Below are positions 1-64,000 of a stretch of DNA of 64,000 nt, piece after piece. The position numbers and the translations under genes are program-made. The notes below the pieces were generated by a model. The model worked only from the letters and a program-made list of their open reading frames with translations, ran no database searches and was not told the DNA's origin. The stretch's first letter is position 1. Each line of letters begins with the position of its first letter. Location: assembly GCA_050183995.1 (NCBI GenBank), contig JBFXAT010000017.1:3167-67166 (forward strand). Reading direction: 5' to 3'. The stretch is from Vicinamibacterales bacterium. GTDB taxonomy: Bacteria > Acidobacteriota > Vicinamibacteria > Vicinamibacterales > CAVVIG01.

Positions 1-669
1 CATCCGATACCAGAACGCGACGGCGGCGAGCACGCCTTCGAAGACGGCCGTCACGATCGTCACCAGGGGAACGCCGTTGCGGCGCGTCCGCCAGGATCGT
101 ATCGCGACGGCGTTGATGGCCGGCACGCTGACAAAGGACGACCCGGGCGACACCGCGAAGCCGAGAGCGGAGGCGGCAATGAGGGCGCCGGCGTGGGCGA
201 GACGGATCTCGCAGCGTTCGAGGAGCCGAAGCGTGAAGTAGAGCAGGAGAGCCCCGATGAAGAAGTCCAGCGAGTACTGCTTCACGAAGAGGGTGTAGTG
301 TGCCAGCAGCGGATTCAACGCCGTGACCGCCGCACCGAGAAGCGCAAGGCCGTCGCTCTTCGTGAGACGGCGTACGACGGCGGCGATCACGGGAATGCTG
401 GCCAGGCCCGCCGCGAATGGGACGAGCTGCATCGACAGTTCCGGATCGTCGATCAGCAGGGAAGAGGCGGTGAGGAGCGCAAGGAATCCGGACGGAGCAT
501 GTGATGGAGCATGGAGGACCGCCCTCACGTCATGCGTTCTGGCGAACACCGCCCAAGCGAGATCGTCGTACCAGAGCGACTCGGGGTTCAGGCCGGAGGT
601 TCGGGCGACCGTGGTGCCGATGACGAGCAGAGCGAGCCCTGCCAGCAGCACGAGGGACGGTCGAGACAT
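1..669 (-). CDS. GT-C fold (PMT_2/ArnT-like) polytopic membrane glycosyltransferase, N-terminal 223 codons; 3' end runs off the window
   Basis: Not in the ORF track because it is open at the window edge. My translation of the minus strand from ATG at 669..667 gives MSRPSLVLLAGLALLVIGTTVARTSGLNPESLWYDDLAWAVF...NPLLAHYTLFVKQYSLDFF... TM1 is followed by an acidic DD loop motif, then several hydrophobic helices. Codons are GC3-rich and there is no stop down to position 1. Confidence 0.7.
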   Translation of the reverse strand, partial: MSRPSLVLLAGLALLVIGTTVARTSGLNPESLWYDDLAWAVFARTHDVRAVLHAPSHAPSGFLALLTASSLLIDDPELSMQLVPFAAGLASIPVIAAVVRRLTKSDGLALLGAAVTALNPLLAHYTLFVKQYSLDFFIGALLLYFTLRLLERCEIRLAHAGALIAASALGFAVSPGSSFVSVPAINAVAIRSWRTRRNGVPLVTIVTAVFEGVLAAVAFWYRM

Positions 670-960
670 TCCCTCGGTGGCACTATCCTGGGAGCGTTGT
701 GGAGAGTGCGACATCAGCACGTGTAGCCCGACGGAGAACCGCGTTGCGACGCTCCCGCCAGAGAACTTGAGGAGCGAGGAGCGAAAGGCGCGAGTAGGGC
801 CTTCATGCTAGCACAGGGCATGTGCAGTGTCAGGCTTTCTCCCACTCGTGATTGTGGTCCGCCTGTCACCTGTGGGAAGATCCCGGCCGCAGATCCAGAT
901 CGTGCTCCGGTCGACAACGGTCCAGACGACGAGGTACGGGATCGGTCCGGGCCGGTCCTG

Positions 961-2583
961 ATGGCGCAGCCGGTCAATTCGAGACATCTCTTGCGTCGGA
1001 CCAACCGCCGGAATCGACTGGGCACGAGGCTGTGGGAACGGATCGCGTCGTGGCCACGAGCGTGGCAATACGCGCTGCTCGCCGCGGCGGTCATCGGATC
1101 ACTGCCGCTGGTGACGATGAGGCTGTACGCCTCCGACGAAATCGAGTACTTCGCCTACCTGCGGTCGATGTGGTTCGACCGCGATCTCTCCTTCGACAAC
1201 GAGTACCACTACTTCTACGATCGGGGCATCGCGCATGGGGTCCGACCGCTCCCGGACGGCTCTGGTGTGATCGGTGGCCGATTCAGCGAGACGTTTCTCG
1301 AAGCGGAGACGCCGACAGGACGGCGGTTCAACTTCGCACCGGTTGGCACGGCGATCATGTGGACGCCGTTCTATGCCGCCGCTGATCTTGGAGTACGTAT
1401 CGCTCGAGCGCTCGGTGCCTCGGTACCGGCCGACGGTTTTTCGCAGCCGTACATCGCCGCGGTCACGTTGGGATCGGCGTTCTACGGCATCTTGGCGATC
1501 GTGCTGTCGACGATCGCCGTCCGTCAGGTCTTCGGAACAGGTGACCTCAGCGCCGCTGCGATTGGCGCGGGCACGCCGCTGCTGTTCTACACGTACATCG
1601 CCCCTGGCTACTCGCACGCCTGTTCGGCCGCGGTGGTGGCGGCCTTGGTCGTGGTGTGGCTGCGCGTTCGCCGCGACTGGGCTCCCCTGGGTGTCATCGC
1701 GCTCGGCGCGCTGGCGGCGCTGACGGGGATGGTGCGGGAGCAGGACGCGTTCATCGCGCTCGGACCCGCGATCGACTTCGCGACGACAGCGGTGCGATCG
1801 GTTCGGACTGGCAAGACGAAGCCGGCCCGTTGGATCCTGCACGTGGTCGCCGGAGTAGCGACGACGGCACTCTGCGTACTTCCGCAGGCCTTTACCTACC
1901 TCGCGCTGTACGGACGCCTTGGCCCTTCCACAGCGGTTGCCGAGAAGATGTCGTGGACGGCGCCCTACGTCTGGAAGCTCCTCGCGTCGACGGAGTACGG
2001 TGCGCTCTTCTGGTCGCCAATCCTCGTTCCGGCCTTCGCAGGACTCGCGCTGCTCGTCGCCGGCGCCTTCGACAGGGCGATTCCGGTTCATTCCGGCACC
2101 AATGGCACTCATCCCGCTACCAACGAAGCCCATCCCGCCATCGACGAGACCGGCCTGTCCGACACGCCGTGGATTTCCGACACACAGTGGATTGGTGTGA
2201 TCTGCGCCATCATGGTCGGCACGCAACTCTGGATCTCCGGCAGCGTGAGCAGCTGGACCGGCAGCGCGTTCGGACAGCGACGGTTGATCGGATTGACCGT
2301 GTGCCTGTCGATCGGACTCTCCGCCGCGTTCCGCGCGATCGCCGCCGGCTGTCGCCGACAGATCCTGCTGGTGGTCGTCTGCGTGTGCGTCTGGTGGAAT
2401 CTGGGCCTGGTGGCGCAATACGGCAGCGGCCTGATGGATCGGCAGCGGCTCGAGCTCGGCCGCAACGCGTACAACAACTTCGTGACGGTCCCAATTCGCT
2501 TGCCGCGGCTCGTCTATCGGTACGTGTTCGACCGGCCATCGTTCTACCGTGGTCCGGCCGGTCGGCCGACGTCGGGTCGCTGA
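961..2583 (+). CDS. polytopic membrane protein, GT-C-like putative glycosyltransferase
   Basis: ORF 805..2583. Start moved to ATG 961 (MAQPVNSRHLL...). TM1 is followed by SDEIEYFAYLRS, which resembles the DE loop motif of PMT/GT39 enzymes. At least 10 hydrophobic segments. Ends 6 nt before the next GT4 gene. Confidence 0.6.
   Translation: MAQPVNSRHLLRRTNRRNRLGTRLWERIASWPRAWQYALLAAAVIGSLPLVTMRLYASDEIEYFAYLRSMWFDRDLSFDNEYHYFYDRGIAHGVRPLPDGSGVIGGRFSETFLEAETPTGRRFNFAPVGTAIMWTPFYAAADLGVRIARALGASVPADGFSQPYIAAVTLGSAFYGILAIVLSTIAVRQVFGTGDLSAAAIGAGTPLLFYTYIAPGYSHACSAAVVAALVVVWLRVRRDWAPLGVIALGALAALTGMVREQDAFIALGPAIDFATTAVRSVRTGKTKPARWILHVVAGVATTALCVLPQAFTYLALYGRLGPSTAVAEKMSWTAPYVWKLLASTEYGALFWSPILVPAFAGLALLVAGAFDRAIPVHSGTNGTHPATNEAHPAIDETGLSDTPWISDTQWIGVICAIMVGTQLWISGSVSSWTGSAFGQRRLIGLTVCLSIGLSAAFRAIAAGCRRQILLVVVCVCVWWNLGLVAQYGSGLMDRQRLELGRNAYNNFVTVPIRLPRLVYRYVFDRPSFYRGPAGRPTSGR
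2158..2193 (+). repeat. in-frame 18-bp tandem duplication (SDTPWI/SDTQWI) inside the 961..2583 CDS
   Basis: tccgacacgccgtggatt (2158..2175) is followed directly by tccgacacacagtggatt (2176..2193), 16/18 identical. It lies in a low-complexity loop (HPATNEAHPAIDE...). Confidence 0.8.
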
Positions 2584-2589
2584 GCGGCC

Positions 2590-3759
2590 GTGCCGATGCG
2601 GATCCTCTACACGGCCATCGATCAGGCGGTCCCCTCGTCGCACGGGGGCGCCGTCCACGTGACCGCGGTCGCCGAGGGGCTCGCCGCGCTCGGACACGAC
2701 ATGCACGTGCTCGTGTCGCCTGGAGAGGGTAGCTCCTCCGACGCCGTTCATTGGGCGTCCATGCCTCCCCCGTTTGGCCTGCGACAGCTGCGCCTGGCGC
2801 GTGCGCCCGCGGTGATCCGGCGGGCCCGCAAGATTCAGCCCGACGTCGTCATGGAGCGCTACTACAACTTCGGCGGCGAGGGGCTGCTCGCCGCGCGCCG
2901 CGTGGGAGCGATCGCCGTCCTCGAGGTGAACGCGCCGGTCGTCGACTACCCTGGATCACTCAAGGCTCGGCTCGACAGGCTCCTGCTGGCGCGGCCGCTC
3001 GAGCGTTGGCGCAACTGGCAGTGCCGTGCGAGCGACCTGATCGTCACGCCGACGGCGAAGATCCTGCCGCTCGACGTCGTCAGGGGCCGGATCCTCGAGG
3101 CCGAGTGGGGTGGTGACGTCGAGCGCTTCAGGCCGGACGTCGTCGGGCCGGTTCCCTTTCGCCGCGACGCCGGGGAGAGCATCGTGGTGTTTGTCGGGGC
3201 GTTCCGCGCGTGGCACGGCGCGGCCCAGCTCGTCGAGGCCGTGCGGCAATTGCGCGCGCGCGGGCGGTCCGACATCAAGGTCGTGTTGATCGGCTCCGGC
3301 CCCGAGTTCGCGGCCGTCAGCGCGGCGGCGGCGGGCATCCCGGGTATTGTTTTGACCGGTGCGCTGAAGCACGACGCGGTTCCGGCGTGCCTGGCGGCTG
3401 CCGACGTCGGCGTCGCGCCGTTCGACGTCTCCCGGCATCCGGCACTGGCGCTCGACTTCTTCTGGTCCCCGCTGAAGATCTTCGAGTACATGGCGTCCGG
3501 GCTTCCCGTCGTCGTGCCGCGGATTCCCCGGATGGCCCAGATCGTCCGGGATGGCCTGGAGGGATTTCTCTACGACGCAGGCGACCCCGGGGCGCTCTCG
3601 GCGGCCATCGAGCGCGCGGTCGACGCCGCGGGGCGCGTGCGCATCGGGGCGGCGGCGCGCGCACGCGTGGTCGAGCACTTCAGCTGGCAGGGGCACTGCG
3701 TCGCCCTCGATGCGGCGATCCGCGCCGCTGCCGGGGCGAAGCGATGTGCTTCGCGGTGA
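2590..3759 (+). CDS. GT4-family (GT-B fold) glycosyltransferase
   Basis: N-terminus RILYTAIDQAVPSSHGGAVHV...LGHDMHVL. C-terminal Glycos_transf_1-like region with E-x7-E-type motif (LKIFEYMASGLPVVVP). ATG at 2596 is an alternative start. Confidence 0.8.
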   Translation: MPMRILYTAIDQAVPSSHGGAVHVTAVAEGLAALGHDMHVLVSPGEGSSSDAVHWASMPPPFGLRQLRLARAPAVIRRARKIQPDVVMERYYNFGGEGLLAARRVGAIAVLEVNAPVVDYPGSLKARLDRLLLARPLERWRNWQCRASDLIVTPTAKILPLDVVRGRILEAEWGGDVERFRPDVVGPVPFRRDAGESIVVFVGAFRAWHGAAQLVEAVRQLRARGRSDIKVVLIGSGPEFAAVSAAAAGIPGIVLTGALKHDAVPACLAAADVGVAPFDVSRHPALALDFFWSPLKIFEYMASGLPVVVPRIPRMAQIVRDGLEGFLYDAGDPGALSAAIERAVDAAGRVRIGAAARARVVEHFSWQGHCVALDAAIRAAAGAKRCASR

Positions 3760-3769
3760 GCGGCCGGGC

Positions 3770-5014
3770 ATGAGGATCCTGATCGTGACCGACGCGTTTC
3801 CGCCGACGTGCGGCGGCAGCGGTTGGAGCACCTACGAGCTCACTCGCGGCCTGCGTCAGCGCGGGCACTACGCAGTCGTCGTGCAGCCGACCGCGGATGG
3901 ACGGCCGTGGGCCTACGACGGCATCGATGTCACGGCGTTCCCGGCGCCGGCACCATCGCTCCCGTTCGTGAGGAACTACGCGCGCAACGAGCGGCTCTAC
4001 CCGAAGCTCGATCGGTTCCTGCGCGACGTCATCGCGCGCGAGCGCATCGACATCGTGCACGGACAGCACGTGCTGTCCGGGCCCGCGGCGATCGGCGCGG
4101 CCCGCGCCTCGGGCATCCCCGCGGTCTGCACCGTGCGGGACTACTGGCCAGTGTGCTACTGGGGCGATCTGCTGCGTCGCGACACGGACGCGCCGATCTG
4201 CCCGCAGTGCAGCGCTCGCGCGATGGTCTCGTGCCTGCCGCTGCATGCCGGCGGCGCGTGGCCCCTGACGTTGCCCGCCATTCCGTATATGCGATCCAAT
4301 CTCCGCATGAAGCAGGCGACGCTCGCCCAGGCGGACGCGGTGATCGCGGTCAGCCGCAGCGTCGAAGCCGATCTGCGGGCGCGCGCTCCGGAACTGGCGC
4401 GGACACGGGTCGAGGCCATTCCGAACGCGGTCGACGTTCGACGTATCCGGGTCGCCGCGGGTCGCGAAGGGCCGCCCGCGGAGCATCCGTACGCGCTGTT
4501 CATCGGCAAGCTCACGCGCAACAAGGGGGCCCGTCTGCTCGTGGAGGTCATCCAGCGCGCGGCGTTGACCATGCCGCTCGTGGTGGCCGGCGACGGCCCC
4601 GATCGAACGGCACTGCTGCAAGCCGCCGCCGCGGCAGGGCGGGACGTGCGCGTGCTCGGCTGGCGCGATCGGGACGAGGTGTTCCGCTGGCTGGCGCACG
4701 CCCAGCTCCTGGTATTCCCGTCGGTGTGGAAGGAACCGCTCAGCAGAGTGCTGCTCGAAGCGAGCGCATTGGGAGTGCCGATGGCCGCAATGGACACGGG
4801 CGGCACGTCTGACATCATCGTGCACGGCGAGACGGGCCTGCTGTCGCAGTCCGCGGAAGCGCTCGCGTCTGACGTGACGCGCCTGAGCGCCGACGAGGCA
4901 TTGCGCGCCACGCTGCGAGCCGGCGCCGCGCGCCGCGCCGAGGCCCTGTTCGACATCGGCGTGGTCGTGAAACGAATGGAGCGGCTCTACACCGAGCTCA
5001 TCGGCCTGCGCTGA
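3770..5014 (+). CDS. GT4-family glycosyltransferase
   Basis: C-terminal part of ORF 3551..5014, with start set at in-frame ATG 3770 (MRILIVTDAFPPTCGGSGWSTYEL). C-terminal motif VFPSVWKEPLSRVLLEASALGVPMAAMDTGG...GETGLL. Confidence 0.8.
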   Translation: MRILIVTDAFPPTCGGSGWSTYELTRGLRQRGHYAVVVQPTADGRPWAYDGIDVTAFPAPAPSLPFVRNYARNERLYPKLDRFLRDVIARERIDIVHGQHVLSGPAAIGAARASGIPAVCTVRDYWPVCYWGDLLRRDTDAPICPQCSARAMVSCLPLHAGGAWPLTLPAIPYMRSNLRMKQATLAQADAVIAVSRSVEADLRARAPELARTRVEAIPNAVDVRRIRVAAGREGPPAEHPYALFIGKLTRNKGARLLVEVIQRAALTMPLVVAGDGPDRTALLQAAAAAGRDVRVLGWRDRDEVFRWLAHAQLLVFPSVWKEPLSRVLLEASALGVPMAAMDTGGTSDIIVHGETGLLSQSAEALASDVTRLSADEALRATLRAGAARRAEALFDIGVVVKRMERLYTELIGLR

Positions 5015-5106
5015 CGTCCGGCGTTTCCCGGGTTCCAGCGGTGCCTCGTGAGACTCCGTATCGCCTGCGCGCGCGGCAGGTCGACCCGTCTTTTAACGGA
5101 CTTCTT

Positions 5107-7623
5107 TCAGCGGACTTCGACCCGATCGAGCACGACACCGAGATCGCGCGTATCCCCACCGCCGATGGTACGCGCGGGGTTCCACGTCCGGGTGTCGAGG
5201 CGGAGGACGGCGGCGCCGTCCTGGCGCGCGAGCGCGGCTGCCAGGTCTGCGGGAATGTCGAAGCGATACGGCTCGATTCCCCCCCGAACGGTCACCGTGC
5301 CCAGTTGGCGATCACCAAGCGTCACGGCGATCCCCGCCGGCTCCGCGGTCGGCGGTCGCCCTCCTTGGCCCATCCAGATCGTCAGGGTGCGATGCTCCGC
5401 GCGGATGCCGACGAGCGAGAGGAACGAGACGTCACGCGTCCAACGCGACGTCAGCCCACCCGAGGTGGTCTCCTTGGCGTGGAAGCGCCGCACGTAGAGG
5501 TCGTCGGCGGATCCGACGTCGATGTCGATCGTCGCCCCGTTCACCGGCTGCGGGAGGAGCTCGTACACGCTGAGGTCGAACTCCTTGTGCCGGACGCGTT
5601 GCGGAAAGGCGTTGACGGGCGATTCGAATTCGGGAATCTGAAACCGTTCGCCGCGGACCGGGACAGCGCTCATGGATCGCGACAGGAGCTCGGTGCCGCC
5701 GCCTCCGCCGCCGACGAAGAAGACCCGGCGATAACGCCCGAGCGCCCACCCGAGGAACTCGCGGAAGACCTCCTTCGGCGGGTCTGTCTGCGCGAATACG
5801 AGCACGTTCCGTGCGTAGATGTACGCCAGCGGGAGCGCGAGCACGTGCGAGTCCGAAGCCCCTCTGGCTTCGAACACGACGAGGTCGTCGTCGCCGAACG
5901 TGGCCGCGAGCGCCTCCATGTGCGGAATGAGCGTCGCGTATTCGACGTGGCGCATGATCGGCCGTGACGCCTCGTGGAACGACTGCGCAAGGATCGCGAT
6001 CAGCGCGACACCGGCCAGCCGTCGCCACATGCGGGCGCGCGCCGTGTCGAAGCGGCGCCAGATGCCGGCCGCCGAGGCGGGCACCGGGGCGAATGCCGCG
6101 GCCCCGACGAACAGGAGCATGCCTGGCAGGATCACGGCCAGGAACCGGCGCGCCGCCCAGAAGTGTTCTGGGATGATCCGGATCTTGTAGAAGAAGACGA
6201 CCGAAAACGCCGCGACGAGAATCGCGAAGGTCGACGCCTGCCGTCGCGTCCAGACGATGAACACGAAGCCCGCCAGGGCCGCGGTCACACCGATGGGGGT
6301 GACGTAGAACGCCGCAAAGTCGCGCAGGCTGTTGGCGTCGTGCGGCGCGAGCCGGCCCGCGGGTGTGCGAACGAAATACGCGTACGCGGCGAGGCCGCAC
6401 ACGGCGAGGGTCAGAGCGGCGGTCACGGGCAGGAATCGTCGATCTGGTGCCAGACGCCGAGAGGCAAGCAGGGTGAAAAGCCCCACCGCGGCGAGACCAG
6501 CGATCCCGGCCACTTGTGGACCGTTGAGACTGGCGATGAATTCCGCCGGCACGTTGAAGTACGGCGGGATGTAGCGCCAGAGGAACACGAGCGCCACAAC
6601 GGTGCCGAGCGCCAGCAGGAGCCAGAATGCCGACCGTATGCGGTAGCCGTAGAGCGCCACGTCGACGGCCGCGCCCGCGGCAATCGCCAGCATCACGAAG
6701 ATGCCGGTGATGTGCGTGAGCGCGCCAAGAGTGAAGAGGAGCGCGGCGACAGGCGCGAAAAACGGCATGTCGTCGTGGACGGCCCTGGAGTACGCGAGGA
6801 CGCCGGCGAACACGAGAGGCTGCAGCAGGATCTCGGCGCTCGGATAGCGCGCGTACCACAGCTGTGCGACGTTCAGCGCCAGTAGCCCGGCGCCGGCCGC
6901 GGCGGCGGCCCGACCAAGAAGGCGGACGCCGGCCATGTACACGGCGACGACGCCGAAGACGGCGCAGAACACGGGAACGTATCGCGCACCACTCAGGCCG
7001 TTGAGTCCGTACGCGAGGGCCACCCACGACGAGAAGCCCGCCGGGAACTGCGCGACGACGGTTCCGGGCGTCGGGTCGAGCAGGAAGAACCCCATGAAGC
7101 GGCTGCTGTAGTAGCCCGCTTCAGTCGTCCTGGCGAAGAAGAGATCACGAAACACGGCCGGCAGCGTCTGGACGCTCTGGTCCTGCACGACGATGCCGCC
7201 GCGCTGCGCGATGCGGATACCCGCGTTCACGTACACGCCAGGGTCCTTGCCGCCCATGACGTATTCCGCCGGCGGCACGACTGAGAACACATACGCGGAC
7301 CCGGCGAGGAGCAGGAGCGGGACGGCCATCGACCATGTCGGCGGGACCGCGGCCGCGCCGAAGCGAAGTCGGCTCCGGAAGACAAGGAGGACGGCGACGA
7401 CCACTGTGGCGTCGATCCAGAGGACGCGAGAGAACGTGTATCGATTCGCGGTCGCCAGGGCGAGCGCGGCCATCGTGGACAGAAGGACGCTCAGCGCGAT
7501 CGACCAGAACGCGCGTTCCTCGGCCGGAAGGCCGGCGCGGGCCGACACCCGCGCTGTGGGAATTCGGAGGATGACCGCGCCAGGCACGAAGCCGAGGAGC
7601 AGTGCCTGCAGGATTGACGTCAC
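5107..7623 (-). CDS. 838-aa polytopic GT-C-like membrane protein with a soluble C-terminal domain of about 230 aa
   Basis: GTG start overlaps the stop of the upstream GT4 (GTGA). TM1 is followed by a GGKDPGVYVNAG loop, then many hydrophobic helices up to about residue 600. A non-membrane tail follows (FFVGGGGGGTELL...DIDVGSADDLYVRRFHAKE...). Confidence 0.55.
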   Translation of the reverse strand: MTSILQALLLGFVPGAVILRIPTARVSARAGLPAEERAFWSIALSVLLSTMAALALATANRYTFSRVLWIDATVVVAVLLVFRSRLRFGAAAVPPTWSMAVPLLLLAGSAYVFSVVPPAEYVMGGKDPGVYVNAGIRIAQRGGIVVQDQSVQTLPAVFRDLFFARTTEAGYYSSRFMGFFLLDPTPGTVVAQFPAGFSSWVALAYGLNGLSGARYVPVFCAVFGVVAVYMAGVRLLGRAAAAAGAGLLALNVAQLWYARYPSAEILLQPLVFAGVLAYSRAVHDDMPFFAPVAALLFTLGALTHITGIFVMLAIAAGAAVDVALYGYRIRSAFWLLLALGTVVALVFLWRYIPPYFNVPAEFIASLNGPQVAGIAGLAAVGLFTLLASRRLAPDRRFLPVTAALTLAVCGLAAYAYFVRTPAGRLAPHDANSLRDFAAFYVTPIGVTAALAGFVFIVWTRRQASTFAILVAAFSVVFFYKIRIIPEHFWAARRFLAVILPGMLLFVGAAAFAPVPASAAGIWRRFDTARARMWRRLAGVALIAILAQSFHEASRPIMRHVEYATLIPHMEALAATFGDDDLVVFEARGASDSHVLALPLAYIYARNVLVFAQTDPPKEVFREFLGWALGRYRRVFFVGGGGGGTELLSRSMSAVPVRGERFQIPEFESPVNAFPQRVRHKEFDLSVYELLPQPVNGATIDIDVGSADDLYVRRFHAKETTSGGLTSRWTRDVSFLSLVGIRAEHRTLTIWMGQGGRPPTAEPAGIAVTLGDRQLGTVTVRGGIEPYRFDIPADLAAALARQDGAAVLRLDTRTWNPARTIGGGDTRDLGVVLDRVEVR

Positions 7624-8867
7624 GACTGCGGCGCCCCGGCTCGCGTCGTTGGTGTAGCCATCGCCCGGTAGATGGCGTCGAACGATCTGGCGACCCGATC
7701 CCAGCTGTGATCGCGGCAGGCGACGGCGCGCGCGCGCGCGCCGATCTCCGACGCGAGCGAGGGACGACGCAGCAGGTCCGCGATCGTCCCGGCGAGGGCG
7801 TCCGCATCGCGTTCGGGGACCACACGCGCCGTGACACCGTCTTCGACCACGGCGCCGATCCCGCCGGCGGTGGTCGCGACCAGGGGGGTCGCCGACGCCA
7901 TGATCTCCATCACCGTATTCGGAAGCCCGTCCACGTTCCCCGCATCGTCGCGAACGGATGGCACGACGGCGACGTCCGCCGCCGAGAGGAGGGCGGGCAC
8001 CTCGTCGTGTGGGACGTTGCCCAGGAACGTGACCCGCGGGGCAACGCCGATCGACGCCGCTCGCTCCCGCAACGCCGGCTCGAGGTCGCCCGTGCCGCCG
8101 ATCAGGAGCCGCAGTCCGGGGAATTCACGTGAAAGCTGCGGGACCGCGTCGATGAGATGAACGAACCCCTTCTTCTCGACCAGCCGGCCGAGAGTGAACA
8201 GGATCGGTGCGTCCGGCGGGATTCCGAGACGCGTGCGGGTGTCGGTCCCAAGCGCGGCAGAACGGTTGAATCGAGCCGTGTCCACGCCGTACGGAATCAC
8301 GGTCGTGCGATCCGGATGGGCACCGAGTCGCACGGCGCGATCGCGCAGGTCGGCGCTGCAGGCGGTGACCCAGGCAGCCCGCGAGAAGGCGGCTCGCGCC
8401 GCGGTTCCGGCTAGCCTGTGCCGCTCCGCCACGAACACGTCCGAGCCGTGCAGGCTGATGAGCAGCGGCCGCCGGCCCGCGGCTGCGGCACCCACGACAC
8501 CGCCGGGAATCACCCAGTGCGCGTGCACGAGCGCGGATCGGGTGCGGCGAACGACACGCCGCGTTTCGCGCCATCCCGCGGCCAGGGCCAGCGGCGCGAC
8601 GGCGACCGCCGACAGGCGTAGGCGGACGTCAGCCCGCATCGATGTGGCGTAGCCGAACGTGTTCAAGCCCTCGGTCGGCGCATATCGATAAAGGTGAAAG
8701 GTCAGCCTCCCGTCTCGCGCGCTCCGATTCCACCGGGGCGTCCACGGGGCGACGATGTGCACGTCGTGACCGAGGGAAGCGATGCCCGTGGCGATGGGCT
8801 CCATGAAGGTCGCGATCGTGTCGCCGGGGAACCTCGGGTATGAGCTGGTGACGAACGTCACGGTCAC
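7620..8867 (-). CDS. GT4-family glycosyltransferase
   Basis: C-terminal part of ORF 7620..9206. Start set at GTG 8867 (VTVTFVTSSYPRFPGDTIATFMEPIATGIASLGHDVHIVAP), or at GTG 8861. C-terminal motif VVPSVRDDAGNVDGLPNTVMEIMASATPLVAT. Confidence 0.8.
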   Translation of the reverse strand: MTVTFVTSSYPRFPGDTIATFMEPIATGIASLGHDVHIVAPWTPRWNRSARDGRLTFHLYRYAPTEGLNTFGYATSMRADVRLRLSAVAVAPLALAAGWRETRRVVRRTRSALVHAHWVIPGGVVGAAAAGRRPLLISLHGSDVFVAERHRLAGTAARAAFSRAAWVTACSADLRDRAVRLGAHPDRTTVIPYGVDTARFNRSAALGTDTRTRLGIPPDAPILFTLGRLVEKKGFVHLIDAVPQLSREFPGLRLLIGGTGDLEPALRERAASIGVAPRVTFLGNVPHDEVPALLSAADVAVVPSVRDDAGNVDGLPNTVMEIMASATPLVATTAGGIGAVVEDGVTARVVPERDADALAGTIADLLRRPSLASEIGARARAVACRDHSWDRVARSFDAIYRAMATPTTRAGAPQS

Positions 8868-8945
8868 GAGCGCTGAGCCTCTCGATCTCTCGATGGAGCC
8901 TGACACGGAATGGGCCGCGGCCCCTGGCGTGGAGGACGGAGCCGG

Positions 8946-8957
8946 CATTGTACAATG
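8946..8957. promoter_or_regulatory. perfect 12-bp palindrome CATTGTACAATG in the divergent GT4/GT4 intergenic region, presenting TACAAT on both strands
   Basis: Read directly. It is its own reverse complement. It sits 20 nt upstream of ATG 8977 and 79 nt upstream of GTG 8867. Confidence 0.4.
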
Positions 8958-8976
8958 GGCCCCTTTAGCCCTGCCG

Positions 8977-10020
8977 ATGTCGATTCGCCGAGTGGTGGTC
9001 TGTGAGGCCCAGGTTCCGTTCATTCGAGGCGGAGCGGAGTACCAGGTGAGAAGTCTCATCTCGGCGCTTCGCGATCGCGGCGTCGAGACGGAGCTCGTTG
9101 CCGTGCCGTTCAAGTGGTACCCGGCCGAGGAGCTGCTGGCGCACGCGGCGGCCTGGCGCCTCCTGGATCTGACCGAGAGCAACGGGCAGGTGATCGATCG
9201 TGTCATCGCGACGAAGTTCCCGACCTATTTCGTTCGGCATCCGAACAAGGTTGCGTGGCTGATGCATCAGTACCGCGCGGCCTACGAACTGTGCGGCACG
9301 CCGTACAGCGAGTTCACGCACAGCGAGGAGCACGTCGGCGTGCGGGACACGCTGGTCCGGCTCGATCGCGAGATCCTCGGCGAGTGCCGGCACGTGTACA
9401 CGAACGCACAGAACACCGCAAATCGCCTGAAGAAGTACAACGCCGTCGAGGCCACGGCGCTCTATCCACCGTCGCCGTACACGGGACGGCTCCAAGCGGG
9501 GCCGTATGGCAATTACGTGCTGGCGGTCGGACGGGTCGAGACCATCAAGCGCCCGGACCTGCCTGTGCGCGCGATGGCGCACGTCGATCCGGGACTGCGG
9601 CTGGTCGTCGCCGGAACCGGCAGCGCACTGGCGGACACACGCCAACTCGCCGCCTCGCTTGGCGTCGCGGATCGCGTGGACTTCCTCGGTGCCGTCGGCG
9701 AGGAAGAGCTGTTGCGGCTCTATAGTGAAGCCATGGCCGTGTTGTACACACCATTCGACGAAGACTTCGGCTACGTCACCGTTGAGGCCTTCCTGTCGCG
9801 CAAGCCGGTCGTCACCGTTTCGGACGCCGGCGGGCCGCTCGAGTTCGTCGTCGATGGTGTCAACGGCTGCGTCTGCGAGCCCGACCCCGAAGCGCTGGCC
9901 TCCGCCGTGAACGATCTCGCCGCGAACCGCTCGCGCCTCGCCGGCCTTGGCGCGGACGGCTTCGAGCGTGTTCGCGGCATCACCTGGGACTCCGTCGTCG
10001 ACGCGCTGCTACTCGCATGA
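8977..10020 (+). CDS. GT4-family glycosyltransferase
   Basis: C-terminal part of ORF 8782..10020, with start at ATG 8977 (MSIRRVVVCEAQVPFIRGGAEYQV). C-terminal motif LYTPFDEDFGYVTVEAFLSRKPVVTVSDAGGPLEFV. Its stop overlaps the next start (ATGA at 10017). Confidence 0.8.
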   Translation: MSIRRVVVCEAQVPFIRGGAEYQVRSLISALRDRGVETELVAVPFKWYPAEELLAHAAAWRLLDLTESNGQVIDRVIATKFPTYFVRHPNKVAWLMHQYRAAYELCGTPYSEFTHSEEHVGVRDTLVRLDREILGECRHVYTNAQNTANRLKKYNAVEATALYPPSPYTGRLQAGPYGNYVLAVGRVETIKRPDLPVRAMAHVDPGLRLVVAGTGSALADTRQLAASLGVADRVDFLGAVGEEELLRLYSEAMAVLYTPFDEDFGYVTVEAFLSRKPVVTVSDAGGPLEFVVDGVNGCVCEPDPEALASAVNDLAANRSRLAGLGADGFERVRGITWDSVVDALLLA

Positions 10021-11045
10021 GACAGACGAAGCTCATCATCCAGATTCCGTGCCTCGACGAGGCGAACACGCTGCCGGCGACGCTCGCCGATCTGCCGCGA
10101 AGCATCCCCGGGATCGATACGGTCGAGGTGCTGGTCATCGACGACGGGTCGACGGATCGAACCGTGGAAGTCGCCAAGGAGTCCGGGGTCCACCACGTCG
10201 TCTCGTTTCGCCGCCGCCGGGGTCTCGCGGCCGCATTCATGGCGGGCATCGACGCGTGCCTGCGGCTCGGCGCGGACTACATCGTCAATACCGATGGCGA
10301 CAACCAGTACTGCGGCGATGACGTGGCCGCGCTCGTCGCGCCGCTCGTGCGCGGAGAAGCCGACATCGTGATCGGCGACCGAAACGTGCGGGCGCTCAAC
10401 TACATGTCGCCGACGCGCAAGTTCCTGCAGCAGATGGGGAGCTGGGTGGTGCGGCAGGTCTCCGGCACGAACGTGCCCGACACGACGAGCGGGTTCCGCG
10501 CCTACACGCGCGAGGCCGCGCTGCGCATGACGGTCGTGTCCGATTTCTCGTACACGCTGGAGTCGATCATCCAGGCCGGGAAGCAGCGGATGGCGATCGC
10601 GCACGTGCCGATTCGGACGAACCACCGCATGCGCCCGTCCAGGCTCTTCAAGAGCGTGCGCCAGTATCTCGTGCAGTCGGGCTCGACGATCATCCGCATC
10701 TACACGATGTACGAGCCGCTCAAGGTCTTCACCGCCATCGGTGCGTTGGCGGTGTTGGCAGGGCTTGCGACGTCGGCTCGGTTTCTCTATTACTACTTTA
10801 CCGACGGCGGAGGCGGGCACATCCAGTCGCTGCTGTTGGCGGCGGTCTTCCTGATCGTCGGCGTGCAGGTCATGCTGATGGGACTCCTCGCGGACGTGAT
10901 GTCGGCGAATCGCAAGCTCGTCGAGGAGCTCCTGTATCGCGCGCGCTCGGCTCCGGAGCGGAAGCCGCCTGAATTGCGCGATGCGATGGGGGCTGCTGTC
11001 TCCTGGTCGCGGGCCGACGAGCCGCAGACGACACGGACACGGTGA
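10017..11045 (+). CDS. GT2 polyprenyl-phosphate sugar synthase (GtrB/DPM1/ArnC-like)
   Basis: IIQIPCLDEANTLPATL...VLVIDDGSTDRT...NTDGDNQY (DxD region)...TSGFRAY, followed by two C-terminal TM helices (VFTAIGALAVLAGLA..., LLLAAVFLIVGVQVMLMGLLADV). This is the typical architecture of this subfamily. Confidence 0.8.
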   Translation: MRQTKLIIQIPCLDEANTLPATLADLPRSIPGIDTVEVLVIDDGSTDRTVEVAKESGVHHVVSFRRRRGLAAAFMAGIDACLRLGADYIVNTDGDNQYCGDDVAALVAPLVRGEADIVIGDRNVRALNYMSPTRKFLQQMGSWVVRQVSGTNVPDTTSGFRAYTREAALRMTVVSDFSYTLESIIQAGKQRMAIAHVPIRTNHRMRPSRLFKSVRQYLVQSGSTIIRIYTMYEPLKVFTAIGALAVLAGLATSARFLYYYFTDGGGGHIQSLLLAAVFLIVGVQVMLMGLLADVMSANRKLVEELLYRARSAPERKPPELRDAMGAAVSWSRADEPQTTRTR

Positions 11046-11141
11046 CGCCCCGTGCGAGGCGCCTCCCTCGTGTCCAGCTCCGTCGCGTTCAACCCTGCCT
11101 GAAGCTCCGGTGATCCCGCAGGCCTTCACGCCAGTGGACCA

Positions 11142-13805
11142 TCACGGCCGGACGTAGGCCTGGTAGCGGCCGTAGGTCGCGACCGGCTCGAGCGCGAACG
11201 CCGGCCCGAAGAGTCTGTCGAAGACGTTGCGGCTGCCGCCCGCCAACGCGTCGGTCCTGACGATGACCACATCGCATCCGCCCGGTTGGGGCACGCGGTT
11301 GATCCCTCCGCGCGGCGCGACCGATAGGTCGACGACGGTGTTCCGGAAGGCGACGTCCTGCAGGTCCAGCGGGCGATCGAAGCGGCTCGCCAAGAAGAAT
11401 CGAGTGTGGTCGCACTGGAGCTGCTTGGCGCGCTGGTAGGCGGCAGTTGCCAGATAGAGCCCCCGATGCTCCCACGCTGCCGGCATGCCCAGGGCGAGGC
11501 AGGACGATTCGGCAGTGGTCAGGCGGAGCGCCGCCGCCTCCGCGTTCGCGGAATCCTTTCCTTCATGCCACGCCACGGCGGCAACGAACGCGAGCGCGCC
11601 GAACGCGACCGCTGGCCAGTGCGGGAACGCGGCCAGACGGGCGGCCTGCCGATACGCGACCAAGACGAGCGCGGCGGCTGCGACCCAGAACAGGAGCGTG
11701 GGGTCGACGACCAGGAGCCATGCCGTCGAGGGCAGGTTCAGAGTCGAAGAATGCCCGGCGGCGTGCCAAACGGCACCGCCAACGATCACCGCCCAGCCAA
11801 CCGGCAGTCCGATTCGGCTGCGGTCCCACGGGAGACCGTCCATGAAGAGGCAGCTGAAGGCAGCGAGGAGGAACAGGAAGTAGAACGGAAGCAGGTAACG
11901 TACCGACAGGTTCCTGGTCCAGTCGAGGCTGGTCCATGGGAGTCCGGCGACCACATACGCGTGCAGCAGGAACGCCAGGACCACTCCGACGATGAACAGC
12001 AGCTTCCGACGGGCGGTGCTCGAAAGCGTGCCTGTACGAGCGAGTTGAGCGGCCGCGTCGGCTCCAACGACGAGTAGGGCAGTGGGCAGCCAGACGATCC
12101 AGGCCCCGAACATCTGGACGATTGCCTCTTGCGCCCGTGCGATGAGGGGGTAATCGGCATGACCCTTCAGATCGCCGACGACCGAGAGGTACTCGCGGAC
12201 GCTGCTGGCGGCCGGTCCTGCAAAGATCTGTAGGCCGAGGACTGAGAAGCCGAAGGGCGCCAGCGGCGACCCGAATGCCCACCAGTTGCGCAGCAGCCAT
12301 ACGCCGCCGGCAGCCACGGCCGCGCCGCACGCCAGCAGGACGGGTGCGAGACGCAGCCCCATACTGCGGCCCTGCATGCGGGCGATCGACGCAGCGGCGA
12401 TCAGCGCCGGCAGGCCGATCGCGGCGAGCGACAAGCCTCCTGTCGACTTCGTGCCGAGCAGCCATCCGGCCGCGAGCCCCATTGCCACGACGGTGCGCGG
12501 GGTGAACGAGCCATCGCGCCAGAGTCGGAGTGCTGCGGCTGTCACGGCGAGCGTCGCCGCCGCGTACGACAGGTCCGCCGACATCAACAGGCTGAGGCGC
12601 GGCAGGAATCCGGAAAATGCCACGAGCATCAGCCACGGCACCCACGAGAGTCCCGAACGCCCGCAGATGATCCTGAAGATCAGACCGGAGGATGTCACGA
12701 GCAGGACGAGCGCGGGCAGCGTCGCGAGATCCACGAGCAGCGGGCCGCTGAAGGGCAACATGAACCATGCGGCCCAGACGCTGGTGCTCATCGGGTAGAG
12801 GTGCGGCGTCGCCAAGGCCGCCGTTGGACGTATGCCCCGAAGGAAGTTCACCGCGTGCGGCAGGTGATAGTGTGCGGCGTCGGTGCCGGCGACGTCCGCC
12901 GTGGCAGACGCCTGCCAGATCCACTGAAGCAGCAACGCCAGCGCGAGCGATGCTCCGACGACATCTGCAAGGGAGATGCGTCGTTCTGGTGAGGGTGCCG
13001 GCATCGGCTCCTCCGGACTGTTCCCGGCTCGACCGGTCAGCCGGACCCAGGCGACGGCGGCGACGTACGTGGCGATGAGGCCGGCCGCGACGCCTCCCAG
13101 ACTCAGGCCGACGCTGAAGACGAGCACGTGCAGCACGACGAACAGATGTCCGAGGCCGAAGAGCGTCACGTCGAACGCGTCATCGTCCCACGACGGCATC
13201 CTCGTACCTGTGCGTCGAAGCAGCCATGCAGCGGCCACGAGAATCGGGGTCAGCGTCAGAACCCAGAACGCGGCGATGACGAGGCTTCGGCCGAGGGTTG
13301 GTTTCGGCGCGGAACGGTAGCCGACCTCGACCGTCGCCGGCGCGGCAACGACGCCGTTGCGATGCGAGAACCAGAAGCGTTCCTCGTAGACCGCATCCCA
13401 GTGCAATTCGTAGCGCCCGGGTCGGTCCGGTGCGACGACCGTCGCGCAGATCGACAGGGTCTGGCCCGGAGCGAGGCCGCTCGGCAATCGCGTGCGCAGC
13501 CCTTCGAAGACGGCGATCGCGCCCTGTGCATCGACCCAGTGGTACGAGATGCCGATAGGCTCGGCGCGCGTCCACGGCTCCGTGCCGCCGTTCCGGACCG
13601 TGAGCGCGACGAGCGCCCGTTCGGACAAGGAGAGGGCCGGCGGCAGGCGGTGATCGAGCACGTCGAGCTCGTAGGCCGGCTGTTCCGGCGGCTGCGCAGC
13701 GGTCGACGAGGCCGCGAGGAGCAGCACGACGAGGCCGATGGCGAGCTGCCGCAGGAACGTGAAGGCAGGGCCCCGCGGCTCGACGCGATGCGGCAGCCTG
13801 GACAT
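11142..13805 (-). CDS. 888-aa fusion: signal anchor + Ig-like (NBR1-type-like) extracytoplasmic domain + large polytopic GT-C-like domain + C-terminal soluble domain
   Basis: Part of ORF 11142..14153, with start set at ATG 13805 (MSRLPHRVEPRG...LAIGLVVLLLAASS). N-domain motifs: LVALTVRNGGTEPW, ISYHW, LAPGQTLSICATVVAPDRPGRYELHWDAVYEERFWF. More than 12 hydrophobic helices follow, then a tail of about 130 aa. Confidence 0.6.
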   Translation of the reverse strand: MSRLPHRVEPRGPAFTFLRQLAIGLVVLLLAASSTAAQPPEQPAYELDVLDHRLPPALSLSERALVALTVRNGGTEPWTRAEPIGISYHWVDAQGAIAVFEGLRTRLPSGLAPGQTLSICATVVAPDRPGRYELHWDAVYEERFWFSHRNGVVAAPATVEVGYRSAPKPTLGRSLVIAAFWVLTLTPILVAAAWLLRRTGTRMPSWDDDAFDVTLFGLGHLFVVLHVLVFSVGLSLGGVAAGLIATYVAAVAWVRLTGRAGNSPEEPMPAPSPERRISLADVVGASLALALLLQWIWQASATADVAGTDAAHYHLPHAVNFLRGIRPTAALATPHLYPMSTSVWAAWFMLPFSGPLLVDLATLPALVLLVTSSGLIFRIICGRSGLSWVPWLMLVAFSGFLPRLSLLMSADLSYAAATLAVTAAALRLWRDGSFTPRTVVAMGLAAGWLLGTKSTGGLSLAAIGLPALIAAASIARMQGRSMGLRLAPVLLACGAAVAAGGVWLLRNWWAFGSPLAPFGFSVLGLQIFAGPAASSVREYLSVVGDLKGHADYPLIARAQEAIVQMFGAWIVWLPTALLVVGADAAAQLARTGTLSSTARRKLLFIVGVVLAFLLHAYVVAGLPWTSLDWTRNLSVRYLLPFYFLFLLAAFSCLFMDGLPWDRSRIGLPVGWAVIVGGAVWHAAGHSSTLNLPSTAWLLVVDPTLLFWVAAAALVLVAYRQAARLAAFPHWPAVAFGALAFVAAVAWHEGKDSANAEAAALRLTTAESSCLALGMPAAWEHRGLYLATAAYQRAKQLQCDHTRFFLASRFDRPLDLQDVAFRNTVVDLSVAPRGGINRVPQPGGCDVVIVRTDALAGGSRNVFDRLFGPAFALEPVATYGRYQAYVRP

Positions 13806-13818
13806 GCGACGTCGCTCG

Positions 13819-15336
13819 TCAGCCGTCGAGCCGGCAGATCCGAATCTCTGGTCCCAGGATTCGGCCGTGCGGCTTGAACGGAGGCAGGCAGACACTGGGC
13901 TCGTCGAACAGGGCACGATACCGCGCCTGTTTGGACGCGTTGCCGGCGCCGCCGTCGAGCACTCGCCCGTAGGCGTCCGATGTTCCGACGACGTAGCGCA
14001 CACCTGCGGCGAGATACTGCTCGGGCGTGCGCTCGGCGAGACTCTGGACGGGGAGCGTGCGGTAGTCGCGTTCAGGGAGCCACATGACGCCGTGTTCGAC
14101 AGCGACGGTCGTCCCCGGCGGAACGAACGCCCGGAGCGCCTGGTAGGCGACATCCTGCGTGGTGCGCGCGCCTTGACGGTGTACCCAGGTGACCGAGGTC
14201 GTCCCCAGCTTCAGCGTGGCGATGCCCCAGAGACAAGCCACTACGGCGATGCGAGTCCAACGAGGACGCCACGACGCGCGGGAGATCGCGGTCGTCAGGT
14301 CGGTGAGCAGCGCCGCGAGAGCGATGGCCACGTTGGGGAGGATTGGAAGCAGATACCGCGCGTAGATCAAGTGCTTCGTCGCGATCACGTAAAGATAGAC
14401 GAGCGGAAACGCCGCCAGCAGGAGAGGCTTGGCGCGGCTTTGCCCGCGGACACGGCGGACCAGCCTCCACAGCAATCCCGTCGCGACGAGCGCGACCGCC
14501 GGCCAGCCGATGCTCCCAGCCATGTGTCCGGCGTAGATGCCGAGACCGTTTGCAAGCGGGCGTGGACGGTAGGACTGCGACAGGAACGCGAATCCGTCGA
14601 GGAATCCCGGCAGGTCGAGAATCGTGTACGGAGCCGCGACCAGGTACGCGGCCGCCGCGCCCGCAACGGTCGCCGCGGCACGTGTCCAGAACGCCGAAAC
14701 TGGCGCGGCCAGCGCTGCGCTGATGAGCGGCATGACCAGGCTGATCGCGCCGTTGTATTTCACCGCGGCGGCGAGACCGGCCAACATGCCGGCGAGGGCG
14801 AACTGTCTGGGGCGCGGGTCCTCGGTCGTGCGGAGCGACGCGACAAGGACCGCCGCGACCAGCGCCGTCAGCGGAACGTCGGTCAGCGCGAAGTGGGACT
14901 CGCGGACGTGATTGCCCCAGAACGCCAGGAGCGCAGCGGCCGTGATGGCGGTCCACACGCCCCAACGCAGTCCGGCGCGGTAGGTCAGATAGACGGTGAA
15001 CGTCCCGAGCGCCGCGTTGAGCGCCCGGGTCCACGGGTAGACGTCGTGAGGCGTGAACGCGGAAAGCCGCTGCCATTCGCCTGACATCGCGCCGCTGAGG
15101 AACCGGGCCGCGGCCACCGCCGCCTGGAGGTAGATGTAGAGGCTGGGATAGTCATAGAAGTGCGGATTGAAATCGCCGCTGCGGAGGATCTGCAGCGCGT
15201 GTTCGACGATGACCGGCTCGTCGGCGCCCACCCGATGGGGATATCCCGCCGTCAAATTGCAGAATCGCAAGGAGGCAGCCGCGACGATCACGACCGCAAG
15301 CGTCAGACGCGTGTGCCAGGCCTTGGTGGCGGTCAT
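13819..15336 (-). CDS. GT39/PMT_2-family (ArnT-like) membrane glycosyltransferase
   Basis: LAVVIVAAASLRFCNLTAGYPHRVGADEPVIVEHAL (DE loop motif)...DFNPHFYDYPSLYIYLQAAV, plus multiple TM helices. This N-terminal pattern is typical of PMT_2 proteins. Confidence 0.8.
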   Translation of the reverse strand: MTATKAWHTRLTLAVVIVAAASLRFCNLTAGYPHRVGADEPVIVEHALQILRSGDFNPHFYDYPSLYIYLQAAVAAARFLSGAMSGEWQRLSAFTPHDVYPWTRALNAALGTFTVYLTYRAGLRWGVWTAITAAALLAFWGNHVRESHFALTDVPLTALVAAVLVASLRTTEDPRPRQFALAGMLAGLAAAVKYNGAISLVMPLISAALAAPVSAFWTRAAATVAGAAAAYLVAAPYTILDLPGFLDGFAFLSQSYRPRPLANGLGIYAGHMAGSIGWPAVALVATGLLWRLVRRVRGQSRAKPLLLAAFPLVYLYVIATKHLIYARYLLPILPNVAIALAALLTDLTTAISRASWRPRWTRIAVVACLWGIATLKLGTTSVTWVHRQGARTTQDVAYQALRAFVPPGTTVAVEHGVMWLPERDYRTLPVQSLAERTPEQYLAAGVRYVVGTSDAYGRVLDGGAGNASKQARYRALFDEPSVCLPPFKPHGRILGPEIRICRLDG

Positions 15337-15351
15337 ATGTGTGCAGTGCGC

Positions 15352-16872
15352 CTAGGCACGCCTCGCGACGATGGCATAGTCGAGATAGGTGAACAACAGG
15401 CTGTTCAGCTTCTCGACGTTCTCGTTGAATATCGCGGCGCTCTCCGCCCCCTGTGCACTTGCGCCGACCGGGATGGGCTGCAGCTTCGACGCTTCGGGAA
15501 ACGGAGCGCTGAACCGGACCTCGACGTCCTGGAATCCGCTGGCGAGCACGAGATACCGGAGCGTGTCCGGATGCAGGGGCCGCACGTGCGTGATGTCGCG
15601 GATGTAGCTCGAGAAAAAGGCGAACCAGCACGCCGCATTGATCGTCTCGAGCACGATCGGGGCACCGGGCCGCAGCTTGTGGGAGGCCGCGTCGAGCAGC
15701 CGCAGGAGGTAGTCGGGCTCGAGGTGTTCGACGATCTGCGCGCCGAAGAGGCCGCCGAGCGACTCGTCGGGCTGCGCCAGCAGGTACCCCAGTGCGTCGC
15801 CGGTCGACGCCTGCAGTCCCCGATCGCGGCAGGTGCCGACCATCTCCTCGTTCGTGTCGACGCCTTTGGCTGTGATGCCTGCTTCGCGGAGCAGGTCGAG
15901 GAACTCGCCTCGACCGCAGCCGATGTCGAGGACGTCGCTCGCTCCCTCGAAGATCGCGACGTACGCCGACAGCCCCGCGCGAATTTCCGCCTGCGCGCCG
16001 CGGAACTGATCTTCGAAGCCCACGTACTTGTAGGAGTCCAGAGCTGTGCCGGCTGAGGGCGCCGGAAGCGCTGACGCGGGTGGTGGGCCGGGGGCTTGGT
16101 GCGCGGTACGCGGCGCGTCCGGTGAGGGCAAAGGCGTCTCGCCTGGCTCGCCCGGCGCCGAAACCGTTCGCGATTCGCCGGGCGCCGAGAGCGCACGCGA
16201 TTCGAGCTCGCGTTTGAGCGTCAGGATCGCACGGTGCGCGACGCCAAGGGTGCTTCGCACCTCGTCGACTTCGGACTGGAAGCGGCGGTCGCGTGCCAGC
16301 ATCGCTTCCCACGGCGACTGCATGGCGGCGATGGCCGCGTGCGTGGCCGATGCGAGCATGTACGGCACCGCCGCCACGTCGCGATCCTTGGTGTCGACGT
16401 AGGCGGTGATCGTCTGCGCGTATTGGACCAGCGTGGACTCGAAGTCCACGAGGCGCTCGAACTCTTCGCGGCAGATGGTGGCGGTGCGCGCCAGCGTCTC
16501 GGCGACCTGGCGCTGTGCGGCGGCCTCCCGGTTCAGGTGATCGACCAACGTGGCGTTGAAATCCTGCTGGGCCTGGAAGCTCGGGCCGAGCCACGCCCAC
16601 AGTCGCCGCTTGAGCCAGCCCAGCGCGCCGCTCGTGGGCGGCTCGGGCAGTACGCGCCAGCGGTTGTTGAGTTGTGAGAGCCGTGTCTCGTCTGGTTGCG
16701 AAGCGGGCGCCGGGAACTCCCGGCGCTGCTGAATCGCGCGGTCGAGCGCCGTCAGGGCGTCGTTGTAGGCGCGATCCGCATGCTCCCGTTCGTGCCGCAG
16801 GGCCGTCGGCTCATCGGCGGTTTCGACCGCTGGGGTTCGAGGCGGCGTGTTCATGGCGTCTGAAGTCGACAC
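15352..16872 (-). CDS. class I SAM-dependent methyltransferase with a long N-terminal helical/coiled-coil region and a Pro-rich linker
   Basis: C-terminal motif I VLDIGCGRGEFLDLL and post-I GVDTNEEMV. N-terminal region of about 240 aa is helical (DRAYNDALTALDRAIQQR..., QRQVAETLARTATICREEFERLVDFES...). Linker: SAPGESRTVSAPGEPGETPLPSPDAP. Confidence 0.8.
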   Translation of the reverse strand: MSTSDAMNTPPRTPAVETADEPTALRHEREHADRAYNDALTALDRAIQQRREFPAPASQPDETRLSQLNNRWRVLPEPPTSGALGWLKRRLWAWLGPSFQAQQDFNATLVDHLNREAAAQRQVAETLARTATICREEFERLVDFESTLVQYAQTITAYVDTKDRDVAAVPYMLASATHAAIAAMQSPWEAMLARDRRFQSEVDEVRSTLGVAHRAILTLKRELESRALSAPGESRTVSAPGEPGETPLPSPDAPRTAHQAPGPPPASALPAPSAGTALDSYKYVGFEDQFRGAQAEIRAGLSAYVAIFEGASDVLDIGCGRGEFLDLLREAGITAKGVDTNEEMVGTCRDRGLQASTGDALGYLLAQPDESLGGLFGAQIVEHLEPDYLLRLLDAASHKLRPGAPIVLETINAACWFAFFSSYIRDITHVRPLHPDTLRYLVLASGFQDVEVRFSAPFPEASKLQPIPVGASAQGAESAAIFNENVEKLNSLLFTYLDYAIVARRA

Positions 16873-16923
16873 AGTGAATCTCCGGTTCCAACGCGTTCGG
16901 GAACGGCCGGTCGCGAGGCCGCG

Positions 16924-18363
16924 TCACCGACTCGATGGTGAGCCTTCGGGTTGCTCCGCCGTCCACAGCGAGGCGATCCGCCCTGCGGGCAGGCCTGCGC
17001 CGCGCAACAGGGCGCGTGTATGTTCGGTGCCGTCCGTTCGAAAGTGAGCCGGAAGCCGTTCCAGCGCAGACCTGGAGGGCATCGGCGTAGCGCAGGCCGA
17101 TGCGAGCAGGGCATCGTAGCGCGCGACCATTTGAGCGAGCGTAAATCGCTCTTCCCACACGGCCCGCGCGCGGCGCCCCAGCCGGTCGCGCAGCGGCGCA
17201 TCGGCGGCGAGCCGCTGGACGGCCAACTGCAGCGAGTGTTCCTCGTCGATGATGTCGATGCTCACACAGGCGGGCTCGTCTCGAAGCGGCCAGCCGAAGG
17301 CGTCGGCGCGCGTCGCGGTGAAGTGGAGCGGCGTCCAGCTGCGCGGATCGTACGCGGGGACGTCGGTCGTGTGCGCCAGGTCGGAGATGACCGTGGGACG
17401 TCCGGCCGCGAGGCAGCGCAGCCAGGCGGCCGACGTCTCTCTCGATGTTGGCCATCGCAGGCACAGGCACACGTCTGCTGCCGCCAGATAGTCGCCGAGC
17501 TCGTCGTGGGACACGTACCCGGCGATCGTCACACGGTCTGCAACGCCGCAGGCGCGCGCGTCGGTCAGCGGATCGTAGAAGGGCACGCTCCCGCCCGCGA
17601 GCAGCAGGTGCACCGGCAGCCCCTGACGTGCCACGGCCGAGATCGCGCGTATCGACTGTGCGATCCGCTTCTCGGGCGTGATCTCCCCGAGTGCCGTGAA
17701 CACCACCGCGTCATCCGGAATCTGGTGACGCGCGCGGATTCGCTGCCTCGCGTCCGAGGAGGCGGCGAGCGCCGGAACGCCCATGTCGATGAGCTCCACG
17801 GGTGTGTCCGGATGTTCGCTGGCGATGACCTCAGCCAGATAACGGTTGTGCACGGCGACCGCGCGGGACGCCTGGATCGGCACGCTCCGCATGGGCCAGT
17901 AGTAAATCAACGAGCCCAGCCGACCGCGGATGCCGAGCTCGACCACCGAGCGATCCACCTCGGGATGGCTGAACGCGAACTCCGCCAGGTAATCGTCCGG
18001 CCGGCCCCGCTCGCGCAGGAACCGTCCGCGTGCGTGGTGGAACTGGCCGTCGTGCAGGACCACGAGTCCGGGAAACCGCGTCAGATACGCCCACATGTAG
18101 TCGTGGAACGGCGCGTTCCCGAGCTGATACACGACGAGGTCGAAGGCGCGCTGCCGGTGAACCCAGAGGAAGTCGTGCGCGCTCCGCACGGCGATGTCGC
18201 GTCCAGGTGGAACGCTGGCCTGGGCCGGATCGGCCACGAAGACCTGCAGGTCGTAGCGCGCCGACAGCCCGGGCAGGACATCCAAGCTGTACTGGGCGAT
18301 GCCCGAGCGCGCCGGTGGCAGGGGCGTGAACCACGCGATGCGCGGGCGGATCCGTTCGTCCAT
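16924..18363 (-). CDS. GT4-family glycosyltransferase
   Basis: RIAWFTPLPPARSGIAQYS... at the N-terminus. C-terminal region DVCLCLRWPTSRETSAAWLRCLAAGRPTVISD (E-x7-type). Confidence 0.75.
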   Translation of the reverse strand: MDERIRPRIAWFTPLPPARSGIAQYSLDVLPGLSARYDLQVFVADPAQASVPPGRDIAVRSAHDFLWVHRQRAFDLVVYQLGNAPFHDYMWAYLTRFPGLVVLHDGQFHHARGRFLRERGRPDDYLAEFAFSHPEVDRSVVELGIRGRLGSLIYYWPMRSVPIQASRAVAVHNRYLAEVIASEHPDTPVELIDMGVPALAASSDARQRIRARHQIPDDAVVFTALGEITPEKRIAQSIRAISAVARQGLPVHLLLAGGSVPFYDPLTDARACGVADRVTIAGYVSHDELGDYLAAADVCLCLRWPTSRETSAAWLRCLAAGRPTVISDLAHTTDVPAYDPRSWTPLHFTATRADAFGWPLRDEPACVSIDIIDEEHSLQLAVQRLAADAPLRDRLGRRARAVWEERFTLAQMVARYDALLASACATPMPSRSALERLPAHFRTDGTEHTRALLRGAGLPAGRIASLWTAEQPEGSPSSR

Positions 18364-18483
18364 TTTTGCGGTGCGAACATACTACCAGCGTCGAGTCTCC
18401 GGCAGGCGCCCCGGTTTCTTCGTGGTAGCCTCACGCGAGCCGCCACCCGATGCCGATGCGGATTCGATAACCCAGTCCTGCCC

Positions 18484-20577
18484 GTGACCGACGACGTTCT
18501 TGCCACGCCGCTGCAGTATCTGAAGGGCGTGGGGCCCCGCCGCGCGGCCGACCTCGCGCGCGTCGGCCTGCACACGATTGAAGACCTGCTCTTCCGGTTC
18601 CCGCTGCGCTACGAGGACCGCAGCCGGCTGCAGCCGATCGCCTCCATCCGGCCCGGGACGAAGGTGTCCGTGCAGGGCCGCATCACGCACTGCGCGTTGC
18701 GCACGACGCGGCGTCCCGGCTTCAAGGTGTTCGAGGCGATCGTCAGCGACGAAACCGGCAGCGTGCTCGCAACATGGCTGAACCAGGCGTTCCTGCGCGA
18801 CGTCTTCCACGCCGGTCAGCACGTGTTGCTGTACGGCGCCGCGGAGATGCGGGGGCATGGCGGTCTTCAGCTGACCAATCCCGATCACGAGATCCTGGAC
18901 GACGAGGAAGGGGAGACGATTCACACCGGCCGCATCGTGCCGGTCTACGAGAAGGCGGGCAGCGTCACCACGAAGATCCAGCGGCGCTTCGTCCACGACG
19001 CGCTGCTGCGGCTCGGACCCGATCTGCCCGATCCGCTGCCGGAGCCGCTGCGAGCCCGAGAGGGGCTGCCGACCCGATACGCCGCGCTGCACGCCACGCA
19101 CTTTCCGCCTGCGGACGCGAGCCTGGCCGCGCTGAACCGCTTCGCAACGGCCCCCCAACGGAGGCTGATCTTCGAAGAGGCGTTCCTGTTCCAGATGGGC
19201 GTGATGGCGAGACGCCGGTCTGCGCTCGCGGAGCCCAAGCCGCTTCCGATCGTGGTGGACGATCGCATTCGCGAATCGGCGCGGCGGGTGCTGCCGTTCA
19301 AGCTGACGGCAGGGCAACGACAGGCGTTGAAGGAGATCGTGGAGGACCTCCAGCGCCCGCACCCGATGAACCGTCTGCTGCAAGGGGACGTCGGCGCCGG
19401 CAAGACGATCGTGGCGCTCCTCGCCGCCGTCGTGTCGATGGAGAACGGCCTGCAGGTCGCCTTCATGGCGCCCACCGAGATTCTCGCGGAACAGCACTTC
19501 GGCACGCTCACCCGTCTGCTGCAAGGCACGCGCTTCCGAACGGCACTGCTGACCGGATCGATGCGCGCCGCATCGCGGCGTCGCGACCTCGCGGAGATCG
19601 CACAAGGAGCGGTGCAGCTGGTCGTCGGCACGCATGCCCTGGTGCAGGGCGACGTCCTGTTTCACCAGCTCGGACTCGTGATCATCGACGAGCAGCATCG
19701 CTTCGGCGTGCTGCAGCGGGCGACGCTCCGCGAGAAGGGGCTGCATCCCGACGCACTCGTCATGACGGCCACGCCGATACCGCGTACGCTCGCGCTCACG
19801 ATCTATGGCGATCTCGACGTGTCGACGATTCGCGATCGGCCACCCGGGCGCATGCCGATCAAGACGCTGCTGCTGCCCGAGAGCCGCCGGGACGAGATGC
19901 AGGCGCTCCTGCGGCGCGAACTGGGCGCCGGACGCCAGGCCTATGTGGTCTATCCGCTCGTGGAGGAGTCGGCGAAGGTCGACCTGAAGGCGGCCAGTGA
20001 GATGGCGGACACCCTCGCGGCGCAGGTGTTCCCTGAATTCCGCATCGGTCTGCTGCACGGCCGGATGAAAGCCGACGCGAAGGATCGCGTGATGAAGGCG
20101 TTCGCCGCAGGTGAGCTCCACGTTCTGGTGTCGACGACGGTCGTCGAGGTCGGCATCGACGTGGCGAATGCGACGGTCATGGTGGTGGAGCATGCCGAGC
20201 GCTTCGGCTTGTCGCAGCTGCACCAGCTGCGCGGCCGCGTTGGACGCGGAGCCGCGCAGTCGGTCTGCGTGCTGGTGCACCAGTCGCCGCTGACACCGGA
20301 GGCCCACGACCGCCTCCAGGCGATGGTCCAGACCGACGACGGGTTCGCGATCGCGGAGCGCGACCTGCAGCTGCGCGGCGCGGGCGACTTCTTCGGGACG
20401 CGGCAGGCCGGGATGCCGACGTTCCGGCTGATCGACCTCGCGCGCGACCGCGAGCTGTTGGAGCTCGCGCAGAGGGACGCCGGCGCGTGGCTGGCGGAGC
20501 ACGCGCCGACGCCGGCCGCCACCGCCGCGCTGCTGGACGCGTGGTCCGCCCGGTTCCGGCTCATGGAGGTCGGCTGA
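18484..20577 (+). CDS. recG: ATP-dependent DNA helicase RecG
   Basis: C-terminal 697 codons of ORF 16951..20577, with start at in-frame GTG 18484 (VTDDVLATPLQYLKGVGPRRAADL). Walker A GDVGAGKT, DEQHRFG, QLRGRVGRG. Confidence 0.93.
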   Translation: MTDDVLATPLQYLKGVGPRRAADLARVGLHTIEDLLFRFPLRYEDRSRLQPIASIRPGTKVSVQGRITHCALRTTRRPGFKVFEAIVSDETGSVLATWLNQAFLRDVFHAGQHVLLYGAAEMRGHGGLQLTNPDHEILDDEEGETIHTGRIVPVYEKAGSVTTKIQRRFVHDALLRLGPDLPDPLPEPLRAREGLPTRYAALHATHFPPADASLAALNRFATAPQRRLIFEEAFLFQMGVMARRRSALAEPKPLPIVVDDRIRESARRVLPFKLTAGQRQALKEIVEDLQRPHPMNRLLQGDVGAGKTIVALLAAVVSMENGLQVAFMAPTEILAEQHFGTLTRLLQGTRFRTALLTGSMRAASRRRDLAEIAQGAVQLVVGTHALVQGDVLFHQLGLVIIDEQHRFGVLQRATLREKGLHPDALVMTATPIPRTLALTIYGDLDVSTIRDRPPGRMPIKTLLLPESRRDEMQALLRRELGAGRQAYVVYPLVEESAKVDLKAASEMADTLAAQVFPEFRIGLLHGRMKADAKDRVMKAFAAGELHVLVSTTVVEVGIDVANATVMVVEHAERFGLSQLHQLRGRVGRGAAQSVCVLVHQSPLTPEAHDRLQAMVQTDDGFAIAERDLQLRGAGDFFGTRQAGMPTFRLIDLARDRELLELAQRDAGAWLAEHAPTPAATAALLDAWSARFRLMEVG

Positions 20578-20580
20578 CGC

Positions 20581-21132
20581 GTGCGGATCATTGCCGGGAT
20601 GTACAAGGGCCGCCGGCTGAAGGCGCCTGTATGGGAGGGGCTTCGCCCCACGTCGGATCGGCTGCGCGAAACGCTGTTCAACGTCCTTGCGGCGCGCTCG
20701 GCCGGGGCGCGCGTGCTGGATGTGTACGCCGGCACCGGCGCGCTCGGCATCGAAGCGCTGAGCCGGGGCGCCTCCTTCGTGACGTTCGTGGAGGCGGATC
20801 GGCGCGCGCAGGCGCTGATCGCGGCGAACCTGGCCGCGTGCGGGATCCGGGAGGGCTATGCTATTATCCGCGCGCCCGCGGCCCGGGCCTATCAGACGAT
20901 CCGGAGCAACTCCTCGTTCGTGCCGTTCGACATCGTTCTCATCGATCCGCCATACGACCAGCCGCCTGGACCAGCGCTGGAAGGCGTCGACGATCTGGTG
21001 TCGCCAGGCGGAATCATAGTCTTCGAGCACGCGCGGCGGACCTCGATGCCGGACACGGCGGGGCGCCTGACGCGCACACGTGATCTGGTCTCCGGCGACA
21101 GCGCCCTGGCCTTCTACACATGCCAACCCTAG
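20581..21132 (+). CDS. rsmD: 16S rRNA (guanine966-N2)-methyltransferase RsmD
   Basis: MRIIAGMYKGRRLKAP, LRPTSDRLRETLFN, GTGALGIEALSRGA, LIDPPYD. Confidence 0.9.
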   Translation: MRIIAGMYKGRRLKAPVWEGLRPTSDRLRETLFNVLAARSAGARVLDVYAGTGALGIEALSRGASFVTFVEADRRAQALIAANLAACGIREGYAIIRAPAARAYQTIRSNSSFVPFDIVLIDPPYDQPPGPALEGVDDLVSPGGIIVFEHARRTSMPDTAGRLTRTRDLVSGDSALAFYTCQP

Positions 21133-21614
21133 CCGTCTATCCGGGATCGTTCGATCCGATCACCAACGGCCACGTCGACATCATCCGGCGTGGCGCCCGT
21201 CTCTTCGAGCGCATCATCGTCGCCGTCCTGATCAACGCGGAGAAGTCGCCGTTGTTCACGATGGAGGAGCGCGTGGAGATCGCCCGCGCGGTCTTCGCCG
21301 ACATGCCCAACGTGGAGGTCGACACGTTCGACGGACTGCTGGTCGACTACGTGGAGCGGCGAGAGGCGCAGGTGATCGTGCGCGGTCTGCGCGCCGTGTC
21401 CGATTTCGAGTTCGAGTTCCAGATGGCCCTGATGAACAGGCGGCTGAATGGTAAGATCGAGACCATCTTCATGATGCCGGCGGAGCAGTACACCTACATC
21501 AGCTCCCGCCTGATCAAGGAGGTCTTCAGGCTCGGCGGCCGCGTCCACGGCCTCGTGCCGGATATGGTGGAGCAGCGCCTCCGCCACAAGATTGCATCCC
21601 GCGACAATCACTAA
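21120..21614 (+). CDS. coaD: phosphopantetheine adenylyltransferase
   Basis: AVYPGSFDPITNGHVDII, GLRAVSDFEFEFQMA, YISSRLIKE. Overlaps rsmD by 13 nt. Confidence 0.95.
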   Translation: MPTLAVYPGSFDPITNGHVDIIRRGARLFERIIVAVLINAEKSPLFTMEERVEIARAVFADMPNVEVDTFDGLLVDYVERREAQVIVRGLRAVSDFEFEFQMALMNRRLNGKIETIFMMPAEQYTYISSRLIKEVFRLGGRVHGLVPDMVEQRLRHKIASRDNH

Positions 21615-21629
21615 CTCGACAGAAACGTC

Positions 21630-23027
<1,398 letters not shown>

Positions 23028-23028
23028 G

Positions 23029-24270
23029 TCAGCGGTCGACGGCGTTCCCTGCCACGTACACCGCCTCGATCCGCCGCATGTTGCTGATGTCGGTCAGCGG
23101 ATCGGCTCCAAGCACGACGAAGTCGGCCCACTTGCCGGGCTCGAGCGTCCCGAGATCGCGATCGATGTGATGGCAGCGCGCGGCGTCGCGCGTCGCGGCG
23201 AGCAGCGCCTGCTCCGGCGTCAGCCCGGCTTCCACCATCAGCTCCAGCTCCATCAGCTCGAAGTAGCCCTGAAAGCGTCCGACGGGACCCGAGTCGGTTC
23301 CCATGGCGATCCGCACGCCGTTGTCCGACAGGGTCTTCAGGTTCTTCTTCGCTTGTTGCAGCGCGAGCTTGTAGCGCTGGGCGCTCGGACTCGCCTTCGT
23401 GCGCGCCTGCCGCGCAGGATCCCGCAGCTCCGCGATCCACGCCGGATCGGCGTGCGCGAGGAAGAAGGGATCGGCGAAGAACGCGGGCGTCGATTCGTAC
23501 GTGAACGTCGACACCTCGCGCATGAGCGTGGGTACCAGGCAGACGTCGCGCGCCTTGAGCAGGCCGATCAGCTCGGCGTCGACGTCCGCGTCCCGGACGC
23601 TGTGGGCGATCAGGTCCGCCCCCGCGCGGAGCACGCCCTTGGCGTCAGCCAGATAGAAGAGGTGAACGGCGGTCCTCAAGCCCTGTCTGTGCGACTCGTC
23701 GATCACCGCGCGGTAGATCTCGGGCGGCATCTTCGGCGTGGCGCCGAGATTGTCGTCGACGCGGATCTTGATCAGATCTGAGCGCGCACGGACGTTGGCC
23801 GCGACCTGCTGGCGCGCGTCCTCGGGCGAGGAGGGGTCGAGCACCGGCCCGGCGAGAAGCAGCCGGGTGCGATCGAGCGCCGCCGTGTTCTGATTGTCGC
23901 GTGCCGCAAACGCGTCCGGCCCTTCGTCGCCGAGACTGTGCACCGTGGTGACGCCGTAGGCCGCGTAGACGGCAGTGTCGCGGGCCGTATTCCTGATATG
24001 GCCGTGCGCGTTGATCAAGCCGGGGACGACCGTGCGTCCCTCCAGCGTCGTCCGCGCCGCGCCGGCGGGGATCTGAACGCTTGCCGAGGGGCCCACGGCG
24101 GTGATGCGGCCATCGCGGACGATCATCGCGGCGTCTCCGACCACGACGCGTCCGGTACCGTCGAACAACCGCATGCCGGTGAAGGCTCGCAGCGCGCCTT
24201 GCGGCTGCGCGAAGCCGGAAGACCCGATGACGGTGACGATGGCCGCGCAGGCGGCAAGCAGCTGTTTCAT
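23029..24270 (-). CDS. secreted amidohydrolase-family metallohydrolase
   Basis: C-terminal part of ORF 23029..25389, with start at ATG 24270. Signal peptide [22 protein letters not shown]. Metal motif [10 protein letters not shown]. Later motifs include DLIAHS and MGTDSG. Confidence 0.8.
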
Positions 24271-24288
24271 GGGCGACAATATAGCCGA

Positions 24289-25452
24289 ATGGTCCCGCCG
24301 CCGGTCTGGCCCGTGGTCCTTGCCGGGTTCGCCGCATTCACCAATCTCTACGCCACCCAACCGCTGCTCCCGCTCCTGATGCGGGTGTTCGACGCGAGCC
24401 ACTTCGCCGTGAGCCTCAGCGTCACGGCTCCGACGCTTGCCGTGGCCGCTGCCGCGCCGATAGCGGGCCGCGTCGCCGACCTCGTCGGGCGGAAGCGGAT
24501 CATCGTGGGGGCGGCGGGGTTGATGTCGCTTGCCACGGCGCTCGCCGCCACATCGGCGAATCTCCCCCAGTTCATCGCCTGGCGGTTCGTGCAGGGGCTT
24601 CTGACGCCGGGGATCTTCGCGATCACGATCGCCTACATCCACGAGGAGTATCCGAGCTCGTTCACCGGGCGCGCGACCGCCGCGTACGTGAGCGGCACCG
24701 TGGTCGGCGGTTTCTGCGGGAGAGTACTGGTCGGGCTCGTGGCGGCGTACGCAAGCTGGAGGACGGCGTTCGCGACGCTCGCCGTGGTCAACGTGGCGAC
24801 GACAGTGGCCATCGCCGCGTGGCTGCCGCGCGAGCGCAATCCGGCGCTGCGGGCGCTCGGAGGATATAGCCGGTCGGCATTGGCCCTGCTGCGGAATCGC
24901 CAGCTGATCGCGACCAATGCCGTCGGCTTCTGCGTGCTGTTCTCGCAGGTCGCCGTGTTCACCTATGTCACGTTTCACCTGGAAGCGCCGCCGTACGGCT
25001 TGAGTACCGCGGCGCTGGGCTGGCTGTTCATCGTCTACCTGTTCGGCGCCGCAGTGACTCCGGTGGCCGGCCGCTGGGTCGACATCTACGGACATCGCGC
25101 CGGCCTGTCGTTGGGCATGGCGATCGGTGTGTTCGGGGCGGCCCTCACGCTGGCCGGTCCGCTCGGCTTCATCGTGGCCGGGCTCGCCTTGGTGGGCACG
25201 GGCGTGTTCATCGGGCAGACGACGGCAAGCAGCTACATCGCCTCGGCGACGGCGTCGGACCGCGGGTTGGCCGTCGGGCTGTACTCCTCCAGCTACTATC
25301 TCGGCGGCAGCCTGGGCGGATCGCTCCCCGCGCTGCTTTGGGCGCAGGCAGGCTGGGCAGGATGTGTGCTGCTGGTCATCGCCGTTCAACTGGCGACGCT
25401 GGGGCTGGGAGTTGCGTTCTGGCGGCCTGGGCGGGCCGGGCGGTCTCGGTGA
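24289..25452 (+). CDS. MFS transporter
   Basis: Part of ORF 23938..25452, with start at ATG 24289 (MVPPPVWPVVLAGFAAF). MFS motif A-like GRVADLVGRKR. About 12 hydrophobic helices. Confidence 0.8.
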   Translation: MVPPPVWPVVLAGFAAFTNLYATQPLLPLLMRVFDASHFAVSLSVTAPTLAVAAAAPIAGRVADLVGRKRIIVGAAGLMSLATALAATSANLPQFIAWRFVQGLLTPGIFAITIAYIHEEYPSSFTGRATAAYVSGTVVGGFCGRVLVGLVAAYASWRTAFATLAVVNVATTVAIAAWLPRERNPALRALGGYSRSALALLRNRQLIATNAVGFCVLFSQVAVFTYVTFHLEAPPYGLSTAALGWLFIVYLFGAAVTPVAGRWVDIYGHRAGLSLGMAIGVFGAALTLAGPLGFIVAGLALVGTGVFIGQTTASSYIASATASDRGLAVGLYSSSYYLGGSLGGSLPALLWAQAGWAGCVLLVIAVQLATLGLGVAFWRPGRAGRSR

Positions 25453-25487
25453 CCTGGGCGGTTTGGGCGAACGACCTGAGCGTGGCC

Positions 25488-25519
25488 ATCCAAATCGAAA
25501 GGCATATCAAAGTTTGGAT
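25488..25519. promoter_or_regulatory. inverted repeat ATCCAAA-N18-TTTGGAT in a locally AT-rich intergenic island
   Basis: Read directly. It lies between the MFS stop (25452) and the cytochrome c-monooxygenase start (25585). The function (terminator or operator) is unknown. Confidence 0.3.
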
Positions 25520-25584
25520 AGGCGAGCGGCTCAAGCTCATCGGAATATAGATAGTGTAAAATCCGCCCAGAGGTAATCTTCATT

Positions 25585-26910
25585 ATGAAGAGTTGTATTC
25601 AGGGTGTTGGAATCGGAGCCATGGCGCTCCTGTTCTCCTACGCTGCCCCCCAGCAGGCACTTGCGCAGCAGTCGCCTACCTTCACGAAGGACGTTGCGCC
25701 GATCCTTCAGAAGAACTGCCAGTCCTGTCACCGCCCGGGCGACGTGGGTCCCATGTCGCTGCGGACGTACGAGGAAGTGCGGCCCTGGGTCCGCTCGATC
25801 AAGCAGCGCGTGGTCGCTGGCGAGATGCCCCCCTACCGGTACGACAAGGTGGGCGTGCAGCAGTTGAAGTGGGACCTGCGCTTGAAGGAATCCGAGATCC
25901 AGACGATCGCGAACTGGGTCGACGCCGGCGCGCCGCAGGGCAACCCGGCCGACATGCCGCCGCAGCCGGTGTTCCCGGACGGCACCAAGTGGGCCTTCGA
26001 GGACGCGCTGGGCCCGCCCGACGTGATCGTGCCGACCAAGCCCTACACGCTGCCCGCACAGGGTGGTGACCGCTGGTGGCGTCCGATCGTGCCGGTGGGC
26101 ACGACGGCCGACCGCTGCATCAAGGCGCTGTCGGTCAAGCCGTCGCTCAAGGGCCGCGCCGGTTCGCATCATGCGAACAGCGACCTGATGGTGCCGAACG
26201 AAAGCGGCGACTACACGCTGCTCGAACGTGTCTCCGAATATGCGTCCGGCAAGGTCGGCGAGATGGTCCCCGAGGACGGCTGCCGCACGCTGCCGGCGAA
26301 TTCGATGATCAAGTGGGACGTCCACTACTGGCCCTTCGGCGAAGAAGTGAAGGACGACGTCGTCGAGCTCGGCATCTGGCTGTATCCGCCGGACCACAAG
26401 GACAAGGCGAAGTATAAGCAGGACCTCAAGCTCTACACCTTGAAGATGAAGGGCGGAGAGCTCGAGATCGCGCCGCACGGCACCGCGATGACCCAGGGCT
26501 TCCACTCGTTCAAGACTCCGGTCCGCATCGACGCCTTCCAGCCCCACGGGCACGCCCGTCTGGTCGGCATGACGATGGAGATCTTCTATCCGGAGACCGG
26601 CAAGCTCGAGCTGGTCAGCTCCGTCTCGAACTGGACCAACCAGTGGCACACGGCGCACGTCTACGAGAACGACTACGCGCCGCTCATTCCGAAGGGTGCG
26701 GTCCTGCTGTTGACCGGCTACTACGACAACACGGTCAACAACAAGGGCAACCCGGATCCGGATCAGTGGGTGGGTGACGGCAGCCGCACGGCGGACGAAA
26801 TGTCGCACGCCTGGATCACCGTCACGCACTTGGACGACGAGGGCTATCAGCAGATCCTCGAAGACCGGCAGCGCCGCCTCGGAAAGGCGACGCAGGACCA
26901 GCAGCAGTAG
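25585..26910 (+). CDS. secreted mono-haem cytochrome c domain fused to a PHM/DBH-like type II copper monooxygenase domain
   Basis: Signal peptide. CQSCH (C45,C48,H49) with downstream GEMPP (M81), in a PSCyt1-like context FTKDVAPILQKNCQSCHRPG. Then HH (195/196), H247, HGH (321/323) and DEM (M406), in the order of the PHM CuH/CuM ligands. Confidence 0.7.
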   Translation: MKSCIQGVGIGAMALLFSYAAPQQALAQQSPTFTKDVAPILQKNCQSCHRPGDVGPMSLRTYEEVRPWVRSIKQRVVAGEMPPYRYDKVGVQQLKWDLRLKESEIQTIANWVDAGAPQGNPADMPPQPVFPDGTKWAFEDALGPPDVIVPTKPYTLPAQGGDRWWRPIVPVGTTADRCIKALSVKPSLKGRAGSHHANSDLMVPNESGDYTLLERVSEYASGKVGEMVPEDGCRTLPANSMIKWDVHYWPFGEEVKDDVVELGIWLYPPDHKDKAKYKQDLKLYTLKMKGGELEIAPHGTAMTQGFHSFKTPVRIDAFQPHGHARLVGMTMEIFYPETGKLELVSSVSNWTNQWHTAHVYENDYAPLIPKGAVLLLTGYYDNTVNNKGNPDPDQWVGDGSRTADEMSHAWITVTHLDDEGYQQILEDRQRRLGKATQDQQQ

Positions 26911-26940
26911 GTCCGGCAGTCGGACCGCGACGCTCGAGAA

Positions 26941-26974
26941 GGGCCTCCCGACCATTTGGTCGGGGGGCCCTTTT
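26941..26974 (+). terminator. intrinsic terminator of the cytochrome c-monooxygenase gene
   Basis: GGGCCTCCCGACC-ATTT-GGTCGGGGGGCCC forms a 13-bp stem with one U.G pair, followed by TTTTCATTTG. It lies 31 nt after the stop codon. Confidence 0.8.
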
Positions 26975-27024
26975 CATTTGTCAGGAAGCACGTCGCCGGA
27001 AGGGCGCTCGCCGGCAGGCGCTCG

Positions 27025-27042
27025 CCATTCGAATTCGAATGG
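27025..27042. repeat. perfect 18-bp palindrome CCATTCGAATTCGAATGG
   Basis: Read directly. It is an AT-rich island in a GC-rich convergent intergenic region. It is preceded by the direct repeat GGCGCTCGCC x2 (27003..27012 and 27018..27027). Confidence 0.9.
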
Positions 27043-27175
27043 TGTCCAGCGTCAAGCGCGGGGGGAGGGGCGCATCGTGCCCTGACGCCGCCGGCTGGCG
27101 GGAATCGTTTGCAGGCCCAGGAATGCGGTGCGGGTCGCTCGAGGGGGTGGAGGTCGACGGACCTCCGGGTCAGGG

Positions 27176-27222
27176 CCGGTGCGGCCCCAGGGAGCGGAGG
27201 GCGGACCCTGGGGCCGCACCGG
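27176..27222 (-). terminator. 17-bp perfect stem-loop downstream of ftsH (candidate U-tract-less terminator)
   Basis: CCGGTGCGGCCCCAGGG-N13-CCCTGGGGCCGCACCGG, 25 nt after the ftsH stop. There is no T-run on either strand. Confidence 0.45.
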
Positions 27223-27246
27223 CGTGCACCCCGGGCGCGAGGCGCG

Positions 27247-29166
27247 TCACGCCGCCGGCGGTGCCGAGGGCCCGGGGGTGTCGACGGTCAGCAGCTGGCG
27301 AAGCTCGTCGCCTTCCATCACCTCGACGTCGAGCAGCCGTACGGTCACGCGCTCCAGGGCCTCGCGGCGCTCGGTGAGGACCCGCCGGGCCGTCTGGTGG
27401 GCATCGGTCACGATGCGTTTCACCTCGGCGTCGATCTGCTGTGCCGTCTGTTCGCTGTACAGCCCGCGCTCCTGAGGCATCGGGATGTCGAGGAAGCGCG
27501 CCCGCTTGTTGCTGTCGTAGTTGATGGCGCCGAGCGAATCGCTCATGCCCCACTCCGTGACCATCGCGCGCGCAATGTCGGTCGCGCGCTGGAGATCGTT
27601 CTGCGCGCCGGTCGAAATCTCGGCGAGCGCGATCTCTTCCGCCGACCTTCCGCCGAGCAGCACCGCCAGCTGATTGGTGAGGTCGGTCCTCGTCATCAGA
27701 TAGCGATCCTCGAGCGGCAGCTGCATCGTGTAGCCGAGCGCTCCGAAGCCGCGCTGGACGATCGAGATCTTGTGGACCGGATCGAGTCCCGGCAGCAGGG
27801 AGGCGACGACCGCATGTCCCGACTCGTGATACGCGACGATCCGCCGCTCCTTCGTGCTCATGACGCGCTTCTTCTCGAGCCCCGCGATGAGGCGGTCGAT
27901 GGCGGCGTCGAAGTCACGCGGGCCGACCTCCGCCTTGTCGTTGCGCGCGGCCAGCAAGGCGGCTTCATTGACCAGGTTCGCGAGGTCGGCGCCGGCAAAG
28001 CCGGCGGTACGCGCCGCGACGACCTTGAGATCGACGTCGGATGAAATCTTCACGCCCTTCGTGTGGATCCGCAGGATGTCCTCACGCCCCTTCACATCGG
28101 GTTTGTCGACCAGGACCTGACGGTCGAAACGGCCCGGTCGAAGCAGGGCAGGGTCGAGCACCTCCGGACGGTTGGTCGCTCCCATGATGATGACGCCCTT
28201 GCGGGAGTCGAAGCCGTCCATCTCGGCGAGGAGCTGATTGAGCGTCTGCTCGCGTTCTTCGTGGCTGCCGACAGGGCTCTGCACGCGAACCTTGCCCAGC
28301 GCGTCGAGCTCGTCGATGAAGACGATGCACGGCGCTTTGGCTTCGGCCTGCTGGAACAGATCGCGGATGCGCGCCGCGCCGACGCCGACGAACATCTCGA
28401 CGAACTCCGAGCCGCTCAGACTGAAGAACGGCACGTGCGCCTCGCCGGCCACGGCGCGGGCGAGAAGGGTCTTGCCCGTTCCAGGCGGTCCCACGAGCAA
28501 CACGCCCTTGGGAATGCGCCCGCCGAGGTTGGTGTACTTCTTGGGCGTCTTCAGGAACTCGACGACCTCGCGCAGCTCCTCGCGGGCCTCGTCCACGCCG
28601 GCCACGTCGCTGAACCGGACCTTCACCTCGTCGTCGGCGAAGACCTTCGCGCGGCTCCGCGCGAACGACATCACTCCGCCCTCCGCGCCGCTCATCCGCC
28701 GGAAGAAGAATCCCCAGATGGCGACGAAGAAGAGCAGGGGCAGCACCCAGCCCAGGAGCTCGGGCAGCCAGCGGTTGACGACCTCTCCGCTGTACTTGAT
28801 GCCACGGGCCTCGAGCTCCTCGGTCAGCTTCGGATCGTCGACCCGGGTCGTCGTGAAGTCCGTCGTCTGTCGCGAGCCGACCGTCCTCGGCTCCTTGAGG
28901 GTGCCGCGGATGACCTGCTCCCCGACGACGACCTCGGTTACTGCGCCGTTGCGGACGAGATCCTTGAACTCGGAGTAGGGCAGCGGCCGACCTTGCGGTA
29001 CGAACCAGTACATCTGCGCCAGGCCGAGGACCAGCAGCAGGGCGAGCCCGTACCACAGCGACAGTCCGGGGCGGCTGCCGCGGACCTGCCGGGGACCGCG
29101 GCGGTCGCCCCCTCGGGGATTGAAGCGTGGTGTCGGTTTTGACGGCGGCATCGGCTCCTGGGTCAA
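27247..29166 (-). CDS. ftsH: ATP-dependent zinc metalloprotease FtsH
   Basis: Two N-terminal TM helices, Walker [12 protein letters not shown], and zinc motif YHESGHAVV. The TTG start directly abuts the clpB stop (TAATTG). ATG at 29151 is an alternative start. Confidence 0.95.
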
Positions 29167-31776
29167 TTATGCCTGCACGGACTGCCGCTTTTCGAACTGC
29201 AGCCCATCGGCGCCCGCATCGACCGAGACCGTGTCCCCCTCGCCGAATCGCCCCTCGAGCACGTTCAGCGCCAGCGGGTCGAGCACCTGCCGCTGGATCG
29301 CCCGCTTGAGCGGCCGCGCACCGTAGGAGGGGTCGTACCCGTCTTCGACGAGCCGATCCTTCGCGCGGTCGGTGAGCACCACGTGGATCTTGCGCTCCTC
29401 GAGCCGCTTCATGAGGCCGGCGATCTGGATGTCGATGATCTGCTTGATGTGCTCCCGGCGCAGCGCGTGGAAGAAGATCACCTCGTCGATGCGGTTCAGG
29501 AACTCCGGCTTGAAGTGCGCTCGCAGCGCGTCCATGACCTGCCGGCGCGTGTCCTCGTCGAGCACGCCGCTCTCGGTCGTGCGTTCGGAGATGAATTGGC
29601 TTCCGAGGTTGGACGTCATGATCACGACGGCGTTCTTGAAGTCGACCGTTCGGCCCTTCCCATCGGTCAGCCGCCCGTCGTCGAGCAGCTGCAGGAGCAC
29701 GTTCAACACCTCAGGATGCGCCTTCTCGATCTCGTCGAACAGCACGACCGCGTAGGGCCGGCGCCGTACGGCCTCGGTGAGCTGGCCGGCCTCCTCGTAG
29801 CCGACGTAGCCCGGAGGGGCGCCGATCATGCGCGAGACCGTGTGCTTCTCCTGGTACTCCGACATGTCGATCCGGACCGTCGCCTGATCATCGTCGAACA
29901 GGAACTCGGCCAGCGCTCGCGCCAGCTCTGTCTTGCCGACGCCCGTTGGCCCGAGGAACAGGAAACTGCCGAGCGGACGGTTGGGATCCTGCAGCCCGGC
30001 GCGCGCGCGCCGGATGGCGTTCGAGACGGCGACGATGGCGTCGTTCTGCCCGATGACCCGCTTGTGCAGCCGTTCCTCCATGTGCACGAGCTTCTGGATC
30101 TCGCCCTCCATCAGGCGGCTGACCGGGATGTGCGTCCATTTGCTGACGATCTCGGCGATGTCCTCTTCGTCCACTTCTTCCTTCAGCATCCGCTGTCCCG
30201 ACTGCAGTGATGCCAGCCGCGCTTCCTCGTCCCGGATGCGCTGCTCGAGCTGCGGCAATCGGCCGTACTGCATTTCCGACGCCTTGGCGTAGTCGCCGGC
30301 CCGCTGTGCCCGCTCCACCTCCAGGCGCACCCCCTCGAGCTCTTCCTTCAACGCGCGGGCCTGCTGGATCGCTTCCTTCTCCTGCTGCCAGTGCGTCGCC
30401 AGGCGGCCGCGCTCCTCTTTCAGATCCGCGAGCTCCTTGTCGAGCCGCGACAGCCGCTCGACCGAGGCTTTGTCCGTCTCCTTGCGAAGCGCCTCGCGCT
30501 CGATCTCGAGCTGCATGATCCGGCGCTCGGCTTCGTCGAGCTCGGCCGGCATCGAATCGATCTCCATGCGCAGCTTGGAGGCGGCTTCATCGACCAGGTC
30601 GATCGCCTTGTCGGGCAGGAACCGATCGGAAATGTAGCGGTTCGACAGCACGGCGGCGGCAACCAACGCCGAGTCCTTGAACGTGACGCCGTGGTGGATC
30701 TCGTAGCGCTCGCGAAGGCCGCGCAAGATGCTGATGGTGTCTTCGACCGTCGGCTCGCTGACCAGCACCGTCTGGAAGCGGCGCTCGAGGGCTGCGTCCT
30801 TCTCGATGTACTTGCGGTACTCGTCGAGCGTCGTGGCGCCCACCGTGTGCAGCTCGCCACGCGCGAGCATCGGCTTCAGCATGTTCGACGCGTCCATCGA
30901 GCCTTCGGCGGCCCCGGCCCCGACGACCGTGTGCAGCTCGTCGATGAAGAGGACGATCTGGCCTTCCGCGTCCGTGATTTCCTTCAAGACGGCTTTCAGC
31001 CGCTCCTCGAATTCGCCCCGGTACTTTGCGCCCGCCACGAGGGCGCCCATGTCGAGGGCGACGATCCGCTTGTTCTTGAGGCCTTCGGGTACGTCACCCC
31101 GGACGATACGGCCGGCGAGCCCTTCGACGATCGCCGTCTTGCCGACGCCGGGCTCACCGATGAGAACCGGATTGTTCTTGGTCCGTCGGGAGAGCACCTG
31201 GATCACCCGGCGGATCTCCTCGTCGCGGCCGATCACGGGATCGAGCTTGCCCTTGCGGGCGAGCTCCGTCAGGTCGCGTCCGTATCGCTCGAGCGCCTCG
31301 TAGGTCCCCTCGGGGTTCTCCGTCGTCACGCGCTGGGAGCCGCGGACGCTCGTGAGCGTCTGGAAGATCCGGTCGCGGGTGACGCCCTGCTGCTTGAGGA
31401 ACTGCGCGGACGGAGACCGGCCGGTCTCGTCGGCGATGCCAACGAACAGGTGCTCGGTGCTGACGAATTCGTCCTTCAGCCGATCGGCCTCGGCTTGCGC
31501 CTGATCCGTCACCAGTTTGAATCGCGGTGACATTCCGGGCTGCGCGCCGCCATACGCCGACGGCAGCTTCGCGAGCAGTTCGCGGGCGCCGCGCTGCACC
31601 GCGGCCGGGTCGAGGCTCATGCGCCGCAGCAGGCCGGGGACGATGCCGCCGCGCTGCTCGATCAAGGCGACGAGCAGGTGCTCGGGTTCGACCTGAGGAT
31701 TGTTGCCGGCCTGTGCGAGCTCCACCGTGGCTGCGACGGCCTCTCGCGCCTTTTCCGTGTACTTGTTGATGTTCAT
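29167..31776 (-). CDS. clpB: chaperone/disaggregase ClpB
   Basis: Clp_N repeats, NBD1 GEPGVGKTA, long coiled-coil M-domain, NBD2 GPTGVGKTE; 869 aa. Confidence 0.95.
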
Positions 31777-32765
31777 GATGTCGTTCCCTGTTCCAGCGTG
31801 GCGAGCGCTTCGAAGTGGGCGCGCTGTTCGGGCGAGAGCGTCTTGGGCAGCACCACCTCAATCGTTGCGTAGAGGTCTCCGGGCTCCGCCTTCCCCGTGG
31901 CGGGCATGCCGTGTCCCTTCAAGCGGAACGTCTGTCCGTTCTGCGTCGTTGCCGGGACCTTCAATCTCAGCGAGCGGCCGCCCACGGTCGACACGTCCGC
32001 CTCGCCACCGAGGACGGCCGTGGTGAGCGGCACGTGGACGCGCGCGTACAGGTCCTTGCCCTTGCGCTCGAACCGCGGATGCGGAGCCAGGCGGATCCGG
32101 AGATACAAGTCGCCCGACTTCGCGCCTCCCGAACCCATCTCGCCCTCGCCGGCGATGCGGACCCTGGAGCCGTCGCCGACGCCCGCCGGGATCCGCACGT
32201 CGACCGTCCGCGCGTGGCCGTCGTGCTTGATCGAGAAGCGCCGCGTCGTGCCGTGGAAGGCGTCCTCGAGCGACAGCTCGAGCTCCTGTTCGACGTCGCG
32301 CCCCTGGCGGCTGCGAGCGCGCCCGCGTGTGCGGCGCGCGCCCGCCTCCTCCTGACCTCCCATGGCGCCGCCGAAGAAGGTGTGGAAGAAGTCGGAGAAG
32401 GGGTCGGCATCTCCGAACATCTGGTGCATCTCCTCCGGCGTCATCGTGCGGAAGCCTCCCTGACCTCCGCCCGTATTGACGTTCCACCCGCCGAAGGGGC
32501 CGCCTGGTCCGGGGCCTCCGCTGGCCCCCGCCTGCTCGTAGGCGCGCCAGTTGGCGCCGAGCTCGTCGTATTTGCGACGCTTCTCCGGGTCGCCGAGAAC
32601 CTCGTTGGCCTCGTTGATTTCCTTGAAGCGCGTCTCGGCCGTCTTGTCGCCGGGGTTCACGTCCGGGTGATACTTGCGCGCGAGCTTCCGGAACGCCTGC
32701 TTGATCTCTTTTTCGGTGGCGTTCTTCTGGACGCCGAGCGTGGCGTAGTAGTCCTTGAACTCCAT
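31773..32765 (-). CDS. cbpA: J-domain co-chaperone, CbpA-type (no zinc-finger domain)
   Basis: DYYATLGV...KYHPDVNP (HPD), G/F-rich linker, two DnaJ C-terminal beta domains. No CxxCxGxG repeats. Overlaps the clpB start by 4 nt. Confidence 0.85.
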
Positions 32766-32766
32766 A

Positions 32767-33111
32767 TCAGTCGAACCCCAGCAATCGTGCGAGCTGATCG
32801 ATCTCCTGCGTGAGCCGCCGCGCCTCGCGTGTGGTCAGCGGCTCGTCCCGCATGAAAGGGCGGATGCGCTGCACGACGTCGGCGATGGAGAGCAGGCGCT
32901 GCACGCCGGCCAGGTTGATTCCCCCATCGTCGACGAGGCGCTTGATCGCTCGCAGCCGCTCCAGCTCGTCTCGCGTGTAGAGACGGGTGCTGCCGACGGT
33001 CCGGCTCGGCTGGACCAGTCCCAGGCGCTCGTACTTGCGCAGCGTCTGGGGATGCATGCCGAGCATCCGGGCCGCCATGCTGATGAAGAAGACTTCCTCG
33101 TCCAGTCCCAT
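32767..33111 (-). CDS. hspR: MerR-family heat-shock repressor HspR
   Basis: ISMAARMLGMHPQTLRKYERLGLVQPSRTVGSTRLYTRDELERLRAIKRL. It is the first gene of a chaperone operon. Confidence 0.85.
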   Translation of the reverse strand: MGLDEEVFFISMAARMLGMHPQTLRKYERLGLVQPSRTVGSTRLYTRDELERLRAIKRLVDDGGINLAGVQRLLSIADVVQRIRPFMRDEPLTTREARRLTQEIDQLARLLGFD

Positions 33112-33136
33112 GGCGTCTCAAATATGCGTCGAGTCA

Positions 33137-33165
33137 AGTGTAGGTCTTGATACGAGGCGTGTCAA
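33137..33165 (-). promoter_or_regulatory. sigma-70-type promoter of hspR-cbpA-clpB-ftsH: TTGACA-17 nt-TACACT
   Basis: Minus strand reads TTGACA (33165..33160), cgcctcgtatcaagacc, TACACT (33142..33137). The ATG is at 33111. Confidence 0.6.
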
Positions 33166-33166
33166 C
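33146..33166 (-). promoter_or_regulatory. HAIR-like HspR operator candidate: GTTGACA-N7-TATCAAG
   Basis: It has the same TTGA-N11-TCAA geometry as the HAIR consensus CTTGAGT-N7-ACTCAAG (9/14 matches) and overlaps the -35 and spacer. A third half-site follows as TCAAG-N7-CTTGA (33132..33150), overlapping the -10. Confidence 0.45.
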
Positions 33167-33190
33167 CATTGACGTCTATACTGACAGGAC

Positions 33191-33946
33191 GTGTTGCCGC
33201 TGTTCGACTCTGTCCAGGCCTCCGACCTGGTGACGATCGGCCTGCTCGTGGCCCTCGAAGGCTTGCTGAGCGCGGACAACGCGATGGTCCTTGCCGTGCT
33301 CGTGCTGGGTCTGCCGCGGGCCGACCAGCAGAAGGCGCTCCGCTACGGGATCGTCGGCGCATTCATCTTCCGGGCCGCGGCGACGCTCCTCGCGGCATGG
33401 CTGATCGATCTGCTCTGGGTCAAGCTGCTCGGCGCGGCGTATCTGATGTACCTGTCGGTCGGACATTTCCGGCAGCAGGGCACCGCCGACGAACGGCGGA
33501 CGCCACCGAAGGCCGTCGCGCTCTTCGGCCTGTCGCCGTTCTGGACGACGGTCGTGAAGGTCGAGCTCACGGACATCGTGTTCGCGATCGACTCGATTCT
33601 CGTCGCCGTCGCCATGTCGCAGAAGCTGTGGGTCGTGCTGGCGGGCGGCATTCTCGGCATCATCATGATGCGTCTCGTCATCGGACGGCTGCTGGCCATC
33701 GTCGAGCGATATCCGCCGCTCGTGGATGGGGCATTCGTGATCATCGCGTGGGTGGCGGTCAAGCTCTCGCTCGAGTACCTCCACTCGGCAGGGTACGTGC
33801 AGTTCGTAGTGCCGAGGTGGCTGTCGCTCGGGTTGATCGTGGTGATCTTCCTCGCCGCGCTCGCGTATGCGGTGATCCTCGAGCGCAGGGCGGCGGACGG
33901 CCAGGAGGGGGCATCTGGATGGGCGCGCGATCGCGACGGCTCCTGA
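33191..33946 (+). CDS. TerC-family integral membrane protein
   Basis: GTG start. Duplicated TerC signatures LSADNAMVLAVL and DSILVAVAM. 7-9 TM helices. Confidence 0.85.
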   Translation: MLPLFDSVQASDLVTIGLLVALEGLLSADNAMVLAVLVLGLPRADQQKALRYGIVGAFIFRAAATLLAAWLIDLLWVKLLGAAYLMYLSVGHFRQQGTADERRTPPKAVALFGLSPFWTTVVKVELTDIVFAIDSILVAVAMSQKLWVVLAGGILGIIMMRLVIGRLLAIVERYPPLVDGAFVIIAWVAVKLSLEYLHSAGYVQFVVPRWLSLGLIVVIFLAALAYAVILERRAADGQEGASGWARDRDGS

Positions 33947-35955
33947 GCGTGCCGGGGGCGCGGCGCGTCTGGGACGGCGTGGCGCTCGCGCTGCTCGGGC
34001 TGCTGATCGCCGGGGCGGTGATCTCGACCTGGTGGGCGTCGCACTACGCGCTCGCCGTGCACCGGCTGACGCGAGGCGTTGGCGATACCGTCTTCCTCTC
34101 GCGCGACGGCGAGGACTGGTTCCGGCTGGACGAGCAGCGCCACGATGTCGCGCTCGCCCAGATTGCTCCGCACCTGCAGCACGCCATCGTCGCCATCGAA
34201 GATCGGCGGTTCTACTATCACCCTGGCATCGATCCCGTCGCCCTCGGCCGGGCGATCTATCGCGCCACCACGCGATCCGGGCGGATCGAAGGCGGCAGCA
34301 CGCTGACGCAGCAGTTGGCGCGCACGCTGTTTCTCTCCAACGTCAGGACCGTCGGCCGCAAGGCGAAGGAAGCGCTCATCGCCGTGATGATCGAGCTCGA
34401 GCTCTCGAAGGCTCAGGTGCTCGAGCTGTACCTGAACCGCGTGTACCTCAGTGCCGGTGTATACGGTGTGGACTCGATGGCGACGCACCTGTTCAGGAAG
34501 CCGGCGAGCGAGCTGACGCTCGCCGAATCGGCATTGATCGCCGGCCTGGTCCGCGCGCCGTCGGCGCTTTCGCCGTGGAGCAACTACGAGGGAGCCCTCG
34601 CGCGAAGCCGACTGGTCCTCGCACAGATGCGCGACCAGGGATTCATCAGCGAGGCCGACGAACGCGCGGCGCGGCGCGAGCGCCCGCGCATCCAGTCCTA
34701 CCGGCAGTCGCGCGAAGGCGCGTCCGGATGGGCCAAGGACTATCTCCGCCAGCGGTTTCGCGATCAATTCGGACCCGATCACCCGCCGGACTGGCGGGTG
34801 CAGACGACCTTCGATCGCGCCGTGCAGCAGGCTGGGGAAAGGTCGGTGGACGCGGGGCTGCGCGGGATCGGACGTTCGAACCTCCAGGCGGCGCTGGTGG
34901 CGATCGATCCACGAACGGGCGATCTGCTCGCCATGGTCGGTGGCGCCTCGTACGCGCGCAGCACGTTCAACCGCGCCACGCGTGCGCGCAGGCAGCCGGG
35001 CTCCGCCTTCAAGCCGTTCGTGTACGCGGCGGCGCTGATGGACGGGTATTCGCCGGTGACCCTCATTCCGGAGCTCGGCGCCTCGGTTCCCGACGACCCT
35101 GAATGGACGCCGCAGCGCGCCAGCCTTCGGTCTCGCGAGGGGCTGACGCTTCGCGACGCCTTGATGCAGTCGGACAACGCCGCAGCCGTGGCCCTTCAAC
35201 AGCGGATCGGCGCCCGCGACGTGCTCGATCTCGCGGAAGCCGCCGGATTGCGAGGGCTGCCGGACGTGCCTTCGCTCGCGCTCGGCACGGGGCTGGTGTC
35301 GCTGTTGGATCTCACGGCCGCGTACACGATCTTTCCGGGCGGAGGCGTGCTGGTGACCCCGCGAGGCCTCACGGCGGTGCTCGACGCCGACGGCGCCAGC
35401 GTATTCGCGCCAGAGGTCCGGCGGCGGCGCGTGCTGCCGGAGCCGGTCGCGTTCCAGACGCTGAGCATTCTGCGCGACGTGGTCGATCGCGGCACGGCGC
35501 GTCCGGCCCGCGTGCTCGGCGTGCGCGGGGCGGTCGGCGGGAAGACGGGCACGACCGACGACTATCACGATGCGTGGTTCATCGGGTTCTCGAGCGAGAT
35601 CGTCGCCGGCGTCTGGGTCGGCTTCGACGCGCCTGCGCCGATCGGCCGCGACGCGTACGCCGCCCGCGTAGCGCTGCCCATCTGGGCCGAGTTCATGAAG
35701 CGCACCGCGAGAGTGCTGCCTCCGGCCCCGTTTCCGGTTCCATCGGGTGTCGAGACGTTGGAACTCTGCAGCGTCTCTCACCTGAAGGCGATGCGGGACT
35801 GCCCGACGTACGTCGAGTACTTCAAGGAGGGCGACGACATTCCGTCGGCGCTCTGTTCGATTCACAAAGGTACCGTGCGTCAGCGCGCCAGCAGGGCCGT
35901 TGAGGGCTTCTTTCGCGGGCTCGGGGCCCGCCTCAAGGGGCTCTTCGGCCGCTGA
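33919..35955 (+). CDS. class A penicillin-binding protein (PBP1A-type transglycosylase/transpeptidase)
   Basis: Part of ORF 33169..35955, with start at ATG 33919 (MGARSRRLLSVPGARRVWDGVALALLGLLIAG). GT51 motifs EDRRFYYHPGIDP and GGSTLTQQ. Transpeptidase motifs GSAFKP (SxxK), SDN, KTGTT. Overlaps terC by 28 nt. Confidence 0.9.
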   Translation: MGARSRRLLSVPGARRVWDGVALALLGLLIAGAVISTWWASHYALAVHRLTRGVGDTVFLSRDGEDWFRLDEQRHDVALAQIAPHLQHAIVAIEDRRFYYHPGIDPVALGRAIYRATTRSGRIEGGSTLTQQLARTLFLSNVRTVGRKAKEALIAVMIELELSKAQVLELYLNRVYLSAGVYGVDSMATHLFRKPASELTLAESALIAGLVRAPSALSPWSNYEGALARSRLVLAQMRDQGFISEADERAARRERPRIQSYRQSREGASGWAKDYLRQRFRDQFGPDHPPDWRVQTTFDRAVQQAGERSVDAGLRGIGRSNLQAALVAIDPRTGDLLAMVGGASYARSTFNRATRARRQPGSAFKPFVYAAALMDGYSPVTLIPELGASVPDDPEWTPQRASLRSREGLTLRDALMQSDNAAAVALQQRIGARDVLDLAEAAGLRGLPDVPSLALGTGLVSLLDLTAAYTIFPGGGVLVTPRGLTAVLDADGASVFAPEVRRRRVLPEPVAFQTLSILRDVVDRGTARPARVLGVRGAVGGKTGTTDDYHDAWFIGFSSEIVAGVWVGFDAPAPIGRDAYAARVALPIWAEFMKRTARVLPPAPFPVPSGVETLELCSVSHLKAMRDCPTYVEYFKEGDDIPSALCSIHKGTVRQRASRAVEGFFRGLGARLKGLFGR

Positions 35956-35991
35956 TCGCTCTCTGAGCCGCCCGGCACCGATTCTGCACAG

Positions 35992-37914
35992 GTGTCGAAT
36001 CACATGTCATCGTCTTCCGTTCATCGCCGACTGCCGGTCGGCGCCGAAGTCGTGTCCCTGGAGCAGACGCACTTTCGCGTCTGGGCGCCTGCGGCGCGAG
36101 CGATCGACGTGGTGCTCCCCGACAGCGCGTCGCCGTGTCCGATGGCGCCGGAGCAGGGCGGCTACTGGGTCGGGTTCGCCCCGGCGCGACCCGGAGACCG
36201 ATACGGCTTCCGCATCGACGGTTCGGAGAAGGTCTACCCCGATCCCGCATCGCGGTTCCAACCCGAGGGGCCGCACGGCTTGTCGGAGATCGTCGACGCC
36301 GCCACCTTTGCCTGGACCGACCACCAATGGGCCGGCGCCAGGATTGAGGGGCAGGTGCTCTACGAGCTGCACGTGGGCACGTTCACCCGCGAGGGCACGT
36401 ATGCCGCAGCCGCGCGCGAGCTGGAGGCGCTCCACGCGTTGGGCGTCACTGTCGTCGAGCTGATGCCGCTGGCCGAATTCGACGGCCGCTTCGGCTGGGG
36501 CTACGACGGCGTGGACCTCTTCGCCCCGTTCCACCACTACGGACGGCCCGACGACCTGCGGGCGTTCGTGGACGCGGCGCATCGCGTGGGCGTCGCGGTC
36601 ATCCTCGACGTGGTCTACAACCACCTTGGACCGTCGGGCAACTACCTGCGCGTCTTCTCCCCGAGCTACTTCACCGACAAGCACGACAACGAATGGGGAG
36701 ACGCCATCAACTTCGACGGGGACGATGCGCGGCCGGTGCGCGAGCTGTTCATCGCGAACGCCAGCTACTGGATCGACGAATTTCACATGGATGGTCTGCG
36801 GCTCGATGCGACCCAGCAGATGTTCGACGCCTCCTCCCCGCATATCGTCGCGGAGATCGCGGCCGCCGCGCGCGCGTCTGCAGGCTCGCGGCGGTCGATC
36901 GTCGTCGTCGCCGAGAACGAGCCGCAGGACACCGGTCTGGTTCGTCCGGCATCCGAGGGAGGCATGGGGCTGGACGGCGTCTGGAACGACGACTTTCACC
37001 ACAGCGCGATGGTCGCCGTGACGGGGCGCGCGGAAGCGTACTACAGCGATACCCGTGGCACCTCGCAGGAGCTGATCGCGGCCGTCAAGTACGGGTATCT
37101 GTTCCAGGGGCAGTACTACAGCTGGCAGCGCCACCTTCGAGGTGTGCCGGGACTGGATCTCGATCCCGCGCGATTCGTCGCGTATCTGCAGAACCACGAT
37201 CAGGTCGCGAACTCGGTGCGGGGGCTCCGCCTGCACCAGCTCACGAGTCCCGCGCGCGCCCGCGCCGTGACGGCGCTGCTGCTCCTCATGCCGGGGACGC
37301 CGATGTTGTTTCAAGGCCAGGAGTTCGAGGCATCGGCGCCGTTCCTGTACTTCGCCGATCACGAGCCGGAGCTGGCGGCCGGGGTGCGTGCGGGCCGCGC
37401 CGAGTTCCTCGTCCAGTTCCCGAGCGCACGCGCGTTCGAAAGCGTGGCGGCGCTCGACGATCCTGCCGCCTTGGAGACGTTCGAGCGCTGCAAGCTGGAC
37501 TTCGACGAGCGGCAGAAGCATGCCGGCGCGTACGCGCTGCACCGCGATCTCCTGCGGGTGCGGCGCGACACGCCCGCGTTCCGCGCGCAGCGGAGAGGCG
37601 TCGTCGACGGCGTCGTCCTGTCGGAGCGCGCGTTCATGCTGCGCTACATGTTGGACGGGGCGAACGATCGCCTGCTGATCGTGAACCTGGGGCCCGACCT
37701 CGGACGCGCCTCGATCGCGGATCCGCTGGTGGCTCCGCCGCAGGGATCCGAATGGGCGGTCGTCTGGGCCAGCGAGGATCCGCAGTACGGCGGAACGGGC
37801 ACGCCGGATCTGTGGCCGGAGGACCGGTGGCATCTGCCGGCAGAGAGCGCGATCGTCCTCGCGCCGAGGCCGGCGCGCGCACGCAAAGCGGGTGTCCGTC
37901 GGCGCACGGCATAG
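35992..37914 (+). CDS. treZ: malto-oligosyltrehalose trehalohydrolase (GH13)
   Basis: THFRVWAP, YELHVGTFTREGT, GWGYDGV, ILDVVYNHLGPSGNY, FHMDGLRLDA, VAENE, NHDQ. Confidence 0.85.
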   Translation: MSNHMSSSSVHRRLPVGAEVVSLEQTHFRVWAPAARAIDVVLPDSASPCPMAPEQGGYWVGFAPARPGDRYGFRIDGSEKVYPDPASRFQPEGPHGLSEIVDAATFAWTDHQWAGARIEGQVLYELHVGTFTREGTYAAAARELEALHALGVTVVELMPLAEFDGRFGWGYDGVDLFAPFHHYGRPDDLRAFVDAAHRVGVAVILDVVYNHLGPSGNYLRVFSPSYFTDKHDNEWGDAINFDGDDARPVRELFIANASYWIDEFHMDGLRLDATQQMFDASSPHIVAEIAAAARASAGSRRSIVVVAENEPQDTGLVRPASEGGMGLDGVWNDDFHHSAMVAVTGRAEAYYSDTRGTSQELIAAVKYGYLFQGQYYSWQRHLRGVPGLDLDPARFVAYLQNHDQVANSVRGLRLHQLTSPARARAVTALLLLMPGTPMLFQGQEFEASAPFLYFADHEPELAAGVRAGRAEFLVQFPSARAFESVAALDDPAALETFERCKLDFDERQKHAGAYALHRDLLRVRRDTPAFRAQRRGVVDGVVLSERAFMLRYMLDGANDRLLIVNLGPDLGRASIADPLVAPPQGSEWAVVWASEDPQYGGTGTPDLWPEDRWHLPAESAIVLAPRPARARKAGVRRRTA

Positions 37915-39961
37915 GAGGCTTCGATTGAGCGAATCGGTTCGACGTCTGACATGGCCGGTCGACGCGCACGACCCGGAAGCAAACCTGACGCGTGAATGGC
38001 TCGTGTCGAACGGGCTGGGCGGATACGCGTGCGGCACGGTCGCCGACATCATCACGCGCCGGTACCACGGCCTGCTCGTCGCGGCTCTCCCGGCCCCGCT
38101 CGGCCGCATCGTCATGCTGAGTCATTTGGCAGAGCAGCTGCGCTTCCACGATGGACGCCGCATCGAGATCGGCGGGCGCGAGCGGCGAGGCCACCCGGAA
38201 GAGACGCCGGGCAGCGCGTACCTCGTGGAGTTCCGTCTGGAATCCGGGCTCCCGGTCTGGCGGTTCGACGTGGACGGCATCCGGCTCGAACGGCGCGTCT
38301 TCCTCACCTACATGCAGAACACGGTGCATGTCGTCTATGAACTGCTGGAGGGCGCCGACGCGATCGAGCTCGGCTTGCGGCCCTCGGTCAACTTCCGCCC
38401 GCAGGAAGCGCCGGTCAGCGAGCCGCTCGGCTGGCCGTACGAGTTTCGAGCGATCGGCGATCGCACCGAGATCTCTCTCCTGCACAGTCAGATGCCGTCC
38501 CTGCGGATGATGGTCTTCGGTGAAGACGCGACCTTCACGTTGAAAGGGAGGCGGATCGAGGAGGTGCAATACCCGGTCGAGGAACGCCGCGGCTACGAGG
38601 CGCGGGGCGACCTGTGGAGCCCTGGCTACTACCGGCTCACGATCGAGCGCGGTTCGCCCGCGTCTTTCCTCGCATCGACCGAGCCGTTCGAGACGATGAC
38701 CGTGTTGACGAGCCTGCAGGCGCTCACGGCCGAACGCGAACGCCGCCGCCGTCTCATCGCACAGGCCGACGCCGGCGCACGCACGCGACTCGGCGCCGAG
38801 CTGGTCCTCGCAGCGGACCAATTCATCATCACCCCGGCCGGACGCACCGAAGAAGCGGCGCGCGCACGAGCGGCGGGCGACGAAGTGCGCACGGTCATCG
38901 CCGGGTATCACTGGTTCACCGACTGGGGGCGCGACACGATGATCAGCCTCGAAGGGCTGACGCTCACGACGGGACGCCATGTCGAGGCCGGCTATATCCT
39001 TCGCACCTTTGCGCACTACGTTCGCGACGGTCTGATCCCGAACATGTTCCCCGAAGGGGAGAAGCAGGGGCTCTACCACACGGCGGACGCCACGCTGTGG
39101 TTCTTCCACGCGCTCGCGCGCTATCTCGCGGTCACGGGCGACAGTTTGACGCTCGATCGCATCTACCCGACGCTGGTCGAAATCGTCGAGGCGCACGAAC
39201 GGGGCACGCGCTTCGGGATACACGTCGATCCACGGGACGGCCTGCTGGCCCAGGGCGAGCCGGGTTATCAGCTGACATGGATGGACGCGAAGGTCGACGG
39301 ATGGGTCGTGACGCCGCGGCGCGGGAAGGCCGTCGAGATCAACGCGCTCTGGTACAACGCGCTGGAGCTCATGGCGGCGTGGGCGGGGGAGCGGGGCGAC
39401 ACCCGAGCAGCCGCGTACCGCGAACGCGCGGCGGAGGTCAAGGAGTCGTTCAACCGCCGGTTCTGGTACGGCGACGGGGGATACCTGTTCGACGTTGTCG
39501 ATGCCGAAGGTGGGGGGAACGATCCGAAGTGCCGGCCGAACCAGATCTTCGCCGTGTCGCTTCCGCATGCCGTCGCACGGCGCGAATATTGGGAGGCCAT
39601 CGTCGGGACCGTCCGCGATCGACTGCTGACGCCGGTTGGGCTTCGATCGCTGGCCCCGGGAGATCCCGACTTCAAGCCGCGGTACTACGGCGACCTGCGC
39701 GCGCGCGACGCCGCGTATCACCAGGGCACCGTGTGGGCGTGGCTCGCGGGGCCGTTCGTGGATGCGTGGCTGAGGGTCTATCCGGACGACGTGGCGGGCG
39801 CGCGTCGCGCGCTGAGCGGGTTCTCCGCGCATCTCGACGACGGCTGCATCGGCTCGATCAGCGAGATCTTCGACGCCGACGCGCCCTACACGCCCCGCGG
39901 CTGCGTGGCGCAGGCGTGGAGCGTCGCGGAAGTGCTCCGCGTGGTCAGCCGCCTTCCTTGA
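37892..39961 (+). CDS. GDE-type glycogen debranching enzyme (amylo-alpha-1,6-glucosidase family)
   Basis: EWLVSNGLGGYACGT (GDE_N), GYHWFTDWGRDTMISL, NALWYNAL, AYHQGTVWAWL. The start is uncertain: GTG 37892 overlaps treZ by 23 nt, and TTG 37925 is an alternative. Confidence 0.85.
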   Translation: MSVGARHRRLRLSESVRRLTWPVDAHDPEANLTREWLVSNGLGGYACGTVADIITRRYHGLLVAALPAPLGRIVMLSHLAEQLRFHDGRRIEIGGRERRGHPEETPGSAYLVEFRLESGLPVWRFDVDGIRLERRVFLTYMQNTVHVVYELLEGADAIELGLRPSVNFRPQEAPVSEPLGWPYEFRAIGDRTEISLLHSQMPSLRMMVFGEDATFTLKGRRIEEVQYPVEERRGYEARGDLWSPGYYRLTIERGSPASFLASTEPFETMTVLTSLQALTAERERRRRLIAQADAGARTRLGAELVLAADQFIITPAGRTEEAARARAAGDEVRTVIAGYHWFTDWGRDTMISLEGLTLTTGRHVEAGYILRTFAHYVRDGLIPNMFPEGEKQGLYHTADATLWFFHALARYLAVTGDSLTLDRIYPTLVEIVEAHERGTRFGIHVDPRDGLLAQGEPGYQLTWMDAKVDGWVVTPRRGKAVEINALWYNALELMAAWAGERGDTRAAAYRERAAEVKESFNRRFWYGDGGYLFDVVDAEGGGNDPKCRPNQIFAVSLPHAVARREYWEAIVGTVRDRLLTPVGLRSLAPGDPDFKPRYYGDLRARDAAYHQGTVWAWLAGPFVDAWLRVYPDDVAGARRALSGFSAHLDDGCIGSISEIFDADAPYTPRGCVAQAWSVAEVLRVVSRLP

Positions 39962-40337
39962 GCTTTCTGAGAGCCCGGCGCGCCCGCCGATCGGGTGTGG
40001 TCGGCGGCGTCACGGCCGCGCGATAGAGCCGCTCGGCGCGCCGCAGCTCGATCTCCTCGGGCGTCAGCGCCGGCGTACGATCCTCGTACATCCGGCGCGC
40101 CTCGGCCTTGGCCACGTGCCGTTCGCCCACAGTCGTCACGACGATGGTCTGACGGCGGCCGAACGGGCGGCCGATGGTCAACTCGTCCCCGGCGCGAATC
40201 GTGCGATGGGGCTTGGCCGGCTGGCCGTTCACCGCGATCTTCCCCGTTCGAATGGCCTTCTGCGCCTCCGACCGCGTCCGGAACACGCAGGCGACATCGA
40301 GCCACACGTCCAGACGAACGGCGGCGTCCGCGGTCAT
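39945..40337 (-). CDS. hslR: S4-domain heat-shock protein 15 (HslR-like ribosome-associated protein)
   Basis: VRLDVWLDVACVFRTRSEAQKAIRTGKIAVNGQPAKP..., collinear with E. coli HslR including the basic C-terminal tail. Start ATG 40337 is preferred over 40382. Confidence 0.8.
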   Translation of the reverse strand: MTADAAVRLDVWLDVACVFRTRSEAQKAIRTGKIAVNGQPAKPHRTIRAGDELTIGRPFGRRQTIVVTTVGERHVAKAEARRMYEDRTPALTPEEIELRRAERLYRAAVTPPTTPDRRARRALRKLKEGG

Positions 40338-40473
40338 GACGCCCCCTGCGCGCCCGGCCGATGATGCAGCATGGGAATCCATGATATCGGTGCGGCTCGC
40401 ATTTCAGGTATAACTCTCCCGGCCAAACTCACAGACCGACGTTCGTTCATCCGTCGAAGGAGCGCGCGCGTAC

Positions 40474-42144
40474 ATGTGGCAGCACAACTATGAACCCGTG
40501 GGCGGGAGCCTGGCGCTGTCGGCGCCGATTGCCGCCGTCCCGATTGTCGTCTTGTTCCTGATGCTCGGCGTCTGGCGAAAGCCGTCGTGGATGTCCGCCC
40601 TGTCCGCCCTCGGCTCCGCGCTGGTGGTGGCGCTGGCCGTGTACGGGATGCCGGTGTCCCTGGCGCTCGCGTCGACGATCTACGGCGCGGCGTACGGGCT
40701 GTTCCCGATCGCCTGGGTCGTGTTCGCGGCGATCATGCTGTATCGGCTGGTCGTCGATACCGGGAACTTCGAGGTCATCAAGGACTCGGTCGGGAGCCTC
40801 ACCGATGACCGGCGTCTCCAGGCCCTGTTCATCGCGTTCTCGTTCGGAGCCTTCATCGAGGGCGCGGCTGGATTCGGCGCGCCGGTCGCCGTGGCCGGCG
40901 CGATGCTCGCCGGGCTGGGCTTCGACCCGTTCTACGCCGCCGGCATCTGCCTGCTGGCGAACACGGCACCGGTCGCGTTCGGATCGATCGGCATCCCGGT
41001 CGTCACGCTGGCGAACGTCACCGGCCTGCCGCTCATGTCGCTCAGTGCGATGGTCGGCCGGCTGTGCGCCATGGTTTCGGTCTTCATCCCCGCGTATCTC
41101 ATCTTCGTCATGGTCGGACGCAAACGGGGACTCGAGGTGCTGCCGGCCATCATCGCCTGCGGCGTGTCGTTCGCGGGCATGCAGTTCATCGTGTCGAACT
41201 ACGTCGGGGCGGAACTGACCGACATCCTCAGCTCGCTCACCTGCATCATCGTGATGGTCGCGGTCCTGAAGCTCTGGAAGCCGAAGTCGATCATGCGCCT
41301 TCCTGGTGATCGGCCCCCGAGCACCGAGGTCCACCGGCACAGCGGACGCGACATCTTCATCGCCTGGCTGCCGTATCTGCTGCTCGTGGTGTTCGTGCTG
41401 GCGTGGGGCGAGCCGGCCATCAAGCGCCTCCTCGACACGTTCACGAACGGTCTGCTGCCAAGTGGGTTCAACGCCGGCACGCTCAACGGCCTGAACGTCC
41501 CGGGTCTGCACAACCAGGTCATCAGGGTCCCCCCTGTGACCCCCCAGCCCTCGCCGTACGGCGCGGTGTTCACGTTCAACTGGCTCAGCGCCTCGGGCAC
41601 CGCCTGTATGCTGGCCACGCTGGTGGCGGCCCTGCTGCTCAGAGTGAAGCCCAAGCAGGTGGTGAACGCCTATGTCGCGACCTTCCGGCAGCTCTCGCTG
41701 GCGATGTTGACCATCGCCTCGATGCTCGGCCTGGCCTACCTGATGAACTACTCCGGCATGACCTCGACGCTCGGCCTGGCCTTGGCGTCGACCGGAGGCG
41801 CGTTTCCGTTCTTCAGCGCGGTGGTCGGATGGATGGGCGTCTTCCTCACCGGCAGCGACACGTCGGCCAACGCGCTCTTCGGCAACCTGCAGGTCGTCAC
41901 CGCGAACGCGTTGAACCTGAATCCCATCCTGACCGCCTCGGTGAACTCGGCCGCTGGAGTCATGGGGAAGATGATTTCGGTCCAAAGCATCGCGGTCGCC
42001 GTCGCCGCGACGGGGATGACGTCCGAGGACGAAGGCCGCCTCTTCCGCTTCACGATCAAGCACAGTGTGTTCCTGATGGCGGTGATGGGCATCCTCTCGC
42101 TGCTGTTCGCATACGTGCTCACCGACTACGTGCCAGGCGCGTAG
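40474..42144 (+). CDS. lctP: L-lactate permease family transporter
   Basis: 556 aa, polytopic. N-terminus MWQHNYEPVGGSLALSAPIAAVPIVVLFLMLG and overall length are typical of LctP/LldP. GGAG lies 13 nt upstream of the start. Confidence 0.85.
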   Translation: MWQHNYEPVGGSLALSAPIAAVPIVVLFLMLGVWRKPSWMSALSALGSALVVALAVYGMPVSLALASTIYGAAYGLFPIAWVVFAAIMLYRLVVDTGNFEVIKDSVGSLTDDRRLQALFIAFSFGAFIEGAAGFGAPVAVAGAMLAGLGFDPFYAAGICLLANTAPVAFGSIGIPVVTLANVTGLPLMSLSAMVGRLCAMVSVFIPAYLIFVMVGRKRGLEVLPAIIACGVSFAGMQFIVSNYVGAELTDILSSLTCIIVMVAVLKLWKPKSIMRLPGDRPPSTEVHRHSGRDIFIAWLPYLLLVVFVLAWGEPAIKRLLDTFTNGLLPSGFNAGTLNGLNVPGLHNQVIRVPPVTPQPSPYGAVFTFNWLSASGTACMLATLVAALLLRVKPKQVVNAYVATFRQLSLAMLTIASMLGLAYLMNYSGMTSTLGLALASTGGAFPFFSAVVGWMGVFLTGSDTSANALFGNLQVVTANALNLNPILTASVNSAAGVMGKMISVQSIAVAVAATGMTSEDEGRLFRFTIKHSVFLMAVMGILSLLFAYVLTDYVPGA

Positions 42145-42403
42145 CTGGCACCCCGGGATTCGGGTGCGCGACTTGCCCCACGAGAGCGCGTGGCGCAACG
42201 AATCCCGGTGGTCGCTGTCCTCATCAACAACGGTGCGCCGTCGAGCTGCTGCGCGCGGCGCTGGAACACGCCGGGCCTAGTCGTGGTCTCGACTCACGTC
42301 GACGCGGTGAGGCGGAGGGGACCCGGCAGGCCGCTCGGTCCAGACCGACGCGGGACTAGCTCGATGGGCGACGCCGGACCGGACGGCGTCTACAATTCCA
42401 GAC

Positions 42404-42655
42404 ATGACGTGGACCGACGCCCTGGTGGAGTTCGTGGAGAAGACGGCTCTCTTGCGCGAGAGCATCAAGCGCCGGGGGGACGATGAGCACTATGCCGCCC
42501 GGGTGGCCCGGATGTCGCAGAAGGTGGAGCAGCTCGCCGACGAGCTCGCGGCGTCAGAGCCGGAGGTGGCGAAGGCCGTCAGGGCCGCCTGGAGCCGTCC
42601 CGTGCGCAGTCTCGCGTTTCGCAACGCCGCGCACCGTACCGACCGCGACGAATAG
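42404..42655 (+). CDS. small helical hypothetical protein (83 aa)
   Basis: GC3-rich codon pattern and no shadow-ORF composition. TACAAT sits 7 nt upstream of the ATG and there is no SD, so it is possibly leaderless. Confidence 0.5.
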   Translation: MTWTDALVEFVEKTALLRESIKRRGDDEHYAARVARMSQKVEQLADELAASEPEVAKAVRAAWSRPVRSLAFRNAAHRTDRDE

Positions 42656-42685
42656 GGAACGCCGATCCACGAACGGTCCCGGGCG

Positions 42686-45019
42686 CTATGCGGCCGGCGT
42701 CGCAGGCTGATAGGAGAACGTGAGCGCCTCGCCGGACGCGTCGATCACCGCCGTCCCGCCGTGCTCGAGGGGACCGAACAGAATCTGGTCCGTGAGCACG
42801 TCGCGCACGTTCTTTTGAATGACGCGGGCGAGAGGCCTGGCGCCGAAGACGCGATCGTAGCCTGCCTTGGCCAGCCAGGCGCGCGCCGCGGGCGTCAGCG
42901 TGATCGCCACCTTGCGCTCGGTGAGCTGGCTCTCCAGCTGCAGGATGAACTTGTCGACGATCGTCTCCATGGCGTCTGGTGACAGAGCCTTGAAGAGGAC
43001 GATCGCGTCGAGCCGGTTCCGGAACTCCGGGCTGAAGACGCGTTCGAGCGCGGCGCGTGCCTTTCCCGCCGCCGCGCGGCCGAGCGCATCGTCGGGGGAG
43101 CCGGGACCCGAGTCGCCGAAGCCGATACTGGCCGAGCCCATTTCGCGGGAGCCCGCGTTCGACGTGAGGATCAGCACGGTGTTGCGGAAGTCCGCCTTGC
43201 GGCCGCTGTTGTCGGTCAGGGTGGCGTGATCCATGACCTGGAGCAGCACGTTGTAGATGTCGGGGTGCGCCTTCTCGATCTCGTCGAGAAGAACCACGCT
43301 GTACGGGTGCTGCCGCACGGCGTCGACCAGCAGCCCGCCCTGTTCGAAGCCGACGTATCCGGGAGGCGCGCCGATGAGCCGGGACACGGCGTGCTTCTCC
43401 ATGTACTCGCTCATGTCGAAACGGATGAATTCGTTGCCGAGGAGCAGGGCGAGCTGTTTGGCGAGCTCCGTCTTGCCCACGCCCGTCGGTCCCGTGAAGA
43501 GGAAACAGCCGGCCGGTCGGTCCGGCTGGCCCAATCCGGCGCGCGATCGCTTGATGGCCTGCGCGACCAGCTGCACCGCCTCGTCCTGCCCGAAGACCAC
43601 GCGCCGCAGCGAGTCCTCGAGCGTGCGCAGGCGATCCCGGTCCGAGGCGCTCGCCTGCCGGTCGGGAATCCGGGCGACACGGGCCGCGATGCGCTCGATG
43701 TCGCGAACGTCGACGACGGGCCTGGACGCAGGTGCCTCGTCGAGCGGTTCGCCGGCAGCGGCTCGCGCGGCCAGGGCCTGCAGGCGGGTGACGGAGCCTG
43801 CCTCGTCGAGCAGATCGATCGCGCTGTCGGGGAGCCGATAGTCTCGGAGGTGCCGCGCGGCGAGCCGCGCAGCGGCGTCGAGCGCGCCGTCGGTGAACGA
43901 GACGCCGTGATGCTCCTCGTATCGGCTGCGAAGCCCCTGCAGGATGCCGACCGTCTCGACAATCGACGGCTCCTCGACGGCAATCTTCTGCAGGCGCCGG
44001 GCGAGCGCGCGGTCCTTCTCGATCTGTTTGAACTCCTCGTGCGTCGTCGAGCCGATCACCCGGAGCGTCCCGGTGGTGAGGAGCGGCTTCAGGAGCGTGG
44101 CGAGGTCCATCGTTCCGCCCGTGACCGCTCCCGCGCCGACCGTGGAGTGCATCTCGTCGATGAAGAGGATCGGGCGTGGGCGCGCCCCCAGCGCCGCGAC
44201 CACCGCCTTGAAGCGTTCTTCGAAGTCGCCGCGGAATCGCGTGCCCGCGAGGAGTGCGCCGGTGTCGAGCGAGAACACCTCCGCTCCGGCGAGCGCGCCC
44301 TGCACGTCGTCTTTCAGCAGACGTGAGGCAAGCCCCTCGGCGAGTGCCGTCTTGCCGACGCCGGGGTCGCCGACGAACACCGGGTTGTTCTTCCGGCGCC
44401 GGCAGAGCACTTCGATCGTGCGCTGGAGCTCGGGAGCCCGGCCGATGAGCGGATCGAGCAGGCCCTGGCGCGCGCGATCCGTGAGGTTGACGCAGTAGGC
44501 CGCCAGCGGATTGCTCGCTGCGGCGGGTGCGGCCGTGTCGGCCTCGACGGCAGGGTCGGCGCCGGGCTCGCCGGTCCGATGGGACGGCGTCTTCGCGATG
44601 CCGTGCGAAATGTAGTTGAGGATGTCGAGCCGCGTGACGCCGTGTTCGGTCAGCAGCTGCGCCGCGTGGCTCTTGGGCTGCTGCATCATTGCGGCGAGGA
44701 TGTCGCCGGCATTCGCCTCGTCGCGCTGCGCGCTCTGCACGTGGAGGACGGCGGTCTGGAGCACGCGCCGGAACGCGACGGTCTGCTCCGGGTCCTTCGC
44801 GCTCCCGCGGCGCTGCCGTTCGATGGCCTCGTCGAGGTACGCGTCGAGCTGACGCCGCAGCATCGGCAGATCGACGCCGCAGGCGCCGAGGATGCGCTCG
44901 CCGTCGGGATCGTGCGCCAGCGCGTACAGCAGATGCTCCAGTGTGAGATAGGCGTGTCCGCGCGAGATCGCCTCGCGGAACGCGATGTTCAGGATGACCT
45001 CGAGCGCCGGGGAAAACAT
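42686..45019 (-). CDS. clpA: ATP-dependent Clp protease ATP-binding subunit ClpA
   Basis: Part of ORF 42686..45109, with start at ATG 45019 (MFSPALEVILNIAFREA). GDPGVGKTA and GPTGVGKTE, with no M-domain. Its start shares one nt with the clpS stop (TAATG). Confidence 0.93.
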   Translation of the reverse strand: MFSPALEVILNIAFREAISRGHAYLTLEHLLYALAHDPDGERILGACGVDLPMLRRQLDAYLDEAIERQRRGSAKDPEQTVAFRRVLQTAVLHVQSAQRDEANAGDILAAMMQQPKSHAAQLLTEHGVTRLDILNYISHGIAKTPSHRTGEPGADPAVEADTAAPAAASNPLAAYCVNLTDRARQGLLDPLIGRAPELQRTIEVLCRRRKNNPVFVGDPGVGKTALAEGLASRLLKDDVQGALAGAEVFSLDTGALLAGTRFRGDFEERFKAVVAALGARPRPILFIDEMHSTVGAGAVTGGTMDLATLLKPLLTTGTLRVIGSTTHEEFKQIEKDRALARRLQKIAVEEPSIVETVGILQGLRSRYEEHHGVSFTDGALDAAARLAARHLRDYRLPDSAIDLLDEAGSVTRLQALAARAAAGEPLDEAPASRPVVDVRDIERIAARVARIPDRQASASDRDRLRTLEDSLRRVVFGQDEAVQLVAQAIKRSRAGLGQPDRPAGCFLFTGPTGVGKTELAKQLALLLGNEFIRFDMSEYMEKHAVSRLIGAPPGYVGFEQGGLLVDAVRQHPYSVVLLDEIEKAHPDIYNVLLQVMDHATLTDNSGRKADFRNTVLILTSNAGSREMGSASIGFGDSGPGSPDDALGRAAAGKARAALERVFSPEFRNRLDAIVLFKALSPDAMETIVDKFILQLESQLTERKVAITLTPAARAWLAKAGYDRVFGARPLARVIQKNVRDVLTDQILFGPLEHGGTAVIDASGEALTFSYQPATPAA

Positions 45020-45339
45020 TACGCGTCCTCTATCGTCGCCTGCAGCGGATGCCCGGCGTCTTGAGCGGCCGACAGCAGCGCCTCGACCTTGGTCTCGGCG
45101 ACTTCCCATGGATACGAGCCAGCGACCCCTCGGCCCTCCGTATGGACCTGGATCATGACCCGATAGGCTTCGGCCGGCGACTTCTGAAACAGGCTCTCGA
45201 GCACGTCGACGACGAACTGCATCGGCGTGTAGTCGTCATTGAGCAGGACCACGTTGAAGAGCGTCGGTTCCTTCAGCTGATCCTGGACCCGCTCCTTGAC
45301 CGCGTCGCCGGTCTGCCCGTCCCGCTCCGTTGCGCCCAT
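45019..45339 (-). CDS. clpS: ClpS adaptor protein
   Basis: LFNVVLLNDDYTPMQFVVDVLESLF...A..VM..VH..G. Start at ATG 45339 or 45360. Confidence 0.9.
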   Translation of the reverse strand: MGATERDGQTGDAVKERVQDQLKEPTLFNVVLLNDDYTPMQFVVDVLESLFQKSPAEAYRVMIQVHTEGRGVAGSYPWEVAETKVEALLSAAQDAGHPLQATIEDA

Positions 45340-45358
45340 GCCTGTACAAGCGTAACGC

Positions 45359-46087
45359 ATGTACGCGCGCAGGCTAAGATCGGGACGAATGGTCCGCTTT
45401 GCGCCATCGGCCGCGGCTTGGGCTGCGGCGCCACAGCCCGTCGGCTCGAGCCTCTGGCGGTTTCCCCCGGCCGATCAGTGGCCCGACGAGGACCTGATTG
45501 CCGGAGGCGCCGACCTCGAGCCGCCCACAGTGCTCGACGCGTACCGGCGCGGTCTCTTCCCCATGGATGTGACCGGGATTCCAGGCCTGCTCGGCTGGTG
45601 GTCCCCGGACCCCCGCGGGGTGATTCCACTCGATCGTCTTCGTGTGTCGAAGTCGCTGCGGCAGAGCGCGAAGCGGTTCGAGCTGCGCGTGGATACGGCG
45701 TTCGAACGCGTCATACGCGCATGTGGGCATCCATCGCGCGAGGACGGGTGGATCACCGAGCCGTTCATTGCCACGTACCTCCGCCTCCATCTCCTCGGGT
45801 GGGCGCACAGCGTCGAGGCATACGATCGCGATGGAAACCTGGCGGGCGGTTTGTACGGCGTACGGATCTCCCGCTTCTTCGCCGGAGAGTCGATGTTCCA
45901 CGAACAGCGCGATGCCTCGAAGGTGGCGCTCGTCGGACTCGTGGAGCTGATGCGGCAGAGCGGAATGGTCCTGCTCGACACGCAGTGGTGCACCCCGCAC
46001 CTCGCCTCGCTCGGCGCCATCGAGATTCCCCGGATGCGTTACCTCGCCCAATTGGCCGACGCGGTCGGCGAGAGCGTCGCGGCATGA
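45359..46087 (+). CDS. aat: leucyl/phenylalanyl-tRNA--protein transferase
   Basis: Collinear with E. coli Aat: LDAYRRGLFPM, WWSPDPRGV, GGLYGV..G..F.GESMF, and ASKVAL. The start may instead be 45389. Confidence 0.9.
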   Translation: MYARRLRSGRMVRFAPSAAAWAAAPQPVGSSLWRFPPADQWPDEDLIAGGADLEPPTVLDAYRRGLFPMDVTGIPGLLGWWSPDPRGVIPLDRLRVSKSLRQSAKRFELRVDTAFERVIRACGHPSREDGWITEPFIATYLRLHLLGWAHSVEAYDRDGNLAGGLYGVRISRFFAGESMFHEQRDASKVALVGLVELMRQSGMVLLDTQWCTPHLASLGAIEIPRMRYLAQLADAVGESVAA

Positions 46088-47112
46088 TCCAGCTCGGGCT
46101 CGACACGTTCGGCGACGTGACGCTCGACACAGGCGGCCAGCCGCTGCCTCACGCCCAGGTGATTCGGCATGTTGTCGACGAGGCGGTTCTGGCTGACGGT
46201 CTCGGCCTGCACTTCTTCGGCGTCGGCGAGCACCATCGTCCTGATTTCGCGGTATCGGCGCCGGAGGTCGTGCTGGCGGCGATCGCCGGCCGGACGGAGC
46301 GGATCCACCTGGGATCCTCGGTGACGGTGCTGAGCTCGGACGACCCGGTACGTGTCTATCAGCGCTTCAGCACGCTGAACGCGGTCAGCCGGGGCCGCGC
46401 CGAGGTGATTCTCGGCCGCGGGTCGTTCACGGAGTCGTTCCCGCTCTTTGGTTTCGATCTGGCCGACTACGACCGGCTGTTCGACGAGAAGCTCGAGCTC
46501 TTCGCCGCGCTCCTCACCGAGACGCCGGTGAGCTGGACGGGGAAGACGCGATCGCCTCTGAGCGGTCAACGCGTGTACCCGGCGGTTGAATCGGGCCGCC
46601 TGCAGGCGTGGGTGGGCGTTGGCGGAACTCCAGAGTCGGTCGTCAGGGCCGCGCGGCACGGTCTGCCGCTGATGCTCGCGATCATCGGCGGGAGCCCGGC
46701 CCGCTTTTCGCCGTATGCCGACCTGTATCGCCGGGCGCTGGCGGAGTTCGGACACGCGGAGCAACCCATCGGGGCGCACTCGCCAGGCCACGTGGCCGCG
46801 ACGGACGAGCAGGCGCGTGAGGAGCTCTGGCCTCACTACGCCTCGCTCATGAGCCGAATCGGCGCGGAGCGCGGCTGGCCGGCTGTCAGCCGCGCGCAGT
46901 TCGAACGAGAAGCTGGCGTGGGCGGCGCGCTCTGCGTCGGGTCGCCGGAGACGGTTGCGCGCAAGATCGCGTCGGCGGCCTCCACGCTCGGTCTCGCGCG
47001 CTTCGATCTGAAGTACAGCAACGGCACTCTGCCTCACGATTCCCTTATGCGAAGCATCGAGTTGTACGCGACCAGGGTGGCGCCGCGCGTTCAGGAGCTG
47101 CTCGAGGGATAG
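46084..47112 (+). CDS. LLM-class (luciferase-like) flavin-dependent oxidoreductase
   Basis: Part of ORF 45049..47112, with start ATG 46084 overlapping the aat stop (ATGA). MIQLGLDTFGD..., LHFFGVGEHH, SSDDPVRVYQRFSTLNAVSRGRAEVILGRG. Confidence 0.8.
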   Translation: MIQLGLDTFGDVTLDTGGQPLPHAQVIRHVVDEAVLADGLGLHFFGVGEHHRPDFAVSAPEVVLAAIAGRTERIHLGSSVTVLSSDDPVRVYQRFSTLNAVSRGRAEVILGRGSFTESFPLFGFDLADYDRLFDEKLELFAALLTETPVSWTGKTRSPLSGQRVYPAVESGRLQAWVGVGGTPESVVRAARHGLPLMLAIIGGSPARFSPYADLYRRALAEFGHAEQPIGAHSPGHVAATDEQAREELWPHYASLMSRIGAERGWPAVSRAQFEREAGVGGALCVGSPETVARKIASAASTLGLARFDLKYSNGTLPHDSLMRSIELYATRVAPRVQELLEG

Positions 47113-47185
47113 CGCTGCGACTATAATTCGCGCCGGTCACGCTACACACCGGTCACACGTCGCAGTTCCTCGAATGGAGCCGAAC

Positions 47186-47662
47186 ATGATCAAGTCGGGA
47201 CGGACCGCACGCTGGATTCTTTGCAGTCTCGGTGCGTGCCTCATCGGCACGCAGGCCGCGTCGACGCAGACGCCGGCGGTGCCGGAAGGGTTCGTCGCCA
47301 AGCAGCTCGAAGAGATGACCCCACAGAGCGGGGCGACTTCGGTGGTGCTGATGGGCGACCCCAGCAAGCCGGGAATTTACGTGGTGCAGAACGTCTTCGC
47401 GCCCGGCCGCGGAAGCCGGCCGCACTTCCACGATCAGGATCGGTACGTCACGGTCGTGAAGGGCACCTGGTGGGTGGCGCTCGGTCCTGACGCCGACGTG
47501 TACAACCCGGACAAGATGGTCCCGATGAAGCCGGGCAGCTTCGTCTTCCATCCAGCCAACGGCCACCACTACGACGGCGCCAAGGACGAGGCCGTGACGG
47601 TCCGCATCATGGGGATGGGGCCGGTGAAGAGCACGCAGCTCGAGCAGCCGGCGCGTCGCTGA
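47186..47662 (+). CDS. secreted cupin-domain protein
   Basis: GGAG lies 6 nt upstream of ATG 47186, and ATG 47174 is an in-frame alternative. Signal peptide MIKSGRTARWILCSLGACLIGTQAAS. Cupin motifs PHFHDQDRYVTVVKG and FVFHPANGHH. Confidence 0.75.
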   Translation: MIKSGRTARWILCSLGACLIGTQAASTQTPAVPEGFVAKQLEEMTPQSGATSVVLMGDPSKPGIYVVQNVFAPGRGSRPHFHDQDRYVTVVKGTWWVALGPDADVYNPDKMVPMKPGSFVFHPANGHHYDGAKDEAVTVRIMGMGPVKSTQLEQPARR

Positions 47663-47783
47663 CGCACCCGCGGCCCGATCGCGCTGCGCCCCGCTGTGAC
47701 CGCCGCCGGCGGGCGGCGGCCGCGGCGCAGGGTCGCCGGCCTGCGGACGCAGAGCCGGACTGCAAGGCTGGAACGCTGGAACC

Positions 47784-49430
47784 ATGAAAGGAAGTCCCGT
47801 GCATGTTCGCCGTTTGTGGTGTGGAGTCGCGCTGACGTTCTGTGCGATGACGATGCCTGCCGTTGCGCAGGACCACGATCACGATGTCGCGCTCGCCGGC
47901 AGCGGCAGTCAACTGGGTCGGGCGCATTTCGCGACCTCCTGTTCGCCTGCCGCACAGGAGGAGTTCGATCGCGCGCTGACGATGCTCCACTCGTTCTTCT
48001 TTCCGGAGACGGTGAAGACCTTCTCGGCGATTCCGACCGTTGACCCGACGTGCGCGATCGCCTACTGGGGCATCGCCATCAGCCAGCGTCCCAACCCGCT
48101 GGTCGGCCCGTTCGACGACGGCGTGTTGCAGCGGGGCATCGACGCGGTCGATCGCGGGCTTGCCATGGGCCCGAAGACGGATCGGGAACGAGACTGGCTG
48201 TTGGCCCTTCGTGAGGAGTACCGCGACTTCAAGACGGTGGACCAGGAAACCCGCTCGCGCAACTACGCGCGCGCCATGGAAGGCCTGCACCAGAAGTACC
48301 CAGACGACGTCGAGGCGACGATCTTCTACGCGCTCGCGTTGAACGAGGCGTGGGATCACGACGACAAGACCTATGCGGATCTGCTCCGGGCGGCCCAGCT
48401 GCTCGAGCCCATCCAGTTGAGATATCCGGATCATCCGGGCGTCGCGCACTACATCATCCACAGCTACGATTTCCCGCCGCTCGCGCAGCGGGGCCTCGCC
48501 GCCGCGAATCGCTACGCCGATCTCGCCCCCGCGGCGCCGCACGCGCTCCACATGCCGTCGCACATCTACTCCATGCTGGGCATGTGGGAGGCGTCCATCG
48601 CCGCCAACGTCAAGACGGTGGCTCTCGGCAAGGCGTACGCCGCCGCCGCGAAACTCGACGGCGTCTATCCGGGCGACCTGCATTCGTACGACTTCATGCA
48701 GTACGCCTACCTTCAGCTGGGGCAGGACGAGAAGGCGCGCGGGCTCGTGCGGGAGGTTGGCGCCATCACGAAGGTGTATACGCCGCGGTTGTCCACCGAA
48801 ACCGGACAGTCGGCCGTCCCGGCGCGCTATTGTCTCGAACGGCAGGACTGGGCCTGCGCTGCGACCCTCGAGCCGATCGGCTTGAGTCCGGCCGCGGAGG
48901 CGATCACCTATTTTTCGCGCGCGCTCGGCAAGGCTCGCGGCTCCGATCCGGCATCCGCTGCCGCCGACATCGAGGCGCTGACGCGTCTTCGCCGGCAGTT
49001 GGAGATCACCAGCCAGCGCTACTGGGTCGAGCAGCTCGACATCCAGATGCTCGCCGCGCGCGCCTGGATGGCGTTTGGCCGCGGGGCTCGTGACGAAGCG
49101 ATGACGTCGATGCGCGCGGCCGCCGATCGCGAGGATCGCAGCGAGAAACATGTCGCGATGGAGAACCGGCTGTACCCGATGCGTGAACTGCTGGCCGACA
49201 TGCTGCTCGCAGATGGGGATGCCGCTGGCGCTCTCGTGGAGTACGAGAAGTCGCTGGAGAACGCCCCGGCCCGTCTGCGCGGGCTGTACGGCGCTGCCAA
49301 GGCAGCCGAGCTGGGCGGCGCGGCAACCAAGGCGCACGATTACTACCGCGCGCTGCTGCGCCTCACGGTGAATGCCGATACGGAACGGCCCGAACTGCGC
49401 GAAGCGAAGGACTACCTGAGGGACCGTTAG
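47784..49430 (+). CDS. secreted all-helical (TPR-like) protein with conserved His motifs
   Basis: Signal peptide, then QDHDHD. Motifs HYIIHSYD and PHALHMPSHIY. C-terminal TPR-like helices (LLADMLLADGDAAGALVEYEKSLE...). Confidence 0.6.
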   Translation: MKGSPVHVRRLWCGVALTFCAMTMPAVAQDHDHDVALAGSGSQLGRAHFATSCSPAAQEEFDRALTMLHSFFFPETVKTFSAIPTVDPTCAIAYWGIAISQRPNPLVGPFDDGVLQRGIDAVDRGLAMGPKTDRERDWLLALREEYRDFKTVDQETRSRNYARAMEGLHQKYPDDVEATIFYALALNEAWDHDDKTYADLLRAAQLLEPIQLRYPDHPGVAHYIIHSYDFPPLAQRGLAAANRYADLAPAAPHALHMPSHIYSMLGMWEASIAANVKTVALGKAYAAAAKLDGVYPGDLHSYDFMQYAYLQLGQDEKARGLVREVGAITKVYTPRLSTETGQSAVPARYCLERQDWACAATLEPIGLSPAAEAITYFSRALGKARGSDPASAAADIEALTRLRRQLEITSQRYWVEQLDIQMLAARAWMAFGRGARDEAMTSMRAAADREDRSEKHVAMENRLYPMRELLADMLLADGDAAGALVEYEKSLENAPARLRGLYGAAKAAELGGAATKAHDYYRALLRLTVNADTERPELREAKDYLRDR

Positions 49431-49507
49431 CGTCGGTCCGGACGGACCGGCCGGCACCATCGCGCCGGCAGCACGGCTCGGTCCGCACCATCGCGTCGGC
49501 GACGGGA

Positions 49508-50110
49508 CTAATAGCCGTCAGAGGAGCCGCCCGATGAGCCACTCGACGCGCCTCCGCCCGACGAGCTGGAACCGGCCAGCTGCGCGCGCGCGACGCCGCC
49601 GGCGTTCATCGCCGAGTGCACGTTGAAGTAGAAGGCGGACGCGTCGTTCAAGATCCCCTGGGCGATATCCGGCGACACGCTGATTCCGCTTCGCGTGAAC
49701 GATCCCACGCCGGGCGACTGCGTCGACAGGCCGGTATCGACCACGATCCCGCCCGTCGTGCCGGCGCCGCCCCGGTGAATGTGCGCCATCGTGAGCGTCG
49801 AGGAGGCTGGAAGGCCTGACACGTTCACCTGGAAGTCCGCCGTCGCCGATGTGACGTTGCCGGCTCCGTCCTTGACCGCATGCAGCGTGATCGTCGCCGT
49901 TCCGGCGACGCCGGACTCCGCGTTCGAGATGCCGGGCACTTCGTTCGCCGCGCTGATCGCGACGCTGAAGCTCGTCGGCGTGCTGTTCGCGCCCGAGTCG
50001 TTGGGGGACGGATTCGTGGTGGACCCGCTGGTGCCGCTGCACGCGTTGGTCAACGCGGCGGCGATCAGCATGACGGCGAAGAGCAGGGCGGCGTAGCGGA
50101 AACGTGTCAT
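49508..50110 (-). CDS. CHRD-domain lipoprotein
   Basis: Lipobox LTNAC. CHRD signatures EVPGISNAESGVAGTATI, MAHIHRGGAGTTGGIVV and FYFNVHSAMNAGGVARAQL. Confidence 0.85.
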   Translation of the reverse strand: MTRFRYAALLFAVMLIAAALTNACSGTSGSTTNPSPNDSGANSTPTSFSVAISAANEVPGISNAESGVAGTATITLHAVKDGAGNVTSATADFQVNVSGLPASSTLTMAHIHRGGAGTTGGIVVDTGLSTQSPGVGSFTRSGISVSPDIAQGILNDASAFYFNVHSAMNAGGVARAQLAGSSSSGGGASSGSSGGSSDGY

Positions 50111-50132
50111 GTCCAGGCTCCTGTAAGGTGTC

Positions 50133-50945
50133 TCAGTAGAACTTGCGAACGAGGTTGAATCCCAGGTGCAGCGTGTCGGCGAACCCGCCTCGAGCGATCT
50201 GTCCGTAGGTCGTGCCCTGGGTGTTGGACACGTTGAGTTGGAAGAGATGGCGGCCGGCGCGTTTCTCGATGCCGACGCCGAAGGCGGGGCGCCCGGGCTC
50301 GTAGCCGGCCAGGCGTGGAGCGATCTCGGCCACGAGCAGCACCGTCGGCCGCACTCGCACCCGTCCGCCGAGCCCCAGCACGAATGTGTCGCGGGTCACT
50401 CCGCTCGCCGCGGCGGAGTTGTGCACCCAGAGCGGAGTCGCGTAGAGCGCTGCGCGATCGGCCACCGTGCGGGCGAGACTCGCGCCGACGGCGGGCGCCC
50501 GGTTCTCGGTGAAGTTGGCCGTGCCCTCGACGGAGACGACCGCCGAGATCGCGAAGGGCAGCGACGCGCCCTGGGCGATCGCGTCGTACTTGCCATGGAA
50601 CTGGAAGGTCTTGTCGAACGTCGTGCGGTAGACCGCGGCCTGCACGTGGCGAGCGATCCCATAGCGGTACTCGAATCCGACGACCGCCCCGCGATCGATG
50701 CCAAAGAGATCGCTGGCCTGCTCGCGCAGCGTCCCTTGGCGCAGATTGCCGTTGAAGCGATGCGTCAGGTCGAAGTTGGACCCGTGCCGGGGCAGTGGAA
50801 CTGTCGTCGGCAGGTTGATCAATCGAAAACCGGGTTCCGCGGGCCGATACCGTCGATCCTCGTCGTCGGATGTCTGTGCGAGAGCCGACGCCGTACATGT
50901 GAACGCCAGCAAGCAGAGAGCAAGTGGGAAGCGAAGTGTGCGCAC
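50133..50945 (-). CDS. DUF5777-like outer-membrane beta-barrel protein
   Basis: GTG start with signal peptide. LTHRFNGNL...LFGIDRGAVVGFEYRYGIA...FQFHGKY pattern. Alternating beta strands and an aromatic C-terminus (KFY). Confidence 0.65.
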   Translation of the reverse strand: MRTLRFPLALCLLAFTCTASALAQTSDDEDRRYRPAEPGFRLINLPTTVPLPRHGSNFDLTHRFNGNLRQGTLREQASDLFGIDRGAVVGFEYRYGIARHVQAAVYRTTFDKTFQFHGKYDAIAQGASLPFAISAVVSVEGTANFTENRAPAVGASLARTVADRAALYATPLWVHNSAAASGVTRDTFVLGLGGRVRVRPTVLLVAEIAPRLAGYEPGRPAFGVGIEKRAGRHLFQLNVSNTQGTTYGQIARGGFADTLHLGFNLVRKFY

Positions 50946-50956
50946 GCGTGTCGCAA

Positions 50957-50972
50957 GGCAAGAGCGTGACCA
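50957..50972 (-). promoter_or_regulatory. weak sigma-54-type -24/-12 candidate TGGTCACGCTCTTGCC upstream of the DUF5777-CHRD genes
   Basis: GG-N10-GC spacing and TTGC are present and the other positions are poor. The -12 element lies only about 12 nt from the GTG start, which would imply a leaderless transcript. Confidence 0.2.
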
Positions 50973-51123
50973 CGTGGCCCTGATCGAAATCGGGCCATGA
51001 GTCGAGCGTTCCGCGTTGCACGCACCGGCGGCGGCTTTCCAGTCTCGTAAGCACTTACGATGCTCGTCGCTCGCAGGGGCCCCGACGCGGATCGCGTTAA
51101 CCTTGTGACCAGCGGGAGGGTCG

Positions 51124-52371
51124 TTGACGTTGTGGTGGTCGCATCGCGCCGCGCGAGCGGTGCTCGGACATCTGATTGCCGCTGCGGTCCTGCTGCCGAC
51201 CGGCTCGGGGGGCGTTGTCTGTGGTCAAAGCCTCCCGGTGGGCCCGCTCGTGTTCGCGGACGGTGCGGTGACGGTCGGCGCCGACGCGTCCGTCAGCGTC
51301 GGACCGGTCGATCCGGGCTTCTACAACTACACCGACTACGATCGCTCGACGCTGCGGCTAGCTCAGATCGACGTGCTCACCTCCGTCCGCGCGGGCAGAC
51401 GCCTGACGGTACTCGGCCAAGTTCGATCGCAGAACGTGGGCTCGGTCGACATCTTCGCGCTGTACCTGCGCGTGCGTCCCTGGGTGAACCGCCGCATCGA
51501 CGTTCAGGTCGGGCGGGTCCCGCCGACCTTCGGCGCCTTTCCCCGCCGCGCGTACGGACGCGACAACCCGTTGATCGGTCTGCCGCTGGCGTTCCAGTAC
51601 CTCACGTCACTGCGGTCAGACGCCGTGCCGGCGAACGCAGACCAGCTGCTGCGTATGCGGGGGCGCGGCTGGCTCTCGTCGTTTTCGATCGGCAACAGCG
51701 TGGCCGCGCATGGGATGCCGCTGGCCAGCGCGTTTCGGTGGGAGAACGGCGTGCAGCTGCACGCCGAGAACGAGTGGTTCGAGGGCACGGCTTCGCTGAG
51801 CGGCGGGTCGGTGTCGAGCCCGATGTTGCGCTTGACAGGAGGACCGCGCCAGGTGGTCGGACGCGTCGCGGCACGACCGGTTGCGGGCCTCATCGTCGGG
51901 GTGTCGGCGGCGCGGGGCTCCTACCTGACCGACACGGTGCTCGACGCGCTGCCACAGGGGATCGGCCGGGCCGACCTCAGTCAGTCCCTTTGGGGCGCGG
52001 ACCTGGAATATTCGCGCGGGTATTATCAGCTCAGAGCCGAGCTGGTCCACAGCCGCTGGAGGCTGCCGGTCGTGCAGAGCCCGATGATCGACCGGCCGCT
52101 CAGCAGTCTCGGCGCGATGGTGGAGGTGCGCTACGCGATTCGCCCAGGGCTCCACGCCGCTGCCCGGGTGGATCGCCTCGGATTCAGCGACATCGAGGGG
52201 AGCGGCGGCCTTGCGTCTTGGGAGGCGCCGGTCACGCGTATCGAGGTCGGCGGCGGCTACCTCCTGCAACGCAACCTGCAGCTGAAGATCGCCGTGCAGC
52301 ACAACCGTCGTGATACCGATCGCAGCGCACGGTTCACCGCCGGCGCCGCGCAGCTGATGTTCTGGTTCTGA
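51124..52371 (+). CDS. outer-membrane beta-barrel (porin-like) hypothetical protein
   Basis: TTG start, 3 nt after GGGAGGG. Signal-like N-terminus, alternating-strand pattern, and C-terminal AQLMFWF. Confidence 0.6.
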   Translation: MTLWWSHRAARAVLGHLIAAAVLLPTGSGGVVCGQSLPVGPLVFADGAVTVGADASVSVGPVDPGFYNYTDYDRSTLRLAQIDVLTSVRAGRRLTVLGQVRSQNVGSVDIFALYLRVRPWVNRRIDVQVGRVPPTFGAFPRRAYGRDNPLIGLPLAFQYLTSLRSDAVPANADQLLRMRGRGWLSSFSIGNSVAAHGMPLASAFRWENGVQLHAENEWFEGTASLSGGSVSSPMLRLTGGPRQVVGRVAARPVAGLIVGVSAARGSYLTDTVLDALPQGIGRADLSQSLWGADLEYSRGYYQLRAELVHSRWRLPVVQSPMIDRPLSSLGAMVEVRYAIRPGLHAAARVDRLGFSDIEGSGGLASWEAPVTRIEVGGGYLLQRNLQLKIAVQHNRRDTDRSARFTAGAAQLMFWF

Positions 52372-53063
52372 TGGAGTCCGGCCTGGGTGTCACGATGCGA
52401 CATTGCCGCGACGTGGTGATGATGGCGGCCGCGATCGTGGCGCTGATCGAAGCGGGCGCCCGCCTGGAAGCCGCCGGCTCCATCCAGGGACGTGTCGAGG
52501 TGCGTCGGGCCGCATCGGCGGGAGAGCGTCGCCCGACCGTCACGGCGCTGGGAGCGGCCGAGGAGCGAGAAGCGGTCGACACACGCGTGTCGGTGGTCTA
52601 CCTGGAGAGCGCGCCGCGTGGCGCCTTCGAGCAGACCGAGCCCGGCCGCGCGCGGCTCGATCAGCGCAACGAGACGTTCGTCCCACACGTGCTCGCGGTC
52701 ACCACCGGCACGGTCGTCGAATTTCCGAATAGCGACCGCATCTATCACAACGTGTTCTCGCTCTCGAAGGTGGCGCGCTTCGACCTGGGCCGCTACGCCG
52801 CAGGCAAGTCGAAGTCCGTGCGTTTCGATCGCCCGGGAATCGCCCGCGTGTTCTGTGACATTCATTCGCACATGAACGCCTTCGTCCTCGTGTTCGGTCA
52901 TCCGTTCTTCGCCGTGACGGACGCAGACGGACGCTACCGGATCGACAACATCCCGGCCGGCGTGTACAACGTGGTCGCCTGGAACGAAGGCGTGACGTCG
53001 GAGCCGAAGGCGATCGTCGTCAGCGACGGCCCCGCGGCCACCCTCGATTTCGCGTTGCGGTGA
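52371..53063 (+). CDS. periplasmic cupredoxin (type 1 copper, amicyanin-like loop) with a CarboxypepD_reg-like beta-sandwich
   Basis: T1Cu ligand set: H in IYHNVFS, then C-x2-H-x2-M in FCDIHSHM, 36 residues later. C-terminal DADGRYRIDNIPAGVYNVVAW. Its start overlaps the upstream stop (TGATG), and M at 52395 is an alternative start. Confidence 0.7.
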   Translation: MESGLGVTMRHCRDVVMMAAAIVALIEAGARLEAAGSIQGRVEVRRAASAGERRPTVTALGAAEEREAVDTRVSVVYLESAPRGAFEQTEPGRARLDQRNETFVPHVLAVTTGTVVEFPNSDRIYHNVFSLSKVARFDLGRYAAGKSKSVRFDRPGIARVFCDIHSHMNAFVLVFGHPFFAVTDADGRYRIDNIPAGVYNVVAWNEGVTSEPKAIVVSDGPAATLDFALR

Positions 53064-53075
53064 CCCGCGCCTGAC

Positions 53076-54827
53076 ATGACGATTCTTTCCTCGCTTCAGA
53101 GCCGCATCTTTCTCGGCAGCGCGCTGCTGGCCGTGCTCTCGATCGCCGCCGCGGTACTGCTGGTGAGCGCGCGTGTCGCGCGGGAGGCCGAGAACGTGCT
53201 GCGGCGCGAGATGGTGGCGACCGGCGCGATCGTCGATCAGCTGCGCACCACGCGGACCCAGACCTTCACGACCATGGCGCGGCTGCTCGCGGATGCCCCG
53301 AAGCTCAAAGCGGCGGTCGACACGGGCGATCCGCTGACGGTTCAAGACGTGGTCGACGGCTATCGGGCCCAGATGAATGCCGATCTGCTGCTCGTCACGG
53401 GCGACGACGGTCGCCTGCTGGCGACCGTGGGACTGTCCCCCGATGCGGCCATGCGCACCGTGGCGGAACCGGCCACCGCGGCGGCGCTGGCCGGTCATGA
53501 GGCCTTCAGTCTGTTGCCGCAGCCGGATGGGATGCTGCAGCTGGTCACCGTTCCGGTGTCGATCGGCCTCACGCAACAGGAGATCCTGGGGACTCTTGGT
53601 GTCGGGTTCCGGTTCGACGAGGCCCTGGCGCAGCAGTTGAAAGAGGTCACCGGGAGCGAAATCGCCTTCACCATCGACGGGCGCATCGTCGCCACGACGC
53701 TCCCGCCCCGGGACCGGGCCGTCCTGGGCGGGCTCCTGCCGCAGGGGAGCGCACCCACGACGATCGGCCTCCGCACCGACGAATACGTCGCGCTGTCGCG
53801 GCCGCTGGTCGACACCTCGGTGGACAGATCGGCATCACCGCGCGCCGCGGCGCTGATCCTCCGATCGCGTACGGAGCACCTGCGGTTCCTGCGAACGATT
53901 CACACCGAACTGGGCGTCACGGCAGCCATCGCCGTGCTGATGGCCATTGTAGTGAGCTTCGCCATTGCCAGGACCGTGACGCGTCCGCTGAAGGCGATCA
54001 CCGACGCTATGCGCCAGGTTGCGGCCACAGGCGATCTGACCCGGAAGATCGCCTTGCCCGGCAATTCGCGATGGCAGGACGAAGATGCGCAGCTCCTCGC
54101 CACCACGTTCAACACCCTGACGGAGTCGGTCGCACGATTCCAGCACGAGATCTCCGAGCGGGAGCGGCTGTCATCACTTGGGCGGCTCTCGACGGTGATC
54201 GCGCACGAGATCCGGAATCCGCTCATGATCGTCAAGGCGGCGTTGCACGTGCTGCGGGAGCCCGGCCTCAGTCCGGCACACTTCCGCGAGGCGATCGCCG
54301 ACATCGCCGGCGAGGCGGAACGGCTGAACCGCCTGGTGAACGACGTGCTCGACTTCGCGCGACCGATCACGTTCGATCTGGCTCCAGCCGACCTGAACGC
54401 CGTCTGCCGCGAATCGGCGGTCGCAGCGCAGGTCGGCCCAGGATCCGCAGTAGAGCTCGATCTTGTGCCGCTTCCCCTGGTGATCACCGACGCCGAGCGC
54501 CTGCGGATCGCGCTCGTGAATCTGGTGCAGAATGCCCGCCAGGCGATGGACGGCGCCTCGCCCGCCGCCGTGCGCGTCGCCACGCGGCAGCGGGGCGATC
54601 GCGTCGCGATTGTCGTGGCCGATCGGGGACCAGGCATTCGGGAGGGCGACGTGTCACGCGTGTTCGATCCCTTCTTCACGACGCGGCGCGGGGGCACCGG
54701 CCTGGGCCTGCCGATTGCCCGGAACATCGTCGAGGGCCTGGGCGGGACCATTGCCATCGAGCCGGGACGGGAGGTCGGGACGGTCATCTGCATCGAGCTG
54801 CCCGTCGCTCCGGCGGTGGCGGCCTGA
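53076..54827 (+). CDS. sensor histidine kinase with a large periplasmic domain, HAMP, HisKA and HATPase
   Basis: TM1, a loop of about 270 aa, TM2, and HAMP. H-box AHEIRNPL, N-box LVQNARQAM, G1 DRGPGI, G2 GTGLGL. Confidence 0.9.
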   Translation: MTILSSLQSRIFLGSALLAVLSIAAAVLLVSARVAREAENVLRREMVATGAIVDQLRTTRTQTFTTMARLLADAPKLKAAVDTGDPLTVQDVVDGYRAQMNADLLLVTGDDGRLLATVGLSPDAAMRTVAEPATAAALAGHEAFSLLPQPDGMLQLVTVPVSIGLTQQEILGTLGVGFRFDEALAQQLKEVTGSEIAFTIDGRIVATTLPPRDRAVLGGLLPQGSAPTTIGLRTDEYVALSRPLVDTSVDRSASPRAAALILRSRTEHLRFLRTIHTELGVTAAIAVLMAIVVSFAIARTVTRPLKAITDAMRQVAATGDLTRKIALPGNSRWQDEDAQLLATTFNTLTESVARFQHEISERERLSSLGRLSTVIAHEIRNPLMIVKAALHVLREPGLSPAHFREAIADIAGEAERLNRLVNDVLDFARPITFDLAPADLNAVCRESAVAAQVGPGSAVELDLVPLPLVITDAERLRIALVNLVQNARQAMDGASPAAVRVATRQRGDRVAIVVADRGPGIREGDVSRVFDPFFTTRRGGTGLGLPIARNIVEGLGGTIAIEPGREVGTVICIELPVAPAVAA

Positions 54828-56191
54828 TGCCGCGGCACGGCGCGATCCTCGTCGTCGACGACGAGGAAAAGATCCTCAAGGCGCTCGGCCGGGCGCTGCG
54901 CGGGCAAGGACACGAGGTCGTCGAGACCTCGCGCCCGCGGGAGGCGCAGCAGCTGCTGGGCAGCCGCTCGTTCGACCTCTTCGTCGTGGACAACGTGATG
55001 CCGCAGATCAGCGGCCTCGATCTCATCCGGTCGTACGTCGCGTCGACGGCGGAAGACGAGCGGGCGCAGATCCTCATGATGACCGCCCACGCCACCGTGG
55101 AGAGCGCCATCGAGGCGATGAAGCTCGGGGCCCTCGACTACCTGCAGAAGCCGTTCGAGATCGACGAGTTGCTCGTCGTGGTCGGACGCGCGCTGGAGCA
55201 TCAGCGCCTCCAGGGCGAATACCGCTATCTCCGGCGAGAGCGCGACGAGCAGTTCGATCACTACGGCATCGTCGGCCGAAGCGGCGCGATGGCGGCGATC
55301 ATCGAGCGGGCCGAGCGCGTGGCGCAGACCAAGAGCACCGTGCTCATCACCGGTGAGACCGGCACGGGCAAGGAACTGGTCGCGCGCGCGATTCACAACC
55401 GGAGCGCGCAGCGCGACATGCCGCTCATCAAGGTGAACTGCGCAGCCATTCCCGAGACGCTGCTCGAGTCCGAGCTCTTCGGCCACGTGCGCGGCGCCTT
55501 CACCGGCGCGACGATGGGAAAGAAGGGACGGTTTGCGCTCGCCGACGGAGGATCGATCTTTCTCGACGAGATCGCCACAATCGGGCTGCCGCTGCAATCG
55601 AAACTGCTACGGGTGCTCCAGGAGCGCGAGTTCGAGCCGCTCGGCTCGGAGCGGACCGAACGGGTCGATCTCAGGGTGATCGCGGCAACCAATCGCGACT
55701 TGCGCCAGATGGTGGCGGAAGGCCGCTTCCAGGAGGATCTCTTCTACCGCCTGAACGTGATCCCCATCGAACTGCCGCCTCTGCGCAGCCGCCGCGAGGA
55801 CATCCCGATGCTGGTCGAGCACTTCGTTCGAAAGCACGCGCAGCGCACGGGCCGGCCCGTCGACCGCATCGAGGACGGGGTGCTCGCGCTGCTCCAGCAG
55901 TACGACTGGCCCGGAAACGTGCGCGAGCTCGAGAACACCATCGAACGCGCGGTCGTATTGACCAGCAAGCCGGTCGTCACGCGTGAGGCGGTCTCGATCC
56001 TCGCGCCGCTGGCATCGTCGAGCGCCGGCATTCCGTCATTGGGGCTGCACCAGAACATCGAGTGGGTGGAGAAGGAGACGATCCGGCAGGCGCTGGAAAG
56101 CGCGCGCGGCGTGAAGAAGGACGCCGCCGAACTGATGGGCATCAGCCAGCGCGCGTTGTCGTACTACCTGGCCAAGTTCCAGATCGAGTGA
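54827..56191 (+). CDS. sigma-54-dependent response regulator (NtrC family)
   Basis: Part of ORF 54071..56191, with ATG 54827 overlapping the kinase stop (TGATG). REC domain (ILVVDDE...DLFVVDNVMP), AAA+ GETGTGKE, the GAFTGA motif, and a C-terminal Fis-type HTH. Confidence 0.93.
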   Translation: MPRHGAILVVDDEEKILKALGRALRGQGHEVVETSRPREAQQLLGSRSFDLFVVDNVMPQISGLDLIRSYVASTAEDERAQILMMTAHATVESAIEAMKLGALDYLQKPFEIDELLVVVGRALEHQRLQGEYRYLRRERDEQFDHYGIVGRSGAMAAIIERAERVAQTKSTVLITGETGTGKELVARAIHNRSAQRDMPLIKVNCAAIPETLLESELFGHVRGAFTGATMGKKGRFALADGGSIFLDEIATIGLPLQSKLLRVLQEREFEPLGSERTERVDLRVIAATNRDLRQMVAEGRFQEDLFYRLNVIPIELPPLRSRREDIPMLVEHFVRKHAQRTGRPVDRIEDGVLALLQQYDWPGNVRELENTIERAVVLTSKPVVTREAVSILAPLASSSAGIPSLGLHQNIEWVEKETIRQALESARGVKKDAAELMGISQRALSYYLAKFQIE

Positions 56192-56193
56192 GG

Positions 56194-56826
56194 TCAGACC
56201 GCGTCGCGCTGCTCCAGCGCCACGCGAACGAGCTGGCTGCGCGTGCGAACGCCGGTTTTGGCGAACAGCTGCTGCAGCGACGCCTTGACGGCGCTCTCCG
56301 ACACGCGGAGCTCGGCGCCGATCTCCTTGTTGGTGAACCCCTCGAGCAGCAGGCGCATCACTTCGCGCTCGCGCTCCGTCAGGCGGGGGGTGGCCCGGTG
56401 ATGGGCGGCCGACTCGATGAGGTTCTGCAGATACCGCTGTTCGATGAAGACCTTCCCGCCGGCCACCTCGAGGATGCTCCGCTGCAGTTCGTCCGGGGAG
56501 TGCTGCTTGTGCACGATCCCGGAGATGCCGAGCCGCACGAGCTCGAGCGCGTCGTGGTTCGGTAGACCGGCGGTGACCATCAGGATCCGTCCCTCGAAGC
56601 CGCGCTCGCGAAGGCTCTTCACCAGCGACACGGCGTTCTCCTCGCCGAGGTCGTAATCGAGGATCAGCACGTCGACCCCTTTCGGTGGCAGACGGTCCAG
56701 CGCCTGTTCGACAGACTCGGCGGCGCCGACGACTTCGAGGGCGGGATCGTTCTCGAGGAGCCGCAGCAGCCCTTCGCGGAAGAGCGCGTGGTCGTCGACG
56801 ATGTAGAGGGAGATGCGCCGCGTCAT
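56194..56826 (-). CDS. LuxR/NarL-family response regulator
   Basis: Start at ATG 56826 (MTRRISLYIVDDH). REC domain (DVLILDYDL) and LuxR HTH LTEREREVMRLLLEGFTNKEIGAELRVSESAVKASL. Confidence 0.9.
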   Translation of the reverse strand: MTRRISLYIVDDHALFREGLLRLLENDPALEVVGAAESVEQALDRLPPKGVDVLILDYDLGEENAVSLVKSLRERGFEGRILMVTAGLPNHDALELVRLGISGIVHKQHSPDELQRSILEVAGGKVFIEQRYLQNLIESAAHHRATPRLTEREREVMRLLLEGFTNKEIGAELRVSESAVKASLQQLFAKTGVRTRSQLVRVALEQRDAV

Positions 56827-58304
56827 GCCGCGGCCGATCGCGGAGGCTCGCAGGGCAGGACCACATCGAAGCGGCACCCGCTCTCCACCGGCACGAAGCG
56901 GAGGTCGCCTCCGAACGTGCGAACGAGGGTACGGGAGATGTACAGCCCGAGCCCTGAGCCGTCGGCGTTCTCACGAAACGGCTGGAAGAGCAGCGACGTG
57001 TCGCGGACGCCCGGGCCCGTGTCCGAGACGCTGACGATGACCGTATCGCGATCCAGGCGCGCGCAGACTTCGAGCGCGCGTGGTCCTGGCGAGGCCTGCA
57101 CGGCCCTGAGCGAGTTCTGTGTGAGGTTCAGGAAGACCTGGAGGAGCGCGTGCGCATCGGCCGGCACGCGCAGCGTGGCGTCCTCGAGCTGCCAGGTGAT
57201 GGCGCCGTTGATGTCGACCCAGTCCGGTTCGATCACGACGCGCAGCTGATCGAAGACCTGGTGGAGATCGGTCGGCTTGACGTGGACCTCCATGCCGGCC
57301 TCCAGCTCGAAGGACGCGATTCGCGCGAGGCCGTCGACCAGGCTGCTCAGGGCGCGGAAGTCGACGTCGTCGGCGACCTGAAGACGCCGACTCAGATTCG
57401 CCGTCACGACGCGGATAGCCGAACACATGTTGCGGATTTCGTGCGCCACGGCGCCGGCCAACAGGCGGTTGTAGTCGAGGAAGTGACGGAAGGCCTCGCG
57501 CTCGCGGTCGCGAACCTCCTCGGAGGTGTCGACGAGGATCCCGGCCAGACAGCGCGATGATCCCTCGCCGTAGGTGGAGAACCAGACCGTGATGGGGAAG
57601 ATCTGCCCATTTGCGCGGCGCGCCCAGCTGTTCGCGGAGGTTCGCATGGGCCGTCCCCCCGGGCTCTTGCGGAGGGCGCTCGAGAAGATCGGCACGTGCT
57701 CCGCGAGACTTTGCCCGTGGAGATCGTCGGGGTCCTGGTAGCCGAGGACCCGGGCCGCGGCCGCATTGGCGCCGATCACCTGAGACCGATCGTTCAGCGT
57801 CACGATGGCGGCAGGACTGGAATCGGCGAGGAGCCGCAGACGGTCCTCCGCCCGATATCGCATCGTCTTTTCCAGCTGGAGGCTGTGGAACGCATCGAGC
57901 GCCTGGCGGCGGCGCTGGCTGAGCTCGACGACGAAGAGACCGACGCCGGCGTAGGCGAGCGTCGCCATGGCGAAGCGGAGCCAGAACTCGATCGGCGAAA
58001 AGCCGACGGTGAACTGCCCGCGGATCAGTGCGAAGAGGCAGGCCGCCACGATGATCTCCGCACGGGAGAGGACCGTTCCGGCGAGCACGATCGGGAAGAC
58101 ATAGAAGATGCCGAGGGAGTACTTCAGCTGGGAATACCACTCGAGCGTGACCACGGCCGCGAGGAGGGCCGCCGCTGGCACGAGCGATCGGATGCGCGCC
58201 AGGGCCCCGGCGGCGAGGGCGGGGACGTCCGGCGCCGGGGCGGGGATCACAAGCGACGCGGTCGATTTCGCCGTTTCCCGAAAGCTCGATCCGACCAGTG
58301 GCAT
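56823..58304 (-). CDS. membrane sensor histidine kinase with a PAS domain
   Basis: Part of ORF 56823..58523, with start at ATG 58304 (MPLVGSSF...). 4-5 N-terminal TM helices and a PAS domain. H-box AHEIRNMCSAI, then DTGPGV and GSGLGL. Its stop overlaps the regulator start. Confidence 0.88.
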   Translation of the reverse strand: MPLVGSSFRETAKSTASLVIPAPAPDVPALAAGALARIRSLVPAAALLAAVVTLEWYSQLKYSLGIFYVFPIVLAGTVLSRAEIIVAACLFALIRGQFTVGFSPIEFWLRFAMATLAYAGVGLFVVELSQRRRQALDAFHSLQLEKTMRYRAEDRLRLLADSSPAAIVTLNDRSQVIGANAAAARVLGYQDPDDLHGQSLAEHVPIFSSALRKSPGGRPMRTSANSWARRANGQIFPITVWFSTYGEGSSRCLAGILVDTSEEVRDREREAFRHFLDYNRLLAGAVAHEIRNMCSAIRVVTANLSRRLQVADDVDFRALSSLVDGLARIASFELEAGMEVHVKPTDLHQVFDQLRVVIEPDWVDINGAITWQLEDATLRVPADAHALLQVFLNLTQNSLRAVQASPGPRALEVCARLDRDTVIVSVSDTGPGVRDTSLLFQPFRENADGSGLGLYISRTLVRTFGGDLRFVPVESGCRFDVVLPCEPPRSAAA

Positions 58305-58521
58305 AAAGAACACGTAAATCTTCGCATGAGACTTTCGGTTTCGACAAGGGCTCGATTGGATAGCCAGACGATAGCCGCGCAATCCATGCGGCGACCATGC
58401 GGCTCGGTCTGGAGGACCACGCGGACCTCCGGCCGCGGTCCGACGGCGCACCGTCTCGACGGTCGAAAGAGTCCCGAGCGATAGCTGCGGCCGGCGCCGG
58501 CCGCGCGGTAGGGTGGGATCC

Positions 58522-59424
58522 ATGATCGTCCGCGATCACTTGCCACTGCGTCGTGTCTGGCCGCGCGTGTCGAAGCGGCTCGGCGCGCTGTTCCTGTTCG
58601 ACCTAACCGTCGCCGTGTTGTACGCGAAGGGAGGTCTTACGTTCCTGGCGTTGCCGCATCTGCCGCTGGGCATGATGGGGGCGGCGCTGAGCATCTTTCT
58701 GGCCTTCCGGAACAACTCCGCGTACGACCGCTGGTGGGAGGCCCGGAAGCTGTGGGGCGCACTCGTGAACGACGCGCGCACCTTTGCGCGTGAAGCGCTG
58801 ACCCTCGTCGATCACGAGGAAGTCGACGGCGAGCTGCCCCGTCACGATCTGGTGCATTGGCAGATCGCTTACGTTCACGCGCTGCGGTGTCATCTCCGTC
58901 GCCAGAACGCGTATCCGGAAATCGCCGGACGGCTCGAGCCCGGTGTCGTGGCCTGGCTGCGGCAGCAGCACAATCTCCCGGCGGCGATGCTGCTGCACGC
59001 GGGACGGATGCTCAGGACGCTGTTCGACTCCGGCCGCATCGACGCCTACCGCTTCGTGCAGATGGACTCGACCTTGTCGCGGTTGTGCGACATCCAGGGC
59101 GCCTGCGAGCGCATCAAGAACACGCCGCTGCCGCGGCAGTACGAATATTTCCCTCGGGTGATGGTCGGGGCGTATTGCCTGATGCTCCCGTTCGGTTTCG
59201 TCGAGGGGCTCGGACTGCTCACCCCGCTCGCATCGACGCTCGTGAGCTTCATCTTCGTCGTGCTCGACTCCATCGGCCGCGACGTCGAGGCGCCGTTCGA
59301 GAACACGGTGCACGACACGCCGATGGGGCAGCTCTCACGAACGATCGAGATCAACCTCCGCGACATGATGGGCGAGTCCCGCGTTCCCCGCGAGGTCGCG
59401 CCAATTGACGGGTTCGTCTACTGA
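58522..59424 (+). CDS. bestrophin-family (YneE/UPF0187-like) anion channel
   Basis: LGMMGAALSIFLAFRNNSAYDRWWEARKLWGALVNDARTF and IKNTPLPRQYEYF are typical of bacterial bestrophin homologues. Confidence 0.8.
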   Translation: MIVRDHLPLRRVWPRVSKRLGALFLFDLTVAVLYAKGGLTFLALPHLPLGMMGAALSIFLAFRNNSAYDRWWEARKLWGALVNDARTFAREALTLVDHEEVDGELPRHDLVHWQIAYVHALRCHLRRQNAYPEIAGRLEPGVVAWLRQQHNLPAAMLLHAGRMLRTLFDSGRIDAYRFVQMDSTLSRLCDIQGACERIKNTPLPRQYEYFPRVMVGAYCLMLPFGFVEGLGLLTPLASTLVSFIFVVLDSIGRDVEAPFENTVHDTPMGQLSRTIEINLRDMMGESRVPREVAPIDGFVY

Positions 59425-59439
59425 GGAGACAGGGAAGCC

Positions 59440-60444
59440 ATGGTTCATGCAACGCGCCCCTTCGACGTTCTGTTCCTGACCAACTTCTCGGACTCCTGCT
59501 TTCGCGCGATCCCCGCGCTCGCGCAGATGTGCGACGAGTTCGACCTGCGTCTGACGTTCCTCCACACGTATCGGGAGTCGCGGAACGGCATGGGCGATCT
59601 GGAATCCAATCTCCGGTCGTTCTTCCCAGAGGCCGACGCGTACGGCGGCTGCCGGCGGGTGCTCCTCCCCGGCACTCCACTCGACGGCGTCCGCCAGATT
59701 CGCAGCGAAGCGACGGTCGATCTCGTCGTCGCTCCAGCCGGCGATCCGCTGGGGCTGCCGCGTGTCGGCCATCGATCGCTCCGATCGCAGCTGATGAGCA
59801 GCGACGGCACCCCCATGTGGACGATTGCGACGGGCACGTTGACGCGGCGGCTGCTGCGTCCCGCGCGTACGGTCGCGTGCTGCCTCGAGGTCGGACGATC
59901 GGGACGCGGGCACCTGAAGCTCGCGTGCCAGTACGCTCGAGCGCTCAGGGCGTCGCTGCACGTGATCCAGATCCTGCCGGACATTCACGAGGGCAACCTC
60001 CTGCTGCTCGCGACCGCCGACCCGTTCGATGCCGACTGCGCGGCCGCCGAGGTGTACCGCGTCGCCGGCGGCGATGCGCCGGAGCCGGGCGTACACGTCA
60101 CGGACAGGCCCGGGCTCGCTGATCTGCTCACGCGTTGCGAGGTGGACGTCGTGTTCCTCGACGCAGCATGTTGGATGCATCGATCCTGGCTCGCGCCGCG
60201 AATGAACCGGCTGGCCGAAGGGCTGCCGTGCCCGGCTGTCTACGTGAACGCCGATCGTGAAGACGTGAAGTGGCAGTTGACGCGGAACCCGTCGCGCCAC
60301 GTGGCAGGCGAGGCGGCGCTCCTGCCGCCGCTGCAGCGCGCGCCGGTGCGGGTGCGTTCGGCGGGAGGGCAGCGGATCAGCGCAGTCGTGCCGGAGTGGC
60401 AGGGCCGCGCTGACGATGCGCCGAGACCTGGCGTCCAGGGATAG
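59440..60444 (+). CDS. hypothetical protein, weakly tandem USP-like (adenine-nucleotide alpha-hydrolase-like) fold
   Basis: Two repeats of a beta-alpha pattern (FDVLFLTNFSDSC...DLVVAPAG and VACCLEVGRSG...VDVVFLDAA). No clear ATP-binding G-2x-G-9x-G(S/T) motif. Confidence 0.4.
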   Translation: MVHATRPFDVLFLTNFSDSCFRAIPALAQMCDEFDLRLTFLHTYRESRNGMGDLESNLRSFFPEADAYGGCRRVLLPGTPLDGVRQIRSEATVDLVVAPAGDPLGLPRVGHRSLRSQLMSSDGTPMWTIATGTLTRRLLRPARTVACCLEVGRSGRGHLKLACQYARALRASLHVIQILPDIHEGNLLLLATADPFDADCAAAEVYRVAGGDAPEPGVHVTDRPGLADLLTRCEVDVVFLDAACWMHRSWLAPRMNRLAEGLPCPAVYVNADREDVKWQLTRNPSRHVAGEAALLPPLQRAPVRVRSAGGQRISAVVPEWQGRADDAPRPGVQG

Positions 60445-60463
60445 ACGCGTCCCGCCCTTGGTC

Positions 60464-60499
60464 GCGCGTCGGATTGCGCGTCGGATTGCGCGTCGGATC
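60464..60499. repeat. 12-bp tandem repeat GCGCGTCGGATT x3 (last copy ends in C)
   Basis: Read directly, in the 73-nt convergent spacer between the USP-like gene and the SulP gene. Confidence 0.9.
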
Positions 60500-60517
60500 G
60501 ATGGGCCGGACTGCGCG

Positions 60518-62239
60518 TCAGATCGCCGCGGTCGCCAGATCGCGAGCGGTCTCGTCGCCGAGGCCGGAGAACTGCGCCGCGACATCGCGTGCGCGCGCCA
60601 GCGCGTCCTCGATGTTGGGAACGAGGTTGTTCGCGCCCACGTGCCGGGCGAGATCCGCCTGCGCGAAGATCCGCGCCGGCTGTTCACGCGCGCCGCAGAG
60701 AATCAGCGTCCGACCCGAGTGGCGGAGCCGATCGGCGAGCCGCTCGATCGCATGGAGCCCCGACGCGTCGATGACCGTCATGTGCCGAAGCCGCAGGATC
60801 ACGATCGGCGGCAGCGCCGACACATGTGCGGTCACCTCGTCCAGCTTGTCCGTGGTCCCGAACAGGAATGGCCCGTGGATGCGCAGGATCGAGACGTAGG
60901 GCGGCACCTGCCGGTCCTGCAGGACGTGCACGCGTCCTGCCTCGATGTCGTCGGCGTTCAGCTGCGACACCGCCGTGGTGCCGCTGACCCGGCGGATGTA
61001 GAGCAGCGCAGCCAAGGCGACCCCGACCTCGACCGCTATCGTCAAGTCCGCCATGACGGTCAGCGCGAAGGTGAAGAGCCACACGGATCGATCGGCCCAC
61101 TCGAGACGCCAGATGCTGCCGATCTCGCGCCATTCGCCCATGTTGTACGCGACGACGAACAGGACGGCGGCGAGCGTCGCAAGCGGGACGTAGGCGGCGA
61201 GCGGAGCCAGGAGGAGCACCACCGCGAGCAGTGTCAGCGCATGGATCAGGCCGGCAACCGGCGTGCGCGCGCCCGACCTGAAGTTGGTCGCCGTTCGCGC
61301 GATCGCCCCTGTGACCGGTATCCCACCGACGAGCGGCGAGAAGAGATTCGCGACCCCTTGCGCCATGAGCTCGGCTCGCGAGTCGTGGCGATCCCCCGAC
61401 AGCGAGTCGGCGACCACGGCTGACAGCAGACTCTCCACGGCAGCCAGTAGTGCCACGGTGAAGGCGGACGGAAGCAGCGGGACGATCAAATCGGCACGGA
61501 ACGCCGGTATGTGCAGGGGTGGCAGCTCACGCGGGATCCCGCCGAACCGTGAGCCGATGGTCTCGACGGGCAGATCGAACGCAAACACGGCGGCCGTTCC
61601 GGCAGCCAGCGCCAGAATCGAACCTGGCACGCGCGGCAGGCGGCGCGGTGCGAAGAGGACGAGCAGGAGCGACCCGACACCGAGGAGCACCGCGGGAACG
61701 CTCAGCTGCGAGGCCGCTGCGGCGATCGCCGTCATGCGCGGCAGGAAAGCGGAGGGCGGCTCCGCAATCGGAAGGCCGAGGAAGTCCTTGATCTGCGTCG
61801 ACGCGATGAGCAGCGCGATGCCGTTGGTAAACCCGATCACGACCGGTCGCGGGAGGAACTTCACCGCCTGCCCCAGTCCGGTCAGCGCAAGCGCGATCAA
61901 GATCACACCCGCCATCATCGTCACCATCAGCAGGCCGGACAGACCGTGCGCGGCAACGATCCCCGAAACGATGACGACGAAGGCGCCGGTTGGGCCGCCG
62001 ATCTGGAGACGGGATCCTCCCAGCAGCGAGACGATGAACCCGCCGACGACCGCGGTGTAAATGCCCGCCTGCGGAGCGACACCCGACGCGATGCCGAATG
62101 CCATCGCGAGCGGGAGCGCGACGACGCCCACGGTGATTCCCGCGATGAGATCGGCCGCGAGCGCGCGGCGGTCGTACGCCTGCAGCGCGTCGAGCAGTTT
62201 CGGCGTCCAGAGCGGCCAGGGCAGACGAAGCGGTTTCAT
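60518..62239 (-). CDS. SulP-family anion permease with a C-terminal STAS domain
   Basis: DLIAGITVGVVALPLAMAFGIASGV, GGPTGAFVVIV, and a C-terminal STAS (ILRIHGPFLFGTTDKL...VILRLRHMTVIDASGL). Confidence 0.9.
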   Translation of the reverse strand: MKPLRLPWPLWTPKLLDALQAYDRRALAADLIAGITVGVVALPLAMAFGIASGVAPQAGIYTAVVGGFIVSLLGGSRLQIGGPTGAFVVIVSGIVAAHGLSGLLMVTMMAGVILIALALTGLGQAVKFLPRPVVIGFTNGIALLIASTQIKDFLGLPIAEPPSAFLPRMTAIAAAASQLSVPAVLLGVGSLLLVLFAPRRLPRVPGSILALAAGTAAVFAFDLPVETIGSRFGGIPRELPPLHIPAFRADLIVPLLPSAFTVALLAAVESLLSAVVADSLSGDRHDSRAELMAQGVANLFSPLVGGIPVTGAIARTATNFRSGARTPVAGLIHALTLLAVVLLLAPLAAYVPLATLAAVLFVVAYNMGEWREIGSIWRLEWADRSVWLFTFALTVMADLTIAVEVGVALAALLYIRRVSGTTAVSQLNADDIEAGRVHVLQDRQVPPYVSILRIHGPFLFGTTDKLDEVTAHVSALPPIVILRLRHMTVIDASGLHAIERLADRLRHSGRTLILCGAREQPARIFAQADLARHVGANNLVPNIEDALARARDVAAQFSGLGDETARDLATAAI

Positions 62240-62580
62240 CGCGGCGGAGCGTCGTCGTCGGCGTGCGCTTCGTCGAGGAGCGCGGCCGTTTCGGCGAGAT
62301 GTGCGGCGAAGTATTGGCGCAGGAGGTCCAGGACGTCGAGCAGGACCGGGTCCCGTACGGTGTAGTAGACCTGGTTTCCAACCTTGCGCGCCGCGACGAT
62401 CTGCTTGGAGCGCAGGATCGAGAGGTGTTGCGACACGTTGGCGGGTTGCAGGGTGAGGTGGGCGGCCAAGGCGCCGGCGGTCAACTCTCCGTCCCGCAGC
62501 GCGTCCACGACGGCGATGCGCGTTGGGTGGGCGAGAGCCTGGAAGATCTGGGCCTTGAAGGCTCTGAGAGGCGACTCCAC
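62236..62580 (-). CDS. ArsR/SmtB-family transcriptional regulator
   Basis: GTG start. FQALAHPTRIAVVDALRDGELTAGALAAHLTLQPANVSQHLSILR. Overlaps the SulP start by 4 nt. Confidence 0.88.
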   Translation of the reverse strand: MESPLRAFKAQIFQALAHPTRIAVVDALRDGELTAGALAAHLTLQPANVSQHLSILRSKQIVAARKVGNQVYYTVRDPVLLDVLDLLRQYFAAHLAETAALLDEAHADDDAPPR

Positions 62581-62585
62581 AACGT

Positions 62586-62613
62586 CAGTATATTCGAAAT
62601 ATCGAAAATACTG
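62586..62613 (-). promoter_or_regulatory. AT-rich 28-bp imperfect palindrome (24/28) immediately upstream of arsR: candidate ArsR operator overlapping its promoter
   Basis: CAGTATATTCGAAATATCGAAAATACTG. On the minus strand it reads TTCAGT-17 nt-TATACT, followed by 6 nt and then the GTG start. Confidence 0.55.
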
Positions 62614-62668
62614 AACATCGCGGAGGCACAGGTGACGTGCTTGGCGCGACCCGGTTCACCACTGTCTC

Positions 62669-63232
62669 TCAGCCCTGATCGCCCGAGATCACGCGCAGCG
62701 CGGCCCGCCACGGCCCAACCGACTTTGCGTACTGTCGCGCGAGCACGCGGGCGATCTGGACCACGTGATCCTGGTCGTGCACCATCCACGTCGCGAGCAG
62801 CTGTCGCAGCGTGACGCGACCCAACGACGGATGACGCCCCGCCCGGTCGAGGGCCGCCTCATCCAGATCGAGGCAGGCAAGGGCCCGCAGGTTCGACAGG
62901 CGCAGCTGCGAGAGCTCGTCGAGCAGCGGACCGAGGGAGGAAGCCGTGCGGCGGACAGGTGCCGGAAGCCGCTCGAACGGGGGGAACGGCGCCGACTCCC
63001 CGTGCGCGAGTATCCACTCAACGCGCGGGAAGAAGTTGCTCCGCTCGGCGTGCACGAGATGCCGGACCACCTCGAGGGGGCTCCATGTCTCGGCCCCTTC
63101 GTGTGCGAGCAGCCAGCCGCGCGGCAGATCGCGGAGCCACACATCGAGTAGACGCGGCGTTCGCTCGAGCAGTACGACTGCCTCGGCCACGTCGTAACAT
63201 CGGGCCGTGCGGTCATCCGGGCGCCCGGTCAC
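62669..63232 (-). CDS. DinB-family (DinB_2) metal-dependent protein
   Basis: Part of ORF 62669..63469, with start at GTG 63232. His triad context VVRHLVHAE and WMVHDQDHVVQI. Confidence 0.75.
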   Translation of the reverse strand: MTGRPDDRTARCYDVAEAVVLLERTPRLLDVWLRDLPRGWLLAHEGAETWSPLEVVRHLVHAERSNFFPRVEWILAHGESAPFPPFERLPAPVRRTASSLGPLLDELSQLRLSNLRALACLDLDEAALDRAGRHPSLGRVTLRQLLATWMVHDQDHVVQIARVLARQYAKSVGPWRAALRVISGDQG

Positions 63233-64000
63233 ACCGCCTCCTCCAGCCGTGTGCCTTCCGGCGCCGCCGCGTGGGCGATCGGCGTCCCGCTCGACCGAAC
63301 GAGCGCCGCATAGGCGCCTCGAATGCGGTCGGTCACGTCGCCGACCTCCGCCGATCCAATCGAGCGGTTGTCGATACTCACGACCGGCACGATCTCCGCG
63401 GCCGTCCCGCAGACGAAGACCTCGCGCGCGGTCCACACGTCGTAGAGCGTCATGCGCCGCTCGGCGCACGGAATACCCATCTCTCGCGCCAGCTCCACGA
63501 CCGCCTCGCGCGTGATCCCCCGCAGGGCGGAAGAGGCCGGCGGCGTCACGAGACCCTGGTCGTCGACGGCGAAGATGTTGTCGGCCGAGGCCTCCGCCAC
63601 ATACCCGTCGGCGTCGAGCAGGAGCGCCTCGTCGCAGCCGCGATCGTGCGCCTCCATCCGGGCGAGCACGTTGTTGACGTAGTTCAACGACTTCACGGCG
63701 GGACTCAGCGCGTCCACCGCGGGCCGCCGGAGCGACGACGTGCAGAGACGAATGCCGGTGCTGGCCGACTCATACAGGGCGACGCGGGGCCGGGCGATCA
63801 CGATGAGCGACGGGCGGTGGCAGCTGCGCGGACTGAGCCCGAGATCACCGACCCCGCGCGTCACGACAAGGCGGACATAGCCGTCGCGGATCGCGTTGCG
63901 CCGGCACGTCTCGAGGACTGCAGCGGAGATGTCCTCTCGTGAAAGCGGCAGCGACAGGCGCAGAGCGTGGGCCGAGGCGAACAGGCGGTCGATGTGCGCA
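63229..64000 (-). CDS. class IV aminotransferase (branched-chain amino acid aminotransferase-like), C-terminal part; 5' end outside the window
   Basis: VTRGVGDLG, EASADNIFAV, LRGITR, GTAAEIVPV. The frame stays open to position 64000. Confidence 0.8.
   Translation of the reverse strand, partial: AHIDRLFASAHALRLSLPLSREDISAAVLETCRRNAIRDGYVRLVVTRGVGDLGLSPRSCHRPSLIVIARPRVALYESASTGIRLCTSSLRRPAVDALSPAVKSLNYVNNVLARMEAHDRGCDEALLLDADGYVAEASADNIFAVDDQGLVTPPASSALRGITREAVVELAREMGIPCAERRMTLYDVWTAREVFVCGTAAEIVPVVSIDNRSIGSAEVGDVTDRIRGAYAALVRSSGTPIAHAAAPEGTRLEEAV

Follow-up and report, generated by a model that had tools for sequence, protein, structure and literature searches.

What kind of glycan is made by a locus that combines cytoplasmic glycosyltransferases, a polyprenyl-phosphate sugar synthase and a series of polytopic GT-C enzymes? 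The locus occupies positions 1-18363 of the 64,000-nucleotide stretch of DNA analysed here (the window), and its host is a Vicinamibacterales (Acidobacteriota) bacterium from soil. A first-pass annotation had read it as LM/LAM-like rather than as an O-antigen or EPS locus, on the ground that canonical machinery was absent. The gene inventory of that annotation was correct, and so was the general logic that it described, in which GT4 enzymes act in the cytoplasm, several GT-C enzymes act in the periplasm and a synthase provides a polyprenyl-phosphate sugar. Its conclusion about the product, however, was not borne out.

Extent and organisation of the island

Gene calls and a profile search confirmed 12 consecutive genes (g1 to g12) at 1-18363, all of them glycan-related. 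Their coordinates were also right, except that the partial gene at 1-669 has a minus-strand orientation, which puts its N-terminus at position 669. On the right, the island is bounded by the housekeeping genes recG, rsmD, coaD and rho. Its right border is recG (18480-20577, plus strand, start approximate), recognised by RecG_wedge, DEAD, Helicase_C and RecG_dom3_C domains, and the recG flank is also present in relative L085. The island, which serves envelope-glycan biosynthesis and adjoins recG, spans at least 27 kb, and positions 1-18363 make up its right-hand two-thirds. Comparison of 54-58 full loci revealed a class-wide conserved core (g7-g8, g6-g5 and g4-g3-g2), flanked by two strain-variable arms. 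The right arm consists of g9-g12, and the left arm of g1 and the genes past the window edge. The arms hold additional GT-C, GT4, methyltransferase and MOP/Wzx-like transporter genes.

Polytopic proteins

Hydropathy supported all five polytopic proteins (g1, g2, g5, g9 and g10). Pfam profiles, PMT_2 matches within their families and Foldseek searches with AlphaFold models group all five with GT-C-A enzymes rather than with Wzy/WaaL. As had been claimed, GT-C genes are unusually dense here. The acidic motifs proved genuine and conserved, with invariant residues in the g2 and g5 families, and in the g2, g5 and g9 families the invariant acidic residues sit in the loop after GT-C TM1. Profile-profile comparisons between the families gave no match.

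Two of the proteins matched Pfam profiles directly. The first, g1 (1-669, minus strand), comprises the N-terminal 223 aa of a 506-aa protein and leads a leftward operon that runs off the window's left edge; the complete gene is present in L001/L084. Its PMT_2 score (30.1 bits, cutoff 26.1) supports a predicted GT-C of the PMT_2 type, and its WYDDLAW motif comes after TM1. The second, g10 (13819-15336, minus strand, 505 aa), lies in the variable arm and was found in just five fetched loci. It scored 43.0 bits for PMT (cutoff 22.7) and 36.4 bits for PMT_2, while GT87 remained below its cutoff (22.0 versus 25 bits). It also aligned with yeast Pmt1 (6p25; E 0.0038), and these matches support its prediction as a PMT/PMT_2-type GT-C.

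The anchor gene of the core, g5 (5107-7623, minus strand), encodes 838 aa with about 13 TM helices, three of them N-terminal and preceding the GT-C module, followed by a soluble C-terminal domain (about 300 aa). The protein itself had no Pfam match and no PDB sequence match. PMT_2 was matched by 7 of 30 family members (3 above the gathering score) over residues ~208-348, which supports g5 as a putative PMT_2-like GT-C. E120 and D127 of its GGKDPG motif are invariant in 30 relatives, and g5 relatives are encoded in at least 220 species genomes.

The remaining two assignments draw on structure models. The core gene g2 (961-2583, plus strand; an alternative start at 991 gives 530 aa) belongs to a large unannotated family, in which none of more than 2,016 relatives carried a Pfam domain. 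It is 34% identical to a paralogue scoring 24.6 bits for PMT_2, under the 26.1-bit cutoff, and D49/E50 of its SDEIEYF motif are invariant in 38 relatives. In Foldseek searches of the PDB with its AF2 model (pLDDT 82.8, pTM 0.86), the top 24 matches were all GT-C-A enzymes, ALG12, STT3 and Emb among them, although these matches were weak (all with E of at least 4e-3; best ALG12, E 4.2e-3). The modelled fold supports g2 as a putative GT-C-A enzyme. The same holds for g9 (11142-13805, minus strand, 887 aa), a member of a small family in the right variable arm. It consists of a signal anchor, a periplasmic NBR1-type Ig-like domain (about 13320-13667), a GT-C module of about 13 TM helices and a C-terminal domain. 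Its AF2 model (pLDDT 78.5, pTM 0.81) matched ArnT (5f15, E 3.4e-6) as well as EmbC, AglB and AftA, and the Ig domain matched NBR1 (4ole). The GTDAAHYH motif, earlier described as weak, turned out to be the most conserved block of the g9 family, with G307, D309, A310, Y313 and H314 invariant.

Cytoplasmic glycosyltransferases, donor synthase and methyltransferase

The five GT-B/GT4 genes were likewise confirmed. The cytoplasmic GT4 (GT-B) enzyme g3 (2590-3759, plus strand; Glyco_transf_4 and Glycos_transf_1) has orthologues in 14 of 54 loci (56-62% identity). Pfam and synteny identified g4 (3770-5014, plus strand) as a GT4 glycosyltransferase; its NCBIfam matches were generic GT4 models, below cutoffs. 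Pfam also assigned g6 (7620-8867, minus strand) and g7 (8977-10020, plus strand) to GT4. The former occurs in 52 of 54 full loci (48-65% identity) and is translationally coupled to g5, with 4 nt shared between the g6 stop and the g5 start. The latter occurs in 33 of 54 loci (55-65% identity, homologues of 344-348 aa), and its stop and the g8 start have 4 nt in common. Finally, g12 (16924-18363, minus strand) is a GT-B glycosyltransferase with Glycos_transf_1 in its C-terminal half. It heads the operon g12-g11-g10-g9, adjoining recG, and its orthologues adjoin recG/ECF sigma in L085 and L087.

A single polyprenyl-phosphate sugar synthase had been proposed, and g8 (10017-11045, plus strand) fits this description. 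It is a GT2 protein (Glycos_transf_2) whose C-terminus carries two TM helices, and 51 of 54 loci encode it (61-79% identity). It aligned with ArnC (9hwj, E 1.3e-11 over residues 5-295), DPMS (5mlz) and GtrB (5ekp), and its NCBIfam matches (AglJ, PpgS, dolichyl-P-hexose and ArnC) were all below equivalog cutoffs. At the family level, g8 is thus a predicted synthase of the ArnC/DPMS/GtrB/AglJ type. The one SAM-dependent methyltransferase gene, g11 (15352-16872, minus strand), matched Methyltransf_23/25/11 over residues 294-451, behind an N-terminal extension of about 290 aa; orthologues occur in L085, L087, L005 and L009.

Genes beyond the window edge and in relatives

A MAG contig, JBFWTR010000047.1, shares 12,398 bp with the window at 100% identity and continues for another 9,010 bp to the left. 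Besides the remainder of g1, this extension encodes a further four GT4 proteins, a sixth polytopic protein (716 aa, 14 TM) and, about 7 kb left of the window, a 524-aa protein with 14 TM. The latter is a borderline candidate for a MOP/Wzx-like flippase (Polysacc_synt_3, 22.9 bits versus a cutoff of 23; NCBIfam MOP flippase, E 8.6e-4). Neither the 27.4 kb visible for the focal genome nor the remainder of the window yielded a gene for an initiating transferase, Wzy_C, GT9, PCP/OPX, an ABC exporter or lipid A/Kdo.

The island of relatives contains further genes. A GT9 heptosyltransferase-family gene follows immediately after g5 on the same strand in 71 of 85 loci. These proteins matched WaaC/F/Q models at E 1e-28 to 1e-32, yet fell below all equivalog cutoffs, and none was present in the 73 kb searched of the focal genome. 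One relative has a Wzy_C gene upstream of and adjoining its g9 homologue, plus a Polysacc_synt Wzx. In another, a Wzy_C-like protein (32% identity over 587 aa, E 3e-51) and a small Bac_transf PGT (45% over 170 aa, E 7e-34) lie beside orthologues of the island genes gm5, gm4, g0, gm1 (56%), g2 and g4. A complete 7.59-Mb genome encodes Wzx and a WbaP-type PGT that passes the TIGR03025 cutoff; of 58 species, only 1 has a WbaP-type PGT no more than 10 kb from g5. None of the fetched loci contained a Kdo transferase, lpx or msbA gene. The variable arms are places where relatives swap GT-C genes: the slot between g12 and g11 is filled by a PMT-type gene in L085 and by a TMEM260_N-type gene in L087, which also has a YfhO-type GT-C downstream of g5.

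The reported lack of flippase, initiation and polymerase genes holds only inside the window. Canonical machinery appeared to be absent because the window edge cuts the locus. The first-pass annotation had stated that a Wzx/Wzy set just beyond position 1 would point to an ordinary O-antigen or EPS locus. Part of such a set, the MOP-like gene, occurs there in the focal genome, and in relatives with orthologues of the same genes the set is clearly present.

Proposed product and alternatives

Because the relatives' island contains GT9, Wzy_C, Wzx and Bac_transf genes, we consider an LPS/O-antigen-type or EPS-type lipid-linked surface glycan, tailored heavily in the periplasm by GT-C enzymes ('three-component' logic), the most likely product (probability roughly 0.55). 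The cytoplasmic GT-B enzymes would use nucleotide sugars to assemble an oligosaccharide on a lipid, either Und-PP or lipid A-core, and g8 may put one monosaccharide onto polyprenyl phosphate. Donor and glycan would both be flipped, with the MOP-like protein as a candidate for one flip. The periplasmic GT-C battery, whose fold is supported, could then move the polyprenyl-P-linked sugar to different positions of the glycan, and GT-C cassette swapping among relatives would yield strain-specific structures. There is precedent for systems of a synthase, a MATE/MOP flippase and a GT-C (PMC11127046). The presence of a single donor synthase beside five or six GT-C enzymes suits polymer building as much as decoration.

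Decoration of LPS core or lipid A, as carried out by Rhizobium Rgt or ArnT, is a less likely explanation. Here, the GT4 enzymes (with GT9 in relatives) would extend lipid A-Kdo on the cytoplasmic side, and after the MsbA flip ArnT-like GT-Cs would add the sugars of the g8 product, so that the conserved core genes need no Wzx/Wzy step. RgtA and RgtB, which add GalA to Kdo (PMC4402001), provide a precedent; ArnC is nearest to g8 among solved structures and ArnT nearest to g9; and the identity of g5-g8 across the class (45-79%) is expected for an inner-core structure. The co-oriented GT9 gene after g5 fits as well, and the relatives' Wzy_C could be a WaaL ligase. However, the sub-cutoff scores of the GT9 proteins, their absence from the focal 73 kb and the lack of Kdo transferase, lpx and msbA genes among the fetched loci argue against decoration, and the relatives' PGT and Wzx also suggest an Und-PP-linked component.

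In a protein O-glycosylation system like actinobacterial Pmt/Ppm1, PMT-type GT-Cs (g10, g1 and maybe further ones) would transfer the g8-derived sugar to Ser/Thr residues of envelope proteins and the GT4s would build something else. This reading is very improbable: g10 matches PMT and yeast Pmt1, L087 has its TMEM260_N-type gene in the same slot and g8 is the kind of donor-forming enzyme required, but PMT_2/PMT matches are generic for GT39/GT83-like GT-Cs including ArnT, g10 and g1 are missing from most relatives, and at least nine co-located GT4 genes with the Wzx/Wzy_C/PGT context point to a lipid-linked glycan.

We also regard the earlier reading, an LM/LAM-like lipoglycan system complete in itself, as quite unlikely. 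It would have the GT4s mannosylate a membrane glycolipid anchor on the cytoplasmic side and, after flipping, the GT-Cs polymerise a homoglycan from the one polyprenyl-P-sugar that g8 supplies; neither Und-PP initiation nor Wzx/Wzy or export machinery would take part. The single donor synthase, the fold matches to Emb and AftA, the C-terminal or Ig-like periplasmic domains of g5 and g9 (compare Emb and AftD), the absence of a PGT from the visible 27.4 kb and a core kept across the whole class, as expected of a structural envelope polymer, are in its favour. In contrast, the locus also holds a MOP-like flippase, relatives interleave Wzy_C, Wzx, PGT and GT9 with orthologues of these genes, and the strain-variable GT-C cassettes resemble serotype-type diversification. 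Moreover, Pfam and NCBIfam profiles recovered no PimA/PimB, PimE/GT87, Mpt or Emb/Aft equivalogs from the island and its left extension, the GT87 score of g10 being the sub-cutoff one given above.

Organisation of the glycan island

Genes were called by third-position GC (the window has about 68% GC) and checked with profile searches. Twelve glycan genes, numbered g1 to g12 from left to right, form an unbroken series at positions 1-18363 and are arranged in five transcription units. They encode five polytopic proteins (g1, g2, g5, g9, g10), five GT4/GT-B glycosyltransferases (g3, g4, g6, g7, g12), one GT2 enzyme (g8) and one methyltransferase (g11). The first gene, g1 (1-669, minus strand), is a single-gene unit that continues past the left edge. 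It is followed by the units g2-g3-g4 (961-5014, plus), g6-g5 (8867-5107, minus), g7-g8 (8977-11045, plus) and g12-g11-g10-g9 (18363-11142, minus); the genes of g6-g5 and of g7-g8 overlap by 4 nt. The first-pass annotation, made from the sequence alone, had the inventory and coordinates of the twelve genes right, and only the strand of the first gene needed correcting to minus.

The right border of the island consists of the housekeeping genes recG, rsmD, coaD and rho. The other 45 kb of the window are likewise housekeeping (FtsH, ClpB, DnaJ, glycogen enzymes, lactate permease and a histidine kinase), and a search of this part for export, LPS and nucleotide-sugar genes found none. No tRNA gene and no Rfam family at gathering thresholds was detected across positions 1-64000, and promoter and terminator scans gave site counts not clearly above those of shuffled controls. 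An exact-sequence look-up of g3 returned no record.

Several other features of the window were recorded. In g11 (15352-16872, minus), the methyltransferase domain is limited to residues 294-451; the N-terminal region of about 290 aa matches no family and appears helical and charged; it may be a coiled-coil ruler of the WbdD type. Two open reading frames with high GC3 and no Pfam match at E<=1e-4, at 47700-49430 (plus, 576 aa) and 51109-52371 (plus, 420 aa), lie upstream of a sensor histidine kinase gene (53064-54827). Two genes for ClpB/ClpA-type double-AAA chaperones (29167-31857 and 42686-45235, both minus) are less than 15 kb apart, the first of them adjoined by FtsH and DnaJ.

The g5 protein was also found on the MAG contig JBFWTR010000047.1 (GCA_050247735.1; locus L084), which shares 12,398 bp of identical sequence with the window and reaches 9,010 bp further left. 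Leftward from g1, this contig carries a GT4 gene, the gene for a 716-aa protein with 14 TM segments, two GT4 genes, and a divergent pair of a GT4 gene and a gene for a 524-aa protein. The latter (L084:836-2410) has 14 TM segments and resembles flippases of the MOP superfamily, which includes Wzx, with 22.9 bits on Polysacc_synt_3 (cutoff 23) and an E-value of 8.6e-4 on the NCBIfam MOP-flippase model. These borderline scores make it a candidate flippase whose substrate is not readable from sequence. Relatives of this protein were absent from a first metagenome scan and were obtained in a second scan, run from an alignment. The 716-aa protein is encoded at L084:4811-6961 (minus), 2.0-4.2 kb to the left of the window's first position. 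Searches of Pfam, NCBIfam, PDB sequences and the family HMMs gave no relative, and its sole homologue is a 56% identical orthologue in locus L093 of a relative. It may be the missing ligase or polymerase, or else a sixth GT-C enzyme. In total, the island spans at least 27 kb and counts one candidate flippase, six polytopic proteins that are candidate transferases, and nine or more GT4 genes. Because the window edge truncates the locus, the apparent lack of canonical genes is partly an artefact.

Assignment of the polytopic proteins to the GT-C-A type

Glycosyltransferases of the GT-C-A type use lipid-phosphate-monosaccharide donors (classification summarised in PMC10920833). By this classification the polytopic proteins are of the GT-C-A type, as judged from profiles for g1, g10 and the g5 family and from predicted models for g2 and g9. 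Hydropathy gave about 9-15 TM segments in full-length g1, g2, g5 and g9 and only seven in g10; helices were also seen in the AlphaFold models of g2 and g9.

Two of the proteins scored above the Pfam gathering scores (g1 with 30.1 bits on PMT_2, g10 with 43.0 bits on PMT). The g5 protein itself has no PMT or PMT_2 match in Pfam; in its family, 7 of the 30 full-length relatives match PMT_2, three of them above the gathering score (27.0-27.7 bits, cutoff 26.1). This match covers residues ~208-348, directly after an invariant E120...GGKD127PG loop. The g2 family comprises more than 2,000 proteins without a Pfam domain, and only 1 of 38 members matches PMT_2 (E 0.0037); g2 is, moreover, 34% identical to a paralogue scoring 24.6 bits on that model (cutoff 26.1). 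The top 24 PDB matches of the g2 AlphaFold model (pLDDT 82.8) were all GT-C-A proteins, among them ALG12, STT3, EmbA/B/C, AftA, PglB, ALG3 and Pmt4, with weak similarity (best E 4.2e-3, TM-scores 0.45-0.49). The g9 protein, which has no PMT or PMT_2 profile match, is built of a signal anchor, a membrane domain and, between them, an Ig-like domain of the NBR1 type. The predicted membrane domain matched ArnT best (E 3.4e-6), followed by EmbC, AglB and AftA. No Wzy, WaaL or SEDS structure occurred among the structural matches of the modelled g2 and g9.

Conserved acidic residues of g2, g5 and g9 are predicted to lie in the first extracytoplasmic loop after GT-C TM1. D49/E50 after TM1 are invariant in g2, and D309 is invariant in g9, where the GTDAAHYH block, initially rated as weak, is the invariant core of the family. 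For g1 and g10, the acidic pairs (DD and DE, respectively) come from one sequence each. Hence, the annotation of all five polytopic proteins as GT-C enzymes is borne out by Pfam for g1 and g10, by family-level PMT_2 matches for g5 and by models and structural matches for g2 and g9.

Other comparisons were less informative. Profile-profile alignment (hhalign) of the g5, g2 and g9 families against one another and against g10 gave no significant match, and HMM searches against the PMT_2 core of g10 gave marginal matches only, yet at the expected position. PDB sequence searches with g1, g2, g5, g9, the 716-aa protein, the MOP-like protein and the A1/A3 profiles returned nothing useful. A word-indexed search found 14 relatives of g9. 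An exhaustive HMM search extended this to several dozen clusters at 50% identity, which match the membrane domain over its full length, many of them without the Ig domain. The rarity of the g9 family in the first search is therefore partly artefactual, reflecting the limit of the word-indexed method.

Three weak matches carrying Wzy_C raised the possibility that g9 is a Wzy or WaaL protein. This identity was rejected, because what g9 has in common with these matches is restricted to the Ig-like domain, and its membrane domain resembles ArnT, Emb and AglB. The Ig-like domain itself (residues ~47-162; window 13320-13667, minus; periplasmic) is 37-41% identical to an Ig domain inserted in the Wzy_C (O-antigen ligase family) proteins P0132-P0134. 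Together with the presence of a Wzy_C gene directly upstream of a g9 homologue in locus L090 of a relative, this identity suggests a glycan-binding module common to g9 and Wzy_C. The last ~120 aa of g5 (window 5107-5500, minus; positions 711-834 of the family profile) match the C-terminal end of a 499-aa protein that is unrelated to g5 elsewhere and comes from the island of a relative (L087:2369-3868; E 1.9e-7); they look like a mobile periplasmic domain.

Donor supply

The g8 protein has a Glycos_transf_2 domain at residues 10-168 and a C-terminal hairpin of two TM segments (235-253 and 272-290). It aligns over nearly its full length (residues 5-295) with the solved ArnC structure 9hwj (E 1.3e-11), and also with DPMS and GtrB. 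This homology and the hairpin uphold its assignment as a polyprenyl-phosphate sugar synthase. No equivalog-level match names the sugar: the best model, AglJ, gave 131.7 bits (cutoff 325), and PpgS, ArnC and PgfS models were all far below their cutoffs. Most relatives have two or three GtrB-type GT2 genes, whereas a single one is present in the source genome and in its two closest relatives. Between the genes of the island there is no space for a small GtrA/SMR-like flippase.

Conserved core and variable arms

A g5 relative occurs in 220 or more species genomes, practically all of them from Vicinamibacteria. Gene detection was scored among the 54 loci with the full ±10 kb around g5. The most frequent neighbours were g6 (52/54 loci; 48-65% identity to the window gene) and g8 (51/54, a count that also takes in weaker paralogous GT2 matches; true orthologues 61-79% identical). 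Next came g7 (33/54; 55-65%), g4 (26/54; true orthologues up to 61%), g2 (15/54; up to 51%) and g3 (14/54; 56-62%). In contrast, g1, g9, g10, g11, g12 and the 716-aa protein were rare or absent nearby in relatives. This contrast indicates a core, g2-g8, that is kept across the class and is flanked by variable arms. The g12-g11 slot, for example, holds a PMT-type GT-C gene in one relative and a TMEM260_N-type gene in another, which also has a YfhO-type GT-C gene (39.6 bits) downstream of g5.

Canonical glycan genes in relatives

In 71 of 85 loci, g5 is followed on the same strand by a GT9 (Glyco_transf_9) gene. The GT9 genes match LPS heptosyltransferase I/II/III models with E-values of 1e-28 to 1e-32, below the equivalog cutoffs. 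The source genome showed no GT9 gene in the 73 kb of window and L084; its g5 is instead followed by the convergent g4, with no GT9 between 5014 and 5107 (compare L085:12559-13731 and L088:12568-13746). Neither the window nor any fetched locus contained a Kdo transferase or PCP/OPX genes, and the window and the 9 kb to its left lacked an initiating phosphoglycosyltransferase (PGT) of the Bac_transf or WecA type.

In the closest well-assembled relative, an island of at least 37 kb adjoins recG; it was pieced together from two overlapping loci of one contig (L085 and L090). Its gene order is g12, g10, g11, g8, g7, g6, g5, GT9 and further polytopic proteins, then a second GT9, five GT4 genes and Wzy_C directly upstream of the g9 homologue, and finally a g2 orthologue (49%), a g2 paralogue, two 11-TM proteins, a GT4 gene and a Polysacc_synt Wzx. 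The JGI contig of L093 combines orthologues of g2, g4 and left-arm genes of the source genome (MOP-like protein 57%, g0 54%, 716-aa protein 56%) with two canonical genes beside them: one for a small initiating transferase of the Bac_transf type (E 7e-34; 45% identity over 170 aa) and one for a protein resembling Wzy_C (E 3e-51; 32% over 587 aa). The left-arm gene gm5 also has an orthologue on this contig, ~62% identical to the one in L092. A complete 7.59-Mb genome (L088) has Wzx, a UDP-GlcNAc 2-epimerase and a PGT of the WbaP type, which scores above the TIGR03025 cutoff, on the flanks of the core.

Two homologues in relatives are split: that of g9 in L090 (10001-12634) into 670-aa and 188-aa reading frames, and that of g1 in L092 (18428-20393) into 384-aa and 276-aa frames. 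These are either frameshifts or pseudogenes, or assembly errors.

Discussion

We assign a probability of roughly 55% to a lipid-linked glycan of the LPS/O-antigen or EPS type that receives unusually heavy GT-C tailoring outside the cytoplasm. This reading is favoured because the window edge creates part of the apparent gene deficit, because relatives carry Wzx, Wzy_C, PGT and GT9, and because no LM/LAM-specific enzyme is recognisable. The first-pass claim that canonical machinery is lacking agrees with the absence of recognisable PGT, Wzy, PCP and OPX genes from the window and the 9 kb to its left, but a borderline Wzx-like gene lies beyond the edge. The locus shares several traits with Wzx/Wzy O-antigen and EPS loci that have a WaaL/Wzy_C ligase: it is hypervariable, occupies a fixed site in the chromosome and is rich in GT4 genes, with a MOP-family flippase candidate in the source genome, and Wzx, Wzy_C and Bac_transf in relatives. 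It differs from them in that its polytopic proteins are mainly GT-C-A monosaccharide transferases rather than GT-C-B polymerases or ligases (PMC10920833), and in that the sequence covered for the source genome yielded neither PCP/OPX nor nucleotide-sugar genes nor a recognisable Wzy. The island combines genes of the usual O-antigen/LPS kind with GT-C enzymes in exceptional number.

In Rhizobium leguminosarum, RgtA/B/C/D with RgtE decorate the LPS core and lipid A with GalA; in this diderm, one ArnC-like polyprenyl-phosphate-sugar synthase feeds several ArnT-like GT-C paralogues that act on LPS. RgtA/B modify Kdo (PMC4402001). A decoration cluster of this Rgt/ArnT kind, acting on LPS core or lipid A, would share with the island the several GT-C paralogues, the single synthase and, in relatives, the linkage to GT9/GT4 core-type transferases. 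The island has far more GT4 genes, its relatives carry PGT, Wzx and Wzy_C, the 73 kb covered for the source genome contain no GT9, and sequence-level orthology was not found; we consider this alternative rather unlikely.

Somewhat less probable still is a self-contained lipoglycan system resembling mycobacterial PIM/LM/LAM and arabinan assembly (PimA/B', Ppm1, PimE, MptA-C, EmbA-C, AftA-D), as first proposed. Shared with that system are cytoplasmic GT4 enzymes, a donor in the form of a polyprenyl-phosphate sugar, and several GT-C enzymes in the periplasm, some of which carry additional domains resembling carbohydrate-binding modules; the matches of the g2 and g9 models to Emb and AftA are at fold level only. 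The host is a diderm, however, and inositol, PI and DPA pathway genes are absent from the island. Profile searches recognised no LM/LAM-specific enzyme: PIM/LM/LAM equivalogs were not found, the GT4 genes gave only generic sub-threshold matches, and GT87 reached 22.0 bits (cutoff 25) in g10 only. Moreover, Wzx, Wzy_C, PGT and GT9 genes lie in among the orthologues of these genes in relatives; the proposed separation of the island from O-antigen, EPS and LPS biology is not supported. Protein O-glycosylation, as a further alternative, is highly improbable.

Vicinamibacteria, a dominant class among soil acidobacteria, are almost uncultured and rank with the most abundant bacteria in soil. To our knowledge, nothing is known about their envelope glycans, and we found no literature on this locus or on vicinamibacterial glycans. 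It is a long shot that Vicinamibacteria build a major conserved envelope glycan largely at the periplasmic face, with a GT-C-A battery, including the g2 family and the Ig-bearing g9 family, polymerising sugars from polyprenyl-phosphate donors. If true, the class would have a diderm equivalent of mycobacterial LM/arabinan assembly that is built onto an LPS/O-antigen-type scaffold. The novelty lies in the gene combination, the density of GT-C genes, the class-wide conservation and two GT-C families without profile models; the kind of every single component is already known, so the island alone overturns no model. The g2 and g9 proteins represent sizeable GT-C families missed by current profile libraries, and the natural cassette swaps could be used to study how periplasmic GT-C enzymes diversify surface structures.

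The mechanistic skeleton in the first-pass annotation, i.e. cytoplasmic GT4 enzymes, a polyprenyl-phosphate-sugar synthase and periplasmic GT-C enzymes, is supported by these results and corresponds to three-component periplasmic glycosylation, which was reviewed and extended in PMC11127046. Examples are GtrB/GtrA/Gtr (Salmonella and Shigella O-antigens), ArnC/ArnEF/ArnT, CsbB/GtcA/YfhO and Citrobacter ORF15/ORF14/ORF12-GT136, and the donor flippase can be a MATE/MOP protein (PMC11127046). The island has the same GT2 synthase with C-terminal TM helices (g8), the same periplasmic GT-C-A transferases and a MATE/MOP-type flippase candidate. Unlike these systems, it is without a GtrA/SMR-type small flippase, its g2 and g9 GT-C families have no Pfam model, and it has five or six GT-C enzymes instead of one, the number of polytopic proteins rising to about ten in one relative. 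As in Gtr-type O-antigen modification, GT-C cassettes are swapped around a conserved synthase; g5 and g2, being conserved across the class, are not serotype-specific.
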